Source: an uncultured delta proteobacterium
Lineage (GTDB): Bacteria > Desulfobacterota > Desulfobacteria > Desulfobacterales > UBA2156
Reading direction: 5' to 3'
Assembly: GCA_963736855.1 (NCBI GenBank)
Contig: CAVTQK010000019.1
Location: 1 to 64,000, forward strand
DNA length: 64,000 nt
Part shown: piece by piece, positions 1 through 64,000 of the stretch
Position numbering within the stretch: the stretch's first letter is position 1
Layout: the number at the start of each line of letters is the position of its first letter
Translations under genes and position numbers: made by a program
Notes under the pieces: model-generated
Told to the model about the DNA's origin: nothing
Databases searched by the model: none
What the model saw: the letters and a program-made list of their open reading frames with translations, nothing else

Positions 1-33
1 AATCCTTTGCTCTATCCACTGAGCTACGGGGGC
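1..33 (-). tRNA. 5' half of a tRNA (probably tRNA-Arg); runs off the window edge
   Basis: Reverse complement GCCCCCGTAGCTCAGTGGATAGAGCAAAGGATT gives the acceptor 5' strand, D-arm GCTC-AGTGGATA-GAGC and the start of the anticodon stem-loop. The anticodon is outside the window, so identity is inferred. Confidence 0.75.
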
Positions 34-94
34 AGAATGAATGATTTCAAGAGGTTAGGTGGTATCCAGGGTTCCGTTTTTTCCTGAAAAAGGG

Positions 95-200
95 CAAATT
101 GTGCCCAAACCGGACCTTACCATATTCCTGACGGCTGTCCTCCTGAAATCATGAAAAAGCCTTATACCAAGTCCTGATTTGATGCAAGCGCTCTTCAGAC
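95..200 (-). pseudogene. Tyrosine recombinase/phage integrase C-terminal fragment
   Basis: Translation [22 protein letters not shown] contains the HxxR box. The N-terminus and catalytic Tyr are absent. Confidence 0.7.
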
Positions 201-224
201 CGATGTATTTTTTACCGGGTAATA

Positions 225-253
225 TTGACAAGCTAATTTTATCCGGGTATAAT
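225..253 (+). promoter_or_regulatory. Consensus sigma70 promoter of the DUF2239 gene
   Basis: TTGACA (225-230), 17-bp spacer, TATAAT (248-253); AGGAGGA RBS before ATG 290. Confidence 0.8.
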
Positions 254-289
254 TTGACCAATCACGATTCAGTAGGAGGATATCGAGAA

Positions 290-907
290 ATGGATGAACA
301 AGATCCAAAAAGCTGCACCGCCTTCGAAGGCAACCGTTGTATCGCTTCAGGAAAGCTTCTGGAGGTCGCCAAAAAGGTGAAAGAGATCATCGATCGAGGA
401 GAACAGGCATCCGTTCTTATTTTCGACAATGTCACCAGCGAGATTGTGGAGGTGGATTTCCGCGGCACAATGGAAGATGTCCTGAAGAGGTTGGAAAAAT
501 CAACAGCAGGGATGGAGTCTGCCGCCGCACCTTCAGATACAGACCAAGGCTCACAACGCGGACCGGGTCGCCCCAAGCTGGGCGTTGTTTCCCGGGAAGT
601 CACATTACTGCCTCGGCACTGGGAGTGGCTTAATAGTCAACCAGGAGGCGCCTCTGTAGCTCTTCGCAAGCTGGTTGAGGAAGCGAGGCGTGTTAACAGC
701 AACCGGGATAGGGTGCGTCGTTCGCAGGAGGCGGCGTACAGATTCATGTCCGCCATGGCCGGTAACCTGCCAGGATTCGAGGAGGCGACAAGGGCTTTGT
801 TCGCAGCAGCCCCTGAACGTTTCAACAATCAAATTGCTTCATGGCCTGTCGATATCCGGGATCATGCTCGAAAGCTTGCAGAAGCCGTATTCCAGAATCG
901 AGCATGA
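290..907 (+). CDS. DUF2239 family protein
   Basis: Motifs CTAFEG..IASG, LIFD..T, RGPGRPKLGVVSREVTLLPRHWEWL..QPGGASVALRKLVEEAR. The start is placed at the ATG after the RBS. Confidence 0.85.
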   Translation: MDEQDPKSCTAFEGNRCIASGKLLEVAKKVKEIIDRGEQASVLIFDNVTSEIVEVDFRGTMEDVLKRLEKSTAGMESAAAPSDTDQGSQRGPGRPKLGVVSREVTLLPRHWEWLNSQPGGASVALRKLVEEARRVNSNRDRVRRSQEAAYRFMSAMAGNLPGFEEATRALFAAAPERFNNQIASWPVDIRDHARKLAEAVFQNRA

Positions 908-1002
908 GAAAGCGGCTCATGACTTATGCTCAAGCTTTTTAGGCCACCTGGAAAAAATCAAGACCTCCGGGCTATGTCGGTTGTTTGCAAATTTTCGTTT
1001 AT

Positions 1003-4000
1003 CTATTTTTCTTCCAAGGATTCACGTAACTTGGATGATAGATCCTTCATGGAAAATGGTTTCTGGATAAAATGCACTCCCTCGTCAAGAATTCCTCGAT
1101 GGGCGATGACGTCAGCCGTATAACCGGACATGTAGAGTACCTTGATATCGGGATTCATGACTTGTATCTGGTTTGCCAGATCCCTTCCACTTATCTGCGG
1201 CATTACAACATCGGTCATTAAAAGATGGATTTTGCCCTCATGCTCTTTGACAAGACCCAAGACCTGAGCCGGGTCCCCTGAGTGTAAAACCGTGTATCCC
1301 AATCGTTCCAGCATCGCCTTTCCCATGGTCAGGATCGACGGATCATCCTCCACTAAAAGAACCGTTTCTCCATGGCCTCTTGGAATTTCGATGGAATCCG
1401 GCATTCGTTTCTTTAATGACACTTCCCTCATACTTGGGTACGTAGATCTTGATGGCAGTCCCTTTTCCGACCTCGCTGTAAACACTGATAAAGCCCTCAT
1501 TTTGCTTGACGATGCCATAAACGGTGGACAATCCGAGGCCGGTGCCCTCACCGATATCCCGGGTCGTGAAGAAGGGTTCGAAGATTTGAGACCTGATCGT
1601 TTCATCCATGCCGCATCCGTCATCATTCACCGCCAGCATGACATATTGTCCGGGCTGAGCCTCATTATAGGCAGCGCAAAAAAGCTTATCAAGAACCACA
1701 TTCTTAGTCTCGATGGTGATATTGCCCTTTCCGGCAATGGCACCTCTGGCATTCGCACACAGGTTGGCTAGAATTTGATCCACCTGGGACGGGTCCATCC
1801 TCACCGGCCACAAATTCGCATCCGATTTCCAGGCAAGACGGATATCTTCTCCGATCAACCGCCTAAGCATCTTGAGCATCCCTTCCACGGTTTCATTGAG
1901 GTTCAGCACTTTGGGGATAATTGTCTGCTTCCGGGCAAAGGCAAGGAGTTGCCGCGTCAGATCCGCCGACCGCATGGCTGCTTTTTGAATTTCCTCAAGA
2001 TCCTCATAATAAGGGTCTTGGGGCTGCATTCCCATGTGCATCATCTCGGTTCGGCCCAGGATTACTCCCAGCATGTTGTTGAAGTCATGGGCTACCCCTC
2101 CAGCCAGGCGCCCTACCGACTCCATTTTTTGGGCCTGAATCAGTTGATCTTCCAGTCGGCGTTTTTCACTGATATCGTGAATGATTGAATGCAGATATTC
2201 TTTTCCTCCGATGGACACTTTGCTGCTGAAAACTTCCACATCAACAATCCTGCCGTCTGCTTTACGGTGTTTGAATTCGAAATGAATCTTTCTCATACTC
2301 CGAGCTTTTTCCAATTCTTGTTTAACCTCATCCGGTGAAAGCGTGTTGATTTGTGAAATCTTCATCGTTTTCAGCACATCCATAGGCCATCCATAAAATA
2401 TAGCTGCAGATTCATTGGCATCCACAATGTTTCCGTTTACGGGGTCGATGATGAGTTTTACGGCAGAGTGGTCTTGAAAAAGGTTACGGAATTTTGCTTC
2501 ACTTTCTTTGAGTGATTTTTCCGCCTGCTTCCGGTCGGAAATATCTCGGATAGAAGCATGGAGGACCTTTTTATCTTTCAGCGAGTAGGATGTGAAGATG
2601 ATTTCTGTTGGAATGACTTCTCCGGTGGTGCGCTGATGGAGCCATTCAAACCGTTTGGGTTTCCCGGTTTCAATGACCTGTTCAATGTATCGGCGGGACA
2701 GTGCCTGTGACTCTCTGCCATCGGTTTGCATGGGCGGGGAAAAATCCGCCGGTCGTTTGTTTCCAAAATCCTTTTTACTTTTAAGTCCAAAAAGTTGTAA
2801 CGCGCTTTGGTTGCAATCAATAACCTTTCCTTCCTCGGAGGTAAGCGTGATGGCGTCGTGGGAACCTTCAAAAATGGCTTTGAACTTATTTTCGCTCTCT
2901 CTCAACGCATCTTCCGCCTGTTTACGCTTGGTAATGTCCTTATCAACGCCGCGGTAGCCCTGTAAAATTCCGCCGGCATCTATCAGAGGCAAGCCATTGG
3001 TCAAAAGATATACAACATCTCCTGTTTTGGAGAGATTCTTGTTCTCTAAGTCAACAATGGCTTTCCGGGCTGCAACGATATCGATAAAAATCTCTCTAAC
3101 CCGCTTTGCCTCCTCTTCGGGCATGAAATCAAAAGGAGTTTTGCCTATCAGATCTTCGGAATTATACCCCAGGATCTCTTTTACGCGCCCGGAAGCAAAT
3201 GTGTATTTAGCATTCGCATCCACCTCCCAGATCCAGTCGCCCGAACTATGCGCGATATCCTCGAACCTCTTCTGATAGGTGATCAGCTTTTCCTCCGCTC
3301 GCTTGCGTTCGGTGATGTCCCGAGCTACGCTTAAAATCACATGTTTTCCCTGATAGGTGACCGGACTGGAGCTGATTTCAACCGGGATGATCTCCCCCTT
3401 TTTTGTTTTATGTCGGGTTTCAAAAACCTGCTTTTCATCCTTCTTCATCCCTTCAATGAGTTTCTCGATTTTATCCGGACTTAGATAGGGATCAATATCC
3501 ACCGGTCCAAGGGAAAGCAGTTCCTCTCTGGAATATCCGAGCGTTCTGACGGCCGTCTCGTTGACTTCAATGAACTTTCCATTAAAATCGATTATAAAAG
3601 CAGTGTCATTCATTCCGTCGATGAGTTGCTTATATTCTTTTTCCTGTTTTTTTCGCTCGGTAATATCCTGAACGGTGGCGAAGACCCTGGCCGATTTTCC
3701 ATCCCGGCGATCAATCACGCCCTCGGTGCGAACCTGAATCACTTCTCCGTTTTTTCGGATGATACGGTATTCATTCGGGGTCAGCACGTTTTTACCGGAG
3801 GCGATACACTCATTCAGCCACTCGGTCACGCGCTTTAGATCTTCGGGATGATGGATTTTCGCATTCACTTTGGCGTAATCGATGCTTTCGGATTGATCAT
3901 ATCCCAACAGGTTAAACAGCGCATCGGACCATGTGACCGCTCCGGTTTCCACATCCCAGGAAAAATCCCCCATTTTCGCTATCTGTTGGGCTTCTCGAAA

Positions 4001-4120
4001 ATGCACTTTGCTCTCCCGCAGCGCCTCTTCCGCCTGTCTGCGCTCCGATTCCGCTTTCTCTAATTCTTGGACTCTTTTTGCCAGTTCTTCATAAGTTGGT
4101 TTTTCAGACATAACAACCAC
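1003..4120 (-). CDS. Multi-PAS hybrid sensor histidine kinase/response regulator, frameshifted near 1410
   Basis: Several PAS/PAC repeats, H-box LAGGVAHDFNN, N/G/F boxes (NLCANAR, DDGCGM, FEPFFTT, GTGLGL). The receiver domain (VLLVEDD, DVVMP, MSGY, KP) is in a different frame (1003..~1410). Confidence 0.9.
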
Positions 4121-4473
4121 CTGCTTTATTGATTAGAAGAATACTGAAACAGACATTGCGTTGGATACCTTTTCAATTTTTGAAAAAGGGTTAAACTTCG
4201 ATGAATCCAACGAGAATCAGATGTAGTTGACCTTTTCTTCGAGAATGCGAAAGCATTGGGGCCTGATAACCGTTTGGCTTGAAAAGTTCTTTTTTTATTA
4301 GCCCTTAAGTGTAATTATGTCAAGACTTTTAAATAGATACATAGTCAGTCCATGACATGTCGGAACCAATCTTTCCTGTCCTTCTTTCAGCTCTCAAACG
4401 CATTTTCCATGAACCTGCTTTTAAAACCCTCTCCGGTAAAAACTGCCTGTAAACCGACAACCATAGAAAAATT

Positions 4474-5268
4474 TCATGAAATATTCGGATTGGGGGATGT
4501 TATAAGCTCAGACAAGGAATCCGAAATCGCTTTCACTGTTTTTTTAATATCCTCGGGATATTTTCTGAATCCTGTGTATCGAATCTCCAACTGAATGGAT
4601 TCAACACGATCCAAGGGATGCCCTTTATTTAGAAAATACTGATTCATGTTTTTTGGATTTCGTCCACGGAATTTCTCTGAACTTTCGCGCATTATAACGG
4701 TTGTCATCCCATGTTGTGTTAACAGATTCCGGAAATGCTCGGCAGTTTCCTTTTTGGCGGTATATTTGCTGCCGGGGTCGTTTATTTTATCAACCGGATT
4801 CGGACCCTGACCATATCCGATCAATGCATGCAAATTTTCCGGCTTGCCTTTAAACCCGGTATCTTTATGCAATGCCTGATTATTTATGCTGTCATCAGAT
4901 GCGCCGTGTATCCAAATGACAAGCATCTTTTGGTTCTTTTCAATAAACGTATCGATGGCGTCGATAAAGCGAGGTTGTCTTATGGCCTGTTCAACAATGT
5001 TTAAATCTATTTGGGTTCTTTTTGCCCCGATATTGATGATTGCGTTGCACCCGATTTTTGTTGCAACACCGGCGGTGATTTGATCCGTGTTTATGTCATC
5101 CCTCGGCTTAATCGCTCTACCGTGTGGGGCCAGTAAAAGGATCGGGGTGTTTCCAGAGATGATTTTGAAAAAACTTTCATTAAGCTCGACCTTGTTCTCA
5201 CCTTTAGGGGCCTCGGGTGTATTATCAGGTTTTTCTTTCATATCGGACGATTTTACAGGTATTTCCAT
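4474..5268 (-). CDS. Hypothetical protein, N-formylglutamate amidohydrolase/Zn-exopeptidase-like
   Basis: 264-aa ORF with LLAPHG..D.NTD, IWIHG and SIQLEI motifs. Confidence 0.5.
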   Translation of the reverse strand: MEIPVKSSDMKEKPDNTPEAPKGENKVELNESFFKIISGNTPILLLAPHGRAIKPRDDINTDQITAGVATKIGCNAIINIGAKRTQIDLNIVEQAIRQPRFIDAIDTFIEKNQKMLVIWIHGASDDSINNQALHKDTGFKGKPENLHALIGYGQGPNPVDKINDPGSKYTAKKETAEHFRNLLTQHGMTTVIMRESSEKFRGRNPKNMNQYFLNKGHPLDRVESIQLEIRYTGFRKYPEDIKKTVKAISDSLSELITSPNPNIS

Positions 5269-5706
5269 CTCCCGAAGTTAGTCTTTCAAGGTTTGACGCG
5301 TCTCGGTCAGGGACAACGTCCTCATCGACCGGATCCTGTGAGAGGTAAAAGGTGATTTTCAAGATACTGATTTAACAATGATATTTAACATCAAAATTGG
5401 TCATACAACAGACCGTATGACCAAAAAGATGACCGGTCAGAATCGGGAATAATCAGGAAATATATCTTGTTTCGCCATGTTGCATCAAGCGCAAAACTCT
5501 TGGTGATCGCGACGTTCTCAGATCCTTAATCAAGCCTTCGATCCCCCTCATCTCCTTCGAAAAAATCAAGCAATTATAAAAAAGGCCGAATGAAAAACTG
5601 CCTATGGTTTTCTATTGATTTGTTCCCTTTCTTGTGTAAAAGAGCATTCTAATCCTTTCTATCTCTTCCATCGGTATCATAGATCTCGACCAAAAAGGTA
5701 AGCGTC

Positions 5707-5847
5707 ATGCTCAACCTGGAACCCATCAAAGAGATCATGTACGGGAATATTGGAAAGATCCTTCTGGTTGCCGCTCTCCTGATCGCCGGAAATCTCCTGT
5801 TCAAGAAGCTCGGAAAACGCATCAAATCGAAAAAGAGGAAATTTTGA
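5707..5847 (+). CDS. Small single-pass membrane protein (46 aa), not in the ORF track
   Basis: MLNLEPIKEIMYGNIGKILLVAALLIAGNLLFKKLGKRIKSKKRKF*; AAGGT upstream; hydrophobic core followed by a basic tail. Confidence 0.45.
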   Translation: MLNLEPIKEIMYGNIGKILLVAALLIAGNLLFKKLGKRIKSKKRKF

Positions 5848-6032
5848 TCGTCATTAAAGATTATTCATAGTCAGGATAATCGTATTAATTCAGACATAAA
5901 GCAGAATCAGGGGACATTTTTACAGTTTAAAGCGATCTGTTCTTTATAAACTTGGACTCTGATATTCAGAAAATAGAGTCTGGATATTATATGTTGCCAC
6001 AGCTTGACTCCACGCTATAAGGAACTACTAAT

Positions 6033-6541
6033 ATGAAGGTATCCGAACGGTCGTACGAGAGAATTACAAAGGCGGATCTGAAAAAACTTCTCGCTTTTTC
6101 TCATGATGACAGGAAGGAATTCTTTGCCAGAAATCCACGTTGGCGGAAACTTTACGAAAATAGGATTATTTGTATCGCTTTATGTCAAGGAGCTGCATTA
6201 CATTATTTAGATCGGGAAAATGGTGTAAAAGACTTTGATGTTTGGACTTTTTATTCGGAGCATCATGAAGCACCTTTCCCTACCGAAGAATGGGGCATAA
6301 AGATTTCGGTATTTCCAAGTTTGGTCGTCATCCTTTGGATGCTGCTAATTTCGAGGGCAGGTGTGTTGACCTGATTGGGAGGTCTTTAAACATTTCTAAA
6401 GATACTGATCCAATAAAAGCTCTGAAATCATATCTTAGAAACCCAGCTACAAAATCTGCAAAAGAGCTTTCAAAAAAAGCCGTAGTTTTATTATATCCGG
6501 ACAAGTACTTTTGCAAGGTGGTTTGGCAAAGAAGCTTATAA
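6033..6541 (+). CDS. Cassette gene: hypothetical nucleotidyltransferase-like protein, frameshift near 6282
   Basis: Two overlapping ORFs join as ...APFPYRRMGHKDFG... Motif LCQGAALHYLDRENGVKDFDVW resembles the Pol-beta hG..DxD motif. The stop codon lies within the inverse core site CTTATAAC. Confidence 0.6.
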
Positions 6542-6655
6542 CATTGCGCTTTCAGTCGGACGCATAAAAAACTGCGGAGCTAAGCGACGGCACTCAACCT
6601 GTTTGGTCTGCTCCGCAGCCCACAGGCCCGTGCCGTCGCTTAGCTCGCGTTAGAT
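6535..6655 (+). other. Integron attC site (composite)
   Basis: Starts at TATAAC. Perfect 17-bp inverted repeat GAGCTAAGCGACGGCAC (6577-6593)/GTGCCGTCGCTTAGCTC (6630-6646). Ends at core site GTTAGAT (6649-6655). Confidence 0.75.
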
Positions 6656-6715
6656 TCCGGGGATTATTATGGAACTGATAATTGCTGAGATAATTCAGCT
6701 TCAGAAACTCAGCTT

Positions 6716-8023
6716 ATGAATCAAGAAGACCGTCAATACAATATACTTGTATATGGAAATGATAGAATAGGTTTGAAAGAACCCAGCAAAGAAATTTCTA
6801 ATCGGAATTATAAACTCGTCTTTGCAAACTTTAAGACTGAGAAACGATTTAATGATTTCGATGGAGTAATTCTTTTTCAAGGTATCTTTGAAACATATAA
6901 ATACGAGAAAGGATCCGATGATATTTACTTGAATCACTCATATGACCGTAACGAATTAGACAAAAGAAAAAAAGAATTACTACTGCTTATAAATAAAGGT
7001 GGATTTGTAAATTTTATTCTTCACATACCTTTTATTGATAGTCACCATCAATCCGGGTCTTGCACTCAAGATTTAAGAGGAACAGATCTAAGCAAATATT
7101 CACTTAACTTTTCATCATTTTATCGTAAAGATTTTCATAAACGGACGACTCGTGTTCATTCGGTTAGAGATGAATTTAGAAGGTTTTTAGAACTTTACGG
7201 GGCAGCAAGTTCATATTTTGAGAATTCTAACAAGGAAATAGAACTGCGTGAAATTGCAAGGGTGAATGGTTCAACTGTTGGCATGATATTGTTTGATAGG
7301 CAATTTTATATCCCTTCATTGGTCCCAGAAAACAAAGACGAACGGATTTATGAATATTTTAGTATGCTTGCCGAGGCATTAACCTCATCCTTTAATAAGC
7401 TTCGTTTTGAGATACCCTCCTGGGTTGCCGACTTTTGTTTTAGTAATGAGACAGCTTTATTATCTAAAAAACAAAAGTTTCTATCAGAAATAGAAGCTTT
7501 TGATACAGAATTGGTAAAATACACACAGTACAAAAAAATCTTACTTAGCAGTGGAGAGATTTTGGTAGAGAATGTTGCTAATGTATTGAGGAAGGGGTTT
7601 TCCTTCAAAGTAAACACAGACGACGATTTAAAAGAAGATCTAAAGATATTAAATGACAAAGATGAACCATTAATATTCGTCGAAATAAAAGGTACAAATA
7701 GGGGAGTAAAACGGGAATACATTAACCAAACAGATAGTCACAGGGATCGCGCAGGTCTTGATTCAACATTTCCGTCACTATTGTTGATAAATACACATAT
7801 TAAAAACTCAAATAAAATTGAGGACAAAGACCAAGCTGTTCCTGATGAGCAAATTAAACATGCGAGAAAGATAGGGATTTTAATAATGAGGACATTAGAT
7901 CTTCTTTTTCTATTACAACAAATGGAACTTGGTAAAATTTCACAGAAGGATATATTGGAATTATTCATCAATAATGTTGGCTGGTTAAAAGCGAGTCCAG
8001 ACGGTTTTGAGATTATTAGATAA
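6716..8023 (+). CDS. Cassette gene: 435-aa protein with C-terminal PD-(D/E)XK nuclease-like domain
   Basis: AT-rich ORF between two attC sites; KEDLKILND...IFVEIKG...YINQ motif. Confidence 0.65.
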   Translation: MNQEDRQYNILVYGNDRIGLKEPSKEISNRNYKLVFANFKTEKRFNDFDGVILFQGIFETYKYEKGSDDIYLNHSYDRNELDKRKKELLLLINKGGFVNFILHIPFIDSHHQSGSCTQDLRGTDLSKYSLNFSSFYRKDFHKRTTRVHSVRDEFRRFLELYGAASSYFENSNKEIELREIARVNGSTVGMILFDRQFYIPSLVPENKDERIYEYFSMLAEALTSSFNKLRFEIPSWVADFCFSNETALLSKKQKFLSEIEAFDTELVKYTQYKKILLSSGEILVENVANVLRKGFSFKVNTDDDLKEDLKILNDKDEPLIFVEIKGTNRGVKREYINQTDSHRDRAGLDSTFPSLLLINTHIKNSNKIEDKDQAVPDEQIKHARKIGILIMRTLDLLFLLQQMELGKISQKDILELFINNVGWLKASPDGFEIIR

Positions 8024-8033
8024 AAAGTATCTT

Positions 8034-8095
8034 GCCGAACAATCGTGTCCAGGGTACGGCGAGGGGCATGCCGCCCCTGACACGCGGCGTTAAGA
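8034..8095 (+). other. Integron attC site (62 bp)
   Basis: GCCGAAC-aatc-GTGTCcAGGG..cggc..gccg..CCCTGACAC-gcggc-GTTAAGA: imperfect palindrome with an unpaired base and a GTTRRR core. Confidence 0.85.
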
Positions 8096-8124
8096 GTGAA
8101 TATCTTGATTAGAAGGGGTATTGT

Positions 8125-8631
8125 ATGAAATCAGATGCCAGTGTGGAGGAAAGATTTGATGGCTGGTATGTAAAACCTATCAAATTATTACATGATGAAT
8201 TACCCGAAGGAGACGGCGGCGTATTGGCATTATCAGCGGCACTTTTTCTTTGCGAACGTTATTATCGTGTATTGACAAATACTCGTGATAAATTCGACTT
8301 CAATTCTAATAAAGATTTCAAAAATGCTGCTGCAAAAGATTTTGGGCTTCAAGAGGATGAATTTGAGGCTTTTTGGAAAGTATATAGAAACGGTACGCAG
8401 CATCAGGGTATCCCTATGGACCAAGAATATAAAGGCAAGAAATATAAGTGGCAAACACACGATGATTTTAATGCGATTCCTTCATTTCAGCCATTAAGTC
8501 AAGATTCTTTTGAAATCAGACTTAATCCGTGGAAGTTTGCTGACCTTATAATTGATAAATATAAAAAAAATAAATCTATCCTTACAAAATTTTTCGATCA
8601 CGGATTCGCGGCAGTTAAATCATTTCTTTAA
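8125..8631 (+). CDS. Cassette gene: 168-aa HEPN-like (RxxxxH) protein
   Basis: Motif FWKVYRNGTQHQG. The unit is bounded by GTTAAGA (8089) and its complement TCTTAAC (8637-8643). Confidence 0.6.
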   Translation: MKSDASVEERFDGWYVKPIKLLHDELPEGDGGVLALSAALFLCERYYRVLTNTRDKFDFNSNKDFKNAAAKDFGLQEDEFEAFWKVYRNGTQHQGIPMDQEYKGKKYKWQTHDDFNAIPSFQPLSQDSFEIRLNPWKFADLIIDKYKKNKSILTKFFDHGFAAVKSFL

Positions 8632-8636
8632 TGAGC

Positions 8637-8856
8637 TCTTAACACGGAGCTAAGCTTCCGCCGGAAAAAGTGAAATATATAAATCGACCTCATCCATGAA
8701 AAATGGAATCGCGTCCGTTGAAACTAATGCGCCTGGGGCCAAAGTCGCAGACCTGACGGCGTAAGGTAAAGTGCGAACTATATAGAGACGGGCTTTCGAG
8801 CAAGAGGCAACTACCAGGGCTCGCCGCCTGTGGGTGCAGGGCAATTCGACGTCATG
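8637..8856 (+). other. Degenerate or long attC-like region
   Basis: TCTTAACACGGAGCTAAGC resembles the left arm at 6570-6585. A possible degenerate core GTCATGC lies near 8850. The arms pair poorly. Confidence 0.4.
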
Positions 8857-8908
8857 CCAGAATTATGGTAGCATGTCCGTTAAATCAAAAAATATGAAGT
8901 GATCTTAT

Positions 8909-9544
8909 GTGAAAAAGTCTATCCAATTACTAATATTATCTATATTTATTTGCCTATTGTGGACTGTTTTTTCTAACGCGCAGTTATATCAATGGATTGA
9001 TAAAAATGGAGTTAAACACTTTTCAAATACACCGCCATCAGAAGAATATTTTGAAAATGCAAAACAAACTGAAGAAATAAAATTCAATGAAAAATATTAT
9101 CAAGAACAGCTCATAATTTTAGAACGGGCAATCAATCATGCCAGGCAAATTCAAACACAAGAAAAGCAAAAAAATGATATTGAACATTCAGAGTTGAATG
9201 AAGATGTACAAGGAAAATTACTTCGAGATAAAAAACGACTCGTAGCAAATGATTTATGTCAAAAATGTAAGGGTTATAACGGACCTGGAGGTCCATGCTA
9301 CGCAGGTCCTGGTGGTCCAGCATACGCAGGCCCAGGGGGACCTTGTTATGCAGGCCCAGGGGGATCACAATATAGTGGTCCAGATGGGTCTATGTATGAT
9401 GGTCCAGATGGACCAGCATATACTGGCCCAGGCGGACCTTGCTATGCGGGACCTGGGGGACCTTGCTACTCCGGCCCAGGAGGAACCGGCATAGCATGTC
9501 CAGCTATATGTAAAAAAAATAACATCAAAATCAACAGGAGGTGA
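8909..9544 (+). CDS. Secreted DUF4124-domain protein with C-terminal Gly/Pro/Tyr/Cys octapeptide repeats
   Basis: Signal peptide, then LYQWIDKNGVKHFSNTPP (DUF4124), then (GPGGPxYx)n. Confidence 0.75.
   Translation: MKKSIQLLILSIFICLLWTVFSNAQLYQWIDKNGVKHFSNTPPSEEYFENAKQTEEIKFNEKYYQEQLIILERAINHARQIQTQEKQKNDIEHSELNEDVQGKLLRDKKRLVANDLCQKCKGYNGPGGPCYAGPGGPAYAGPGGPCYAGPGGSQYSGPDGSMYDGPDGPAYTGPGGPCYAGPGGPCYSGPGGTGIACPAICKKNNIKINRR
9281..9484 (+). repeat. Coding 24-bp tandem repeat, about 8.5 units
   Basis: Units such as ggacctggaggtccatgctacgca, ggtcctggtggtccagcatacgca and ggcccagggggaccttgttatgca. Confidence 0.9.
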
Positions 9545-9547
9545 AAC

Positions 9548-10510
9548 ATGCCGGTTTTCCCAAAACCCGATTTCGCCTTTGACTACAGCGTCCCCGACGA
9601 GGTCGCACGCCTTCGCGAACCACCGAAAAACGCGGGGCATCCCCAAACTCGAAAAAAACAAGCTGCTGGTAGCCACCTGGAACATCGCCAATCTCGGCGC
9701 TCAGGAAAGGCGAGATCAGGACCGCTCCATCATCGCCGAAATCCTCAGTTGGTTCGATATCATCGCGATCCAGGAATGCCGCGAAAACTTCGGGGACCTG
9801 TTCGACCTCCACAACAAGCTTCCGAAGTCCTATCGCGTCGTCATGTCGGACGTGGCGGGCAACAACAACGGATGGCGTTTCTCTATGACAGCCGAAAGCT
9901 GACCCCGCTCGAAGAAATCGGCGAGATCGCCTTCCCCCCTTCCCGTTATAAATCGATCAAGCTTCCAGGAATTGAGGCGCAATTCAACGGCTTTGACCGC
10001 ACACCCTATCTCGTCTCGTTTTCCTCGGGGAACACCTCATTCATGTTCGTCAACGTCCATTCATTTTACGGTAACGAGAAGCCGGAGTCGATCGCCCGCC
10101 GCTCCCTGGAAACCTTCGCCGTCGCCAAAAGGTCGGATTCAAGGAAAAAGAGCCTCTTTTCGTTCACCCGTGAGTTGGTGGCGCTGGGGGATTTCAACAT
10201 GCCGAAAGCCGAGCCGGGCGATCCGATCTACAAGTCGCTGACAAAGCTGGGCCTTGAACTGCCGGAGCACTCGACCCAGATCGCTTCAAGCATCAGTTCG
10301 GATGCAAGGTATGACCAGATTGCGTTTTTCCCGGAAACCACAAAAAGATGCTTTACCGGGCAAAAAGGCGTGTTCGATTACGATGCGGTGATCTTTCCCG
10401 ACCTTTGGGGGGATGGGAACAACAAAAAGAACTTCAGAACCTACCTGCGTTATTACATTTCGGACCAGTGTATTCTGCGAAGGTATGGATACCTGTCCGA
10501 GACCGGTTAA
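9548..10510 (+). pseudogene. Endonuclease/exonuclease/phosphatase family protein; two compensating frameshifts and an aberrant C-terminus
   Basis: VATWNIANL and IIAIQE lie in an alternative frame (~9622-9868). NVHSFYG, LGDFN and YDQI follow. The terminal ISDH motif reads ISDQ. Confidence 0.75.
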
Positions 10511-11676
10511 AAAGCCCGGATCATAAGCGGGAGGGCGATGAAGTTGCCCAGCATGCTTCCCAGATTGGTGAAAGCCACTACGAGCAGGATCCGGGTGAAG
10601 GCGTTTTTCCAAAACCCCTTGAGGGAGAGGATGTCCTCAGGCAGGCTCTGGAAGTCTTTGACTTTAGGCCGCCGAGAAAAAGCCTCCACCATACCGGATA
10701 CCCATCCGGCGGCGATCATAGGGTTAAGGGAGGCAAAGGGAGCGGCGATCACAGCCGAAACGATGGTGAGCGGCCGTGCCAGAGCCGCTGCCGCCCCGAG
10801 GCCGGCCAAAGCCCCGTTCGCTATTGCCCACCATGAAAGCATTTTTAATCCGGCGCTGCCTCCGGAAAAGAAAAACGCCGACATAACGAGTCCCAGGATC
10901 AGCGCAGGAAAAATCCACTTGAAAAGAGATAATCCCCGACGTCGAGGAGGCAGCGACTCCAATTGGCTGATGTCCGCCGTTTCATTCCAGTGGGAACGGA
11001 TACCGGGTAAATGCCCAGCCCCCACGACGGCCACGATCTTTTTCCCGGGAGCTGTTTTAAGCTTCTGGGCGATATAACAATCCCTTTCGTCTATGAGGAT
11101 TTTTTTGACGACGGGAAACTTTTTCCCGATGTCCGCCAGGAAGGCCTCGATCATATCCTGCTGTTTCATCTTCTCGATCTCCTCTTCACCGATTTCGTCG
11201 GTTTCAAACAACGAGGCTACCAGTTGAAAGAGGAGGTTGATCTTGGTAAAAAAGCCCATGGCCCGCCAGACCCGGGTCAGCGTCACGCGCAGGTCCCGGT
11301 CCGCCAGGTAAACAACGGCACCCACGGATTTGGCCGATGCCACGGCCTGGATCATCTCTTCACCGGGCCTGACCCCCAGCGTTTTGGCGATCCTTTTTTG
11401 AAAAGAGGCCAGCAAGAGGTTGAGGAGTAAAACAGCCCCTTTCTTCTCGCGGATGATCTTAAAGATATCGGTGTCTTCCCAGGCCTTTTTATCCACGAGG
11501 GATTGATACCGGGAGGGGCAAAGCTCCACTGCCACCGTATCCGGTTTTTCCCATTCGATGACCGTTTGGACGAGGCGGGTACTGTCCCGGGAAACATGCG
11601 CGGTTCCCAGAAGGAGGATCTCCTTCCCTTCATAGGTCATCGGATGGACCAGGGCGTCTTCTTGTTCGGTTTCCAT
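10507..11676 (-). CDS. TraB/GumN family protein
   Basis: LLGTAHVS, VAVELC, GEEM, LIDERD and VVGAGH motifs plus C-terminal TM helices. Confidence 0.9.
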   Translation of the reverse strand: METEQEDALVHPMTYEGKEILLLGTAHVSRDSTRLVQTVIEWEKPDTVAVELCPSRYQSLVDKKAWEDTDIFKIIREKKGAVLLLNLLLASFQKRIAKTLGVRPGEEMIQAVASAKSVGAVVYLADRDLRVTLTRVWRAMGFFTKINLLFQLVASLFETDEIGEEEIEKMKQQDMIEAFLADIGKKFPVVKKILIDERDCYIAQKLKTAPGKKIVAVVGAGHLPGIRSHWNETADISQLESLPPRRRGLSLFKWIFPALILGLVMSAFFFSGGSAGLKMLSWWAIANGALAGLGAAAALARPLTIVSAVIAAPFASLNPMIAAGWVSGMVEAFSRRPKVKDFQSLPEDILSLKGFWKNAFTRILLVVAFTNLGSMLGNFIALPLMIRAF

Positions 11677-11836
11677 TTCTTCTCAAATTCTAGTATGTTT
11701 TCTTTACAAAATAATTTCAAAATATTACATATTAAGAAAAACAGCGCAACGGGTAATTGTAAAAAGGGCTGCCGGTAACCCAAGAAAAAGAAAAGGTTGA
11801 CCACCGATCGGTGGAAAATATGGGGGAAAACCTCGG

Positions 11837-12259
11837 GTGAAAATCTATGACGACATTTTTTCCTGGGAGGGATGGGGCGGTATGCTGAGGCTGGCAAGCG
11901 GCCGATGTCGACTTCGCATTTTTGATTTATCCCAAAACCAGGGAAACCGGGGACTGACCCATCTCAGGCCGATCATCGTCCTGGTGATGGATGTCCCCGA
12001 AAGCCGCATGTCGGTGAGAAGCTGCGCCGGCCACATTGCCACCCTGGTTACCCAGAAATTCACCATTCCTCCCAATCGGATGGTGTATGTGGAGCATTAT
12101 CCCGAGGTACGTTATGGAGCACAGAACGACCATCTCATCCCGGAGCGATACGATGGGGTTGAATTCGTCTGGGTGGAAGGCAAAGCGATCCGTCCGACCT
12201 GGCGGCCGTTGGCTCCCCCCATGCTGGACATCGTCAAGAAAGCAGCGGAAACGGAGTAA
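11837..12259 (+). CDS. Conserved hypothetical protein
   Basis: 140-aa ORF (GTG start, GGGG RBS) with host-like codon usage; DDIFSWEGWGG...CRLRIFDL. Confidence 0.7.
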   Translation: MKIYDDIFSWEGWGGMLRLASGRCRLRIFDLSQNQGNRGLTHLRPIIVLVMDVPESRMSVRSCAGHIATLVTQKFTIPPNRMVYVEHYPEVRYGAQNDHLIPERYDGVEFVWVEGKAIRPTWRPLAPPMLDIVKKAAETE

Positions 12260-12309
12260 GGATGGAAGAGATCTATGTGAAAGAATGCGGATACCGGTGA
12301 ACTACGCCG

Positions 12310-12365
12310 CAATGACGAAGGATGCAGTACAACGCAGCAGACGGACTTTTTAGGAAGCCGTCAAA
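12310..12365. repeat. Possible intergenic dispersed-repeat remnant (GACTTTTTAGGAAGCCGTCAA)
   Basis: Lies between convergent genes and resembles a short deltaproteobacterial repeat end as I recall it. Only one copy is in this window. Confidence 0.3.
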
Positions 12366-12367
12366 TT

Positions 12368-13297
12368 TCAGTCACACAAGCCTTGGGACAAAGGGCCTTC
12401 GAGGTATTGGGTCGCTAAATGGCGGATCCCCTCAAGCCGGCAGTCCGCCTCCCGGCATATCTTTTCCAAGGTGACCAGGATTGTTTCCACCTGTTTTTTA
12501 TCACCCAAGGCCGCATGGGACAAAAGACCGCGCTTCAGATAATCGACGCCTTGGATGATGTCGCCCTGCCTGAGGTACGCATTTCCCATGGCGGCCAGGT
12601 CATCGGCGATTCCCTTGAAATTCCCTGAAGCGCGATCCGCTTCCAGGGCCGCTGCCAGATGTGGAAGAGCCGCCTTTGTCTGGTCCCTATCGAGGAGCAG
12701 GCTCCCCAGTGCGCTTTGGGCTGTGGCGATTTGCCCAAAATTACGCGGCTCGGCCTTTTGGACTGCGGTTTCAAAACTTTTTTTCGCCGCTTCGAAATCG
12801 CCTTTCTTCCGGTAATAAATTCCCTGATTGACTCTAAGGGGTGAGAAAGGGATTTTGAGTCGATCGGCAATCTGCTGGGCGGAGGCGATGGATTCGGCGG
12901 CTTCTTCCAGACGGTTGCCGTCGATGAGGGCTGCAGCCCGGTTGGACAAGGATTGCAGCAAACCGGAATCTTCCGGGAGGTGCCGGTGAATGGCCACGGC
13001 TTCATCGAAGAAGACCAGGGCGCCGGAGATATCTCCGGTGGCGCGGTATACGGTTCCCATATTGTTCAGCGCCATGGCCTCCCCAGCCGGATCACAGGCC
13101 AGGATAAAATGCCGATGTGCCCTCAGGAAGGATTCCCATGCGTGGTGATGGCATCCCTTTCGAAACCAGTCATTTCCCTTGGCCGTTTCCCTGTGACCGG
13201 CTTTTTGGGCCTCGGAGGTGTCGGGAGCAGGCCTCGCCCCTGCACAGGCCGTCAAAAAGGTGATTATGCCGATCAAAAAATAAGCGGCGGGTTTCAT
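12368..13297 (-). CDS. Tetratricopeptide-repeat lipoprotein
   Basis: Lipobox LTAC; TPR-like ALNNMGTVY, SLSNRAA and ADDLAAMG repeats. Confidence 0.85.
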   Translation of the reverse strand: MKPAAYFLIGIITFLTACAGARPAPDTSEAQKAGHRETAKGNDWFRKGCHHHAWESFLRAHRHFILACDPAGEAMALNNMGTVYRATGDISGALVFFDEAVAIHRHLPEDSGLLQSLSNRAAALIDGNRLEEAAESIASAQQIADRLKIPFSPLRVNQGIYYRKKGDFEAAKKSFETAVQKAEPRNFGQIATAQSALGSLLLDRDQTKAALPHLAAALEADRASGNFKGIADDLAAMGNAYLRQGDIIQGVDYLKRGLLSHAALGDKKQVETILVTLEKICREADCRLEGIRHLATQYLEGPLSQGLCD

Positions 13298-13440
13298 ATC
13301 CTATTTCATATCTAAAAATATCGGCAAAGTCAAAATCAGGGTCAGGATTTTCAATACCTTTTTGTATGCTTGAAAACAGGATTCTCTTTTCATCAGCGCG
13401 GTTTTTTAGTAAGGATCCTATTTAAAAGGATTAAGAAAAC

Positions 13441-14295
13441 ATGAAACGGATCGGCCTTGTGGTGAAAAACGATGCAAGGGCGCTGGAAAAGGCGGATGCC
13501 CTGCAATCTTGGCTTGCCGCCGGGGGGGTTCAGGTAATCCGAAAACCCAGTGTGCCTCTTTCCCGGAACTTTACCCTCGACATGGGAGATCCTGCCCCGT
13601 CGGACTTGTTTTGTATCTTGGTTCTGGGGGGAGATGGGACTTTTTTAAGTGCCGTGGCGTGGATCGGCGACCAGGAGATTCCGATCCTCGGGGTCAAGTT
13701 CGGGGAAGTGGGATTTTTAGCCGGGATCACCGAAGAGGATCTTTTTCCCGCCCTGGAAGCGGTATTAAAGGGAGGCTTTTCCGTTGAAAGGCGGATGCGG
13801 CTTCAGGTTTGTGTCCGTCGTGAAGAAAGGGTTCTTGCGCAAAAGACCGTTCTGAACGACGTGGTCGTCAACAAAGGGGCCCTTGCCCGACTCGCACATA
13901 TCAAGACCTTCATCGATGAAAGATATCTGACGACCTACAGCGCGGATGGTCTCATTGTGGCAACGCCCACCGGCTCCACGGCTTACTCCCTGGCTGCCGG
14001 CGGACCCGTCATCCACCCTGCGGTTCCGGCCATGATCATGACCCCCATATGTCCCTTTACCCTCACCAACCGCCCCTTGATCATCCCGGATACGTCATGC
14101 ATCACCATTCAACTGGCCAAAAGGGCCACCCATGTGATGGTTACATTCGACGGCCAGGCAGGGATCGAAATGTACGAAGGAGATGAGATCGTGCTCAAGA
14201 AAGCCCCTTATCCGGTGGCCATGATCGCGCTGCCCGGACAGGACTACTATGACCTGCTGAAAAACAAGCTTCGCTGGAGCGGCGGCCGTGTTTAA
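13441..14295 (+). CDS. nadK: NAD(+) kinase
   Basis: [19 protein letters not shown] and [21 protein letters not shown]. Confidence 0.97.
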
Positions 14296-14303
14296 CCGTC
14301 TTT

Positions 14304-14687
14304 TCAGTCCCCTTTGATTTCAAAGCGGTTACCGTCAAAGTCGGTGATAAAGATCAGATCCGTGCCGTCCGGCTTGGGAATTTGAAGGATTTTAACTCCG
14401 AGATGCCGGCATTTCTCCAGGAACGGCTTCCGTTTTCCGACATTGAGGCAAAGGTGCTCTATGCCGATCGGATATGAAAAGGGGCGGCTGCCGATGAAAA
14501 TCTCAAGGTAGCATGTATCCGTGGTATAGTTACAGATCGTATAGGCGGTGCGGATTCCGAAAATTTGGTTCATCAAATCGGCGGGTACCGATTTCATGCC
14601 GGTCTTCTTCAATCCTAAAAGATCCCCGTAAAACCGGTCGCTCTTTTCCTGGCTTTCGCAGAACAGCGCCACGTGTTCGATCTTCAT
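14304..14687 (-). CDS. VOC/glyoxalase family protein
   Basis: IEHVAL...FYGDLLG...EHLCL...FITDFDGNRFEI. Confidence 0.85.
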   Translation of the reverse strand: MKIEHVALFCESQEKSDRFYGDLLGLKKTGMKSVPADLMNQIFGIRTAYTICNYTTDTCYLEIFIGSRPFSYPIGIEHLCLNVGKRKPFLEKCRHLGVKILQIPKPDGTDLIFITDFDGNRFEIKGD

Positions 14688-14780
14688 GATATCCTCCAGA
14701 CAAATAAACCGATTATTGAAAAATCAAAAGAATTCTAAACGGCGAACGGGCGTTATTCGATCACGGGATTCCGGAAGGCG

Positions 14781-16889
14781 TCACCGAGGAAATGCCGCGG
14801 GGATGCCGCCGTCCACGGGAAGGGAGGCACCGGTGGTGGGGGTTTTTTCGGAGGCAAAGAACACCACGGCGTTTCCCACGTGTTCCGCCAGGACCTGGAC
14901 CTTGAGAAGGCTTCTTTGCCGATAGTAGTCCTTAAGACCTTGCGGGTTCAACCCTCTGGATCGCATTCGTTCCGGACCCACGAGCTCCCACAATCCGGAA
15001 CCGACGTTTTCGTCTCCGAAGACGGCATCCGGATTGATCATATTGACCCGCACCCCAAGTTCGGAAAGTTCCATGGCGGCGATTTTGGCCATCTGATGGG
15101 CGGCCGCTTTTGAGGCGCTGTAGGCGCTGAAGGCGGCTCCAGGGTCAAAGACGTTTTTCGAACTGATGACTACAATATTGCCGCCGGTTCCCTGTCGCCT
15201 GAAAATGGGAATGGCTGCCTTGATGGTGTTGAAAGTCCCCTTGAAGTTGACGTCGACGACCCGGTCGAGCTTATCCGGATCCAGGTCTTCGATCCTGGCT
15301 ACATGTGCGATGCCGGCATTGGGAACCACCAGGTCGATTCCCCCGAATTGAACGCTGACCGTTTCAAATCCCTTTTCCACGGCCGCCAAATCGGTGACGT
15401 CGAAATTGACGGAAAAAACCCTGTCAGGACCGAATTCCCGGGTCAGGAGGTCCGTGCTGTGAGCCAGCCGGGCGGTGTCGATGTCCGCAATCGCCGTCGC
15501 CGCGCCTGCTGCAAGGAGAGAGCGGGCGATGCCGTAGCCGATGGCGCCGCCGCCGCCGGTGACCACCGCCACTTGTCCCGTCAGGGGTGCCTCGGGGTGA
15601 GGTTTAAGCTTTTTCGTCTGAAGGGGCCAAAGCTCCATGTCCCGCACGTGGGACGGGGGAATCGGCCGACACTGCCCAAGGGAGAACGCTTTCCATTTGG
15701 CGATCACGGTGCGTTCACCGATATCCGCGGCAATCCTGGCCGCGTCAAAGGTTTCCCCAACGACAAAGAGGCCGACTCCGGCCACCAAAAACAGGACCGG
15801 GTTCACTGATTTCGACAAGGAATCCGTCTTCGAACCCGGCTTTTTCCCCAGAAGATATCGGGCATAATCTTTCTGAAAGGCGGACACCTTGCTGCCCAGC
15901 ACTTTTTTAAGGGCATTGTCTTTTTCCGGCACCGACTCCAGGAAGACCATCCGATTCCGGGTCCGAATGGCGTGATCCGGCGTCAAGACTCCGGAGCTGC
16001 AGATCTTCCGCGCCCCCGGAAAACGGGAGGCCTCGATCAGTTCAGGGCTTTGCCGGGAAACGACCAGGCGCCGCAAAAACGCTCCGTACTGGGTCCTGCC
16101 GGCACAAATCCCCCGGATGATCTGGGCGACCCTTGAGATTTCACGACCCGCTTTTAGGGGTAAAGCGTTTTTGGATGCCCTTGAGGTGCGCGACGATTTT
16201 TTCAGGGCCTCTTGTATGAAGGATTCCGCCTTTTCAACTAAAGCCGACATCCGACGATAGGCGTGCCCGGCATCTTCCCCAAACACGAAGATGCCGTGGT
16301 GCAGGACAATGATGGCATCGATTTCCGGATTTTTCTCGTAGGCTTTAACGGTTACGCGTGCCAAAGGAAGACCCGGGTGCACATACGGCAAAACAGCTAC
16401 CTTTTCTCCCAGGACCGAACGGATCAGCGCCTTTGCATTTATCTGAAGGGCCAGGATCAATACGGCATCGGCATGACAATGAAAAACGAACCGATGCGGT
16501 AAAAACGCATGCAGGAGGGTTTCCACGGAAGGATCCGGACCGCTTGCGATGACACGCTGGATCGCCAGGTGATTCTCGATGACTTCGTCCGGAGGGTTGG
16601 GAATATCCCGCAGCCGCCTTAACGGATCCAGAAGCAGCACGGAAAAGCCTTCCGGTCCGATGGCGGTCATGTCGATGCCGCTTCCCTTGACGTAGAGGAC
16701 ATTTTCTTTTTTTCCGAAGATATTGTCCCGCAGTGTTTTTGCAGAGGTGTTTCCGCCGCCGTGGAGGACAAGCCCGGGATCGCTTCCGATCAACCGGGAG
16801 GCGTGGATCAGGGGTGCAAGTTCCGTGGGGTGCCCGACTAGTTCGGCTGCGAATTGATGAACGGCGGAATCTTGGAAGCGCGGGCGCAT
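14781..16889 (-). CDS. Bifunctional class II aldolase/short-chain dehydrogenase (RhaD/RhaEW-like)
   Basis: GGGNTS, PSVETLLH, H.HAD and HGI in the aldolase domain; TGGGGAIG, NAG and YSASK in the SDR domain. Confidence 0.9.
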   Translation of the reverse strand: MRPRFQDSAVHQFAAELVGHPTELAPLIHASRLIGSDPGLVLHGGGNTSAKTLRDNIFGKKENVLYVKGSGIDMTAIGPEGFSVLLLDPLRRLRDIPNPPDEVIENHLAIQRVIASGPDPSVETLLHAFLPHRFVFHCHADAVLILALQINAKALIRSVLGEKVAVLPYVHPGLPLARVTVKAYEKNPEIDAIIVLHHGIFVFGEDAGHAYRRMSALVEKAESFIQEALKKSSRTSRASKNALPLKAGREISRVAQIIRGICAGRTQYGAFLRRLVVSRQSPELIEASRFPGARKICSSGVLTPDHAIRTRNRMVFLESVPEKDNALKKVLGSKVSAFQKDYARYLLGKKPGSKTDSLSKSVNPVLFLVAGVGLFVVGETFDAARIAADIGERTVIAKWKAFSLGQCRPIPPSHVRDMELWPLQTKKLKPHPEAPLTGQVAVVTGGGGAIGYGIARSLLAAGAATAIADIDTARLAHSTDLLTREFGPDRVFSVNFDVTDLAAVEKGFETVSVQFGGIDLVVPNAGIAHVARIEDLDPDKLDRVVDVNFKGTFNTIKAAIPIFRRQGTGGNIVVISSKNVFDPGAAFSAYSASKAAAHQMAKIAAMELSELGVRVNMINPDAVFGDENVGSGLWELVGPERMRSRGLNPQGLKDYYRQRSLLKVQVLAEHVGNAVVFFASEKTPTTGASLPVDGGIPAAFPR

Positions 16890-16895
16890 CTAATG

Positions 16896-17684
16896 CTATT
16901 TCCCTTTTTCCTGCTTGTATACATCTTTAGCTCCCTTCACCGTAGCACCTTCGTGGATGATAGCCCTCAGGGCCTTCATTACTGCTACGGGGTGGGGATG
17001 CTGCCAGACGTTGCGGCCCAGGTTGACGCCGATGGCGCCTTTTTGCATTCCGTCATGGACGAACTCGAAGACTTCCAGTTCGTTTTCACATTTGGGACCG
17101 CCGGCCATGACCACCGGAACCGGACAGCCGTTTGAGACCTTTTCGAAGTTCTCGCACCAGTAAGTCTTGACGACTTTTGCCCCGAATTCCGCTGCGATTC
17201 TGCAGCATAGGGAAAGATACCGGGCATCCCGTTTTTCCAGCTCTTTTCCCACGGCGGTTACGGCCATGACCGGGATTCCGTAATTTTCGCATTCGTCTAC
17301 GAGGGTACCCAGATTCACCAGCGAATCGTACTCGTAGTCGGTTCCGACGAAGATGGACATTCCGACTGCAGCCGCGTTGAGACGAATGACCTCCTCGATG
17401 GATGTCACCAGGGATTCGTGGGCGAGATCTTTGCCGATGATGCTGGACCCACCGGAGACCCGCAGGATTACCGGCGGACAATTGCCCGGGTCCACACAGG
17501 CCCTGAGGACTCCTCGGGTGACGAAAAGGCCGTCCGCGTAAGGGATCAGCGGAGCGATGGTTTCCCCGGGTCGCTCAAGCCGTCGGGTGGGCCCCTGAAA
17601 GTAACCGTGGTCGATGGGCAAAAACATGCAGTGGCCGTCTTTTTGAATGAGCCGCGACAGCCGATTTTTCATTCCCCAGTCCAT
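16896..17684 (-). CDS. lsrF: 3-hydroxy-5-phosphonooxypentane-2,4-dione thiolase (class I aldolase family)
   Basis: MDWGMKNRLSR, DHGYFQGPT, VKTY, AGGPK and GRNVWQ. Confidence 0.88.
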   Translation of the reverse strand: MDWGMKNRLSRLIQKDGHCMFLPIDHGYFQGPTRRLERPGETIAPLIPYADGLFVTRGVLRACVDPGNCPPVILRVSGGSSIIGKDLAHESLVTSIEEVIRLNAAAVGMSIFVGTDYEYDSLVNLGTLVDECENYGIPVMAVTAVGKELEKRDARYLSLCCRIAAEFGAKVVKTYWCENFEKVSNGCPVPVVMAGGPKCENELEVFEFVHDGMQKGAIGVNLGRNVWQHPHPVAVMKALRAIIHEGATVKGAKDVYKQEKGK

Positions 17685-17739
17685 AAATGATTCCTCCTTT
17701 AAATCGATATTTCGCCATGTTGGGTCAGCGGCACATATC

Positions 17740-18717
17740 TCATCGTCTTAAGTCCGCGTCAAGGCTTTTGCCTTCCTTAAAAGGCGGCAGGTTGGAGCGG
17801 ATGAGTACGTTTTCCTGCAGGGATCGAACGACCCGATCCATCCGTTCCACGCCTTCCCGGATTTCCCGGATCCCTGCTTTTGTAGTTTGGGTGATCTCGG
17901 GGATATCCCGGCTTCCCTTCTCCAGGTTAGAAATCACGGTTTGGATTTGTTTCAGGTTTTGGTTGACCGCCTCCAGGATCGAACGGATGCTCTCCATAGT
18001 GCCGGGCGCTTCGGCGGAGGCCTGTCGGATGTTTTCGATGGTTTCTCCCAGTTTGTCCAGAGTGCCGGCGATGGATTCATACAGGGTCTCGGACCTCAGG
18101 AGGCTGCCGATGGTCCCCTTTCCGGCCTCGATGTCGCTGATGATTTTCTCCAGGTGTTTCGTTGACCGGTTCAGGTTCTCCAGGGAGGAAACAAGCGGAC
18201 CCTGGCGGTCCCGGAGCAGTTCAGCGGCTTCGGATAAATTCTGTACGGCCTGAATGAATTTTTTTGCCGTCTTTTCCACCTGAAACTCTTCCAAAATGTC
18301 AGAAACCGACTTCTTTTCCTGGGATGGAAGAATGTTTCCTTCCGGAAGAAGTGAGGCGCTGGAGCTGCCGGGTTTGATGGAAATATATTCCGACCCGATA
18401 AAAGTCGGGCTTTCCACCTTTGCCACAACATCCTTCCGAATCCTGCCGGCATAGTCTTCCAAAACGGCGATTTTAACTTTAACCTTGTCTTCCACAGGCG
18501 TAATCTCTTCCACTTTTCCGATGTCGGCTTTGAAGAGCTTCACCGGTGCACCCACCTGAAGGTTATACCCTTCGTTGAAGGTGATATAGTAGATCCGATA
18601 GCTTTTGAACCAATTTTTACCCTTGCCGATTACCCCGATAATGGCGAAAAGAACCAGGCAAACCAGGACAATGAAGGCGCCGGCCGCTTTTTCTTTTGGA
18701 GTGAATGCAGGATCCAT
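17740..18717 (-). CDS. MlaD/MCE family protein
   Basis: N-terminal TM helix, MCE domain (GAPVK...IGKV...IGSEYISIKPG) and a long helical tail. Confidence 0.88.
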   Translation of the reverse strand: MDPAFTPKEKAAGAFIVLVCLVLFAIIGVIGKGKNWFKSYRIYYITFNEGYNLQVGAPVKLFKADIGKVEEITPVEDKVKVKIAVLEDYAGRIRKDVVAKVESPTFIGSEYISIKPGSSSASLLPEGNILPSQEKKSVSDILEEFQVEKTAKKFIQAVQNLSEAAELLRDRQGPLVSSLENLNRSTKHLEKIISDIEAGKGTIGSLLRSETLYESIAGTLDKLGETIENIRQASAEAPGTMESIRSILEAVNQNLKQIQTVISNLEKGSRDIPEITQTTKAGIREIREGVERMDRVVRSLQENVLIRSNLPPFKEGKSLDADLRR

Positions 18718-18739
18718 TGGCCTTAACGGTACTCCGGGA

Positions 18740-19525
18740 TTAGAGATAAAATGCCGTCGAGACGGCAACATTTGCGACCAGACAATAGAAAAAGCTTTCC
18801 ACGGCCGCCCGGGAGGTGGCGTATGGAATGGAAAAAATTTCGGGCTGCCTGTTGAAGCCATAAAACAGGCTCGTAACGCCGATAATGATTCCGAAACTCA
18901 TTGCCTTGATGATCCCAACCAGGATGTCGGTGAAGGTCACCGCTTTTCCGACTTGGTCTAAAAGATTGCCCAATGGAAGATCGGTCAGCGCCCAGACGAC
19001 GCCGAATCCTCCGAAAATGGCACTCACGTCAAAGATGATAAAAAGCAACAGGATCGAGATGATCATACCGAGGACCCGGGGAATACAGACTGTTTTGACA
19101 TGGTCCAGTTCCCTGTCTTCCGGACACCCTTTGACCGCAAGAACGCGCATGCACAGTATTTCGCCGGTCATGGCTGTGGCCGAACGCAGGATGAGCAGCA
19201 GAGTGGTGGCTGCCGGACCGATTTCCCGGACGATCAGGAAAAGGACGGCTTTGCCCATGAATAATTGCTCCGAAACCCGGCTGAGATAGATCATCATGGT
19301 GCTCCCAATCAGAAGGGCGGCCGGGACGATAATATTGAGGGCTCCGATACAGGAAAAATAAACCTCTTCAAGGATACAACGCCGAAAGCCTTGAGGATCC
19401 TCAGGTGTTCTTTTGAGAAGGCCCGAGGCGATGCGATATCCGAACGCCAAAAGGTCGAGGAGATGGTTTCCGGATCGAATGGCTTGTCTGCCGATGTGAC
19501 CCGTGATGCTGAATTCCACGTTCAT
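18740..19525 (-). CDS. MlaE-family ABC permease
   Basis: IVREIGP..T.LLLILRSATA, IPRVLG and TSRAAV motifs; multi-TM. Confidence 0.85.
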   Translation of the reverse strand: MNVEFSITGHIGRQAIRSGNHLLDLLAFGYRIASGLLKRTPEDPQGFRRCILEEVYFSCIGALNIIVPAALLIGSTMMIYLSRVSEQLFMGKAVLFLIVREIGPAATTLLLILRSATAMTGEILCMRVLAVKGCPEDRELDHVKTVCIPRVLGMIISILLLFIIFDVSAIFGGFGVVWALTDLPLGNLLDQVGKAVTFTDILVGIIKAMSFGIIIGVTSLFYGFNRQPEIFSIPYATSRAAVESFFYCLVANVAVSTAFYL

Positions 19526-19667
19526 GATCCCTGATAGTTTGAATCACAATAGCTAGTGCATTTCCCGTTTTGCCGCAAGGGGGCTGTCGGGCTAGCGGGC
19601 AAATTTCAATGGATCGAAAATCCTTACGGTAGAAGATCCCCTGCAGCTTGATGCAGGGTCTCAATTT

Positions 19668-20777
19668 TCATAAGTTACCAGTGTGCGGTGCGAGAGTGAT
19701 CATTCCGTATGTGTCGGATGGAGTGATCTTCAGGCAGCACGCTTTTCCGCTCCAGGCAACGGCATCTGTTGGGACTGTGTTAAAAGGCACATTTTTTACG
19801 GCGGTTTCCGGCATCGGGAAGATCCGTTTCCGACGCAGGGTAAGACCGGCAATAGCCATATCAAATCCCATCCCGATAGGCAAGCTCCCGTAATAAGGCG
19901 CATAGGCTGCCACCTTTCGACTTTTGGGGACGAAGCGGGCATACCGACGGACCGTATCCTGGAGTCCATCGGCTCCCAGGAGGATAAGGGCGTCTTCCGG
20001 GAGGAACGGTGCGTCGTCGCGGAGGCATCCGGTTGTTACGGACTCGATGACTCCATATCCATCTGCCCGATCTTCTTCCGGTAACAGGAAGAAAAAGGCT
20101 GCTCCCTCGGCGACCACGGCGCTCTGTTGGTCAGGATCGAGGGGTCTCATGGGGGAAAGGTCATTTTTCCCGAAAAAACGATGGTGACAATGGCCCAGGA
20201 CCGGGCACCATTCGTCTACACCCCCCACCAGGACCGATGTGACCCGACCTTCGGCCAGCCATATTAAGGCGATCAGCAGGGCTTCCGGGATAGACAGATC
20301 GAACCGGCTGACGGTAAGGTTTGGGCCGCATATCCCCATAAGCATGGAGATCTGGGCGGCCGCCGCGTTATGCACCGAGCCGGAGAAAAGGGTGGGAGAA
20401 GCACAAACGTCACCGTTTTCCAATACGGAATCCAGAAAGGCAAAGGTGGTGCGGGTGGCCCCATATCCGGTGGCGACGATGACACCCATGCGATCGTTTA
20501 CCTCAGGATTCCCCGCGTCTTCAAGCGCAAGGGCTGCAGCCAGGAGGGCCATTCGTGAAAAATGGTCAATGCGCCTAAGGGCTCTGGAGGGGAATCGGTT
20601 CTGAATTTGTCGGGTATCGACCGGAACGAGGAATTGACCCCCAAGGGGCTGGGTATCGGGGACGGCGAGGGACTCCACAGTGGGACCCCGACTCAACAGA
20701 ACATTTTCGAGTGTCCGGATGCCGGCTCCAAATCCCCCGACGACACCGATTCCTGTAAGGGCTGCCTTCAAATCCAA
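19668..20777 (-). CDS. Ketosynthase-like protein lacking the catalytic Cys (chain-length-factor-like)
   Basis: RRIDHFSRMAL, SPTLFSGSVHNAAA; GPNLTVSRFDLS with no Cys at the active-site position. Confidence 0.85.
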   Translation of the reverse strand: MDLKAALTGIGVVGGFGAGIRTLENVLLSRGPTVESLAVPDTQPLGGQFLVPVDTRQIQNRFPSRALRRIDHFSRMALLAAALALEDAGNPEVNDRMGVIVATGYGATRTTFAFLDSVLENGDVCASPTLFSGSVHNAAAAQISMLMGICGPNLTVSRFDLSIPEALLIALIWLAEGRVTSVLVGGVDEWCPVLGHCHHRFFGKNDLSPMRPLDPDQQSAVVAEGAAFFFLLPEEDRADGYGVIESVTTGCLRDDAPFLPEDALILLGADGLQDTVRRYARFVPKSRKVAAYAPYYGSLPIGMGFDMAIAGLTLRRKRIFPMPETAVKNVPFNTVPTDAVAWSGKACCLKITPSDTYGMITLAPHTGNL

Positions 20778-21970
20778 TTATCTCCGATTCCCAAAAGCAA
20801 CGCGGCGTTGCTGCCGCCGAAAGCCAGGGATTCTGAAAGAGCGATCTCCCCCGAGATCGTTCGGGAATTAATCGTGGGGGCAATCGGCAGCTCAGGATCG
20901 GGCGTATGAAATCCGGCACTTGCCGGGATGCGACCGGCTCCCAGGAATGCGGCGACCAGCACCGCCTGGATCGCTCCGGCAGCTCCCAGGGTATGACCGG
21001 TATGCCCTTTAGTGGAAAAGAACGGAACCTCCGGCATCAGTTCGTGAAGCACGCGCGCTTCAACCCGGTCGTTGTCTTGAGTTCCGGTCCCATGGGCGCC
21101 CACGCAGGCCACCTCGGAAATCGTTTTACCTCCTGACGACAGGGCATCGGTGATGGCTTTTTTAAGACCGGCACCATCGGGCTTTGGCGCCGTGAGGTGA
21201 TAGGCGTCGGCAGCGGATCCGTATCCCATGACAAAGGCTCGGGCCGTTTTCTTCCGGAGATGGCAAGACCTGTCCGACTCCAACACCATCACCGCCGCAC
21301 CTTCCCCAAGATTCAATCCTTTCCGGTCTCGATCAAAGGGACGGCAAGGGCCTGTGTCCGTGATCATGAGGGAGATAAAACCGTTGTAGGTCACCCTTGA
21401 AAGTTCGTCGGTGCCGCCGGCCAGAACCACATCGCAAAGGCCTTGACGGATCCACGACGCACCGATACCGATGGCGTCCGTACCTGAACAGCATGCATTG
21501 ACCAGGGTCTGGCAGGGTCCTTCCATGCCGAAGGCTTTCGCAATGGATGCTGCAGGGTTGCTGTTGAGGAATCTCCGGATGGGAATAAGATTCGGTGGTT
21601 TACCGGACCGATAGATGCGATAGAAACCTTCGTCGTTCAAGGTGCATCCCACCGTTGTCCCTATGCATACACCCGTTCGGATCCGACGCAAAGCTTTCGG
21701 TTTCCATCCGGCGTCCTCCAGTGCCTGGCGGGTGGCGGCGATCCCGAGGGCTGCGGTGAGGGATAAGTTCTGCTCCCGATAAAGGTTAAACAGAACCGAT
21801 TCTGAAAGCTCGAAGACCGGGTATGGGTTCGGATGATCGGCTGTAAACCGTCGGGGGGATTCCGGCTTCGGGTTTCCGGTAAAAAGGGAGGTCATGCATG
21901 CTTCAAGGTCCGCTCCGGCGGCGCAGATACAGCCCATGCCCGTAATGGCGACAGGCTTTCCGGGCTTCAT
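20768..21970 (-). CDS. Beta-ketoacyl-ACP synthase (active)
   Basis: NACCSG, AHGTGT and KGHTGHTLGAAG (Cys-His-His triad). Confidence 0.92.
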   Translation of the reverse strand: MKPGKPVAITGMGCICAAGADLEACMTSLFTGNPKPESPRRFTADHPNPYPVFELSESVLFNLYREQNLSLTAALGIAATRQALEDAGWKPKALRRIRTGVCIGTTVGCTLNDEGFYRIYRSGKPPNLIPIRRFLNSNPAASIAKAFGMEGPCQTLVNACCSGTDAIGIGASWIRQGLCDVVLAGGTDELSRVTYNGFISLMITDTGPCRPFDRDRKGLNLGEGAAVMVLESDRSCHLRKKTARAFVMGYGSAADAYHLTAPKPDGAGLKKAITDALSSGGKTISEVACVGAHGTGTQDNDRVEARVLHELMPEVPFFSTKGHTGHTLGAAGAIQAVLVAAFLGAGRIPASAGFHTPDPELPIAPTINSRTISGEIALSESLAFGGSNAALLLGIGDNWI

Positions 21971-22233
21971 CCTTTGAGTCGCTCCACAATGAACGATTCC
22001 AGGGCGTTTATGGAGCGGAACGCTTCGCGGCCTTCTTCCATATTTTGAATCTTCACACCGAAGTATTTTTGGATCTGAACGACAAGTTCCACGGCGTCCA
22101 AAGAATCGAGCCCCAGTCCGTCTCCAAAAAGGGGGATGTCGTCTTGGATCTCTTCCAGCTTAAGATCTTCGAAATTGAGTTCTTCGATGATAATGGTTTT
22201 GATTCTGTTCTTGATGTCCATGATGTTGCTCAT
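21967..22233 (-). CDS. Acyl carrier protein
   Basis: GLGLDSLDAVEL phosphopantetheine motif. Confidence 0.93.
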   Translation of the reverse strand: MSNIMDIKNRIKTIIIEELNFEDLKLEEIQDDIPLFGDGLGLDSLDAVELVVQIQKYFGVKIQNMEEGREAFRSINALESFIVERLKG

Positions 22234-22279
22234 TGACTATTATAGAGGAAAAGCCTCGGAGGAAAGGCTCAGCTTAAGA

Positions 22280-23207
22280 TTATGCCCACATATCATAGAA
22301 ATTGAAGAATTGATAGGGTTGGTTCCGGGTATAGGTTTCCAGGGCATGGACGAAGCGCTCCACATAGGGGCGGAAGGTTTCAGCGGATCGACCAAGACCT
22401 TTGGGGACCCTTATGATGTCCGGGATCTCGATAACATACCGGTTGGCCCCTGATTTGTGCGAAAAAAAGACCACCACAGGGGCACTGCTCGCAGAGGCGA
22501 TTTTGAAGGCGCTGAAGGGGAAAAGCGCCGGCTTACCCAGGAAATCGATGCCGATGACGTTTTTATCGCTTCCGAAGACCCGGTCTCCCATGACGCACAG
22601 GATTTCACCCCGGCGCAATGCATCCATCATCTCTAAACTTCCTCCAAGAAATCCCTGGGGATCGATGACGTGAAAAGGGTGGGGGAGGCGGGCGTGTTCG
22701 AAATAATGGAGGTCCACGTCCTCAGCATCCCTTTCCAGGAGCATGTTGACCGTCCGACCGAGTAAAGGCAATGCCGGCAGGATCGTCTGCCATCCCCCCA
22801 CATGAGCGTTCATCAGGATGACCCCTTTTTCTTCGGCAAGAAGGTTAAAAAGCCGTTTTTCATCGGGAAAAAAGAGGGTGACGGCATCAGGACCACGGAT
22901 GCCTATTTTTGCCCGATCGATGAGCACCTTTCCAAGTGCGACGCTGATTCGGTAACTGTCTGCAAAGCGTATGAAAGGCGGTTTTCCGAGGAAATCGTTT
23001 TGAAAGATAAACCCGGGTTTTTTCCCGGATGGAAGGCCGAAAGGTCATATAGTAAAAAACCACTCCGTACAGGACGGAGTACGCTAGCCAGGTGCCTCCC
23101 AGGCGGATCAGCATGTAGAAGATGCGGTGTTGGAGTCGGGAGCCGATGCTGCGGCTGGTCCAGCGCTTGACGGGGGCCGTGATAGGAGGGGGAGGATTAC
23201 CGTTCAT
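22280..23207 (-). CDS. LpxL/HtrB-like lipid acyltransferase, frameshift near 22975
   Basis: N-terminal WTSRSIGSRLQHRIFY ORF plus C-terminal ORF with NAHVGGW, MGDR and PYQFFNFYDMW. Confidence 0.85.
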
Positions 23208-24417
23208 TAAAGCTCTTGGAAATACCCAGGGCAATAAAATAGATGAACACGCCGATACCAATGGACAGGATCGGTGCTAAAAAGACGGATCCGACCCCCC
23301 ATTCCAAAAGGCGTTGCAACCCCTGACGTCCCAGCGTTTCCATGGAGATCTCGGTGAGGAATCGGCCGTGACGCAGATAATACCCGATTTCGATGCAAAG
23401 GGCCGGGACCAGGGGCGGCATGCACAGTTGACTTGCGGCCAGAGCCGCCATGCGGTTCAATCGGAAATATCCGGCTACTATCAGGATTAAAAGGGTATGA
23501 AATCCGATGGCCGGAAGCGTCCCCAGGAAAACCCCCATAGCGCCGGAAGCGGCCGCTTTACCGGGGGTCAAGTCTTGTTTTAAAAGAAATTTAAGGGAGC
23601 GAATCGGATGCAGGAGCGTAATCCGCGCATTCGGCTCATCCTTTTCGAGGATTTGGCGATGGGGCCATGGGATCAGAGAACGCAGGGTCAACCGGGTGTT
23701 TAAAAGGGAGATGCGCAGATTATCCAGGAAGGGTCTGAAGTGGGAAATCCGGTTTTTTTTCGGGGGATAATGCACCGACACATCAACGTCTTTAATGGGA
23801 AAACCGGCCCAGGCCGCTTTTACGAGGACTTCCACTTCGAATGAATAATGCTTTTCCCTGAGTGCGAGGGCTTCGAAAACCATAATCGGGTATGCTCTAA
23901 AACCGCATTGGGTGTCCTTGACCTTCCGGCCGGTCTGAACGCGGAACCAGAAATTGGAAAAGTGCTTTCCGAATCGGGAAGACCTGGGGGCGCCGGATCC
24001 TGAAAACCGCCGGTTTCCTACGATGATCGCTTCAGGATTGGTTTGAATTGCATCGATCAGGAAAACAGCGTCCGCGGGGTCGTGCTGACCGTCGGCGTCC
24101 AGGGTGATCATGTGGGTCATTCCAAGACGTCTGGCTTCTCCGGCCGCAGTCAGGATGGCAGCCCCTTTGCCTCGATTTTCGGGGTGTCGGATGGTGATGA
24201 TGTTCAGTCCGGAAAGGACCCTGATGCCGTCGTCGGTACTGCCGTCGTCGACCACCAGGACGTCCGGGATCAAGGCAAGAGTGCGGCGGACGACGTCGCC
24301 AAGGGTTGCGGCATGATTGTAAACCGGAATCATAGCCAAAATTTTTAAGGCTTTGTGGGGAATGTCAAGATCCTCCCAGGCGCTTGTTGGTTTTTGCAAA
24401 CCTAATGAAGCCGGCAA
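23197..24417 (-). CDS. GT2 glycosyltransferase fused to DUF2062
   Basis: IPVYNH, VVDDGSTD, NRGKG, DADGQH and DTQCGFR; hydrophobic C-terminal domain. Start uncertain. Confidence 0.9.
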   Translation of the reverse strand: MPASLGLQKPTSAWEDLDIPHKALKILAMIPVYNHAATLGDVVRRTLALIPDVLVVDDGSTDDGIRVLSGLNIITIRHPENRGKGAAILTAAGEARRLGMTHMITLDADGQHDPADAVFLIDAIQTNPEAIIVGNRRFSGSGAPRSSRFGKHFSNFWFRVQTGRKVKDTQCGFRAYPIMVFEALALREKHYSFEVEVLVKAAWAGFPIKDVDVSVHYPPKKNRISHFRPFLDNLRISLLNTRLTLRSLIPWPHRQILEKDEPNARITLLHPIRSLKFLLKQDLTPGKAAASGAMGVFLGTLPAIGFHTLLILIVAGYFRLNRMAALAASQLCMPPLVPALCIEIGYYLRHGRFLTEISMETLGRQGLQRLLEWGVGSVFLAPILSIGIGVFIYFIALGISKSFNER

Positions 24418-25813
24418 GGTTTTTTAATAACCGCATCCAGCTTTCCGGAGAACGCCACATCATCCCCAAATATCCCATGAGAGTGCGTGGATGGAGGAAA
24501 TGTTTCTTATAAAACGCTTTATATTGTTTTTCCAGGGTATCTTTGGTTATTCCTTTGGGAACAAAGACAAAATGCATGCAGTCCATCTTTTCCCAGGCTT
24601 CATCGAATTTGCCCCATTCGTGAATCCGCTCATAAAGCGGGGATCCCGGGAACGGAGTGAATTTCGAGAGGTTGAAGTCGTCCAGTTGAAGGGAAAAGAC
24701 AAAACGCATGCTCCGTTGGATCGTTTTTTCCGTCTCCCCGGGAAGACCCATCATCAGAAGCCCCTTGACCCGGATTCCGGCCTGTTTGATGAGACCAACG
24801 GCTTCGGCGACCCGGTCCAGGTCGGCGTGGCTGCGGTGTTGCCGAAGGAGCACCGGATCGCCGGTTTCGATTCCCAGGCTGATCATCCAGCATCCGGCAT
24901 CCCGCATCTGTTTTAAAAGATCGGCGTCAATATGCTCGGCGCGTACCGCACAGTTGAAGGTTATCCCTAAGGGCCGATCGATCATCATCCGGGTGAAATC
25001 CTCCACCCGACGGCGGTGCAGTGTGAACAGATCGTCATAGAAATTGACGTGCCGGATGTCGAACCGGTTCTTCAGATAATTCAGATGGGTGTACAGATAT
25101 TCGGCGCTGTTGAAGCGGAAGCTGCTTCCGAAGACCGACCGGTCACAGTAGCTGCACCCGTAAGGACAGCCGCGACTGGAAATACAGCTTGTATTCGGGG
25201 AGAGGGGATAATTGAAAATAGGAAGGAGATAGGCCTTGGGGAACCCTTCAAGTTTATCATAGGCCGGAAACGGCAGGGCGTCCAGATTGATGCCGCTCCG
25301 GTTGCCTGTACAGCGGATTCCGTCGCCGGGTTCCCGATAGGCAATCCCCTTGATGACTGATGAACCCTCGTATCCGCTCAAAATGAGCTCGGTTAAGGAT
25401 TCTTCTCCTTCTCCGATCACGGTAAAATCGATTTCCGGGAAATGTGCCAGGATACTTTCCCTCAATGCGGAAACATGGGGTCCGCCGAAGATCACTTTCA
25501 GGCCGGGAAGAATGGCCTTGGCCATTCGGGCGATGCGGATTCCGTCCAGGAAGCTGGAGGTGGTGCAACTGAAACCGATGCCTGCCGGTTTTTTCGCAAG
25601 CAAATGATCCCGGATCAGACGGTCGGAATCAGGCCGGGCATGGCAGTCGATGATGGCGCTTTCTATTCCTTCCCGCTCCAGGTAGGCCGCAAGGCTTGCG
25701 AGCCCTAAGGGCGGCATGATGTTGGCGATCCTGGAGATGTCTTTTCCTGCGGCTTGGGCTGCGTAGCCCAGGGGATGCACCAGGAGCACTTTTTTTGTAT
25801 TCAGTGCAGGCAT
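24365..25813 (-). CDS. Cobalamin-binding radical SAM protein (class B methyltransferase-like)
   Basis: PPLGLASLAA, GGPH and GEGE in the B12-binding domain; SRGCPYGCSYC. Confidence 0.92.
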   Translation of the reverse strand: MPALNTKKVLLVHPLGYAAQAAGKDISRIANIMPPLGLASLAAYLEREGIESAIIDCHARPDSDRLIRDHLLAKKPAGIGFSCTTSSFLDGIRIARMAKAILPGLKVIFGGPHVSALRESILAHFPEIDFTVIGEGEESLTELILSGYEGSSVIKGIAYREPGDGIRCTGNRSGINLDALPFPAYDKLEGFPKAYLLPIFNYPLSPNTSCISSRGCPYGCSYCDRSVFGSSFRFNSAEYLYTHLNYLKNRFDIRHVNFYDDLFTLHRRRVEDFTRMMIDRPLGITFNCAVRAEHIDADLLKQMRDAGCWMISLGIETGDPVLLRQHRSHADLDRVAEAVGLIKQAGIRVKGLLMMGLPGETEKTIQRSMRFVFSLQLDDFNLSKFTPFPGSPLYERIHEWGKFDEAWEKMDCMHFVFVPKGITKDTLEKQYKAFYKKHFLHPRTLMGYLGMMWRSPESWMRLLKNLAGFIRFAKTNKRLGGS

Positions 25814-25831
25814 TGATCTATCGCGTCGGTT

Positions 25832-27097
25832 TCAAGAAGTGACTGTACGTTTTTGGAATCGGCGTTTTTGTCTTTTGTCGAATCGATGATAGGTGCCGTC
25901 GTCTATTTCTTTTCGGATGACTTTTTGAAAAAGCTTTCCCATCTTAAGCTGGGGAGGAATATCTTTATAAAATGTATCCCAGGCGTAATCGTAAATTTTT
26001 TCCAGCCTCTCCGCCGATATATGTTTGGGTTTAAAAACAGCTCGATCGCACGTGTATTCAATCCAGTTGTTGCTCAAAATCCGTCCTTCTTTTTCAAATT
26101 TGGCTCGGATGGGGGTATGTGGAAAAGGGGTCAGGATGGTGAATTCGGCAATATCCAGATCGATTTCAAGAAGAAAATCAATCAACCGGTAAATGGCATC
26201 CTCGGTTTGATCATCGGTTCCCAGGATAACAGTTCCCTCCACACCGATGTCGCGATCTTTTAAGCGCTTAACCCGGTTGCGGATGATGTCGGACGTGTCG
26301 AAGATGGCCTGATAGACATACCAGCATCCGGCTTGCGCGGCCAGTTCAAGGACTTGGTCGTCGTCCAATATGGGATGAGAAACCCATTTCTTTTTCAGCG
26401 GAATCATAGCGGAAAAGAGCTCCAAAAGCCACTGCCGGTCCTGAGCAAGGGAATTATCCACGATGAAAAGACGGTTGTTGGGGATCGATTCCATTTCCGC
26501 GATGACCTTTTCAATAGGTCTGGGTCGGAACTTCCGCCCGCCCAGGTAGCCGACACAACAGGGAAAGCACTTGAATCGACACCCCCTGGAGGCGTGAACC
26601 AGGTCCAGCATCCGAACACCCCGGTACATGTAGCAATCGCGATTCAAGATTTCCCGGCGTGCGGTTCCCACAAGGCGGATGTCCGGCGGGTTGTTGAGAT
26701 AATCGTAGCGCTTTTTCAGGGTGCCTTTTTGGAAATCTTCCAGGACTGCTTCAAACCGTCCTTCCGCCTCCCCGAGAAACACGGCATCCGCATGGGACAC
26801 CACCTCACCGGCATGCAGGGTCGTGGCGATCCCGCCGAAAATGACGGGGATGTTCATGTGTCGATACTGATCGGCAATTTCGAAAGCCCTCGGCAACTGG
26901 CAGGTGAGCATCACCGATACGGCGACCAGATCGGCTGTTTTATCGAAGATCATGGGCTCGACGTTTTCGTCAATAAACTGAAGTGATATCCAACCTGGAA
27001 TTTGGGCGGCAAAGACCACGGGACCGTGGGGCGGAAGATGAAATTCAGTCTGTCTTTTCAGCTTGGGCCAATAGGGGTAGACCAACTGCATTTTCAT
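25832..27097 (-). CDS. Cobalamin-binding radical SAM protein
   Basis: DENVE, GGIATT and GEAE; SRGCRFKCFPC (CxxxCxxC); TPFPHTP. Confidence 0.9.
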   Translation of the reverse strand: MKMQLVYPYWPKLKRQTEFHLPPHGPVVFAAQIPGWISLQFIDENVEPMIFDKTADLVAVSVMLTCQLPRAFEIADQYRHMNIPVIFGGIATTLHAGEVVSHADAVFLGEAEGRFEAVLEDFQKGTLKKRYDYLNNPPDIRLVGTARREILNRDCYMYRGVRMLDLVHASRGCRFKCFPCCVGYLGGRKFRPRPIEKVIAEMESIPNNRLFIVDNSLAQDRQWLLELFSAMIPLKKKWVSHPILDDDQVLELAAQAGCWYVYQAIFDTSDIIRNRVKRLKDRDIGVEGTVILGTDDQTEDAIYRLIDFLLEIDLDIAEFTILTPFPHTPIRAKFEKEGRILSNNWIEYTCDRAVFKPKHISAERLEKIYDYAWDTFYKDIPPQLKMGKLFQKVIRKEIDDGTYHRFDKRQKRRFQKRTVTS

Positions 27098-27098
27098 T

Positions 27099-27860
27099 TC
27101 AAAGACTCCCGGGCCGGCGGGGATCGATGCCTTTGCGATTCGACGAATCATGTTTGGAAAGGATCTGATCCGCTTGGAGGATGTCGAGAAGGCTGTATAA
27201 CGGTTTTCCGCGGAATCGAACTGCGCCGCTGTGAGCCGTTTCAATTTCGCCGTAGCCCATCCTTCCGGGAACCGCTTTTCCGATCACCAGGAAGACCGCA
27301 TACGGCTTCGAATCCTCTCCGAATCCAAGCGGTGCCGGGATACCGGCATCATAGGCACCCGCCACCATATATGCGGCTTCTCCCCGGCAGATGGCATCTA
27401 AAGCCAGCCCAAGGCCGGTGAGGGAAAGGGTATTTTTTTCCTGAACGACAAATCCAGGACCCGTAATCCCAAGGTAAATGGAAGCATCTCCGATGAAGGT
27501 GGACGGCAACGTATAGGCAAAATGATGGGGACTGGCCGATCCCCATCCCTGGGACAGGATGTCCTGAAAGTAATCCATGTCCGTTTTCAGGCATCCGGTA
27601 CGGGTTGCGGCGATGATCCCGATGACTCTCTCGAATTCCCATTTCTCAAGGCCTGCGTCTTTCATGGCCAGGACGACTGCGGCAAAAGCAGCTTTAGAAG
27701 CGTCATCCATCCGACCAAACCTTGGATAAGGCGGATCCAGCCGGATATTCGTGACCGCTTCGGTAAAAGGCCCCGAAGCAAAAGAAAAAGCGCCGGCATC
27801 CTTTCCCGTGCCCAGGGTTGACGCGGTTGCCCACCCGATGCCAAGGAGGGAGATCCTCAT
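27099..27860 (-). CDS. Short ketosynthase-like protein without catalytic Cys (second CLF-like)
   Basis: FGRMDDASK and ASPHHFAYTLPS; no Cys in the GPGFVV region; truncated KS fold. Confidence 0.8.
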   Translation of the reverse strand: MRISLLGIGWATASTLGTGKDAGAFSFASGPFTEAVTNIRLDPPYPRFGRMDDASKAAFAAVVLAMKDAGLEKWEFERVIGIIAATRTGCLKTDMDYFQDILSQGWGSASPHHFAYTLPSTFIGDASIYLGITGPGFVVQEKNTLSLTGLGLALDAICRGEAAYMVAGAYDAGIPAPLGFGEDSKPYAVFLVIGKAVPGRMGYGEIETAHSGAVRFRGKPLYSLLDILQADQILSKHDSSNRKGIDPRRPGSL

Positions 27861-28991
27861 GAAGCATTTCCTTTGCCGAGAATGATGGCCGCATTGACGC
27901 CGCCGAAGCCGGAGTTGGTGGTCAGGATTGAGCCTGGTGACATCATAACAGGTTCGGAAAAAATGCACCCTTTTCCTAAGGGCTCCGGATCGGCGAATCC
28001 TGTGGTGGGAGGGATTACATTTTCCTGTAACGCCTTGACGGATACGGCCATCTCGATTCCGCCGGCCGCACCCAGGGTATGTCCGACGGCCCCCTTGATG
28101 GAGTGGATGGGAAGCCTGCGATCCCCGAAAATTGTGTGAAAGGCGACAAGCTCCATCCGGTCGTTTTGCACGGTTCCGGTGCCGTGGGCGTTTACGGCGG
28201 AAATGGCATCCGGACTGAACCCTGCAACATTTAAGGCTTGCTTGATCGCCTGAATGAGTCCTTTGCCGTCTTTGGCCGGAGAGGTGATGTGCACAGCGTC
28301 ACCTGCAATCCCCCAGCCGCAGACGGCGGCAAGCGGGAAAAGCCCTTCGGCCTTAGCCCGGTTTGGTGACATCAGGAGGATGGCGGCTGCTCCTTCTCCG
28401 AGGGAAAGACCGTTCCGGTTGCGGTCAAACGGAGCACATGGACGTTCGGAAAGAATTTGAAGGGCCGAAAATCCGGAAAAGGTAAATTCCGTAACCAGGT
28501 CTGCGCATAGCACCAGCACCGCCTCGGCTTTTCCCCATGCGATTCGGGAGCAAGCCTGGGCGACGGCTACAGTGGAAGAGGCGCATGCGGCGCTGATGTT
28601 GAACCCCGTCGCTTGTAGCCCCAGTTTTCGGGAAAGGGATTCGACGAGATGAGGTATCAGGAGCGTTTCGATTCCGGTTTCAGTCTTCCTGCATACCCGT
28701 TCCATAAGGTCGATAGGACCTTTGGTGGTGGCGGTGATGAGGAGGGTGTCCTTGGGGATGGGAGGCAAATTTTGCATAGCCCTGTCGATGAGGCCGTAGA
28801 TCAGGGAGCTCGGAATCTCCGGGATCTAAGTCCTGGATGCATGCCGCAATGCCTACCGGATAGGGCGCTGTGGAAAAACGCCTCACTGTTTGTATGCCCG
28901 TCTTTCCTTCAAGCAGGCCCTTCCACGTGGCATCCAGGGTATCTCCCAGTGCGGTCACTGCGGATGCGTGGGTGACCCAGACTCTCGGCAT
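27857..28991 (-). CDS. Beta-ketoacyl-ACP synthase (active), frameshift near 28810
   Basis: N-terminus MPRVWVTHASAVTALG is in another frame; SAACASS, NAHGTGT and KGAVGHTLGAAG. Confidence 0.88.
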
Positions 28992-29450
28992 TGAAGCGTT
29001 TGCCCTTTCCACTGATCCATAAATTCCCTGTAAAACGGCGGCGGGATTATGAGGATCTCGCCGTTTGAGATCCAGCATCAGTTGAACCGTGTATCCGGTG
29101 GTGGTGATTTTCCCCGCTCGGTTGTAAAGAATATACTCGAAGTTGAGCCGGGCGGCTTCGGTCCAATGCAAAACCGCCTCGATGGTGAACGGCTCATCGA
29201 AGGTGAGGGGCAGGTGGTAGTCAATGTGGATGATTTTGATGGGTGCAAGGATCCCCCGGCTGTAAAAGCCCTTATATCCGATGCCGCACCGCTCTCCCAG
29301 GGCGGCCCGGGCGTCTTCGAAAAAGCTGGGGTACCGGCCATGCCACACGATTCCCAGCGCATCGACTTCTTCGAATCTGACCCGGCGGGAAACCGTGTGC
29401 CGCAGGGGATTCACCGTCTCATCCGTAATCGGAAAGTAGGGCTTATTCAT
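28990..29450 (-). CDS. Acyl-CoA/ACP thioesterase (4HBT/YbgC hot-dog), frameshift near 29062
   Basis: VRFEEVDALGIVWHGRYPSFFEDAR. The 3' end is approximate. Confidence 0.85.
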
Positions 29451-29832
29451 GGTCGGTCCCTGTTTTTTGGAATGTCAGTTGAAACGTGGCGGCCAGATTT
29501 TTACCCGAATACACGGCGGCCTTCCAGGCCTCTAGTCCGGATTCCGGGAGCCGTGTACAATCAATCCGGACTTCGTCTCCGGGGTGGATTTCCAGCATGA
29601 ATTTGGCTTTTTCCAGGAGGGTTGGAAAAAGACCGGATGGTGTTGTTTTCCGGATGAGGAAAAAGGCAGATGCGATCTGGACACAAGCCGGTAAGATAGG
29701 ATAACCCGGAAAATGTCCTGAAAACCCGATAAAATCCTTATGAAAGAAGAAGCGGCCCGATACAAAACCGTTCGGTTCGATCCGGGGTTTGTCGCGCATG
29801 GCGGCGGCGATGCGTTGCTCAAGCGGGTGCAT
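29443..29832 (-). CDS. FabZ/ApeI-like dehydratase
   Basis: FSGHFPGYPILPA and AKF..EI.PG. Confidence 0.85.
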   Translation of the reverse strand: MHPLEQRIAAAMRDKPRIEPNGFVSGRFFFHKDFIGFSGHFPGYPILPACVQIASAFFLIRKTTPSGLFPTLLEKAKFMLEIHPGDEVRIDCTRLPESGLEAWKAAVYSGKNLAATFQLTFQKTGTDHE

Positions 29833-32223
29833 GGTGCTTTTCCTTTATGATTATCCGATAAAGAACCGGAATAACCCACAGCGCCGAGGGAATCGCGGCA
29901 CCGATTCCCAAGACGACGGTCAAGCCGATGGAAGAAAGGGCCGGATGGCGTGCCGCAGCCAGGGCGGCGAATCCGGCATATCGTGGTCAATCCGGATAGA
30001 AACACCGCTTCCTCTGTTTGATGTCGAAAGCCGCGGTCAAGCCGATAGACCATGAAAATCCCATAGTCGATGCTTAAGCCGATGACCAGGATGGATGCAA
30101 TGATATTAAACAGGTTAAACGTCAATCCCAATCCGGTCATGGAGCCCGCCATAATCACTATTCCCGAAACAACGGGGATGAAAGCCAGCATAAGTCTTTT
30201 TGCCCGACGAAAAAATAAGCCGGTCAGAAGAAAGACGGCCACAGAGGCGCGGATGAGAAAGTTCTGAAAGTCGCCCTTGATGGCGCCGCTGATGATCTCC
30301 CGAAATCGGCCCTGAGAGACCAGCCGGGTTTCCGGAAATGCTTTCTGGATCCGATTGAAGCCGACCGTGACCTCAGGGGTATCCGAAACCAGGGTTGTTG
30401 CGGAAAATCCGTTTTCAGATCGGTTTAAGAGGAGTTCCAGCATGGGGGAAAAGCCTTTTGCCGAAAGCGTTTCAATGGTGATGGGTTCGACTTCCCGGTC
30501 GAGTCGATTGTAGAACGGTTTAAAGGCTTCGGGCGAAAAGCCCAATGAGGCGGCTTCTGTCTTCAAGAATACCAGGCGCTTGGCACCGTTTCCATGTTTC
30601 CAGTAGTCTTGCCAGCGTTTTCGATTGACCTGTTGCAGTACTTTTGAAGGGAGTACAGGTGCCAGACTCACCGGATTTTTAATATTGCTTTCCTGCTCCA
30701 TGAGGGAAAAGAGACGATCGTTTTGTGTCAGGACCGTTTCCAGGGTCGATCCCCGGCAAAGGATCATGGCCTTGCGCCGAAAATCACCCCAGGTCTTTTG
30801 GATTTCTTCTTCGGCTTTCAGGATATTGCCGGAAACGCGGTTCAGAGCACCCAGGTCCCCGTTGAACTGGAGATACCGAATCCCGAATATCCCCAGGATC
30901 AGGGCACAGAGCCAAACCCCGATGATTCCTTTTCCCAATACCGGAGCGGGGGCCTGCAGCCAACGATTAAACCTGCCGGATTTATGCGCCAAGGGTTTGA
31001 TGAGATGGGGCAGCACCACAAGGGAAACTCCGAGTGCATAAATGAGTCCCGTGATGGCAAAGACCGCCAGCTGCCTCTGCCCAGGCAGTTTTGAAAACAA
31101 GAGGACTCCGAAAGCTAAAAGCGTTGTCAGGGCGCTGAAAAGTATGGGTCCGAAGAGTTTATCGAGGGTGTGTCCGGGGTCTTGATTTCCCGAGCTCAAT
31201 GCGAAATAGACATGAAGGCCATAATCCACCGAGATTCCCATGAGCACCGCCCCGAAGCCGAGAGTGATGGCCGACACCTCCGAAAAAAACAAGGAGACGG
31301 CTCCCGAGGCAACCATGAGGGAAGAGACGGGGACCAAAAACACGAAACTTGCCCGCCAGTGGGGAAGATAAATCAGAAAAAGTAAAAGGAGCAAAGCGGT
31401 GGAAATCCCGATGACCCGCCACACGTCCGCCTTCATCAATTCCGCATTGGCGACGGTGTAACGGTGGGCGCTGATGAAATCGACCGTCATGTCCCGTGGA
31501 ACATGACGGGTGAATAGATGTTCCAGGTGCTCGATGAGGCGCTTTCCTTCCTTGAAATCGGTTCCTTCGATGGGAGTATCGGCCAGAACGAGGACCTTTT
31601 TTTCATCCTGACTGAGAAACTGGTTTTGGACAATCCTTACACCTTGAAAAGGATTGATGGATGTGAATTTTTCAAAGCCGAAAGGCGCCATATCCAAAGG
31701 GTCCGAGCGCAAGAGCGCCTCTTCCATGATTCCGGTGGGGGCGAGGAGTCTTTGTTTGACGGTTTTCAGGAGTGCGTGGATTCTCTGGGGCGCAAGATGT
31801 GCGTCGATTCGACTCAGGTCCGTCTCCGTGATCAGATTCGGAAGAACTTCGAGGATCCATGTGAAAAAATCAAATCCCATGCCGACTTCAGGTCCTGTAA
31901 TCACCCGGGTGAAATAGGGCGGTTGCAGACTACGAGCCAGCTCTCGACCGGCAGCCAAAAGCCGAGCCGTTTCGGTTTCGGGACCGGCCGTCAATTGGAT
32001 CACGACCTTCCGGGAAAAAGGCATGCGGTTTATGAGAGTAAAAGATTCGGCAGCCTCGGATCGGTCATCCGGAAGGAGTGAGGCGATATTTTCAGATAAT
32101 TCGATTTGCCCGGAAACAAAGGCTGCTCCGGCAACGACGAGGAATGTGCAAGCGAACAGGACCCATCGGCGCTTTGAAAAAAAAGACGTATAAGCCGGAA
32201 AGAGATTGAATATCCTGTGTCAT
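29819..32223 (-). CDS. MMPL/RND family lipid exporter, frameshifts near both ends
   Basis: Two TM clusters with GISVDYG and GLSIDYG separated by periplasmic loops. The N- and C-termini lie in other frames. Confidence 0.85.
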
Positions 32224-32853
32224 GGAAAGAGCCCTGGTTCTAAAACCTGGTTGATCCGGACTTGGGTAAAGCGGATCCGGGAGGCGTCGCCGTCTTTTTC
32301 GTGGATGTCGACAGTTTGTACATGCCTTAAATCCGATGAAAATGTGATCAGGATCCGATCCAAAAAGGCCTTTTCCGCTTCTGAAATCGGCGTCAGCATT
32401 ACCGAGACCGGACTTTTCGATGAGACGACGATACGATATTGGTCTCTGTGTTTCGCCGAAATCTCCCCGGATCCAGGAAAGCACCTGGTCGACGAAACGT
32501 CGGATGGCGGGTGCCGAGTCCAGCTCAAAAGGGATCGCCTTTGAGATATCCTGATGCCATTTGCTCCCACGACCGTTCGAAACGGAAAACCCCTGTTTTT
32601 CAGGAGTAAGATGTTCCCATCGCAACCGGTCCGGCCTGATGTAATAAAACCTCCCCTTGAGAACAACGGGTTCCTTGAGCATCACCAGACGTTTTTCTTC
32701 GATAAAATCCCCGGAAAGGGTCTCGATACCTTCCATGGCGATCCGGATCTTTTCCAGCGTCTCCCGGTCGAATGTGGAAAGTAAGGCGTCATTCCCGAAT
32801 GCCGTCGAGACAAAATAAACCACGATGAAAAGGGCGGCGGAAATCGTTTTCAT
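32220..32853 (-). CDS. LolA-like outer-membrane lipoprotein carrier, frameshift near 32460
   Basis: Signal peptide; TLSGDFIEEK...GRFYYIRPDRLRWE; the C-terminus (EKDGDASRIRF) is in another frame. Confidence 0.85.
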
Positions 32854-32873
32854 GTCCGGCGTTCCTCGCCTCC

Positions 32874-33305
32874 TTATCCGGGCACCCACAATTTGACGGT
32901 TCCCCTGGCGATGCATTTGCTGTCCAACGTCACTTCGCCGTCGGCCATGTAGAATCCTCCGAACTCCCCGGCCGACCGAATACGGATCAGAAACGGCCGG
33001 GTACCGGGAACGAACTCGAGGACTTCGATTTTGCGTATCCCCACGATATACCCTTTTTGAATCGGCCGACCGGCTACAAGGTCCTGATATCCCTTCACAG
33101 CCGCATAGGCCTGGGCGATGAGCTCGGCCATGGTGTAAAGGGGGAGGGCTGCCGAATCTGAAAACAGCGGATTTTCGGCAAGCCGGCACGATTCCACCAA
33201 TCCCTCAGAGCCGTCAAACATAAGGAGACGTTCGACCCAACGCATGGGGGGCGTATGTGGGATCAATAGTTCCGCGGATACAGGCAGGTTCAGAGGCTCT
33301 TGCAT
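32874..33305 (-). CDS. Hot-dog fold dehydratase partner (ApeP-like)
   Basis: LIPHTPPMRWVERL and ELIAQAYAA. Confidence 0.8.
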   Translation of the reverse strand: MQEPLNLPVSAELLIPHTPPMRWVERLLMFDGSEGLVESCRLAENPLFSDSAALPLYTMAELIAQAYAAVKGYQDLVAGRPIQKGYIVGIRKIEVLEFVPGTRPFLIRIRSAGEFGGFYMADGEVTLDSKCIARGTVKLWVPG

Positions 33306-34108
33306 GATACGGATCGTATTTCCATAAGACGGTTGTGGATGGCCTCTTTGACCGCTTTTTTCAGGTCGATGTGTGCGCCCGACCCGGAAAAGAACTTCGG
33401 ATCCACGTGAGGAAGGGCTTCCAGAAGGATTCGGGCCGGTTTCAACCACCATCGATTCGGCGGCAGGAGGGTGTCCGTACCGCTGATGACCATTGGAACG
33501 ACCGGCCGTCCTGTTTCCATGGCCAGAAGAAAGGCGCCTGAGTAGAAACGACCGACTGATCCGTCCCGGCTGCGGTGGCCTTCCGGGAAGAAAAGCGTGT
33601 TCCCGCCCCGTTCGAGGATTTCCCGGGCCAATCGGGAGGCGGTTTCCCACTTCAACCCCTCCACATTTAAATAGTTGGCCAGGCGCATGAAAGGGGTATA
33701 CCAATACATCCGAAAGGGCCAGCTTCGGATGGCAAAGGCCACGTTGTGAAAAGGCAGGAGCGCCATGCAATAGGTATCAAAAAAGCTTAAATGATTGACC
33801 ACCAGGATCACCGGCTGAAGGGGTTTGACCGCTTCAAATCCTTTTCGGCCGAACCGAACGAAGGGAGACAATATAGCGATCCACCCCCTCCCGTAAATCC
33901 AGATGAAGTGGCGGACAATGCGTTCGGCCGTCCACCGGGTTCCGGCCTTCCAGACCAAAAAAGCCGCCGGGAACATGGCGATGGAGCTTAGGGTCCACAG
34001 GATGAGAAAAGGATAAACCGTCAAGTTCATCAGGAAAATGGCCAGTATGGAACCGATCCCCATGTTTGGGTGAAGATCCTTCTTGCCGGGGGTCTTTCGG
34101 GAAGCCAT
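33290..34108 (-). CDS. Lysophospholipid acyltransferase (PlsC family)
   Basis: VNHLSFFD, FFPEGHRS and GAF.LA. The start may be ATG at 34063. Confidence 0.92.
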   Translation of the reverse strand: MASRKTPGKKDLHPNMGIGSILAIFLMNLTVYPFLILWTLSSIAMFPAAFLVWKAGTRWTAERIVRHFIWIYGRGWIAILSPFVRFGRKGFEAVKPLQPVILVVNHLSFFDTYCMALLPFHNVAFAIRSWPFRMYWYTPFMRLANYLNVEGLKWETASRLAREILERGGNTLFFPEGHRSRDGSVGRFYSGAFLLAMETGRPVVPMVISGTDTLLPPNRWWLKPARILLEALPHVDPKFFSGSGAHIDLKKAVKEAIHNRLMEIRSVSCKSL

Positions 34109-34117
34109 TTATGGATT

Positions 34118-34372
34118 TTACAGGATCTGGTGCTTTTTTCTGATGACAAAGGCGTGAATGTCTCCGAGTGTGCGGATGCTGCGGATTTCCTCTTCTTCCC
34201 GGATTTTAAACCCGAAAGCCTGTTCCAGGACGATGACCATATCCACGAGATCCAGACTGTCCAACTCCAGATCATCGAAAAGGGACGCTTCGGGCACCAT
34301 GGATTCAGCTTCCAGCTCGAATTCCTCGGATAAAGAGGCATTGATTTTTTCAACGATTTCCGGATCCGTCAT
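34118..34372 (-). CDS. Acyl carrier protein
   Basis: DLELDSLDLVDM. Confidence 0.93.
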   Translation of the reverse strand: MTDPEIVEKINASLSEEFELEAESMVPEASLFDDLELDSLDLVDMVIVLEQAFGFKIREEEEIRSIRTLGDIHAFVIRKKHQIL

Positions 34373-35600
34373 GAACAAGTCTCCGCAGCAAGATAGACGA
34401 ATTGACGCCGCCTAAAGCAAAATTGTTTTTTAAAACCAACCCCATGGGCTTTTCTACCGCCCGGCGGATATGAAAGACCCCTTCACACCCCGCATCCACG
34501 TGGTCGAGATTCAACGTTGGGATCATCCGATTCTGGCGCATCATAAAGATACAAGCCATCAATTCCAGGGCGCCGCTGGCCGCCATGGTATGCCCCAGGT
34601 GTCCCTTGAGACTGCTTACGGCAACGGTGTCTCCGAAGAGGGTACGGATGGCCTCGCATTCGGACGCATCACCCTCGACGGTGGCGGTAGCATGCGCGTT
34701 TATATAATCAATCGCCTCGGGTTTCAAGTCCGCATTTTCGAGGCATGCCGTCATACAGGAGACAATGGATCCGGCGTCCGGGTTGGCGATGTTGGAGGGA
34801 TCCGACTGTGTGGCAAATCCGACGATTTCCGCTAAAATCGCCGCCCCTCGGCTTTTTGCCGATTCGAGGGATTCCAGGAGCAACATCCCACAGCCTTCGG
34901 AACACACGACACCGTCACGGTCGCGGTCAAAGGGCCGGGGGGTTCTCTCGGGCGTGTGATTGAAATGGATGGATGCCGCATTCATGACATCGAAAGTGGC
35001 GATGAAGAGGGGATGGAATTCATCGGTCCCCCCGCATAGCATGAGGCGCTGCTTTCCGGATGCGATCATCTCATACCCGATCCCCACTGCCTGGCAGCCG
35101 GTGGAACAGGCGGCTGCCGGCGCCAGGGTCCGACCGGTGATTCCCAGCATCTGACTGACATTGGCAGCGTGTGAATGGTTCATGATCTTGAAGAAAAGGG
35201 TCGAGCGCATCCGTTCCAGACAGAAATCGGAAAAATAGTCCCTGAAAAAGGTTTCCAGGGTGCCGATGCTGCCGACAGTGGAGCCGATGGCCACTCCCAT
35301 ATCTTTTCCGGTGCGCAGTTCATCCGATACATTCCCCTGGGATAGAGCCTCTTGGGCCGCCATCACGGCATAGATTGATCCGGCCGACATGGATCGACGA
35401 TATTTTCGAGGAATTTCGGTCGGGTCGCAATCGATGATCCGGCCGGCGACGTGACTCCTGAGTCCCCGGATTGCAGTGGCTTCGGGTAGAAAGCGGATTC
35501 CGCTTTTTCCGCCGGACAGGCCGGCAAAAAGGACATTCGCGCCTCTGCCAAAAGGAGAAATGGCTCCCATTCCGGTGACGACGACACGGTTTATTTGCAT
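34350..35600 (-). CDS. Beta-ketoacyl-ACP synthase (FabF-like)
   Basis: AAACSTG, NAHATAT, KGHLGHTMAASG and NNFALGG. Confidence 0.92.
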   Translation of the reverse strand: MQINRVVVTGMGAISPFGRGANVLFAGLSGGKSGIRFLPEATAIRGLRSHVAGRIIDCDPTEIPRKYRRSMSAGSIYAVMAAQEALSQGNVSDELRTGKDMGVAIGSTVGSIGTLETFFRDYFSDFCLERMRSTLFFKIMNHSHAANVSQMLGITGRTLAPAAACSTGCQAVGIGYEMIASGKQRLMLCGGTDEFHPLFIATFDVMNAASIHFNHTPERTPRPFDRDRDGVVCSEGCGMLLLESLESAKSRGAAILAEIVGFATQSDPSNIANPDAGSIVSCMTACLENADLKPEAIDYINAHATATVEGDASECEAIRTLFGDTVAVSSLKGHLGHTMAASGALELMACIFMMRQNRMIPTLNLDHVDAGCEGVFHIRRAVEKPMGLVLKNNFALGGVNSSILLRRLVHDGSGNR

Positions 35601-37081
35601 GCGTTCAATTCCTTCCGGAGTCGATCATGGCCCAGGATACTTCCGCAGGCCAGAAATGCGGAGATCACGGCTCCGAGAACGCCCGGGGCCACCACGGCCT
35701 GACCGATGAGGTAAAGCCCTTCGATCCGGGTTATCGGCGTCGGATTGTATTGACCCAACCGGTGTTTGGCGCCATACAGGCTTCCCGTAGGGCTGTTGGA
35801 AAAATCCCTCAAGGTCAGGGGAGTCGCCCCGTCGATAATCTCTATATCGTCCATCAATTCCGGGCAACTTTCCTCGATTCGACGCCTCATGATTTCCAAG
35901 ACGCGGGTTTTGAAATTTTGGTATTCCGCGGGTCGGTGCCTTAACCGCGTATTCAGCCATGCGCCGGTCTGACCGAGATTGGAAGGACAGATGGCGGTAA
36001 ATCCATGTTTTTCCAGTGTGCCGTTTTGAGGGATGACCGATGCGATAAATATGGGACGTTCCCTCAACGGACCTTTCTCGGAGAAGCTGTCTTTGTTTAA
36101 AGAAGAAAAGGTAAAAATATTTTTTCCGATCAGACTCTTTTTGCATTTCCGAGTTTGCCCGTAAAGGATAAAGGCGGAAGGGGACTCATCCAGGCTTTCC
36201 ATACGTCGGATATAGGAGGGTTTGAAGAGGCCCGGGGGTACCAGGTTCAACAGATTTCGAGGGTGGGTGGAAACGATGCATGCCCGGCAGGCAATGCGTT
36301 CCCCGTTTGCCAGGAGTACTGCTTCCGGTTTTTCCCGGGATGGAAAATCGATCCCGGAAACCCGTTGGCCGCAGAATGCGTCAACGCCGTGATCGGAAAG
36401 GACAGATTCGAAGGCGCGCACAATACTGGCGCCGCCTCCCCGGAGTCCATGGACCGACTCGTAGTACGATCCAACCACGGCAGCATGTTGGGCAAAGGTG
36501 ACTTCTCCGGCGGTTGCTCCATGGAGATAGCAGTGGGCGGAAAGGATGCGTTTGAGACGATCGTTTTGGCTCAGGCTGTCCAATACCTCTTTCAGGCTCG
36601 GGCCATGGACGCTTCTCAGCTCCTGCATGGGAAGTACTTCCCGGTCCAGGTTGAGATAGGGCCTCGATCGGAAGCTTTCGCAAACGGCGTTAAGATAGGC
36701 GATGATCGCGTTTCGTTCCCTGGGAAAGAACTCGCAAAGCCTGTCCCGGATGCGGTCATATCCGTAAGGAAAAAGAAAATCTTCCTCCGAAGGAGAAAAT
36801 CGGAAGAGATCAAAACCTTCGGGATTAAATGGCGCTCTTTGAATCTTGTCGCTGATTCCTAAATAACGAAAGTATATATCCAGGATCTCGCCGTCACCCA
36901 GACCCCCGGCGAAATGAAAACCCGTATCGAAGTAAATCCCCTTGCGATCAAAACCCCTGAGAAGCGGACCGATTTTTGGAGATGCTTCGACGAGGGCCAC
37001 GCTCAATCCGTGTTTGGCCAGAATGACGGCGGCTGTCATGCCCGCCGCGCCGGCACCGATGACTGAAAAATCGTATCTCAC
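35591..37081 (-). CDS. Phytoene desaturase/retinol saturase-like FAD oxidoreductase
   Basis: GAGAAG Rossmann motif, FDTGFHFAGG, TPLT.RD...GS.YG and GLYLIGQ. Confidence 0.88.
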   Translation of the reverse strand: MRYDFSVIGAGAAGMTAAVILAKHGLSVALVEASPKIGPLLRGFDRKGIYFDTGFHFAGGLGDGEILDIYFRYLGISDKIQRAPFNPEGFDLFRFSPSEEDFLFPYGYDRIRDRLCEFFPRERNAIIAYLNAVCESFRSRPYLNLDREVLPMQELRSVHGPSLKEVLDSLSQNDRLKRILSAHCYLHGATAGEVTFAQHAAVVGSYYESVHGLRGGGASIVRAFESVLSDHGVDAFCGQRVSGIDFPSREKPEAVLLANGERIACRACIVSTHPRNLLNLVPPGLFKPSYIRRMESLDESPSAFILYGQTRKCKKSLIGKNIFTFSSLNKDSFSEKGPLRERPIFIASVIPQNGTLEKHGFTAICPSNLGQTGAWLNTRLRHRPAEYQNFKTRVLEIMRRRIEESCPELMDDIEIIDGATPLTLRDFSNSPTGSLYGAKHRLGQYNPTPITRIEGLYLIGQAVVAPGVLGAVISAFLACGSILGHDRLRKELNACK

Positions 37082-38298
37082 GGCTCAAATCCCAGAATCA
37101 GGCAGGAATTGGTACCGCCGAACCCTGCGGAGTTGCACATCACGGTTTCAGGTCCCTTCGGGACCGTTTCGGAGATAATGTTCAGCTTTCGGGTGTGTTC
37201 GTCCGGACTTGAAAAATTGATGTTGGGGGCCAGGAATCCATCTTGAGCCATGAGGACCGAATAAACCACCTGGGACGCCCCGGACATCCATAGCTCATGG
37301 CCGGTCATTGATTTGGTGGACGATACCGGCGGGCATGGGTCTCCAAAGACCGCATGAATATTTTCCGCCTCGGCTGCGTCGCCTTCCAGAGTAGAGGTGG
37401 CATGAGCGCAAATATAGCGGATATCGGACGGAGCCATCCCGGCGAATTTGAGTGCGCGAAGCATGGCACGCTTCAGGCCGTCCTGGCTTGGCATGGAGAG
37501 GAATGCTCCGTCGGATGAAAAGGCATACGAAAGAATTTCCCCCAGGATAGGGGCGTTGCGTTGAACGGCGAGATCATGCCGTTCCAACACCAGCGCGGCT
37601 GCACCGCCGCTGGGAACCAGGCCGTCCCGGCTTCGATCAAAGGGCCGGGAGGCGGCTTCCGGTTCATGGATTCTCGTGGAGAAAGCACCCAACCCGTCAA
37701 AACTGCATACGGATTCCCAGTTGATTTCCTGGGCGCCGCCGCAGATCACACGCTCCTGCTTACCCGAAGCCACAAGTTCGGCCGCTTGTCCTACGGCATG
37801 TCCCCCGCTGGAGCAGGCCGAGCTGATGGTCCAGCAGGCCCCCTGGGTCTTCAGGATGATATTAAGGTTCATGGTGATGTTGGAGGTCATGGAGCGGAAA
37901 ATCCAGCCGCTTCCAATGGATTTGGTTTCCCCGTATTTTTTCAGCAGATCCACCTGCTGAACGGCGGCCTGGCAACTGGAGTCACACCCGAATAACAGGC
38001 CGGTCTCTTCGTTTTGGAGCTCCTCCGGAGTCAGGCCCGCCATCCGGACGGCATCCATAACGGCGGCATAAGACCAGATGGAAAAATCGGTCATGGCCTT
38101 TCGGTATTTCCGGGGAAGGGGGATCTTCAAATCGAAATCCCGGATATGGCCGGTCAAAGGGCTCCGGAATCCCAGGCCGATCCGGGCAGCGTCTGCGACG
38201 ATGCCGGATTGTCCCTGCCGGAGGGCTTTGGATACGGATTGGGGATCATTTCCCAGGCAGGAAATGATGCCGATGCCGGTGATGGAGACTCGATGCAT
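37078..38298 (-). CDS. Beta-ketoacyl-ACP synthase (FabB-like)
   Basis: SSACSSG, CAHATST, KSMTGHELWMSG and NSAGFGG. Confidence 0.92.
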   Translation of the reverse strand: MHRVSITGIGIISCLGNDPQSVSKALRQGQSGIVADAARIGLGFRSPLTGHIRDFDLKIPLPRKYRKAMTDFSIWSYAAVMDAVRMAGLTPEELQNEETGLLFGCDSSCQAAVQQVDLLKKYGETKSIGSGWIFRSMTSNITMNLNIILKTQGACWTISSACSSGGHAVGQAAELVASGKQERVICGGAQEINWESVCSFDGLGAFSTRIHEPEAASRPFDRSRDGLVPSGGAAALVLERHDLAVQRNAPILGEILSYAFSSDGAFLSMPSQDGLKRAMLRALKFAGMAPSDIRYICAHATSTLEGDAAEAENIHAVFGDPCPPVSSTKSMTGHELWMSGASQVVYSVLMAQDGFLAPNINFSSPDEHTRKLNIISETVPKGPETVMCNSAGFGGTNSCLILGFEP

Positions 38299-38358
38299 GG
38301 ATATGTTCCGATGAAGGCCGTTTTTTATCAAGGGGGCGATAGGCAGTTGCCGAATGGG

Positions 38359-39093
38359 CTACATGTAAATCCCCCCGTTGACTCCGATGATTTGGCCGGT
38401 GATGTAAGCCGCCCTTTCCGAACATAAAAACGAGACGACGGAGGCTACCTCTTCAGGGGTTCCGAAACGTCCCATGGGAATGGTGGGAAGGATCTTTTCT
38501 TCCGGAAGTCGGGCGGTCATTTCAGTACGGATGAAGCCAGGGGAAACGGCGTTGACCAGGACATTTCTTTTGGCAACTTCTAGCGCCAGGGCCTTGGTGG
38601 CACCGATGAGGCCGGCTTTGGCTGCGCTGTAATTAACCTGCCCGGGTACTCCGCTCTGTCCGGAGGTGGAGACGATGTTGATGATCCTCCCTTCCCGCTT
38701 CCGGAGCATGGCGTTCAGGATCGGCTTGGTTACCAGGAAAAAGCCGTCCAATGAAACGGACAGGACGTCTTTCCATTCCGCTTGGGTCATCCAGACCATC
38801 AGGGCGTCCTTGTTGAAGCCGGCGTTGTTCACGAGGACATACGGCGTCTGTTCTTCCAGAAGTGCGGTAAGGTTTTCGGCGATGCTTTGGGGATCGGTCA
38901 CATCGAAGGGCATCAACCGGCAACGGCGTCCGACGGACTCCACCGCCTCTGCGACCCGGGCTGCAGCATCGTGGTTGCTGCGATAGTTCAGCCAGATGTC
39001 GAAACCGTCACGGGCCAGGGAGCGTGAAATGGCCGCGCCGATCCCCCCGCTGCCGCCGGTGATCAAAGCGATTTTGCGGTTATTTTCCACCAT
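38359..39093 (-). CDS. fabG: 3-oxoacyl-ACP reductase
   Basis: TGGSGGIG, VNNAG, GQVNYSAAK and GVNGG. Confidence 0.93.
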   Translation of the reverse strand: MVENNRKIALITGGSGGIGAAISRSLARDGFDIWLNYRSNHDAAARVAEAVESVGRRCRLMPFDVTDPQSIAENLTALLEEQTPYVLVNNAGFNKDALMVWMTQAEWKDVLSVSLDGFFLVTKPILNAMLRKREGRIINIVSTSGQSGVPGQVNYSAAKAGLIGATKALALEVAKRNVLVNAVSPGFIRTEMTARLPEEKILPTIPMGRFGTPEEVASVVSFLCSERAAYITGQIIGVNGGIYM

Positions 39094-39147
39094 AGAAAAG
39101 ACTTCATCCGGATATTCGGGCAAAGTCCGGCCACGAAGGAGTACATT

Positions 39148-39735
39148 CTATCGGATTGCAACGACCTTGCCGTCAGGGCCGAACTCTACGGTAAAGTTTT
39201 TGAAGCGGTTGGTCCAGTATATCCACCGGTTCTCATTTAACGAGGGTGTCATGTGGGCCGCGGGGTATCCCAGCGCCATCCGGACCCCGTCTTTGGTCAT
39301 CCCTATAGAGGCTTTCCCCTCCCGGATCCCCTTTTGGTCGATTTCGGAAAGTGCATTAAGGTCGACCTTGGAGGGAGAGGCGATTAACTTCCAGTACTCT
39401 TCCGGCTCCATGGCCATCCGTTTTTTGTCGAATTCGAAGAGGACCGTTTTTCCGGAATCCTGCAATAGAATCGTAAATATGGACCCCCGGATGTGTCCGC
39501 CCTTATTAAAAATCACCGGGGTGTTGACGGGGATAATGGTGTGGCCGGCGCCGGGATCCGTCCAGTTGGCGTAGCTGGCCTTGATATCCTTGGAGCTATA
39601 CTGGGTATGGATGTTATTTTTCAGATAAAGAGGTTCTTCGGCCGCGAAAACGTTCCCCATTATTATTGCCGAGATGAAAAAAAACATACCCATCCTTTGT
39701 AACCATTTTCCTGCAATGCACATAAAAAACCTCAC
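39148..39735 (-). CDS. Exported hypothetical protein with SmpA/OmlA-like C-terminus
   Basis: Signal peptide ending VFA; IGMTKDGVRMALGYP...WIYW. Confidence 0.7.
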   Translation of the reverse strand: MRFFMCIAGKWLQRMGMFFFISAIIMGNVFAAEEPLYLKNNIHTQYSSKDIKASYANWTDPGAGHTIIPVNTPVIFNKGGHIRGSIFTILLQDSGKTVLFEFDKKRMAMEPEEYWKLIASPSKVDLNALSEIDQKGIREGKASIGMTKDGVRMALGYPAAHMTPSLNENRWIYWTNRFKNFTVEFGPDGKVVAIR

Positions 39736-39790
39736 TTTCTGCTTTAGTCAATCATCGAAATGGTATATATAAAACATTATTTGAATCCGT

Positions 39791-39820
39791 TTTATATTCA
39801 ATAGATATACCAAGTGTCAA
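39791..39820 (-). promoter_or_regulatory. Putative sigma70 promoter for the lipid cluster
   Basis: TTGACA-N18-TATAAA on the minus strand, in an AT-rich region upstream of the first cluster gene. Confidence 0.45.
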
Positions 39821-39969
39821 GGGTGAAAACCTGTGTGTGCTCCACAAAAGATCCAGAAAACCGGAGGGATAGGATTTGCTTCCGGGGTATTTCTTTTGGC
39901 TCAAAGGGATTGTTAAAAAGCCGTAGCTTTTATAGGAAGTAGATTCGCAAAGGTTTCAGGGGGGGTAAG

Positions 39970-41322
39970 ATGATGGAAGGCATCTTGAAAGTGGTGAAGG
40001 ATAAGGATCCGAATGAAAAGGAATTCCACCAGGCTGTGGGCGAGGTGGTGGAATCCATCGGTCCGGTGTTGGATCGTAACCCCGAATATCGGAAATCAAA
40101 GATACTGGAGAGATTGGTGGAACCGGATCGGGTGATTCTATTCAGGGTTCCCTGGATGGATGATCGTGGAGAAATCCATGTAAACCGGGGGTTTCGGGTG
40201 CAGATGAACAATGCCATCGGGCCTTACAAAGGGGGCCTTCGGTTCCACCCCTCCGTGAACTTGGGGATCCTTAAGTTTCTTGCCTTCGAGCAGGTTTTCA
40301 AGAACGCACTGACCACCCTTCCTATGGGGGGTGGGAAGGGCGGGTCTGATTTCGATCCCAAAGGAAAATCAGATAATGAGGTCATGCGCTTTTGCCAGAG
40401 TTTCATGTGCGAGCTTTTCAGACACATCGGCCCTGACACAGATGTTCCGGCAGGAGACATCGGCGTGGGTGCCCGGGAAATCGGGTATCTCTTCGGGATG
40501 TATAAAAAGCTGACCAATGAATTTACCGGCGTTTTAACCGGGAAAAACCTCAAGTGGGGAGGGAGTCTCATCCGTCCGGAGGCTACGGGATACGGGAGCG
40601 TCTATTTTGCTTCGGAAATGCTGGCCACCCGGAATAAAACCCTGGATAGTAAAGTCTGTCTGGTTTCCGGGTCTGGGAACGTGGCCCAATTTACCGTGGA
40701 AAAGCTTTTGGATTTCAATGCCAGGGTGGTCACCCTCTCCGATTCATCGGGCTATATTTTTGATGATGAGGGGATCGATCGTGAAAAACTGGCTTTTATT
40801 AAACGCCTGAAAAACGTCAAACGCGGCCGGATCAAGGAGTACGCCGACCATTACAAGAATGCAATTTACACTCCCGTGGACCCGATCTTAGATTATAATC
40901 CGCTTTGGAATCATAAGGCCGATTGCGCGTTTCCCAGCGCCACTCAAAACGAAATCAATGAAAAGGATGCCCGGAACCTGGTGCAAAACGGGGTGGAGGT
41001 GGTGTGTGAGGGAGCCAATATGCCCACCGTACCGGAGGGCGCGGACCTGTTTCTGGGCAGCCACATTCTTTATGGCCCCGGCAAGGCGGCCAATGCAGGG
41101 GGGGTCTCCGTTTCGGGATTGGAGATGACCCAAAACAGCATGCGGATTTCGTGGACCCGGGAAGAGGTGGATCAGAGACTGAAGATGATCATGCACAGCA
41201 TTCATCGCACCTGCCTGGACGCCGCTGCGGCCTACGGAGCTCCTGGTAACTATGTCAGGGGTGCGAACATCGCCGGTTTCGTAAAAGTTGTCGAAGCCAT
41301 GACGGATCAGGGGATCGTATGA
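39970..41322 (+). CDS. gdhA: NADP-specific glutamate dehydrogenase
   Basis: GPYKGGLRFHPSVN, GGGKGG, DVPAGDIGVG, RPEATGYG and GSGNVA. Confidence 0.97.
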   Translation: MMEGILKVVKDKDPNEKEFHQAVGEVVESIGPVLDRNPEYRKSKILERLVEPDRVILFRVPWMDDRGEIHVNRGFRVQMNNAIGPYKGGLRFHPSVNLGILKFLAFEQVFKNALTTLPMGGGKGGSDFDPKGKSDNEVMRFCQSFMCELFRHIGPDTDVPAGDIGVGAREIGYLFGMYKKLTNEFTGVLTGKNLKWGGSLIRPEATGYGSVYFASEMLATRNKTLDSKVCLVSGSGNVAQFTVEKLLDFNARVVTLSDSSGYIFDDEGIDREKLAFIKRLKNVKRGRIKEYADHYKNAIYTPVDPILDYNPLWNHKADCAFPSATQNEINEKDARNLVQNGVEVVCEGANMPTVPEGADLFLGSHILYGPGKAANAGGVSVSGLEMTQNSMRISWTREEVDQRLKMIMHSIHRTCLDAAAAYGAPGNYVRGANIAGFVKVVEAMTDQGIV

Positions 41323-41452
41323 CTTTCGGTCGGTCGGGATGATAAAAGCGTTAAAACAATATCCGGGATTCGGCAGTGACCTGGGCGGGATCTGCCCTAC
41401 GCCGCTTCGGATTGAGTCGTTGAGAATAGGCACGCCATTGTGTGGCGCTGTA

Positions 41453-42484
41453 CTAAGCGTATAGCCCCTTGATGTTCCGGTGCAGTTCGCGGGTTTTTTC
41501 CTGCCGCACCCGGTCGCGATCCAGCGCGATGGAATCCAGTTCCCGCTGCAAAGCGAGCAGGTCGGGTGCGTCGTGCGGCCTTCCGACGCGGTGAGCTTCG
41601 ATCATCGATCGATAGAGAAAGATCATGCGGCCGATGAGTTCCACAGCGTATTCGCGGCCCTGGACCTTGAGGGTGTGCAGGCCAAGATCCATGTAATCCC
41701 AAAGCTCCTTGCCGTTGATGGCAAAGGCCACATTGGGATGGCGGCGGATGCGATCATTGATGGCATCGATTTCTTCCGTGTTGCGGCCACGTTGGCTCAG
41801 CACTTTCTGACGTTGGGCATCACTCAGCAGGCACATGCGAAAGCAACTGCCGCTGCGGTCCGGCCACCCTTCGTATTCGACGATCTCGTTGCCGTCTTCG
41901 TCATGGTAGATGTGTTTGATATAGGAATCGGCAATGAGCTCATGAAAGGCGCAATTGCCGACACCCCCAACGCAGCGGTTGCCGTGAATCAGCACTTCGG
42001 TCGCTACTCCGAGGGCATCGGCTGCATCCTTGAAAACGCGCATCTTGGCCGCCGTGTTGATTTCGGTACTGGCCACGATTTGACCGGCCCCATAATCCCG
42101 GTACTGGGCCATTTGCCCGGGCGTCTGGATGTTGCAGCCGACACTGGCATGGACAACCAGGTCCGGGAAGTTCTCTCTCACCATCTGCATCACCGCCGGG
42201 GTCTTGACGATCACTCCTTCCGCCCCCCAGGCGGCGTACTTGGCAACCTTGCTCATGATGAGCATCAACTTGTCCCCAGGAACTTCCGCATTGACGGCGA
42301 TCCGTACTTTGCGGCCCATTGGACCAGCTATCTCCAAGGCCTCACGGATCTGAGAATCTTCCATTTCCCAGGCGCACTTCCGGCGACTAAACCCTTTGCA
42401 ACCCACATAGACCGCATCGGCACCCTGGGCGAAAACTCGCTCCACCATTGCCAGACTACCACCTGGTGCCAATAATTCATTCAT
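41453..42484 (-). CDS. Peptidase U32 family protein (Fe-S hydroxylation-type)
   Basis: [20 protein letters not shown]-x6-C (CVGGVGNC), CFRMC and LKVQGR. Confidence 0.88.
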
Positions 42485-42559
42485 GGGACCTTCCTCCTGG
42501 TTCCTTCAACCCATTTGCCGAACCACATTTCACACTATCACGTGGAAGTATGATCCCCC

Positions 42560-42860
42560 ATGGATAAAATGTTAAGAAGCCGCTTTTTTCCAAGCGGATT
42601 AAGCGGAAAAATAAATTGTATATTTCCATCATCTGCGACCCAAGAAATGGGGGCATGTATTTCTTATGAGAAACAAATTTTGACTATCGAAAAGAGGATG
42701 AGCTGTCAATCGGAATTAAATCAGGAAATGACCGTTAATTTGGCGGATTTGGGCATAGATCATCGTTTCATCTTTCATCGTTTTTTTGCAAAGAAGAATC
42801 CATGGGATAAACCGGGTCGGCGACGTAATCCTTGAACTCGACCACCCGCATTCGTCCTTA
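42560..42860 (-). mobile_element. IS91-family remnant: extreme transposase C-terminus plus conserved non-coding end
   Basis: CCATGGGATAAACCGGGTCGGCGACGTAATCCT (42800-42832) recurs at about 63188-63220 with one mismatch. Encodes RMRVVEF|DYVADPVYPMD. Blocks ACCCAAGAAATGG and CTGTCAA are shared with 54590-54810 and 62950-63170. Confidence 0.75.
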
Positions 42861-43260
42861 GTTCTTGAGCCGCCGGAACCTGCGTAAGTGACTTTTGCGG
42901 AAAGAACCACTGCCAGATAAGATCCTTGGCTGCCGAGGGATATTTCTTCTCCAGCCGGTCGTCAAGAAACACTCCTGAATATTCCGCCGCAAGATCTTGG
43001 TCATGAATGTATTTCACCACCTCAAGTTGGGAAGCCAGTTCCGGCACAATCGTCTTAGGCAGGGGAACCGTGCGGTCTTTTTTCCCTTTTCCGTGGACAG
43101 TGAGTATTCCGGCTTCGAAGTTAAAATCCTTGACGCGCAGTTGCAGGCATTCAAACAACCTGAGCCACTTTTTATAGTCCGCACGCTGTATCGGTGCAAC
43201 GGCTCGTTTTTCGAGAATGGCGTCAAACCTCTTTAAAATGGGGACCGGAACCGGCAACAT
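42860..43260 (-). pseudogene. intI: Integron integrase, internally deleted and C-terminally truncated
   Basis: LRLFECLQLRVKDF, GKGKKDR.VPLP and the integron-specific insert DL..GVFL..LEKKYPSA....WQWFFP. No HxxRH box or catalytic Tyr. Confidence 0.88.
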
Positions 43261-43420
43261 CGGTATTGAACAGCGAACCCCCTAAGAATACATATTAGAT
43301 ATTGAACAACTCAATTAAAATAATAATATCAGATAGATTTGTCAATAATATTTTAATTGAACATTGACAATCTTGGAACTTTTTGATATTGAAGGAAAAC
43401 TATTCAATATATTGTTAGGC
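43261..43420 (+). promoter_or_regulatory. attI site and divergent Pint/Pc promoter region
   Basis: AT-rich; repeated ATTGAA(C) boxes; inverted repeat ATATTGAA..TTCAATAT; core GTTAGGC (43414-43420); TTGACA on both strands (43364+, 43345-). Confidence 0.7.
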
Positions 43421-43575
43421 TTCCAAGAAGGGTCCTTCTCAGCATCAAAGCAGGTACATTTTCCTGTGCGCTGGAGCGGTCACTCTGGATTGTTGAATTA
43501 CACCGCAAGAATCGGAGTGTTCCTCCGCTCAAACAAAACTATATTGAGTGCACTCTAATAAATGGAGGAGTGCAC

Positions 43576-44580
43576 ATGAAAGCCATCAATAGATCAATGG
43601 GACTGGTCGAGTGGTTGCTTCTAATCACCTTGTCAATTCTCTGGGGCGGGTCATTTTTCTTTATCGGTATTGCGGTTCATGCCCTGCCACATTTCACCAT
43701 CGTTGCGCTACGCGTCGGGCTTGCAGCGGTTGCGCTAAATGTGGTTGTTCTGGCTGTGGAGCTGAAAATGCCCAGGAGTTGGCAGCTTTGGGCGGCCTTT
43801 TTGAGCATGGGTCTTCTCAACAACATAATTCCCTTTACCCTGATCGTCTGGGCGCAGAGGCACATTGCCAGCGGTCTGGCATCCATCCTCAATGCCACAA
43901 CGCCGCTTTTCACTGTTATCGTCGCACATTTTCTAACTAGTGACGAGAAGATGACCAGAGCGCGTTTCGCCGGGGTAGTCATCGGCTTCGCGGGCGTTGT
44001 TCTTATGATCGGGCCGGAAGCCCTGGAGAGTTTTGGCGCCAACACCTTTGCCCAGCTCGCTGTTCTCGGTGCTGCGGTCTCTTACGCCTTCGCCGGGGTC
44101 TTTGGCCGCCGCTTTCGGAACCTGGGCTCTCAACCCTTGGTCACTGCAACTGGTCAGGTAACGGCCTCCACTCTCGTGCTTATCCCTTTGGCCATGGTGG
44201 TGGAGCGACCTTGGAACCTTCCAATGCCTGAGCTGGAGGCATGGGGTGCTATTGCAGGGCTCGCCTTGTTTTCTACCGCGCTCGCCTACATACTCTACTT
44301 CCGCATCCTTGCTACGGCGGGCGCCAGCAATGTGCTGCTCGTAACATTTCTTATCCCGATCAGCGCTATTCTGCTCGGCAGCACAATCCTCGGTGAGAAG
44401 TTGGAGCTGAAACACTTTATCGGTATGGGACTCATCGGTCTCGGGCTCGCCGCTATTGACGGGCGGTCGCTTGGTTTCTTGTGCCGCAGCCTGATTGAGA
44501 ATCCTGCCCCGTTACGAATTGCGCCCAAGCAATCATTGGCCCCCGACTCGGCGGAGGTGCAAGAGGACTATTCAATTTGA
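43576..44580 (+). CDS. DMT/EamA family transporter (cassette 1, gene 1)
   Basis: LWGGSF, NNIIPF, SGLASILNATTP and STALAY; GGAGGAG RBS. Confidence 0.92.
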   Translation: MKAINRSMGLVEWLLLITLSILWGGSFFFIGIAVHALPHFTIVALRVGLAAVALNVVVLAVELKMPRSWQLWAAFLSMGLLNNIIPFTLIVWAQRHIASGLASILNATTPLFTVIVAHFLTSDEKMTRARFAGVVIGFAGVVLMIGPEALESFGANTFAQLAVLGAAVSYAFAGVFGRRFRNLGSQPLVTATGQVTASTLVLIPLAMVVERPWNLPMPELEAWGAIAGLALFSTALAYILYFRILATAGASNVLLVTFLIPISAILLGSTILGEKLELKHFIGMGLIGLGLAAIDGRSLGFLCRSLIENPAPLRIAPKQSLAPDSAEVQEDYSI

Positions 44581-44645
44581 GACCAGCGAGCGCCTCTTGT
44601 GCCAGAGCGATCTCTGAACCGCTATAATCGAGATTGGGGGCTTCA

Positions 44646-45752
44646 ATGATGACAAAAAGATGTACGTTCACCGATGATGAAAGGAGATGGAACGCAGTCG
44701 TCAAGCGTGATCGTGCTGCCGAGGGTACTTTTTACTATGCTGTGAGGACGACGGGCGTGTTTTGTCGGCCTGGGTGCTCATCTCGTTTACCCATTCGTGT
44801 GAACGTCGAGTTCTTCGATACATGCAGGGAAGCCGAACTCGCGGGTTATCGCCCCTGCAAGCGATGTAAGCCCGGCGTCTCGTCACCACATGAGCGACTG
44901 GAGGAGGCTATCGTCCAAGCTTGTCGCCGCATCGAGCAGGCGGAGGAAACCCCGAAGCTGGAGGAACTCGCCGAGGAGGCCGGTCTGAGTCCATGGCATT
45001 TTCATCGTCTCTTCAACAAGATCGTCGGGGTTACGCCTAAACAATACGCCGCTACACGAAGAGCGCAGCGTTTCCGCGATAGCCTAAAGACCAGTCTGTC
45101 CGTCACGGATGCCATATATGAGTCAGGTTTCGGATCCAACAGCCGCGCCTACGAGAAAGCCGGCGATCGTCTGGCCATGCCCCCGTCAATCTATAGGAAA
45201 GGGGCAGCGGGGCTTACGATTCGCTATGGCGTCGCTCCGTGTTTCCTCGGTTGGGTTATTGTGGCAACTACTGATCGCGGCATCTGTGCCATTGAGCTTG
45301 GAGACGATCCGAAGGTTCTGCCCGCCAAGGTTCAAAGAAGCTTCCCTAATGCGCTTCTCGAAGAGGCTGGGCCGGACTTCTCTGATTTAATTCAGAAAAT
45401 CATCGGTTTTATTGAAGCTCCGGGCAAAGGAATCGAGCTTCCCCTCGATATTCTGGGTACCGCTTTCCAGCAGCGCGTTTGGCATGCTCTTCGTGAAGTG
45501 CCATCCGGTGTTACCGTTAGCTATACCCAAATTGCTGATCGCATTGGCAGTCCTGGAGCAGTGCGTGCCGTATCTCGAGCCTGTGCTGCGAACAAGCTCG
45601 CCGTAGCGGTGCCTTGCCACCGCGTGGTGCGCAGCGATGGGAGCTTGAGCGGGTACCGATGGGGTATTGAGCGGAAACGTACACTGCTTCTCCGAGAAAG
45701 CGGTAGGAGCGAAAATCTCCATGAGCAGAACGAAAAGACCGACGAAGCCTAA
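44646..45752 (+). CDS. ada: Bifunctional Ada transcriptional regulator/O6-methylguanine-DNA methyltransferase (cassette 1, gene 2)
   Basis: FCRPGC and RPCKRC Zn site, AraC HTH, VPCHRVV and GYRWG. Confidence 0.95.
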   Translation: MMTKRCTFTDDERRWNAVVKRDRAAEGTFYYAVRTTGVFCRPGCSSRLPIRVNVEFFDTCREAELAGYRPCKRCKPGVSSPHERLEEAIVQACRRIEQAEETPKLEELAEEAGLSPWHFHRLFNKIVGVTPKQYAATRRAQRFRDSLKTSLSVTDAIYESGFGSNSRAYEKAGDRLAMPPSIYRKGAAGLTIRYGVAPCFLGWVIVATTDRGICAIELGDDPKVLPAKVQRSFPNALLEEAGPDFSDLIQKIIGFIEAPGKGIELPLDILGTAFQQRVWHALREVPSGVTVSYTQIADRIGSPGAVRAVSRACAANKLAVAVPCHRVVRSDGSLSGYRWGIERKRTLLLRESGRSENLHEQNEKTDEA

Positions 45753-45852
45753 CCAAGCCAATGAACCCGTCGAGCAACCACGGGGCAAGTTGTCCGGTCT
45801 TGTCCGAAAGTCCTTGGCCGTGGTTGCTCGCGGGTTATCGGCACCGTTATGC
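45747..45852 (+). other. attC site (106 bp)
   Basis: GCCTAAC (complement of GTTAGGC at attI)...AACCCG.CGAGCAACCACGG / CCGTGGTTGCTCG.CGGGTT...GTTATGC. Confidence 0.92.
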
Positions 45853-45868
45853 ATACCTTGCAAGCATC

Positions 45869-45897
45869 TTGACATCTATAATGGACCCCATTATAAT
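45869..45897 (+). promoter_or_regulatory. Consensus sigma70 promoter with overlapping palindromic operator (higBA)
   Basis: TTGACA-N17-TATAAT; inverted repeat TATAATGG-acc-CCATTATA (45877-45895). Confidence 0.88.
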
Positions 45898-45904
45898 ATA
45901 ACCC

Positions 45905-46199
45905 ATGATAAAAACTTTTAAGTCTACTGGTACTGAAGATATTTTTGATGGTGTGGCATCTCAAGCTGCTCGAAGATGCTGTCCACAATCCATTTGGTCG
46001 GTTGCTCGCCGAAAGTTGGATCAAATAAACCGAGTTCGAGAGATTAATGAACTTAAAGTGCCGCCAGGTAATCGACTGGAACATTTGAAAGGCGACCGTG
46101 CAGAATCAATACAGTATCCGCGTTAATCAACAATACAGAATTTGTTTTACATGGGAGGAAAGCCATGCCTACGAGATCGAAATCACAGATTACCACTGA
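45905..46199 (+). CDS. higB: HigB (RelE-family) toxin, one extra base near 46105
   Basis: MIKTFK...ARRKLDQI...LKVPPGNRLEHLKGDR, then QYSIRVNQQYRICFTW...EITDYH* in the shifted frame. Confidence 0.88.
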
Positions 46200-46527
46200 T
46201 GTTGGACGGCGACTGCCTCGAAATCGTCCCCCGACACATCCTGGGGAAATGCTTTTCGAGGAATTTGTCAAACCGCTTGACCTTACACAAACAGAACTTG
46301 CTCGCCGTCTGGGCGTTTCTTACCCTCGTCTGAACGAAATTATTAAAGGCAGGCGTTCGGTAACTCCGGATACTGCATTGCGGCTGTCCCGTGTTTTGGG
46401 TATGTCTGCAGATTTTTGGTTGGGCTTGCAACAGGATTGGGATCTTTGGCATGCAATGAATAGCCCTGAAGCAAAACAGATTAATCGCTTGAAGCCGATT
46501 CCCAGAGATCAACATTCTTTTGCATAA
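46165..46527 (+). CDS. higA: HigA antitoxin (XRE HTH)
   Basis: THPGEML.EEF, TQ.ELA..LGVS, TALRL and FWLGLQ; GGAGG RBS. Confidence 0.93.
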   Translation: MPTRSKSQITTDVGRRLPRNRPPTHPGEMLFEEFVKPLDLTQTELARRLGVSYPRLNEIIKGRRSVTPDTALRLSRVLGMSADFWLGLQQDWDLWHAMNSPEAKQINRLKPIPRDQHSFA

Positions 46528-46583
46528 CCAAAGCATTAAGAGCGACGGCAAAAAGCCGCCGCGCCTTATGCTTAGCGTTGGGC
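46522..46583 (+). other. attC site (62 bp)
   Basis: GCATAAC (complement of GTTATGC)-caaagcattaagagcgacggc-aaaaa-gccgccgcgccttatgcttagc-GTTGGGC. Confidence 0.93.
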
Positions 46584-46765
46584 CTGAGGAAACAAGACAT
46601 ATTGCCACTGCATGGGATCACGGAATACGGGCTTGTTTTCATATCGGGCAAGAACGATTAAAAGGGTTTAGCTTTCGTTCTTAAAGCTATCCCCTTGGAT
46701 CTGCGCTAACATTCAACACTCCTGTTATCGGCGTAGAGCAGGAAAAGATAAAGGCGAACAACCTA

Positions 46766-47587
46766 ATGGGAAATATCAAATCGCGGCTGAAAATATACCT
46801 CATCATATTCTTTGCGGTCATCGTCTTAGGTACGATAGGCATGATGACCATTGAGAAAAAGTCTCTTATCGATTCCTTTTATTTTGTCATCGTTACCATG
46901 GCAACGGTAGGATACGGCGATATCCATCCGGTAACTAATTTTGGAAAAATCTTTACCCTTTTTATCATCGTCACCGGGGTGGGCACGTTTCTCGGCGTCA
47001 TAGCCAATTTTACAGAGATCATGCTGGAAAAACGGGAGATGGAAAGCCGCATGGAAAAGCTCAACATGATTATCGGTGTCTTTTACAGCGAGGTCGGTCT
47101 GGAACTTCTCTCCCGGTTCGCCCGTTACGACCTCAATTTCGACGCCATCAGGAGCAGTTTAATCATAACCGGAACCTGGAAAGACAAGGAGTTTATTGCC
47201 GCCAGTAAGGAGTCTGTGAAGCACGACTTCGGCGTTGATGTCTCTCAGGTAGATTTCCTTGAACTAAAGGGCTTTCTCACAATAAAACGAGACTTTCTCC
47301 TGAGGCTCTTAGAAAACCCTGTGCTCATGGAGCATCAGTCCTTTACCGATCTGTTACGCGCCGTCTTTCATCTCACCGAAGAGTTAGCTTACCGCAATTC
47401 TTTCGAAGATGTGCCGAAAACCGACGCAAATCATCTTGCAGGAGATATCAAACGGAGCTACCACCTGATTGTGGCAGAATGGATTATTTATATGAAGTAT
47501 CTGAAAAATAACTATCCTTTTCTCTTCTCCCTAGCTGTGCGCACTAACCCCTTCAACAAAGAGGCTTCAGTCGTCGTCACGGTGTAG
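46766..47587 (+). CDS. Two-TM potassium channel family protein (cassette 3)
   Basis: TMATVGYGD selectivity filter between two TM helices; soluble C-terminal domain. Confidence 0.92.
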   Translation: MGNIKSRLKIYLIIFFAVIVLGTIGMMTIEKKSLIDSFYFVIVTMATVGYGDIHPVTNFGKIFTLFIIVTGVGTFLGVIANFTEIMLEKREMESRMEKLNMIIGVFYSEVGLELLSRFARYDLNFDAIRSSLIITGTWKDKEFIAASKESVKHDFGVDVSQVDFLELKGFLTIKRDFLLRLLENPVLMEHQSFTDLLRAVFHLTEELAYRNSFEDVPKTDANHLAGDIKRSYHLIVAEWIIYMKYLKNNYPFLFSLAVRTNPFNKEASVVVTV

Positions 47588-47624
47588 TAAGAGAATCGGG
47601 GAGTTCTGGGGACATGATACAGAA

Positions 47625-47672
47625 TTCCAACAAGAAAATGCACCAGATGAACTGGTGATTTTCACGTTAGGG
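47625..47672 (+). other. Very short attC site (48 bp)
   Basis: TTCCAAC-aaGAAAATgCACCAG-atgaa-CTGGTGATTTTC-ac-GTTAGGG, with an extrahelical G. Confidence 0.85.
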
Positions 47673-47707
47673 TTCAAAACTGAACCGTCACGAGGGCAGG
47701 CAATTCG

Positions 47708-48724
47708 ATGGGTCTTTCCAGCTTTTGGCGGTTGACGAGACACACAACATCAGGTGAAGCAACGAAGCGATATTGGCTTTTTTATGCAGGCCCGGAGAAT
47801 TACTTGTTTGAGGGCGGTGTCCGCGACCTCCCGCAAGAAGCCTTCTGGAGTTGCGAGTCTGAAACAAAACGGGGGGATCTTATTCTCGTTTACCGGAAGT
47901 CGATGAATCACCTCTCCGTCGACCATCTTGTCCGTGAGTTTGGCATCCTAGAAAACGTTGCGAAGCGAGTCAAGAACGCCGGGATTGGAAAGGATTTCCC
48001 CGTTATTTGGGAGGTCACATCCGACGCGAAGAGAAAGCTTCTTTGGCACTGGCCATACGGCTGCGACACGAAAGAGCTTCAACGAATTGATCCCCCGCTA
48101 AGACTCCAAGAGCTGAAGTCCGAGCTTCGCCTTAGGAAGTGGGAAGGTTTGAGTTGGAATCTCCAAGCGAGAGGGCATGTTGTACTTGAAATCCCCAAGT
48201 TTGCATGGGATGTGATTACCAACATGATAGAGGACACGAGGTCACGGCAGCCACTTATTCAGCAAGAGACCTCAAACTCGACTACGCCTCGCAGCGGAAG
48301 CATGGATAGAAAACCGTGGGCGGCTGACACGAAACCTGCAACGGCGGTAAAGGAGGAAACTATGGAGCCTTCGGAAGCGTTGCGAATAATCCGATCTCTG
48401 GCTGATGGCGTTGACCCGCACACTGGAGAGATTTTTCCCGATGACAGCCCATATCAACATCCACAGGTCCTGCGCGCGCTGTCCCTGGCTGTGAGGGCGA
48501 TGGAGCGTTTTGAGGATAGACAACGGCGCGAGAAACTTTTACCTGCCAACGCCGGAAAACCGTGGAACGATGCCGAAGACAAAGTCCTATGTGAAGGGTT
48601 TGATGCGGGCTTACCGGTTAGCGAGTTGGCGCAGAAGCATCGGCGGACGGAAGGTGCTATTCAGTCTCGGCTGGAGAAACTGGGCAAGGTTCCCTCACGT
48701 TTTCGATCAGGATCATCACCCTAA
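47708..48724 (+). CDS. Cassette 4: EVE/PUA-like N-terminal domain plus C-terminal Myb/HTH-like domain (internal start at 48362)
   Basis: RYWLF...FWSC...KRGDLILVYR; AAGGAGG-ATG at 48362, then LADGVDPHTGE...NAGKPW...ED...LAQKHRRTEGAIQSRL. The stop lies within CCCTAAC. Confidence 0.65.
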   Translation: MGLSSFWRLTRHTTSGEATKRYWLFYAGPENYLFEGGVRDLPQEAFWSCESETKRGDLILVYRKSMNHLSVDHLVREFGILENVAKRVKNAGIGKDFPVIWEVTSDAKRKLLWHWPYGCDTKELQRIDPPLRLQELKSELRLRKWEGLSWNLQARGHVVLEIPKFAWDVITNMIEDTRSRQPLIQQETSNSTTPRSGSMDRKPWAADTKPATAVKEETMEPSEALRIIRSLADGVDPHTGEIFPDDSPYQHPQVLRALSLAVRAMERFEDRQRREKLLPANAGKPWNDAEDKVLCEGFDAGLPVSELAQKHRRTEGAIQSRLEKLGKVPSRFRSGSSP

Positions 48725-48774
48725 CCTATAAGGATTGGCACGACCTGAAAGGTCGTTTTCAATCCATTGTTCAA
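48719..48774. other. attC-like hairpin ending the array (spacing fits the minus strand better)
   Basis: CCCTAAC-ctataaGGATTG-gcACGACCTgaaAGGTCGTttt-CAATCCatt-GTTCAAG. Confidence 0.7.
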
Positions 48775-49325
48775 GAAGCCCGGGAAGGGCGCACTATTTA
48801 TTAGGGGTAATGCTTGAAAGGTATCCGGGAGGGTTAAGCCGGGGTATGGTGCTGCCGGCCAAAATCGGAGCCGGTCGCTAAAATCGAACCGTTTGTCTTT
48901 CAGAATCAGCTAAAAACCGACCGTTCTTTGACAAGTAGAACCGGGCAGCGCATCGTTTTGACAGCCGCGGGGCGCAGTTATCCTGTGCCGTCGGATTGTT
49001 GAGCAGCAGGTTGATGAATTAAAATAGCCTAAAATCCTCCTTTTATTCGGGTCTTGCCGGAACCATCATAAACGGCAGCATCGAATAGAGGTATATCAGC
49101 TTGCCGCCGCAATGCGGGCATATTGGCGGCGGGTCGAGGGCAAGGGAGAAAGGTCTTTCCGGTCGTTTCAGGTCCATTAAGTTCAGGTGTTTGAGTATTT
49201 TTCTATTCACATCTGGATCTTCGATAAATGCGACCACCCGCATTCATCCTTGACATTTGGGACAGATCAGCGGATTGACTTCATAAACCTTCCGAATCAG
49301 GCGTGACCGATTTTTCCGAAACGCC
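48775..49325 (-). mobile_element. Fused IS91-family transposase C-terminal remnants plus non-coding end
   Basis: 49150-49325 encodes RLIRKVYEVNPLICPKCQG*MRVVAFIEDPDV.RKILKHLNL.DL..PERP, homologous to 54850-54940. It is joined to a different CPHCGG Zn-ribbon tail (49043-49145). Confidence 0.7.
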
Positions 49326-49388
49326 CTAATGCCTATGCATTTAGCTCCTAATGATCGAAGCTGATTCGCCCTGAGATACAAGCTGATC

Positions 49389-49792
49389 ATGAGTGATCGT
49401 CTCTGCGGAGACACAGGCTTTCACCAGGCGGTCGGCATTGTCTTGCTGCTGGGTCTGCTGGTTGTGCGCCGACTGGCCGCCCGTGCGGCCTGCAGGGCTC
49501 TACGAGGAGACCGGTTGGGACAAGCTACTACGGCCGCAAGTTCGACGGCCTGCGCACGGCCAGCGGCGATCGCTACGACCGCCATGGCTTTGCCGCGGCC
49601 CATCGCAGCCTGGAGTTCGGTACGCGCGTGGAAGTAAGCAACCTCAAAAACGGCAAAACCGTGCAAGTGCGTATCAACGACCGCGGTCCCCAAAAGCGCA
49701 GACGGATCATCGATCTGTCCTACGCCGAAGCCCTACAGATCGGCATGCTGCAAGAAGGCGTGGTCAAGGTCACAGTGGTGCAGGTGCGCTGA
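49389..49792 (+). pseudogene. rlpA: RlpA-like (DPBB) lytic transglycosylase lipoprotein, frameshifted
   Basis: A frame absent from the ORF track reads SYYGRKFDGLRTASGDRYD...AAHRSLEFGTRVEVSNLKNGKTVQVRINDRGP...IIDLS. Confidence 0.8.
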
Positions 49793-49880
49793 AGATGATG
49801 GGTTCTGGTTTCATCGACTCCGATCAGGTTCCTTGACTTCCTGCTTGTCTTCTGTCCAACGGATTGCTTTGCGGTGCTGA

Positions 49881-50600
49881 TCAGGAAGTACTGGAAGCGG
49901 CTTGGCCCAGGTAGGAGTTGATCACCGCCGGGTCCGACATCAGTTGGCGGGCATCGCCTTGTAAAACGATTTTGCCGTTTTCCATCACATAGGCCCGCGA
50001 AGACACAGCAATGGCCTGGCGGGCGTTTTGCTCGACCAGCAGGATGGTTTGGCCAGCGGCTTGCAGCTCGGCGATGATTTCAAAAATCAGCTTGACCACC
50101 AGGGGTGCCAGGCCCAGCGAAGGCTCGTCGAGTAACAACAACTTGGGCTTGGCCATCAGCCCCCGGGCAATGGCCAGCATTTGCTGTTCACCGCCTGAAA
50201 GTCCGCCGGCCAGCGCATTGCGGCGCTCGGCCAGAATCGGAAAGCGGCTCTCCATCAGCGCGATGCTGGCTGCGATCTCGCCGGCCGGCCGGCGGTAGCC
50301 ACCCAACTCCAGGTTCTCACGCACCGTCATGCCGGCCAGCATCAGGCGGCCTTCGGGAATTTGCACAATGCCGGCGGCCACGCGCTGGTGTGAGCGCATG
50401 CGGGTAATGTCCCGGCCCTGAAAAAAAATGCGCCCCCGGCTGGCAGCCACTACACCGCTGATGGCATTGAGTGTGGTGGTCTTGCCCGCACCGTTGGGCC
50501 CCACCAGGGAAACCACCGTGCCTTCTTCAACGCTGAAAGCAATCTCCCGTACCGCCTCGATGGGACCATAGGAAACTGTCAGCTCGGCAACTTCAAGCAT
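49881..50600 (-). CDS. livF: Branched-chain amino acid ABC transporter ATPase
   Basis: GPNGAGKTT, LSGGEQQMLAI, DEPSLGLAP and VEQN. Confidence 0.92.
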   Translation of the reverse strand: MLEVAELTVSYGPIEAVREIAFSVEEGTVVSLVGPNGAGKTTTLNAISGVVAASRGRIFFQGRDITRMRSHQRVAAGIVQIPEGRLMLAGMTVRENLELGGYRRPAGEIAASIALMESRFPILAERRNALAGGLSGGEQQMLAIARGLMAKPKLLLLDEPSLGLAPLVVKLIFEIIAELQAAGQTILLVEQNARQAIAVSSRAYVMENGKIVLQGDARQLMSDPAVINSYLGQAASSTS

Positions 50601-51360
50601 CGTTTTGCCCCGTCCCCAGATAGGCCGCAATCACTTCCCGGTGACATCGCACATCCTCAGGGTTGCCGGTGGTGATGACCTGGCCAAAGTTCAGCACCGT
50701 GATCCGGGAGCACAGCGCCATCACAAAGGCCATGTTGTGTTCGATCAACAGCACCGTCATGCCGCCGGCAGCCAGCGAGCGCACCAGGTCGGCAACCTGG
50801 GCCGCTTCACCCCGGCGCATGCCGGCCACCGGCTCATCGAGAAGCAGCAGGCTGGGATTGATGGCCAGGGCCCGGGCGATCTCCAGCCGGCGCCTTTCAC
50901 CGTAAGAAAGATTTTTGGCCAGCAACGCCGCCTTGCCTTCAAGGCCCACCCGCAAGAGGGTCGCGCGCGCTTTGGCCTCCAGATCCCGGTCTTCACGGCA
51001 CGCCGAGGGCAGGCGCAGCAGGCGCGGCACCAGCGGCCGGCTGGCGATCAGGTGCTGGGCCGCCTGGACGTTTTCCAGGCAGGTCATGGCGGGGAACAGC
51101 CGGATGTTCTGAAAGGTCCGGGCCACACCCAGGGCCGCTATCTGGTGGGCCTGCAGCCGGTGGAGCGCCTCTCCCTGGTAGTGCACCTGGCCGGCGGACG
51201 GGGGCTGTATGCCGCTTAAGATGTTGATCAGGGTAGTTTTGCCGGCGCCGTTGGGACCGATCAGGCCGTGGATCGTTCCGGGCTCGACCGCAAAGCTCAC
51301 GTCGAGCAAAGCCTGCAGCCCGCCAAAGCGTTGCGAAATGGTGTCAACTTTTAGATTCAT
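50593..51360 (-). CDS. livG: Branched-chain amino acid ABC transporter ATPase
   Basis: FGGL.AL, GPNGAGKTT, RTFQNIRLF and LSYGERRRLEIARALA. Confidence 0.92.
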   Translation of the reverse strand: MNLKVDTISQRFGGLQALLDVSFAVEPGTIHGLIGPNGAGKTTLINILSGIQPPSAGQVHYQGEALHRLQAHQIAALGVARTFQNIRLFPAMTCLENVQAAQHLIASRPLVPRLLRLPSACREDRDLEAKARATLLRVGLEGKAALLAKNLSYGERRRLEIARALAINPSLLLLDEPVAGMRRGEAAQVADLVRSLAAGGMTVLLIEHNMAFVMALCSRITVLNFGQVITTGNPEDVRCHREVIAAYLGTGQNDA

Positions 51361-52241
51361 ACCGTATGGCCGCTTGCTTCAGGCCTTTGGGCCGCGGGCC
51401 GCAGCCGGATCATCAGCGAGGCCAGGCCGTTGGGCAAAAACAAGATGACCAGCAGCAGGATCAGGCCATTTACGCCCATGCGGATCGGCCCCGCTGCCAC
51501 GCCGATGCCTCTCAAGATTTCCGGCAGCGCCGTGAGCAGGGCCGCGCCCATCACCGGGCCATACCATACGCGTGTACCGCCGACGATGTTGTAGATCAGC
51601 AGGTCCACGGCGATGAAAAAACCGAAATCCCTGGGGGTGATCAGGTAGCTCAAGTGGGCGTACATGGCCCCGGCCAAGCCGGCCATCATGGCCCCGATGA
51701 TAAACGCCAGGAGCTTGTAATAGGTGATCGGGATCCCCAGGCAGGCGGCGGCGGTTTCGTCATCGCGGATGCTGACCAGTCCCCATCCCAGTTGCGAGCG
51801 GCGCAGCACCGCCAGAAAATAGGCCGCCAGCCCCAGCGCAAGGAAGATCATCCAGGGTTTGGTCACGTTGGGGATGCCGGTCAGGCCTTCGGCCCCGCCG
51901 GTCACGGTGAGGTTCACCGCTGCGATGCGCACGACTTCCCCGAAGGCCAGGGTGGCAATGGCCAGGAAAACGCCTTTCAACCGCAACACGGGCAAGCCCA
52001 GCACCACGGCGACGATACCGGCCATCAGCGCACCGCCGCCCAGGGCCACGATGAAGGGGACCTTGAAGTGGACGGTGAGGATGCCGGCGGTGTAAGCCCC
52101 CAGTCCGGCGAAGGCCGCGTTGCCCATCGACAGCATACCCGCGGCCAGCGTGACGTTGAGGCTCAGGGCCAGCAGGGCGTTGATGCCGATAAAATTGATC
52201 AGGCTGCCGTAGATGGCATAGAACTGGGCAAGCTGCTCCAT
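51357..52241 (-). CDS. livM: Branched-chain amino acid ABC transporter permease
   Basis: LSMGNAAF.GLGAY, LRLKG.FLAIATLAFGE and IRDDE.AA. Confidence 0.9.
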   Translation of the reverse strand: MEQLAQFYAIYGSLINFIGINALLALSLNVTLAAGMLSMGNAAFAGLGAYTAGILTVHFKVPFIVALGGGALMAGIVAVVLGLPVLRLKGVFLAIATLAFGEVVRIAAVNLTVTGGAEGLTGIPNVTKPWMIFLALGLAAYFLAVLRRSQLGWGLVSIRDDETAAACLGIPITYYKLLAFIIGAMMAGLAGAMYAHLSYLITPRDFGFFIAVDLLIYNIVGGTRVWYGPVMGAALLTALPEILRGIGVAAGPIRMGVNGLILLLVILFLPNGLASLMIRLRPAAQRPEASGHTV

Positions 52242-52244
52242 GGC

Positions 52245-53138
52245 TTACGCTTCCCGCATGCGGGCGCGGCCCAGCAGGCCGGAAGGCCTGAGCAGCAGGA
52301 TGGCAAACAGCACCATGAAGGCTACGGCGTCCCTGAGATTGGAGGTGCCGGTGATGGCCACGGTGAGCACTTCGCTCAGTCCGAAGGCCAGGCCCCCCAA
52401 AATGGCGCCGGGAATCGAGCCCATGCCTCCCAGGATGATCACCGCCAGTCCTTTGAGTTCGATGGAGCGGCCCATATCCGGGGCCAGGGAGTCGAAGTAA
52501 AGCCCGTAGAGGATGCCCGCGGCCCCACCCAGGGCCGAGGAGATAAAGAAGGTAAAGGCGATGATGCCCCTGACATCGATTCCCAGCAGCATGGCGGCGC
52601 GATCGTTTTCCGCCACGGCACGAATGGCCTTGCCCGTGCGGCTGCGCTTGAGAAACAGTGTCAGGACCACCATAAGCAGGGCAACCACGGCCACGATGCT
52701 CACCTGCAGCGATGTGATCGTGACAGCCTGGCCGATGTGCCAGATGTGGACCTTGACCGTGCCGGCCGGAAAACGCACCGAACGTGCCCCGAAGAGCCCC
52801 AGGGCCATGGCTTCAAAAACAATGGCCATGGCGATGCTGGAGATCAGGCCGGAAAAATGGCTGTCGGCCCTTTGCCGCAGCGGGGCAAAGGCCACGGCGT
52901 TGAGCAGCAGGCCCAGCAGTCCGGCCAATACGGTGGCCGCGGGAAAGGCCAGCCAGATGGAAAGGCCGAAGGTTTGTACGAGCCACAGGGCGCTCAAGCC
53001 GCCCAGGGTGAAGACTGCGGCATGGGCAAGGTTCAGGATATCCAGGACACCGAAAACCAGGGTGTAGCCCACGGCAAACAGGCCATAGACACTGCCGATG
53101 AACAACCCGTTGACCAATTGCTGCGCCAGCAGATTCAC
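52245..53138 (-). CDS. livH: Branched-chain amino acid ABC transporter permease
   Basis: QQLVNGL..GS.YGL.AVGYTLVFG, GKAIRAVAEN and ILGGMGSIPGA. Confidence 0.92.
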   Translation of the reverse strand: MNLLAQQLVNGLFIGSVYGLFAVGYTLVFGVLDILNLAHAAVFTLGGLSALWLVQTFGLSIWLAFPAATVLAGLLGLLLNAVAFAPLRQRADSHFSGLISSIAMAIVFEAMALGLFGARSVRFPAGTVKVHIWHIGQAVTITSLQVSIVAVVALLMVVLTLFLKRSRTGKAIRAVAENDRAAMLLGIDVRGIIAFTFFISSALGGAAGILYGLYFDSLAPDMGRSIELKGLAVIILGGMGSIPGAILGGLAFGLSEVLTVAITGTSNLRDAVAFMVLFAILLLRPSGLLGRARMREA

Positions 53139-53161
53139 CCTGGCTCCTTCGGAGGAAGCGG

Positions 53162-53230
53162 CAAGTGACTGAAGTCCAGGCGCCCTTGGTTTGCGTTCGT
53201 TGACCAGGGTTTTGAAACTTCAGTCACTTG
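53162..53230. terminator. Intercistronic stem-loop between the binding-protein gene and the permease
   Basis: Perfect 14-bp inverted repeat CAAGTGACTGAAGT / ACTTCAGTCACTTG. Confidence 0.65.
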
Positions 53231-53263
53231 AATGGCTATCGGACGGTACGGTCGATCACACTG

Positions 53264-54400
53264 CTACCGGGCAAACACGGCGAACTTGCCGCCCTTGACT
53301 TCCTGAACCACCGGGGAGTGATTCGCGTCCCGGCCCTCGGTAAAGGAAAATTTGCCCAGCAACGTGTCCATGTCCTTGATCTTGGCCATGGCGTCGCGGA
53401 TGGCCTTGCGGTTATCGGCGCTATTGGCCGTGGTGGCGGCTCTATAGACGATCTGCACGCCGGTAAAGGCCTGGGCCGCAAACTGGTCCGGGGCGCGGTT
53501 GTATTTCTTGGTGTAGTCATCCACGAATTTTAAGTTCAGGGGGCTGGAGGCGGCCGCGTTCCAGGCCGCTCCCACGATGACGCCCTCGGCCGCTTCGCCG
53601 GCGTTTTTCATCAGGGCCGGGGAGTTGAAGCCGTTGCCGCCGATGATGGGAATGGATTTAGCGATGCCCAACTGGCGCGCCTGGCTGACAATGCCGGAGG
53701 CTTCTTCCACCAGGGCCGAGCAGATGATCGCGTCCGGATTCTGGGCCTTGATCTGGGTGAGCTGGGGTGAAAAATCCCGGTCGCCCTTGGCAAAGGTCTG
53801 TTCGCTGAGAATCTGGACGCCCGTTTCCAGGAGCACCTTTTTGAAAACGTCGTAACCGCTCTTGGTGAAGGCATCGTCGTTGCCGTAAAAAACGGCCACT
53901 TTCTTGAATCCGAGTTTTTCCTTGGCGGTCTTGAGAGTATTGGGAATCACCACCGCCTCGGTCAAAGAATCGCGAAAAATGAAATCGCCGATCTCGGTGA
54001 TCCCGCCGGCCGTGTTGCTTACGGCCAAGACCGGCACTCCGGCCTGCTGGGCGATGGGATCGGTGATCTTGGCCGTGTTGCTCAGGGTGGGGCCGATGAT
54101 GACGGCCACCTTGTCGCCGTTGATCAGTTTGTTGTACACATTGATGCCCTGCTGCGGAACGCTGGCATCGTCCTCGAACACGACCTCGATCTGCATACCG
54201 CTGCCGGCGGCGGCATTGATCTGCTCAATAGCCAGTTGGGCCCCTTCCTTCTGGCTGGCGCCGTAAGCCGCGGCTCCGCCCGTCATGCTGAACACGATAC
54301 CGATCTTGAGTTTTCCGGCACACAGGGCCGGACCCGCGGTCAGCGCCAGGGTCAAGAGAGCCACGACGCTCCACAACACCAAACAGCCTGCTCGTTTCAT
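53264..54400 (-). CDS. Branched-chain amino acid ABC transporter substrate-binding protein (LivK-like)
   Basis: Signal peptide; S.TG.AA.YG, EDD, IGP and DFSPQLT.IK. Confidence 0.9.
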   Translation of the reverse strand: MKRAGCLVLWSVVALLTLALTAGPALCAGKLKIGIVFSMTGGAAAYGASQKEGAQLAIEQINAAAGSGMQIEVVFEDDASVPQQGINVYNKLINGDKVAVIIGPTLSNTAKITDPIAQQAGVPVLAVSNTAGGITEIGDFIFRDSLTEAVVIPNTLKTAKEKLGFKKVAVFYGNDDAFTKSGYDVFKKVLLETGVQILSEQTFAKGDRDFSPQLTQIKAQNPDAIICSALVEEASGIVSQARQLGIAKSIPIIGGNGFNSPALMKNAGEAAEGVIVGAAWNAAASSPLNLKFVDDYTKKYNRAPDQFAAQAFTGVQIVYRAATTANSADNRKAIRDAMAKIKDMDTLLGKFSFTEGRDANHSPVVQEVKGGKFAVFAR

Positions 54401-54589
54401 CACAACCTCCACAGAATTAAGGAAAGATGTCTGCTCCGGCGCTGAACCCAACCATAGGGTTGGCTGCTTTAGGCCGAAGTCTGATAGCTACGCAAAAAAA
54501 CACAGCGCAGCACACATGTCAAGGTATAGCCCCAAAGGGTCAGGGCTCCGTCAAAGTCGTGCAAGTGCAAGAATTGAATTGATATTGAT

Positions 54590-55000
54590 AAATTGATTGA
54601 TAAGAACTCGCTTTTCTATAGGCGGATTAAGATTGATCATGAATTGTGTCATGCCATGATCTACACCCAAGATATGGAATCTGCCAGTTTCGAGGTATAT
54701 GGGTTTTTAATTATCCGAAGTGTAAATATGCTGTCAAGAGGAATTAATCAGGCATTTTGTCGAAATTTTAACCGGTTCAGAAATAGTTCACCGGAGCACC
54801 TTCAGGCGGGTTAAAAAATCGGGAGCACATGGGACGGAGGAGCATGGGCGACGGGTCTTTCCGGTAGTTCCAGGTCCCATAAGTTCAGGTGTTTGAGTAT
54901 TTATTAATCACATTCGGATCTTCGGTAAACGCGACCACCCGCTTCTGATGACACGAGGGACAAAAGTGCCGCCTTTTACAGGAAAAGGCCAAGATAAATT
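54590..55000 (-). mobile_element. Miniaturised IS91-family remnant
   Basis: Minus strand reads LAFSCKRRHFCPSCHQKR|VVAFTEDPNVI..ILKHLNLWDL..PERPVAHAPP, followed by the conserved non-coding end. Confidence 0.85.
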
Positions 55001-55051
55001 GGTTCTATCAAACCTCGTCAGGTGAGAACCTAAGAAGATAAAAGAAACTCC

Positions 55052-55630
55052 TTATGCCTCAATCCACGTGGTCTTTTCCTGAAAGCTTTTTCTGGGAACA
55101 GCTCCGGGTACGCCGATAGGCTTTCCCATGCACACCAACCCGATGGGAACCTTTTTCTCTTCTATCCCGAGAATCTTACGCATGGCCTTCTTGTCGAAAA
55201 AGGTGAACCACAACCCGCCAAGGCCAAGGGCATGGCCGGCAAGGAGCATATTCTGGATGGCTGCACCGCAGGCAAGTTGGTATCCTACACTTCCTTCCTC
55301 CATAAACATATCCACCCCGGTTCCTTTGGGATCACCGATCACCGCGATGATGAGGGGCACCGTCTTCAGAAAATCCATGCTGTATTTTCCCAGCCATTTC
55401 CACCCGCTCTTTTCCAGGGCCCATTCCTTGCACCTGACTGCCTCGGAATGAATCTTCTCCTTCATACTCGAGTCCGTAACGACCATGAACTCCCAGGGCT
55501 GGGAATTGAGTGGAGACGGCGCCCATGTCGCCGCCTCCAAAATTTTTTCTACCACCTCCCGCGCCACTGCATCTTTCAGGAAAGCCCGACAACTCCTTCG
55601 CCCCCGAATGGCTTCAAACAGGTCCATCAT
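55052..55630 (-). CDS. Nitroreductase family protein
   Basis: RRSCRAF, WAPS..NSQPWEF and AIQNMLLA.HALGLG. Confidence 0.92.
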   Translation of the reverse strand: MMDLFEAIRGRRSCRAFLKDAVAREVVEKILEAATWAPSPLNSQPWEFMVVTDSSMKEKIHSEAVRCKEWALEKSGWKWLGKYSMDFLKTVPLIIAVIGDPKGTGVDMFMEEGSVGYQLACGAAIQNMLLAGHALGLGGLWFTFFDKKAMRKILGIEEKKVPIGLVCMGKPIGVPGAVPRKSFQEKTTWIEA

Positions 55631-55691
55631 TTTCTCCTTTCAAAAACGGCTGTTCCACTGCTTTTATAAAAACGCGGGGTTCAGGCAATAA

Positions 55692-57359
55692 TTAACGGAT
55701 ACTTTTCACACCCTTCCCCATGCGTCTGCGCTCTTCATCCCGGATTTCTCTCCGCAAAAGCTTCCCCACCTTGGACTTGGGAAGCATATCTCTGAATTCA
55801 ATATATCCGGGCACCTTGTAAGGTGCCAGCCTTTCCCGGCACCATTTGATAAGTTCTGAGCCGCCAACCCCCCGGGCATCCTCTTTTAAAACCACGATAG
55901 CTTTGATCCGCTCTCCCACCCGATCGTCCTGGATCCCCACCACACAAGCTCCTATCACGGTAGGATGGTCCTGGAGGACCGCCTCCACCTCCGAGGCCGA
56001 AACCCGATAAGCCTTGTGCTTGATGATGTCGGCTGAACGCTCCATATAAACCAATTCACCATCCGAATCCTGGCTCATGAAATCCCCCATCCGGTAGAAA
56101 ACCTTCTGCCCGATTTGAACATAAGATCTGGCGGTTTCCTCTGGTTTATTCCAATATTCCTTGAGGGTATACTGGGAGGTGACCAGGAGCTCGCCGCTTT
56201 CGCCGGGTGCCACCGGAGAAAGGGTTACCGGATCCGCCACCATGCACTCCCGACTCTTGAGAGGAAGCCCGATGGTCCCGGGTTTGGGTTCCTTCCCGAT
56301 CCGACTATAGGTGACGTGTCCTGCCTCCGTGGATCCATAAACCTGATAGATGGGCACCCCGAATTTCTCCTTCCACCGCTTGTAGATCTCAAAAGGAAGG
56401 ACATCCCCCCCGCAGATACAATAGGTCAGGGAACTCAGTTTGTACCGGTCGAGCCGCTCGTTTTCGAGGATCATTCTGTAAAGGGCCGGGACCCCTAGCA
56501 TCCATCGGACCCGGTATCTCTGGATGGTCTCCAGTATGGCGTCCACCTGGGGAACCGGCATGAGCAGGGTGGTGTTTCCGCGGTTCAGTCCGATGGCCAT
56601 GAATAAACCCAGCGCCATGATGTGGAAAAGGGGGTTAATGGCAATATATACATCTTCTCCTTCTTTTAGGTACTCCCCGGCCACATCTTCGGCAATATCG
56701 TTCACATAAGAGGTCATGCCGATATGGTTGCCGGGCACCCCTTTGGGAAACCCCGTGGTGCCGCCGGTGTAAAGGATATAGGCAAGATCTTTCCAGGGAT
56801 CCAGCGACGGCCCCCGTTTCATGGGCGCGTGATTGAGCAGGGATCGAAAAGTATGGACCCGATCATGGCGGGTTACCTTGCCATGGGGAATCTTGTCCAA
56901 GAGCGTACCCAGGGCCCGTTTCCACTGCGGAAGCAGATCCGCAAGATTTGTGACGATGGCTCGCTTGAGACCTGTGCTAGCAAAGGCATCTTCCACATAA
57001 CAGAAATTGGTGTCCAGGCAGATAATGGTCTCCGCCCCTGCATCGTTGGCCATATACCGGATTTCATGTGAGGTATAAATCGGGGAAACCGGGACGATCA
57101 CGGCCCCGATCTTCTGTATGGCCAAAAAGGCGATGAGCCACTGGATGCAGTTGGAGATGTAGACCATGACACGGTCTCCCTTTTTAACCCCCATATCCAG
57201 AAGAGCTCCCCCAAACCGCTCGCTCAGATTTCTGAGCCGGCTATAGGTGAAGGACTCCCCCAGACAGATCACCGCCTTATGATTGGGGTAGCGTTCCGTC
57301 ATCCGGTCAAAACGGGTGAAGGTCAGTTCCTTTTCCCATGCATTTCCTTCCGAGCCCAT
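55692..57359 (-). CDS. AMP-forming acyl/aryl-CoA ligase
   Basis: YTGGTTGFPKG, PLFH, YGSTE, MGD and PKSKVGKLLRR. Confidence 0.92.
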   Translation of the reverse strand: MGSEGNAWEKELTFTRFDRMTERYPNHKAVICLGESFTYSRLRNLSERFGGALLDMGVKKGDRVMVYISNCIQWLIAFLAIQKIGAVIVPVSPIYTSHEIRYMANDAGAETIICLDTNFCYVEDAFASTGLKRAIVTNLADLLPQWKRALGTLLDKIPHGKVTRHDRVHTFRSLLNHAPMKRGPSLDPWKDLAYILYTGGTTGFPKGVPGNHIGMTSYVNDIAEDVAGEYLKEGEDVYIAINPLFHIMALGLFMAIGLNRGNTTLLMPVPQVDAILETIQRYRVRWMLGVPALYRMILENERLDRYKLSSLTYCICGGDVLPFEIYKRWKEKFGVPIYQVYGSTEAGHVTYSRIGKEPKPGTIGLPLKSRECMVADPVTLSPVAPGESGELLVTSQYTLKEYWNKPEETARSYVQIGQKVFYRMGDFMSQDSDGELVYMERSADIIKHKAYRVSASEVEAVLQDHPTVIGACVVGIQDDRVGERIKAIVVLKEDARGVGGSELIKWCRERLAPYKVPGYIEFRDMLPKSKVGKLLRREIRDEERRRMGKGVKSIR

Positions 57360-57419
57360 ATTCCGCTTTTGTCTCCCGTGACCCAAAATCTAATTTTTTT
57401 TGCAGCGTTGGCTTTGGGA

Positions 57420-58169
57420 TCAGTTTACGCCAAAATAGGCTGCGCGCACATCCGGATTGTCTAGAAGTTCCCCCCGGCTCCCTTCGAGTACAGCCGCCCC
57501 GTTCTCCAGGATGAATGCATAATCCACAATGGGTAGGACCGGGCGTGCGTATTGTTCGGTTACAATGAGGGAAATCTTTCTTTGATCCCGAATTACCCTC
57601 GTGGAACGAACCAGGGTTGCCTGCATGAGGGGACTCAGTCCCATGAGCGGTTCGTCCAGCAGAAGGAGCTTGGGTTGGGCCATGAGGGCCCTCCCGATAG
57701 CCAGCATTTGCTGTTCGCCGCCGCTTAAAAACCCTCCTACCCTCTTCTTGAGTGTTATTAGAGCCGGAAAGAGCGTGAACACATATTCGAGGGTGGCTTT
57801 TGCCTGGGAAGGGGTGGCCAGGTAAGCGCCGATCTTGAGGTTTTCCATCACACTGCTTTCTTTGAAGATACGACGTCTTTCCGGGCACAGAATAATCCCC
57901 TCCCTGGCCCTGTGGCTGGGTTTGATTCCCCCCATATCCCGGCCCTGGTACCGGATTTCCCCCAGGATGGTAATCCGTTCACCCCCGGCCATGGCCTCTT
58001 TTTTCCGGATATCTTCCATGATGCCGGAAAGGGTATACATGAGGGTGGATTTACCCGCGCTGTTGGCCCCAAACACCCCTACAATCTCCTTTTCCTTGCA
58101 CCGTACGTGGACATTGTTGAGGGCGAGCATGTTTTCGTAAAAAACCATCAGGCCGGTCGCCTCAAGCAT
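57420..58169 (-). CDS. ABC transporter ATPase (LivF-like)
   Basis: GANSAGKST, LSGGEQQMLAI and DEP. Confidence 0.9.
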   Translation of the reverse strand: MLEATGLMVFYENMLALNNVHVRCKEKEIVGVFGANSAGKSTLMYTLSGIMEDIRKKEAMAGGERITILGEIRYQGRDMGGIKPSHRAREGIILCPERRRIFKESSVMENLKIGAYLATPSQAKATLEYVFTLFPALITLKKRVGGFLSGGEQQMLAIGRALMAQPKLLLLDEPLMGLSPLMQATLVRSTRVIRDQRKISLIVTEQYARPVLPIVDYAFILENGAAVLEGSRGELLDNPDVRAAYFGVN

Positions 58170-58950
58170 AGTGCATGACCTCCTCCACCTCTTCTGATCC
58201 GAAATAAGCCTCTTTGACCTGCTGGTTGGCCATGACCTCTTCGGGCGTCCCTTCGGTCAGTTTCACCCCAAAGTTGAGGACCATGATCCGGTTAGCCACC
58301 TGAAAAAGTTCTCTCAGCCGGTGCTCGATCATGACGAGGGTGATACCATCCATCTGAAGCCTTTCCATGAGGGGAACCATGCTGGCGATCTCGCTCATGC
58401 TCAGGCCGGAAAAGACCTCGTCGCACAGGATGACCTCCGGCTTCAGCGCCAGACATCGTGCCAGCTCTAAACGTTTTAAATATCCGGTGGGAAGGGTGGA
58501 GGCCATTTTATAGGGAACAAAGGAATCTCTTTCAAAACCGATTTCCTCGAGAATATCGATGCTGACGGTCTTCCGGTCACCCAGTTTGCCTCCCCCCCTC
58601 CAACCCCCGGTCCTCTTGGCGCGGGGAGCAAAAAGCGGAATGACCAGGTTCTTATAGGCAGGCAGGCTGAAATAAGGCCGCATGATCTGAAAGGTGCGGG
58701 TGAGACCCATATCCGCAATCTTGTGGGCCGGCTTATTGCTGATCTTTTTCCCTTTGAACAGTACTTCTCCGGAGGACATGCGGATGAAACCGGTAAGACA
58801 ATTGATGAGGGTGGTTTTCCCGGATCCGTTTGGACCGATAATTCCCAGGACCTCTCCCCGATTCACATGGAAGCTGACCCGGTTCAGGGCCACGATGCCC
58901 CCAAAATGCTTGCTGATGTCGCGTGCCTGAAGGATCGGTTCCTGGCTCAT
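58162..58950 (-). CDS. ABC transporter ATPase (LivG-like)
   Basis: GPNGSGKTT, RTFQ and LELARCLA; start MSQEP. Confidence 0.9.
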   Translation of the reverse strand: MSQEPILQARDISKHFGGIVALNRVSFHVNRGEVLGIIGPNGSGKTTLINCLTGFIRMSSGEVLFKGKKISNKPAHKIADMGLTRTFQIMRPYFSLPAYKNLVIPLFAPRAKRTGGWRGGGKLGDRKTVSIDILEEIGFERDSFVPYKMASTLPTGYLKRLELARCLALKPEVILCDEVFSGLSMSEIASMVPLMERLQMDGITLVMIEHRLRELFQVANRIMVLNFGVKLTEGTPEEVMANQQVKEAYFGSEEVEEVMHYA

Positions 58951-59960
58951 ACCTGCACCCACCTCTGAAACTGGTGATATTTCCTTTCTCCGTAGACCAT
59001 GAGGCCCTCGCTTCGAAATATGATGAACCCGACAAGGATCACGGAGTAAAAGACGATTCTCAATGTGCCAAACTCGCGCAGCAACTCCGAGATGGGCACT
59101 AAAATCAGACAGCCCAGGACCGGCCCCACCAGGGTCCCGCCCCCGCCGATGACTGTGGCCGCAATGGGCAGAATGGAAAAGTCCAGGGCAAACAGGGAAA
59201 TCCCCGCCCACATATAGATGTGTACCAGGCATGCCCCGCCCAGGCAGCCCATGGCCGCACCCAGGAAAACCGCAATCGCCTTGTAATAAGAAATGTTCAT
59301 GCCCGATGCCCTTACGGCCTGATCATTATCCTTTACGGCTCGGAAGACCAGTCCCATATCCGTGTTAACCAGTCTGCGCATCCCAAAAAGAAAAAGCAGG
59401 AGCGTACCGATAACCACATACTGTTCCGCCCAGGGATTGGCAAAACTGTCCACGCCCATGATTCCGTCCGTGCCTCCAAGGATGTCCATAGCCTCGATGA
59501 TCCGTGCCAGAACCAGGGGATACATGAGGGTCACGATGGCGAAATATACGCCCCGGAGAGGGAGGCAGGGTAACAGGAAGAGCGTGCAAATGGCCGCACC
59601 GGCCAGGGTGGCTATGGGAATCGTCAGCAGGGGGGGCAACCCGAAAGAGCTGTTGAGAATCGCAGTCAGATATCCTCCCACCCCGACGAAAAAAGCGCCG
59701 CCCAGGGAAACGAGGCCGACATAGTGGGCCAAAAAATCAAAACTGACGGCCAGAAGGGCATAGATACACACGATGGTGACCACCCTCTGCCAGTACATAC
59801 CGGGCATGACGAGCGGCAGGATCAGCATCCCCACGATCAAAATCAGCCTGGGCAAGGTTAAATAAGACAGTTCACGCCAGGACATGAGGGCATACAGACC
59901 TTCGGCCCGTATCTTGATACCCCGGTCCAGCCTTTCTCTGCGGCTCTGTTCAGAACTCAC
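58947..59960 (-). CDS. ABC transporter permease (LivM-like)
   Basis: GLVSLG, LRGVYFAIVTL and GGGGTLVGP. Confidence 0.88.
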   Translation of the reverse strand: MSSEQSRRERLDRGIKIRAEGLYALMSWRELSYLTLPRLILIVGMLILPLVMPGMYWQRVVTIVCIYALLAVSFDFLAHYVGLVSLGGAFFVGVGGYLTAILNSSFGLPPLLTIPIATLAGAAICTLFLLPCLPLRGVYFAIVTLMYPLVLARIIEAMDILGGTDGIMGVDSFANPWAEQYVVIGTLLLFLFGMRRLVNTDMGLVFRAVKDNDQAVRASGMNISYYKAIAVFLGAAMGCLGGACLVHIYMWAGISLFALDFSILPIAATVIGGGGTLVGPVLGCLILVPISELLREFGTLRIVFYSVILVGFIIFRSEGLMVYGERKYHQFQRWVQV

Positions 59961-59964
59961 GGGA

Positions 59965-60831
59965 CTACACCCTTTCTTCCAGTTGCTTTTGCATGCCAAA
60001 AATCCCGGAGGGTTTCAGGATGAGCGTGAAGATGATGGCCAGGAGCGCCACCACCATTTGATAATGACTCCCCAGATAGACCACGGTCAGCATCTGTGCA
60101 AAACCGATGAGAAAAGAGGCCAGAACCGCGCCCGCCCAGCTCCCCAGACCTCCCACGATACAGACGGCAATTGCCAGGATCAGGACGTTATACCCCGCTT
60201 CCACCACCACGTTGCCCAGGGGAAGAAGCAGTATCCCGGCAAAGCCCGCCAGAATGGCGCCGATGACCATGGCCACCACCGCCATCCGATCCGAATCAAT
60301 CCCCAGCATGAGGGCGGCCCTTTCATCCTGGGCCATCCCCCTGAGTGCCAGGCCGATCCGGGTATAATGGGTAAAAAGATAGAGCCCTGCCACGATAGCC
60401 GCCCCAACCCCCACCATAATTATCCGCTGGTAATCCACAGGTACATCCTGGACGGTAATGCATCCCTCAATAAATACGGGAAGGGTATAGCTCATGCCCT
60501 TGAACCCCCCCCAGCGCAATCCTTCCAGGATGGCAATTCCCACAGCATAGGAGGCGATGATTTCCGATATTGCCATGCCCCGGACCCGAATAAGCACGAA
60601 CTGGTACAACATGGCCCCGATCACTCCAATAATTGCCAACGTAATCAGGATGCTCCACACATAACCGATATGGAGGGTGCGCAGAAAGGTCCAGGTGATA
60701 AACCCGCTCAGGACATAAATGGATCCGTGAGCAAAGTTGGGGATCCGGCTGATGCCATACACCAAAGCAAAACCCAAGGCCATGAGGGCAAGGGCAACAC
60801 TGTTGATAGTGCCATAAATTAAAATGTCCAT
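59965..60831 (-). CDS. ABC transporter permease (LivH-like)
   Basis: ALGFALVYG...NFAHG, GLALRGMAQD and VGGLGS. Confidence 0.9.
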   Translation of the reverse strand: MDILIYGTINSVALALMALGFALVYGISRIPNFAHGSIYVLSGFITWTFLRTLHIGYVWSILITLAIIGVIGAMLYQFVLIRVRGMAISEIIASYAVGIAILEGLRWGGFKGMSYTLPVFIEGCITVQDVPVDYQRIIMVGVGAAIVAGLYLFTHYTRIGLALRGMAQDERAALMLGIDSDRMAVVAMVIGAILAGFAGILLLPLGNVVVEAGYNVLILAIAVCIVGGLGSWAGAVLASFLIGFAQMLTVVYLGSHYQMVVALLAIIFTLILKPSGIFGMQKQLEERV

Positions 60832-60880
60832 GATGGGTTACCAAATCCAGACAGCGACAGTTTTTTCGAAGTTTTCTCTT

Positions 60881-60953
60881 GTAGGTGCGGTTTCAACCGC
60901 ACCTGACCCTATTTGCCGCCCCCAACCGACCGAGCGGAGCGAAGCCGCCCTAC
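60881..60953. repeat. REP-like GTAG hairpin pair
   Basis: GTAG-GTGCGGTT-tc-AACCGCAC and an inverted ...GAAGCCGCC-CTAC, in the gap after the binding-protein gene. Confidence 0.55.
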
Positions 60954-61027
60954 GTGCGCGGTTGACTCGAATGGCCTTGATGGGCAAAGTGCGAGCGGAG
61001 CCCAAAAGGCCTTGAAGGGACGGGAAA

Positions 61028-62299
61028 CTATTTCTTCATCCAGGGCGGCAATTGAATCGTCCCTTGGGCAATAGACTTGGGAAAGACGACGACGCGTTTT
61101 TCCGCCTGCCACTGGAAGATGCTGCCCACGGCCCCCTCTTGGGGATTCAAGCTGGGAATAACCTGATGTCCCTTGGGTGAAAAACGGACCAATCCGTAGG
61201 GCCCCATCATATTCGTTTGCTCCAGGGCGGTCACAACAGCGTCAGCATCAAGGGTCCCGGCCTTTTCAATAGCGTCCTTGAGGACATAGACCGAAGTATA
61301 GCTGCTGGAACAACCGAGCCCCTCCGGCTCAATTTTCCACCGATCCTTATAGGCGTTGTAGAACTTCATAGTCCAGGGAGTGGCATTGCTGGGGGCATTT
61401 CCAGCGTTCACGACATTGGCGAGGCAAAATTCTCCCTTCCCTTCCGTAGCCTTCCAGAAGCCGGGTTGTTCCGCGGCACACAGGGTCGAACCGAAAGGCA
61501 GGGCCGGAACCTTCATGTCATACCATTGTTTCAGCAGGATGGAGCTTTCCGGCATATCCATCCACAGACTCATTACCTGGGATTCCGTCTTTTTAGCCTT
61601 GATAAGACCCATAGAAAAATCTGTTGTCCCGGTTGGATAGATCTCGGTGTCCGTCACGGTCCAGCCGCTCTTTGCTGCCAGTTCCCCTAGTATCTGACCC
61701 GCGGCCCGGGCGTGGGCCACGTCCTGAACCATGATGATGAGCTTATTGAAACCATGTGCCTGTTTGATTTCCTCGAGGCAGGTCAGAACTTCCTTGACCA
61801 GCCACTTGGCCTCACCATGGATGCGGAAGCAGTATTTATATTTATCATACTGCTCTTCCACGAGGGCGTGATATTTGGGCGTGAGCACACCCGTAGTCAG
61901 TATGGAGACCTTCTTGTGCTTGGATAAAAGGGGCATTGCCGCCAAGGCGGCCTCTGAACGGACCGGTCCACCCAGAATGAAGTTGGCCTTCTTTTCCAGG
62001 ATCAGCTTTTCCACGGCCAGAAGGGCTTCACTCACCGGCACCCCCGGCTCCAGATCCCTTGTGTCCAGAACTTCAACCTGGAACGGCCGCATGGTACCAC
62101 CCACCTTGACGCCTCCTTTGGCATTGATCTCTTCCACGGCCAGTCGGATGGCTCTTTCCGCATCCCATCCGTAAAGATAGGCAATAGAAAGGGGACAACC
62201 CAGGATAATGGGGTCGGCGGCCAAAACCACCTTCCCCGGCAGAACCATCAAACTGACTGCCAACAGGACCATCATGAATCTCAACGCTTTTTTCTTCAT
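61028..62299 (-). CDS. ABC transporter substrate-binding protein (Liv-type, probably for organic or aromatic acids)
   Basis: Signal peptide; AVEEINAKGG, GGPVRSEAALA and YKYCFR; in an operon with a CoA ligase. Confidence 0.88.
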   Translation of the reverse strand: MKKKALRFMMVLLAVSLMVLPGKVVLAADPIILGCPLSIAYLYGWDAERAIRLAVEEINAKGGVKVGGTMRPFQVEVLDTRDLEPGVPVSEALLAVEKLILEKKANFILGGPVRSEAALAAMPLLSKHKKVSILTTGVLTPKYHALVEEQYDKYKYCFRIHGEAKWLVKEVLTCLEEIKQAHGFNKLIIMVQDVAHARAAGQILGELAAKSGWTVTDTEIYPTGTTDFSMGLIKAKKTESQVMSLWMDMPESSILLKQWYDMKVPALPFGSTLCAAEQPGFWKATEGKGEFCLANVVNAGNAPSNATPWTMKFYNAYKDRWKIEPEGLGCSSSYTSVYVLKDAIEKAGTLDADAVVTALEQTNMMGPYGLVRFSPKGHQVIPSLNPQEGAVGSIFQWQAEKRVVVFPKSIAQGTIQLPPWMKK

Positions 62300-62410
62300 T
62301 TACTGTCCTCCTTTTTTCGACTCGGGTTTATCATTCGATAAAACACAGGTGCTTTAGGCCATGCTGATCTTTACCTGGGAAGTTGGTCCGGTAGTTGTCT
62401 TTTCTTTACG

Positions 62411-62626
62411 TCAGGACTCACCTCTATGGCAAAATCCATTTAAAAGACCATCTCTTTCACCTGGGGAAGCTTGAGGTTCTTGAATGCCATGTTCTTTGAT
62501 TTTTCTCCTCAGCAACGAAGGAGGAATTTGAAGAAGCTGGGCACTTTTTTCGACGTTCCAGGAAGTCTTATTAAGCACTTTCAGGAGATGCTCCCTCTCT
62601 CTTGCCCTGAGAGTTTCAATTTTCAT
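62411..62626 (-). CDS. Stand-alone Fis-type HTH protein
   Basis: L...EREHLLKVL.KT.WN.EKSAQLLQI....L.RKIKEHGI. Confidence 0.75.
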   Translation of the reverse strand: MKIETLRAREREHLLKVLNKTSWNVEKSAQLLQIPPSLLRRKIKEHGIQEPQASPGERDGLLNGFCHRGES

Positions 62627-62949
62627 TTCCCCTGCTCCTAGCAAGTGGCATAGCCAAAAATCCAGCAAGGATTATGCCGAGATCTCTCTGGGTTGAAAAA
62701 ATTGTATTTGTAAGAAATAACCTTACGAATTCATTTGAAAAGAACCGTGGTAGATTTAATGCGGGCAAACAGAGTAAATCCGATATGTATAGAAAATTTT
62801 TTTCAAGGCCGGAAAACTTCCTTCACTTCTATTTTCAGCCCATGAAAAAATTTCATACCGGCGGATGAATTCCGTATTTGCGAATCTTGGCTCTAAGGGT
62901 AGGAGGAGAAATTCCCAGGATCTTGTCTGTCTTTGTACGATTCATTGAT

Positions 62950-64000
62950 AAATAATTGATAAAAAGTCACTTTTTTTCTTACGGATCAAGCGCGAGGATG
63001 AATTGTGTTTTACCATTGTCTGTACCCCAAGATATGGGAACATACAGTTGTCGTGGCGGATGTATTTTTGATTAACAAAAGGCGGGTGCGCTGTCAAACG
63101 GATTTTCATCGGCAAAAGGCCATTATCTCGGCCGATTGGGGCATAGTCCAACGGAGCAACGCTGACCGGCTTTTCAGGAGTAAGCATCCATGGGATAAAC
63201 CGGGTCAGCGACGTAATCCTCTGTGGAAGGTGCAACGGAGTCATCATATGTTGGTGTCTCAATCAGGGGCGGGGCATGGGCGACGGGTCTTTCTTCTGGA
63301 ACACAGGTCATTCGTTCCTGGGAGAACGATGCCCGGACCTGCCTGCCGCGGCGCTATGCTTTACGGCGCAGGCAGGTGATGTACCGGGCCAGGTTTTCCA
63401 TGGACGTTTTATCCGGGGAGGATTCTTTTGCCGCAATAGGTATTGAATCCGGTATGCCGCCATTGATCCAGAAGGGCGATCATGTCTTGGGTGATTTTGC
63501 CTTTTTCCAGAAGCATCTTGAGCACATGGTGTCGGAAGAGGCGTTCCAGAGTCCGGCAATCGATTCGATGCGCCACGGTGAGCAGGCCGCTTTCGTGGAA
63601 ACAGCCGTCGGAAATCAGGACATGCAGATGGGGATTAAACCCGAGAAAATCGCCGAAGGTTTGAATGGCGACGGCCGCACCGGGAACTGCTGTTGAATCC
63701 CGTGAGGCAAAACTGAAATAGATCCTTCAGACTTTCCCATCCGCAGCGGCTGAGTTCGGATAACAGCTTGCGGTCAAACAGAAAATAGCGCCTGAGGATC
63801 TTGGGGATACTCATCACCAGATGGCGGTGCGGGACGGCTTTGATGACATTGCCGCATAGCCATTCCCCGAACTCCACAACGCGCTTCTGATGACACGAAG
63901 GACAAAAGTGCCGCCTTTTGCAGGAAAATGCCAAAAGATATTCATGACCGCACTCTCCACATCGAACCCGGGCAAACCCGTTATGCAACACTCCGCAGTC
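62950..64000 (-). mobile_element. IS91-family element with degenerate transposase (63174..>64000)
   Basis: Zn-binding CG..HNGFARVRC..C..EYLLAFSCKRRHFCPSC; HUH motif NPHLHVLISDG; LARYI. Carries frameshifts, a 39-bp insertion and an internal deletion. Confidence 0.92.
63338..63376. repeat. 39-bp palindromic insertion
   Basis: CCTGCCTGC-cgcggcgctatgctttacggc-GCAGGCAGG interrupts an ATC codon of the transposase. Confidence 0.8.

Follow-up and report, generated by a model that had tools for sequence, protein, structure and literature searches.

Transposase remnants, ends, and an integron block in the window

The window is a 64,000-nt stretch of one contig from an uncultured delta proteobacterium, and its features from 41 kb onward are listed in Table 1. 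All of the family-1 transposase sequence lies on the minus strand, at 42.8, 49.1–49.3, 54.8–55.0, and 63.2–64.2 kb. A preliminary description of this DNA had counted four co-oriented remnants of one transposase. The orientation and positions hold, but remnant B is joined to a piece of a second IS91 family (C-terminus plus end) that matches C9:683356-683763 and C24:203442-203866 at 85–87%. Also, a related strain (run X4) has the scraps beside end A running straight into B's left part, so we read these as one interrupted remnant, which looks as if it was split by the 6.4-kb integron block.

Table 1. Features of the window, in order of position
Feature	Position	Strand	Details
U32 peptidase-family gene, faced by end A	41453..42484	-	Pfam PF01136
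Possible degenerate 8-nt terminal repeat beyond end A	42560..42567	-	From sequence; excluded from stack count
oriIS end A	42568..42775	-	TTGACA 42709-42704; CCCA..TGGG palindrome; terminus TTCTTAA-CATT
Family-1 transposase C-terminal scraps	42776..42859	-	Contiguous with B-left (49284) in related run X4
Integron integrase (intI) pseudogene	42860..43260	-	Internal deletion between 9-nt repeats; C-terminus missing
attI, core GTTAGGC	43400..43420	+	Copy in relative G005 departs immediately after GTT
Cassette array (EamA, Ada, higBA, K+ channel, EVE-like)	43570..48724	+	
attC-like hairpins	45746-45858, 46521-46583, 47626-47675		
Second IS91 family (tyrosine-recombinase type), C-terminus and end	48721..49147	-	Within R'' box of last attC
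Remnant B, family-1 transposase piece (about aa 352-415)	49136..49330	-	
liv (branched-chain ABC) operon, faced by end C	49881..54400	-	62% GC
End C stack: four suffix copies (4, 8, 6, and 5 nt)	54573..54595	-	
oriIS end C	54596..54800	-	TTGACA-16-GATAAT 54737-54710; terminus TTCTTAT-CAAT
Remnant C: transposase aa 75-102 fused to C-terminal piece	54837..55004	-	
Fis-HTH/ABC/CoA-ligase/nitroreductase operon	55052..62668	-	89% to G005
End D stack: a single 11-nt suffix copy with 1 mismatch	62944..62954	-	
oriIS end D	62955..63150	-	TTGACA 63097-63092
Remnant D: frameshifted transposase aa 1-293 plus C-terminal scraps	63151..64000	-	Start at C19:64168; PF14319

As previously described, three of the remnants keep a homologous non-coding end, although we measure these ends at about 195–200 bp rather than about 220 bp. 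Each lies just upstream of a gene or operon: the terminus is ~85 bp from the U32 gene, ~200 bp from the liv binding-protein gene, and ~290 bp from the Fis-HTH ORF. The outward-facing TTGACA is exact in all three. A weak -10 box had been reported for every end, which is correct for A and D but not for C, where the predicted promoter scores 11/12. Searching positions 42000–64000 against Rfam gave no matches at the gathering score, and folding of the ends (no shuffle control) gave short palindromes only, with no common large structure. Beyond ends C and D are stacked terminal repeats, which the preliminary description overlooked; stack parsing did not yield a unit in the 8 nt beyond end A.

The integron block resembles a sedentary integron (intI-attI-attC cassettes) in its IntI-type sequence, attI, attC-like hairpins, and toxin-antitoxin cassette, but its integrase is broken, with an internal deletion of ~550 bp and a TIGR02249 score of 100 bits (cut-off 265). 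This pseudogene is 92–93% identical to an open-frame intI in relative G005. It does run directly into the transposase remnant (42860/42859), as had been noted, but the arrangement is not a conserved tandem. No intI or Y-recombinase was found near the element at any of 78 related loci (flanks of at most 4 kb, and often less), so the suggested search for intact intI-IS91 tandems came up empty. Furthermore, the integron block, and with it the junction, is missing from this site in X4. We rejected the tandem as a unit; on these comparisons, the fusion is a strain-level insertion junction, and the conserved linkage of element and integron that marks a complex class 1 integron is not found here.

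The preliminary description proposed comparing the bracketed operons with those of relatives, and they proved not to be vertically syntenic. After gdh, the six relatives that we examined have different genes and no IS. The top match for the U32 gene among relatives is at 67%, in a different gene context, and the liv operon is found at comparable similarity only in G005. At the site orthologous to G005's ABC-operon locus (on C15), just 311 bp are retained. The operons bracketed by the ends are foreign or extra copies, and the Fis-HTH/ABC/CoA-ligase/nitroreductase operon is an extra or relocated one. Rolling-circle capture picks up ter-side DNA, so a gene that is faced by an end is a neighbor of the target and not cargo.

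An ISCR-like clade with many gene-facing ends

The transposase and ends place the element in an ISCR-like (single-tyrosine) clade of the IS91 family, in agreement with the preliminary description. Transposase P0001, which is 75% identical to remnant D across aa 1–148, scores 163.6 bits against NF033538 (cut-off 125) and has the H-x-H motif in the alignment; it shares the HUH and zinc-binding domains of IS91, IS801, and IS1294. Its tyrosine motif is NLARY, which resembles LCRY in ISCR1 and contrasts with YIGRY in a Y2-type protein of this genome; we take the tyrosine in each to be catalytic. P0001 lacks the YxxxY of the canonical IS91/IS1294 subgroup, and with 140.9 bits against NF052416 (cut-off 925), it falls below the threshold for ISCR clade Ia. 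As in IS91, IS801, and IS1294, the oriIS is 3' of tnpA and ends in a AAATTCCTAT-type motif (here TTCYTAT plus 4 nt) without terminal inverted repeats, and transposition is probably one-ended. In contrast to those elements, this clade has no orf121, no conserved terIS (among 45 upstream regions, similarity fades at variable points), and no target consensus, such as the canonical target tetranucleotide, beyond the terminus.

ISCR1 and its relatives (ISCR2/ISVsa3 and ISCR8/ISPps1) are closer in kind. They have the single-tyrosine motif and the C-terminal domain in common with this clade, as well as the TTCYTAT+4 terminus, the lack of a target consensus, and an outward promoter, which here is predicted within an oriIS of about 230–250 bp. 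The ori region extends about 235–250 bp past the stop; in ISCR1 it is 232 bp (PMC6218425). Both groups have a palindromic operator in the transposase promoter, but in this clade it is GAAC-N4-GTTC (33 of 45) instead of CTGT-N8-ACAG; LexA control has been shown for ISCR1, ISCR2, and ISCR8 (PMC13393415). Unlike those elements, to which P0001 is only 27–30% identical, the clade shows no link with resistance genes or class 1 integrons and reaches tens of copies per chromosome. We found no intact family transposase in this genome or in 12 family genomes. Viral contigs had no family members, and two motif scans of them gave mostly unrelated matches and no stacks.

One-ended, ter-side mobilization is suggested by two sets of copies. 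The plasmid pIAE1 of Trichlorobacter lovleyi IAE (NZ_CP058410.1, a finished isolate) carries 11 identical co-oriented ends whose common upstream lengths are nested, from 458 to 3418 bp, with variable left edges; as read from these lengths, one-ended capture is visible there. In this genome, a 1004-bp passenger module (96% identical) stops exactly at the terminus. In both, the left edges differ from the right-hand bases, which indicates that ordinary insertion does not duplicate the target site, and no duplication of the tetramer was seen at the left edges of shortened copies. Empty sites were absent from plasmids for three pIAE1 flanks, a fourth flank had no other copy, and none was found in G001–G005 for the module (on C6/C9).

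The window had been presented as a distinct platform, but there are 64 profile matches to the oriIS end in this genome, with comparable clusters elsewhere. Because the reversed genome has no matches, these ends do not arise by chance. The expected enrichment upstream of co-oriented genes was found: of 50 ends, 43 point toward a co-oriented gene (p about 5e-6) and seven toward an opposed one. We rejected local strand bias (0.53) and GC skew or replication strand (20/50) as causes. Neighboring ends also cluster, with 21 pairs at 0.3–15 kb versus 12.9 expected (p = 0.007), and 17 of the 21 pairs are co-oriented. The best-kept hexamer is TTGACA, exact in 37 of 39 copies, although the copies are just 67% alike at the median and the terminus motif is kept in 17 of 39. 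The -10 boxes in this genome are weak (35 of 40 match TATAAT at three or fewer of six positions, at 16–18 nt spacing); among 98 Smithella-type ends, which had been selected for TATACT, 76 have TTGAC-17-TATACT. The preliminary description has the ends retained while the transposases erode, but truncation need not be erosion, because pIAE1 holds a recent 458-bp ori-anchored copy.

Terminal stacks and the position of the terminus

What is new here is the terminal stacks at junctions of this ISCR-like clade. Just beyond the terminus, there are often copies of the element's own terminal 3–134 nt: 64 of 223 clade junctions have them, versus 3.6 under the null. These comprise 16 of 53 ends in this genome (null 0.43; 0.6% of random positions), 14 of 29 junctions in related genomes, 25 of 125 in metagenomes (null 2.2), and others, including 3 of the 11 pIAE1 ends. 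(The terminus pattern matched 29 of 44 related loci; among the 15 that it missed, L022, L030, and L056 show stacks by eye.) The units are uneven in length with one common 3' end, four bases past TTCYTAT, and the pooled unit register peaks at +4. The modal unit is 5 nt, and longer units stop near 20–28 or 36–40 nt, which coincide with the predicted start of transcription and the -10 box. Units of 1 nt are in excess for T and A only. At end C, the stack is missing from the orthologous G005 junction and is identical in X4, and run X2 has one additional 5-nt unit (one low-depth contig, depth 4.2). There were no stacks at eight ISCR1 junctions (Fisher p = 0.07) or at four of a second pIAE1 family, so stacking may be limited to this clade. 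Our search of main texts in the literature found no description of such stacks; supplements of ISCR and IS91 papers could list junctions with them.

The four bases after TTCYTAT bear on where the element ends. At four junctions inside conserved coding motifs, these bases misfit the native codons (of 16 protein alignments, four were clear, two were weak in the same direction, and ten were uninformative), so the bases come with the element. Also, ISCR1 ends in TTCCTAT-ACCC at all eight distinct junctions, and one IS91 copy terminates in TTCCTAT-CGAT. After the codon test and this comparison, we dropped the idea that the four bases are an IS91-type target. Identical ends can nevertheless differ in them: in pIAE1, seven have TCCT and four have TGAC, and L026 and L120 have CAAC and CAAA. 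A fixed terminus fits these differing tetramers only if imprecise joining recruits flank bases. At 98 termini that do not end in CAAT, the first unit ends in the locus's own tetramer in 15 cases and in CAAT in three.

Origin of the stacks and role of the ends

Overall, the repeats in the window are oriIS ends of an ISCR-like rolling-circle IS. We consider it probable that they persist as outward promoters and that the stacks are scars of aborted rolling-circle starts. In the proposed mechanism, the single-tyrosine HUH transposase would nick the bottom strand at the terminus and remain on the 5' end; a host polymerase would extend the flank's 3'-OH a few bases into the element; and the new 3'-OH would reseal onto the bound 5' end, leaving the round incomplete. 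The next replication would fix a tandem copy of the last few bases, and repeated rounds would pile up units of unequal length that share one end. One-ended rounds that run to completion would carry the ori together with upstream DNA of variable length and assemble co-oriented chains. On this reading, the window is one of these chains, which recombination through the remnants rearranged later; the intI junction would be one such event. A more tentative extension is that this widespread clade lays down a telomere-like tail at the origin: with every aborted start, a copy of the last 1–134 bases would be added, even where an end without a transposase is served in trans, stack length would record nicking, and RNA polymerase parked at the start site or -10 box might gate initiation.

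Polymerase slippage at an AT-rich end could in principle produce stacks as microsatellites, without any transposase. TCAAT units are often repeated; the extra unit in X2, the sole strain difference in the reads, adjoins an existing TCAAT; and stack lengths differ between this genome and G005, neither of which has an intact transposase among the matches. Indeed, since no intact family transposase is present, growth of the stack at end C requires either an enzyme in trans or plain slippage. Slippage may still edit stacks that already exist, but as a general account it is very improbable: every unit ends at one register, 26 of 33 multi-unit stacks are mixed in length, units of 13–134 nt exist, 49 of 53 first 5-nt units begin without microhomology, and stacks are rare at random positions. 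It is also rather improbable, if slightly less so, that the units are failed insertions of further ori copies into the junction, a staggered cut having duplicated the four bases as an IS91-type target. The two tetramers on identical ends recall the two targets of IS91 (PMC13181058 Table 2), in a few cases (C13, L173) the tetramer that ends a unit is not the resident one, and variable target-site duplications are described for another HUH transposon, Replitron-1 of Chlamydomonas (PMC10288648). But the codon misfits, the homology of the four bases in ISCR1 and IS91, and the left edges without tetramer duplication argue against a target. Replitron-1 is likewise a Y1 HUH element with irregular short extra sequence at one end, but it is eukaryotic and of unrelated origin, and the extra sequence there consists of parental flank and a duplicated target instead of stacks of its own terminus (PMC10288648).

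As for the ends, the preliminary description envisaged a dedicated IS91-integron platform that captured uptake operons, with ends selected to drive them. The patchy or foreign operons, the clustering of neighboring ends, the conserved TTGACA, and the same chain geometry with real capture in pIAE1 are in its favor, yet we think it unlikely given the lack of intI at all 78 related loci, the integron block (which splits one remnant and which X4 lacks at this site), and the genome-wide spread of ends, with no unit bounded by the window's own ends found elsewhere. Somewhat less unlikely, but still doubtful, is that the bias in orientation stems from the landing or survival of insertions (into open promoter DNA, or with antisense copies lost), the ends being neutral relics rather than promoters in use. 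The weak -10 boxes fit this, as does the spacing between an end and the next gene, which ranges from 14 to about 1000 bp, but TTGACA is far better conserved than the terminus motif. Ends that face genes were likely kept, or antisense ones lost, and on our preferred reading, conserved promoter sequence suggests that the ends likely persist as outward promoters that help to switch on neighboring genes.

ISCR elements spread resistance genes. As of 2018, their transposition had never been shown experimentally (PMC6218425). On our reading, the stacks pin down, from sequence alone, where the nick lies and which way synthesis runs, and they offer a simple read-out of activity by deep sequencing of junctions. 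The T. lovleyi IAE plasmid, whose 11 identical copies are apparently recent and whose one-ended capture is visible, is a ready test system in a non-pathogen. With dozens of ends facing genes and the -35 best conserved, the known P-OUT effect of ISCR1 may extend to genome scale. If the more tentative extension is true, the telomere-like tail would record in the genome where ISCR-type elements are nicked and with which strand polarity.

A genome-wide family of ISCR-like ends

The preliminary description reported four co-oriented transposase pieces and three homologous non-coding ends (A, C, and D). We found all of them at those positions, with the transposase pieces on the minus strand. As it suggested, we counted copies genome-wide: a profile from ends A, C, and D has 64 matches in the window's genome (G000; 3.91 Mb in 25 contigs, the window being C19:1-64000) and 0 in the reversed genome, and 53 of the 64 copies reach the 3' end. 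Of the 64 copies, 15 have a tblastn match to the transposase no more than 1.5 kb upstream; none of these matches is an intact transposase, and no match in 12 genomes of the family spans the whole protein. Remnant B is a hybrid: a family-1 (ISCR-like) piece is followed by the terminal part of another IS91 family (family 2), whose end lies within the AAC of the final attC.

An intact relative, P0001 (458 aa), passes the IS91-family model (163.6 bits; cut-off 125) and scores below the cut-off for ISCR clade Ia (140.9 versus 925 bits). It has a single-tyrosine motif, as in ISCR1, ISVsa3, and ISPps1, and not YxxxY; a passage of PMC10288648 describes IS91 as Y2 and ISCR as Y1. We retrieved 78 related loci, for the most part from Syntrophales MAGs. 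Their ori regions extend about 235–250 nt beyond the stop codon, and the 3' part has a predicted TTGACA-17-TATACT promoter, then AAAAG-AAGTTCTTAT, then four bases. Their upstream regions share no common left end. In 33 of 45 regions, the predicted promoter upstream of the transposase contains a GAAC-N4-GTTC palindrome, which we take to be LexA-like. In detail (loci L021–L094), this is TAGAACG-NN-CGTTCTA between -35 and -10, a possible SOS operator; a strict pattern search found no copy in G000. ISCR1, ISCR2, and ISCR8 are under LexA control via a box unlike GAAC-N4-GTTC (part of PMC13393415). A TTCAATCAA tail was seen in Dehalococcoidia, and the P0001-type transposase was found in a Dehalococcoidia MAG (L048). 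Overall, the window repeats belong to a real family of ISCR-like ori ends that is spread across the genome.

The ends were also expected to be enriched before co-oriented genes, and 43 of 50 ends in G000 face one (our own ORF calls, with three duplicate or secondary copies left out), versus 0.557 at intergenic positions drawn at random (p 4.9e-6) and 0.529 given local strand bias (p 7.7e-7). Behind the end, the gene is co-oriented in 30 of 49 cases; GC skew matches the strand of the end in 20 of 50. Among 39 copies (median pairwise identity 67%), the best-kept hexamer is TTGACA (37 copies; TTCTTAT, 17). Each end was said to carry an outward TTGACA with a weak -10: most copies do have a poor -10, which counts against a strong promoter, and end C is the exception. 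Outward promoters are known for ISCR1 (part of PMC6218425).

Locations of the features discussed
Feature	Location	Comment
Family-1 piece of remnant B	window 49136-49330	
Family-2 IS91 with tyrosine recombinase	window 48721-49147; G000:C9:683356-683763; C24:203442-203866	ends in window and at C9 each directly after attC-like AAC
1004-bp module (L258, L259)	G000:C6:155002-156005; C9:156193-157197	terminator, passenger gene, then ori end
pIAE1 copies (L273, L277-L297)	162-252 kb	transposases of two families; co-oriented ends: 11 identical, 4 others
attI	window 43414	G005 copy diverges after GTT
K+ channel cassette gene	window 46721-47597	96% copy at G000:C14:61947-62823, preceded by different hairpin-like sequence
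higB	window 45905-46130	own perfect predicted TTGACA-17-TATAAT promoter; base near 46100 missing in relatives from three runs, so window copy may be frameshifted
Four further integron integrases	G000:C21:744805; C24:200981; C22:4704; C13:157249	above TIGR02249 cut-off
Further window-like clusters of ends and transposase scraps	G000:C15:383-401 kb; C21:698-701 kb; C21:511-520 kb	two ends back to back at C21:698277
X4 contig passing over end A	window 42540-42789	end A may be replaced or absent in X4 strain

Origins of the operons and the integron

Vertical inheritance of the operons would count against capture. The fab-gdh block is vertical; past gdh, six related genomes (G001–G004, G006, and G009) carry other genes and no IS, and the liv, U32, and ABC/CoA-ligase genes are not shared as a vertical unit. 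The liv operon (62% GC) has a 95% relative in G005 only. Its site and C junction there match those of the window, but the cargo in between is different. The best relative of the U32 gene (67%) is in another context. The ABC/CoA-ligase operon has relatives in G005 (89%) and in G006, G008, and G010 (about 70%). The G005 copy adjoins a TRAP operon, whose G000 orthologue (93%) is on contig C15; because that site retains just 311 bp of the ABC/CoA-ligase operon, the operon in the window is either an additional copy or one that has moved, and it is joined to remnant C. Relatives carry these operons patchily or in other contexts, which makes the window site a hotspot of accretion.

Direct capture is seen in the 1004-bp module and in plasmid pIAE1 (Trichlorobacter lovleyi IAE), not in the window. 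The module's two G000 copies are 96% identical, stop exactly at the terminus, and lack a transposase; the passenger protein (144 aa, Ala/Pro-rich) has no Pfam match, and parts of the module lie at both sites in G005. The pIAE1 transposase is 57% identical to P0001, and the plasmid has the same chain geometry as the window: its identical ends are 3–15 kb apart, and the upstream DNA common to copies forms nested sets of 458 to 3418 bp. This DNA includes a TA pair and an alpha/beta hydrolase, and several left edges begin TGAC, TGAA, or TAAC. Capture between two sequential oriIS is mentioned for ISCR28 in part of PMC12772301. For the window's own operons, capture is what we infer. The proposed platform for uptake operons holds only loosely, and its connection with the integron is incidental.

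The window does hold a genuine integron, but a dead one: attI and three attC-like hairpins are present, and intI has a deletion of about 550 bp and no C-terminus. A contig (depth 20) from X4, a sequencing run of a related strain, joins 42859 straight to 49284. Because this join coincides exactly with the window intI junction, the simplest reading is that A and the left part of B form a single remnant, interrupted in this lineage by insertion of a 6.4-kb block. The reverse order, with the block deleted in X4, is possible but requires a coincident endpoint. The suggested intI-IS91 tandem did not recur: in the retrieved flanks, 0 of 78 related loci have intI and 0 of 78 have a family-2 recombinase.

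Stacks of terminal bases

Directly after the terminus (TTCYTAT plus four bases), many ends carry a stack, or a run of copies (units) of the element's own last bases. For example, end C reads TTCTTAT-CAAT, then CAAT, TTATCAAT, ATCAAT, and TCAAT, and end D has one 11-nt copy. Requiring an exact copy of at least four last bases directly after the end, we found stacks at 16 of 53 G000 ends, or at 15 sites when the duplicated segment on C5 and C14 is counted once; the expectation from shifted and shuffled nulls is 0.43–0.46. Stacks are also present at 14 of 29 loci in related genomes, 25 of 125 metagenome junctions (null 2.2; the search pattern ended before the terminus), 5 of 10 ends that we inspected by eye in family relatives, and 3 of the 11 identical pIAE1 copies. 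Pooled, this is 64 of 223 (null 3.6). The register peaks four bases past TTCYTAT, with 64 junctions versus 35 and 33 one base to either side. The absence of stacks from ISCR1 junctions (0 of 8; p 0.07) and from the second pIAE1 family (0 of 4) counts against their generality.

Units repeat the locus's own last bases (CACC, CACT, CAAA, CATT, CAAG, or TCCT), and their lengths are mixed in 26 of 33 multi-unit stacks. Locus L214 has 27 units and L215 has a 134-nt unit; at six loci, a 36–40 nt unit begins 0–4 nt before the -10 box, and other long units are 13–28 nt. Five-nt units lack microhomology in 49 of 53 cases. At the C junction, the X4 strain has the same stack as the window, run X2 has one extra unit (in one low-depth contig), and G005 has none. 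Stacks could be artefacts, but their presence in the finished plasmid of an isolate and in a separate, independent assembly speaks against this.

The nick position and a proposed mechanism

The four terminal bases might instead be a target, since identical ends differ in them, and IS91 uses a target tetranucleotide (part of PMC13181058). We rejected this candidate using a codon test and a comparison with ISCR1 and IS91. At four junctions in conserved motifs (GDVGFG-K, IDE, and TGES of what are presumably Mfd, FtsK, and a P-type ATPase, named from these motifs, and GLKP of RibB, compared with a 93% paralogue), the terminal bases do not fit the native codons. Also, ISCR1 ends in TTCCTAT-ACCC before eight different flanks, and an IS91 copy ends in TTCCTAT-CGAT. 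On these grounds, units are pure suffixes, and the position at which they end is the homologous nick site; a form such as TAAT can be read as one unit of 1 nt and another of 3 nt. On viral contigs (L333–L377), about 20 junctions have AAAGCAAATTCCTAT-AGCA/G and then a conserved flank of about 28 nt, and a single contig often has several such junctions. Here an IS91-like end lies within a repeat context that is fixed.

In HUH chemistry, it is the 5' end, bound to the protein, that stays fixed, and a 3'-OH that attacks. We infer that, after a nick at the ori, the flank's 3'-OH would be extended by m bases and resealed onto the bound 5' end, duplicating the last m bases. This would explain the shared end, the free start, the absence of microhomology, and the use of each locus's own bases. 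Lineages whose last bases are new could arise if imprecise joining recruits flank bases. Slippage can alter a stack that is already present, but it does not account for the first unit.

In keyword searches, no title or abstract opening described stacked oriIS termini, although a description may exist elsewhere in print. The nearest precedent, in part of PMC10288648, is Replitron-1, with fuzzy ends and variable target duplications. It is this terminal stutter that is the notable part of the finding.
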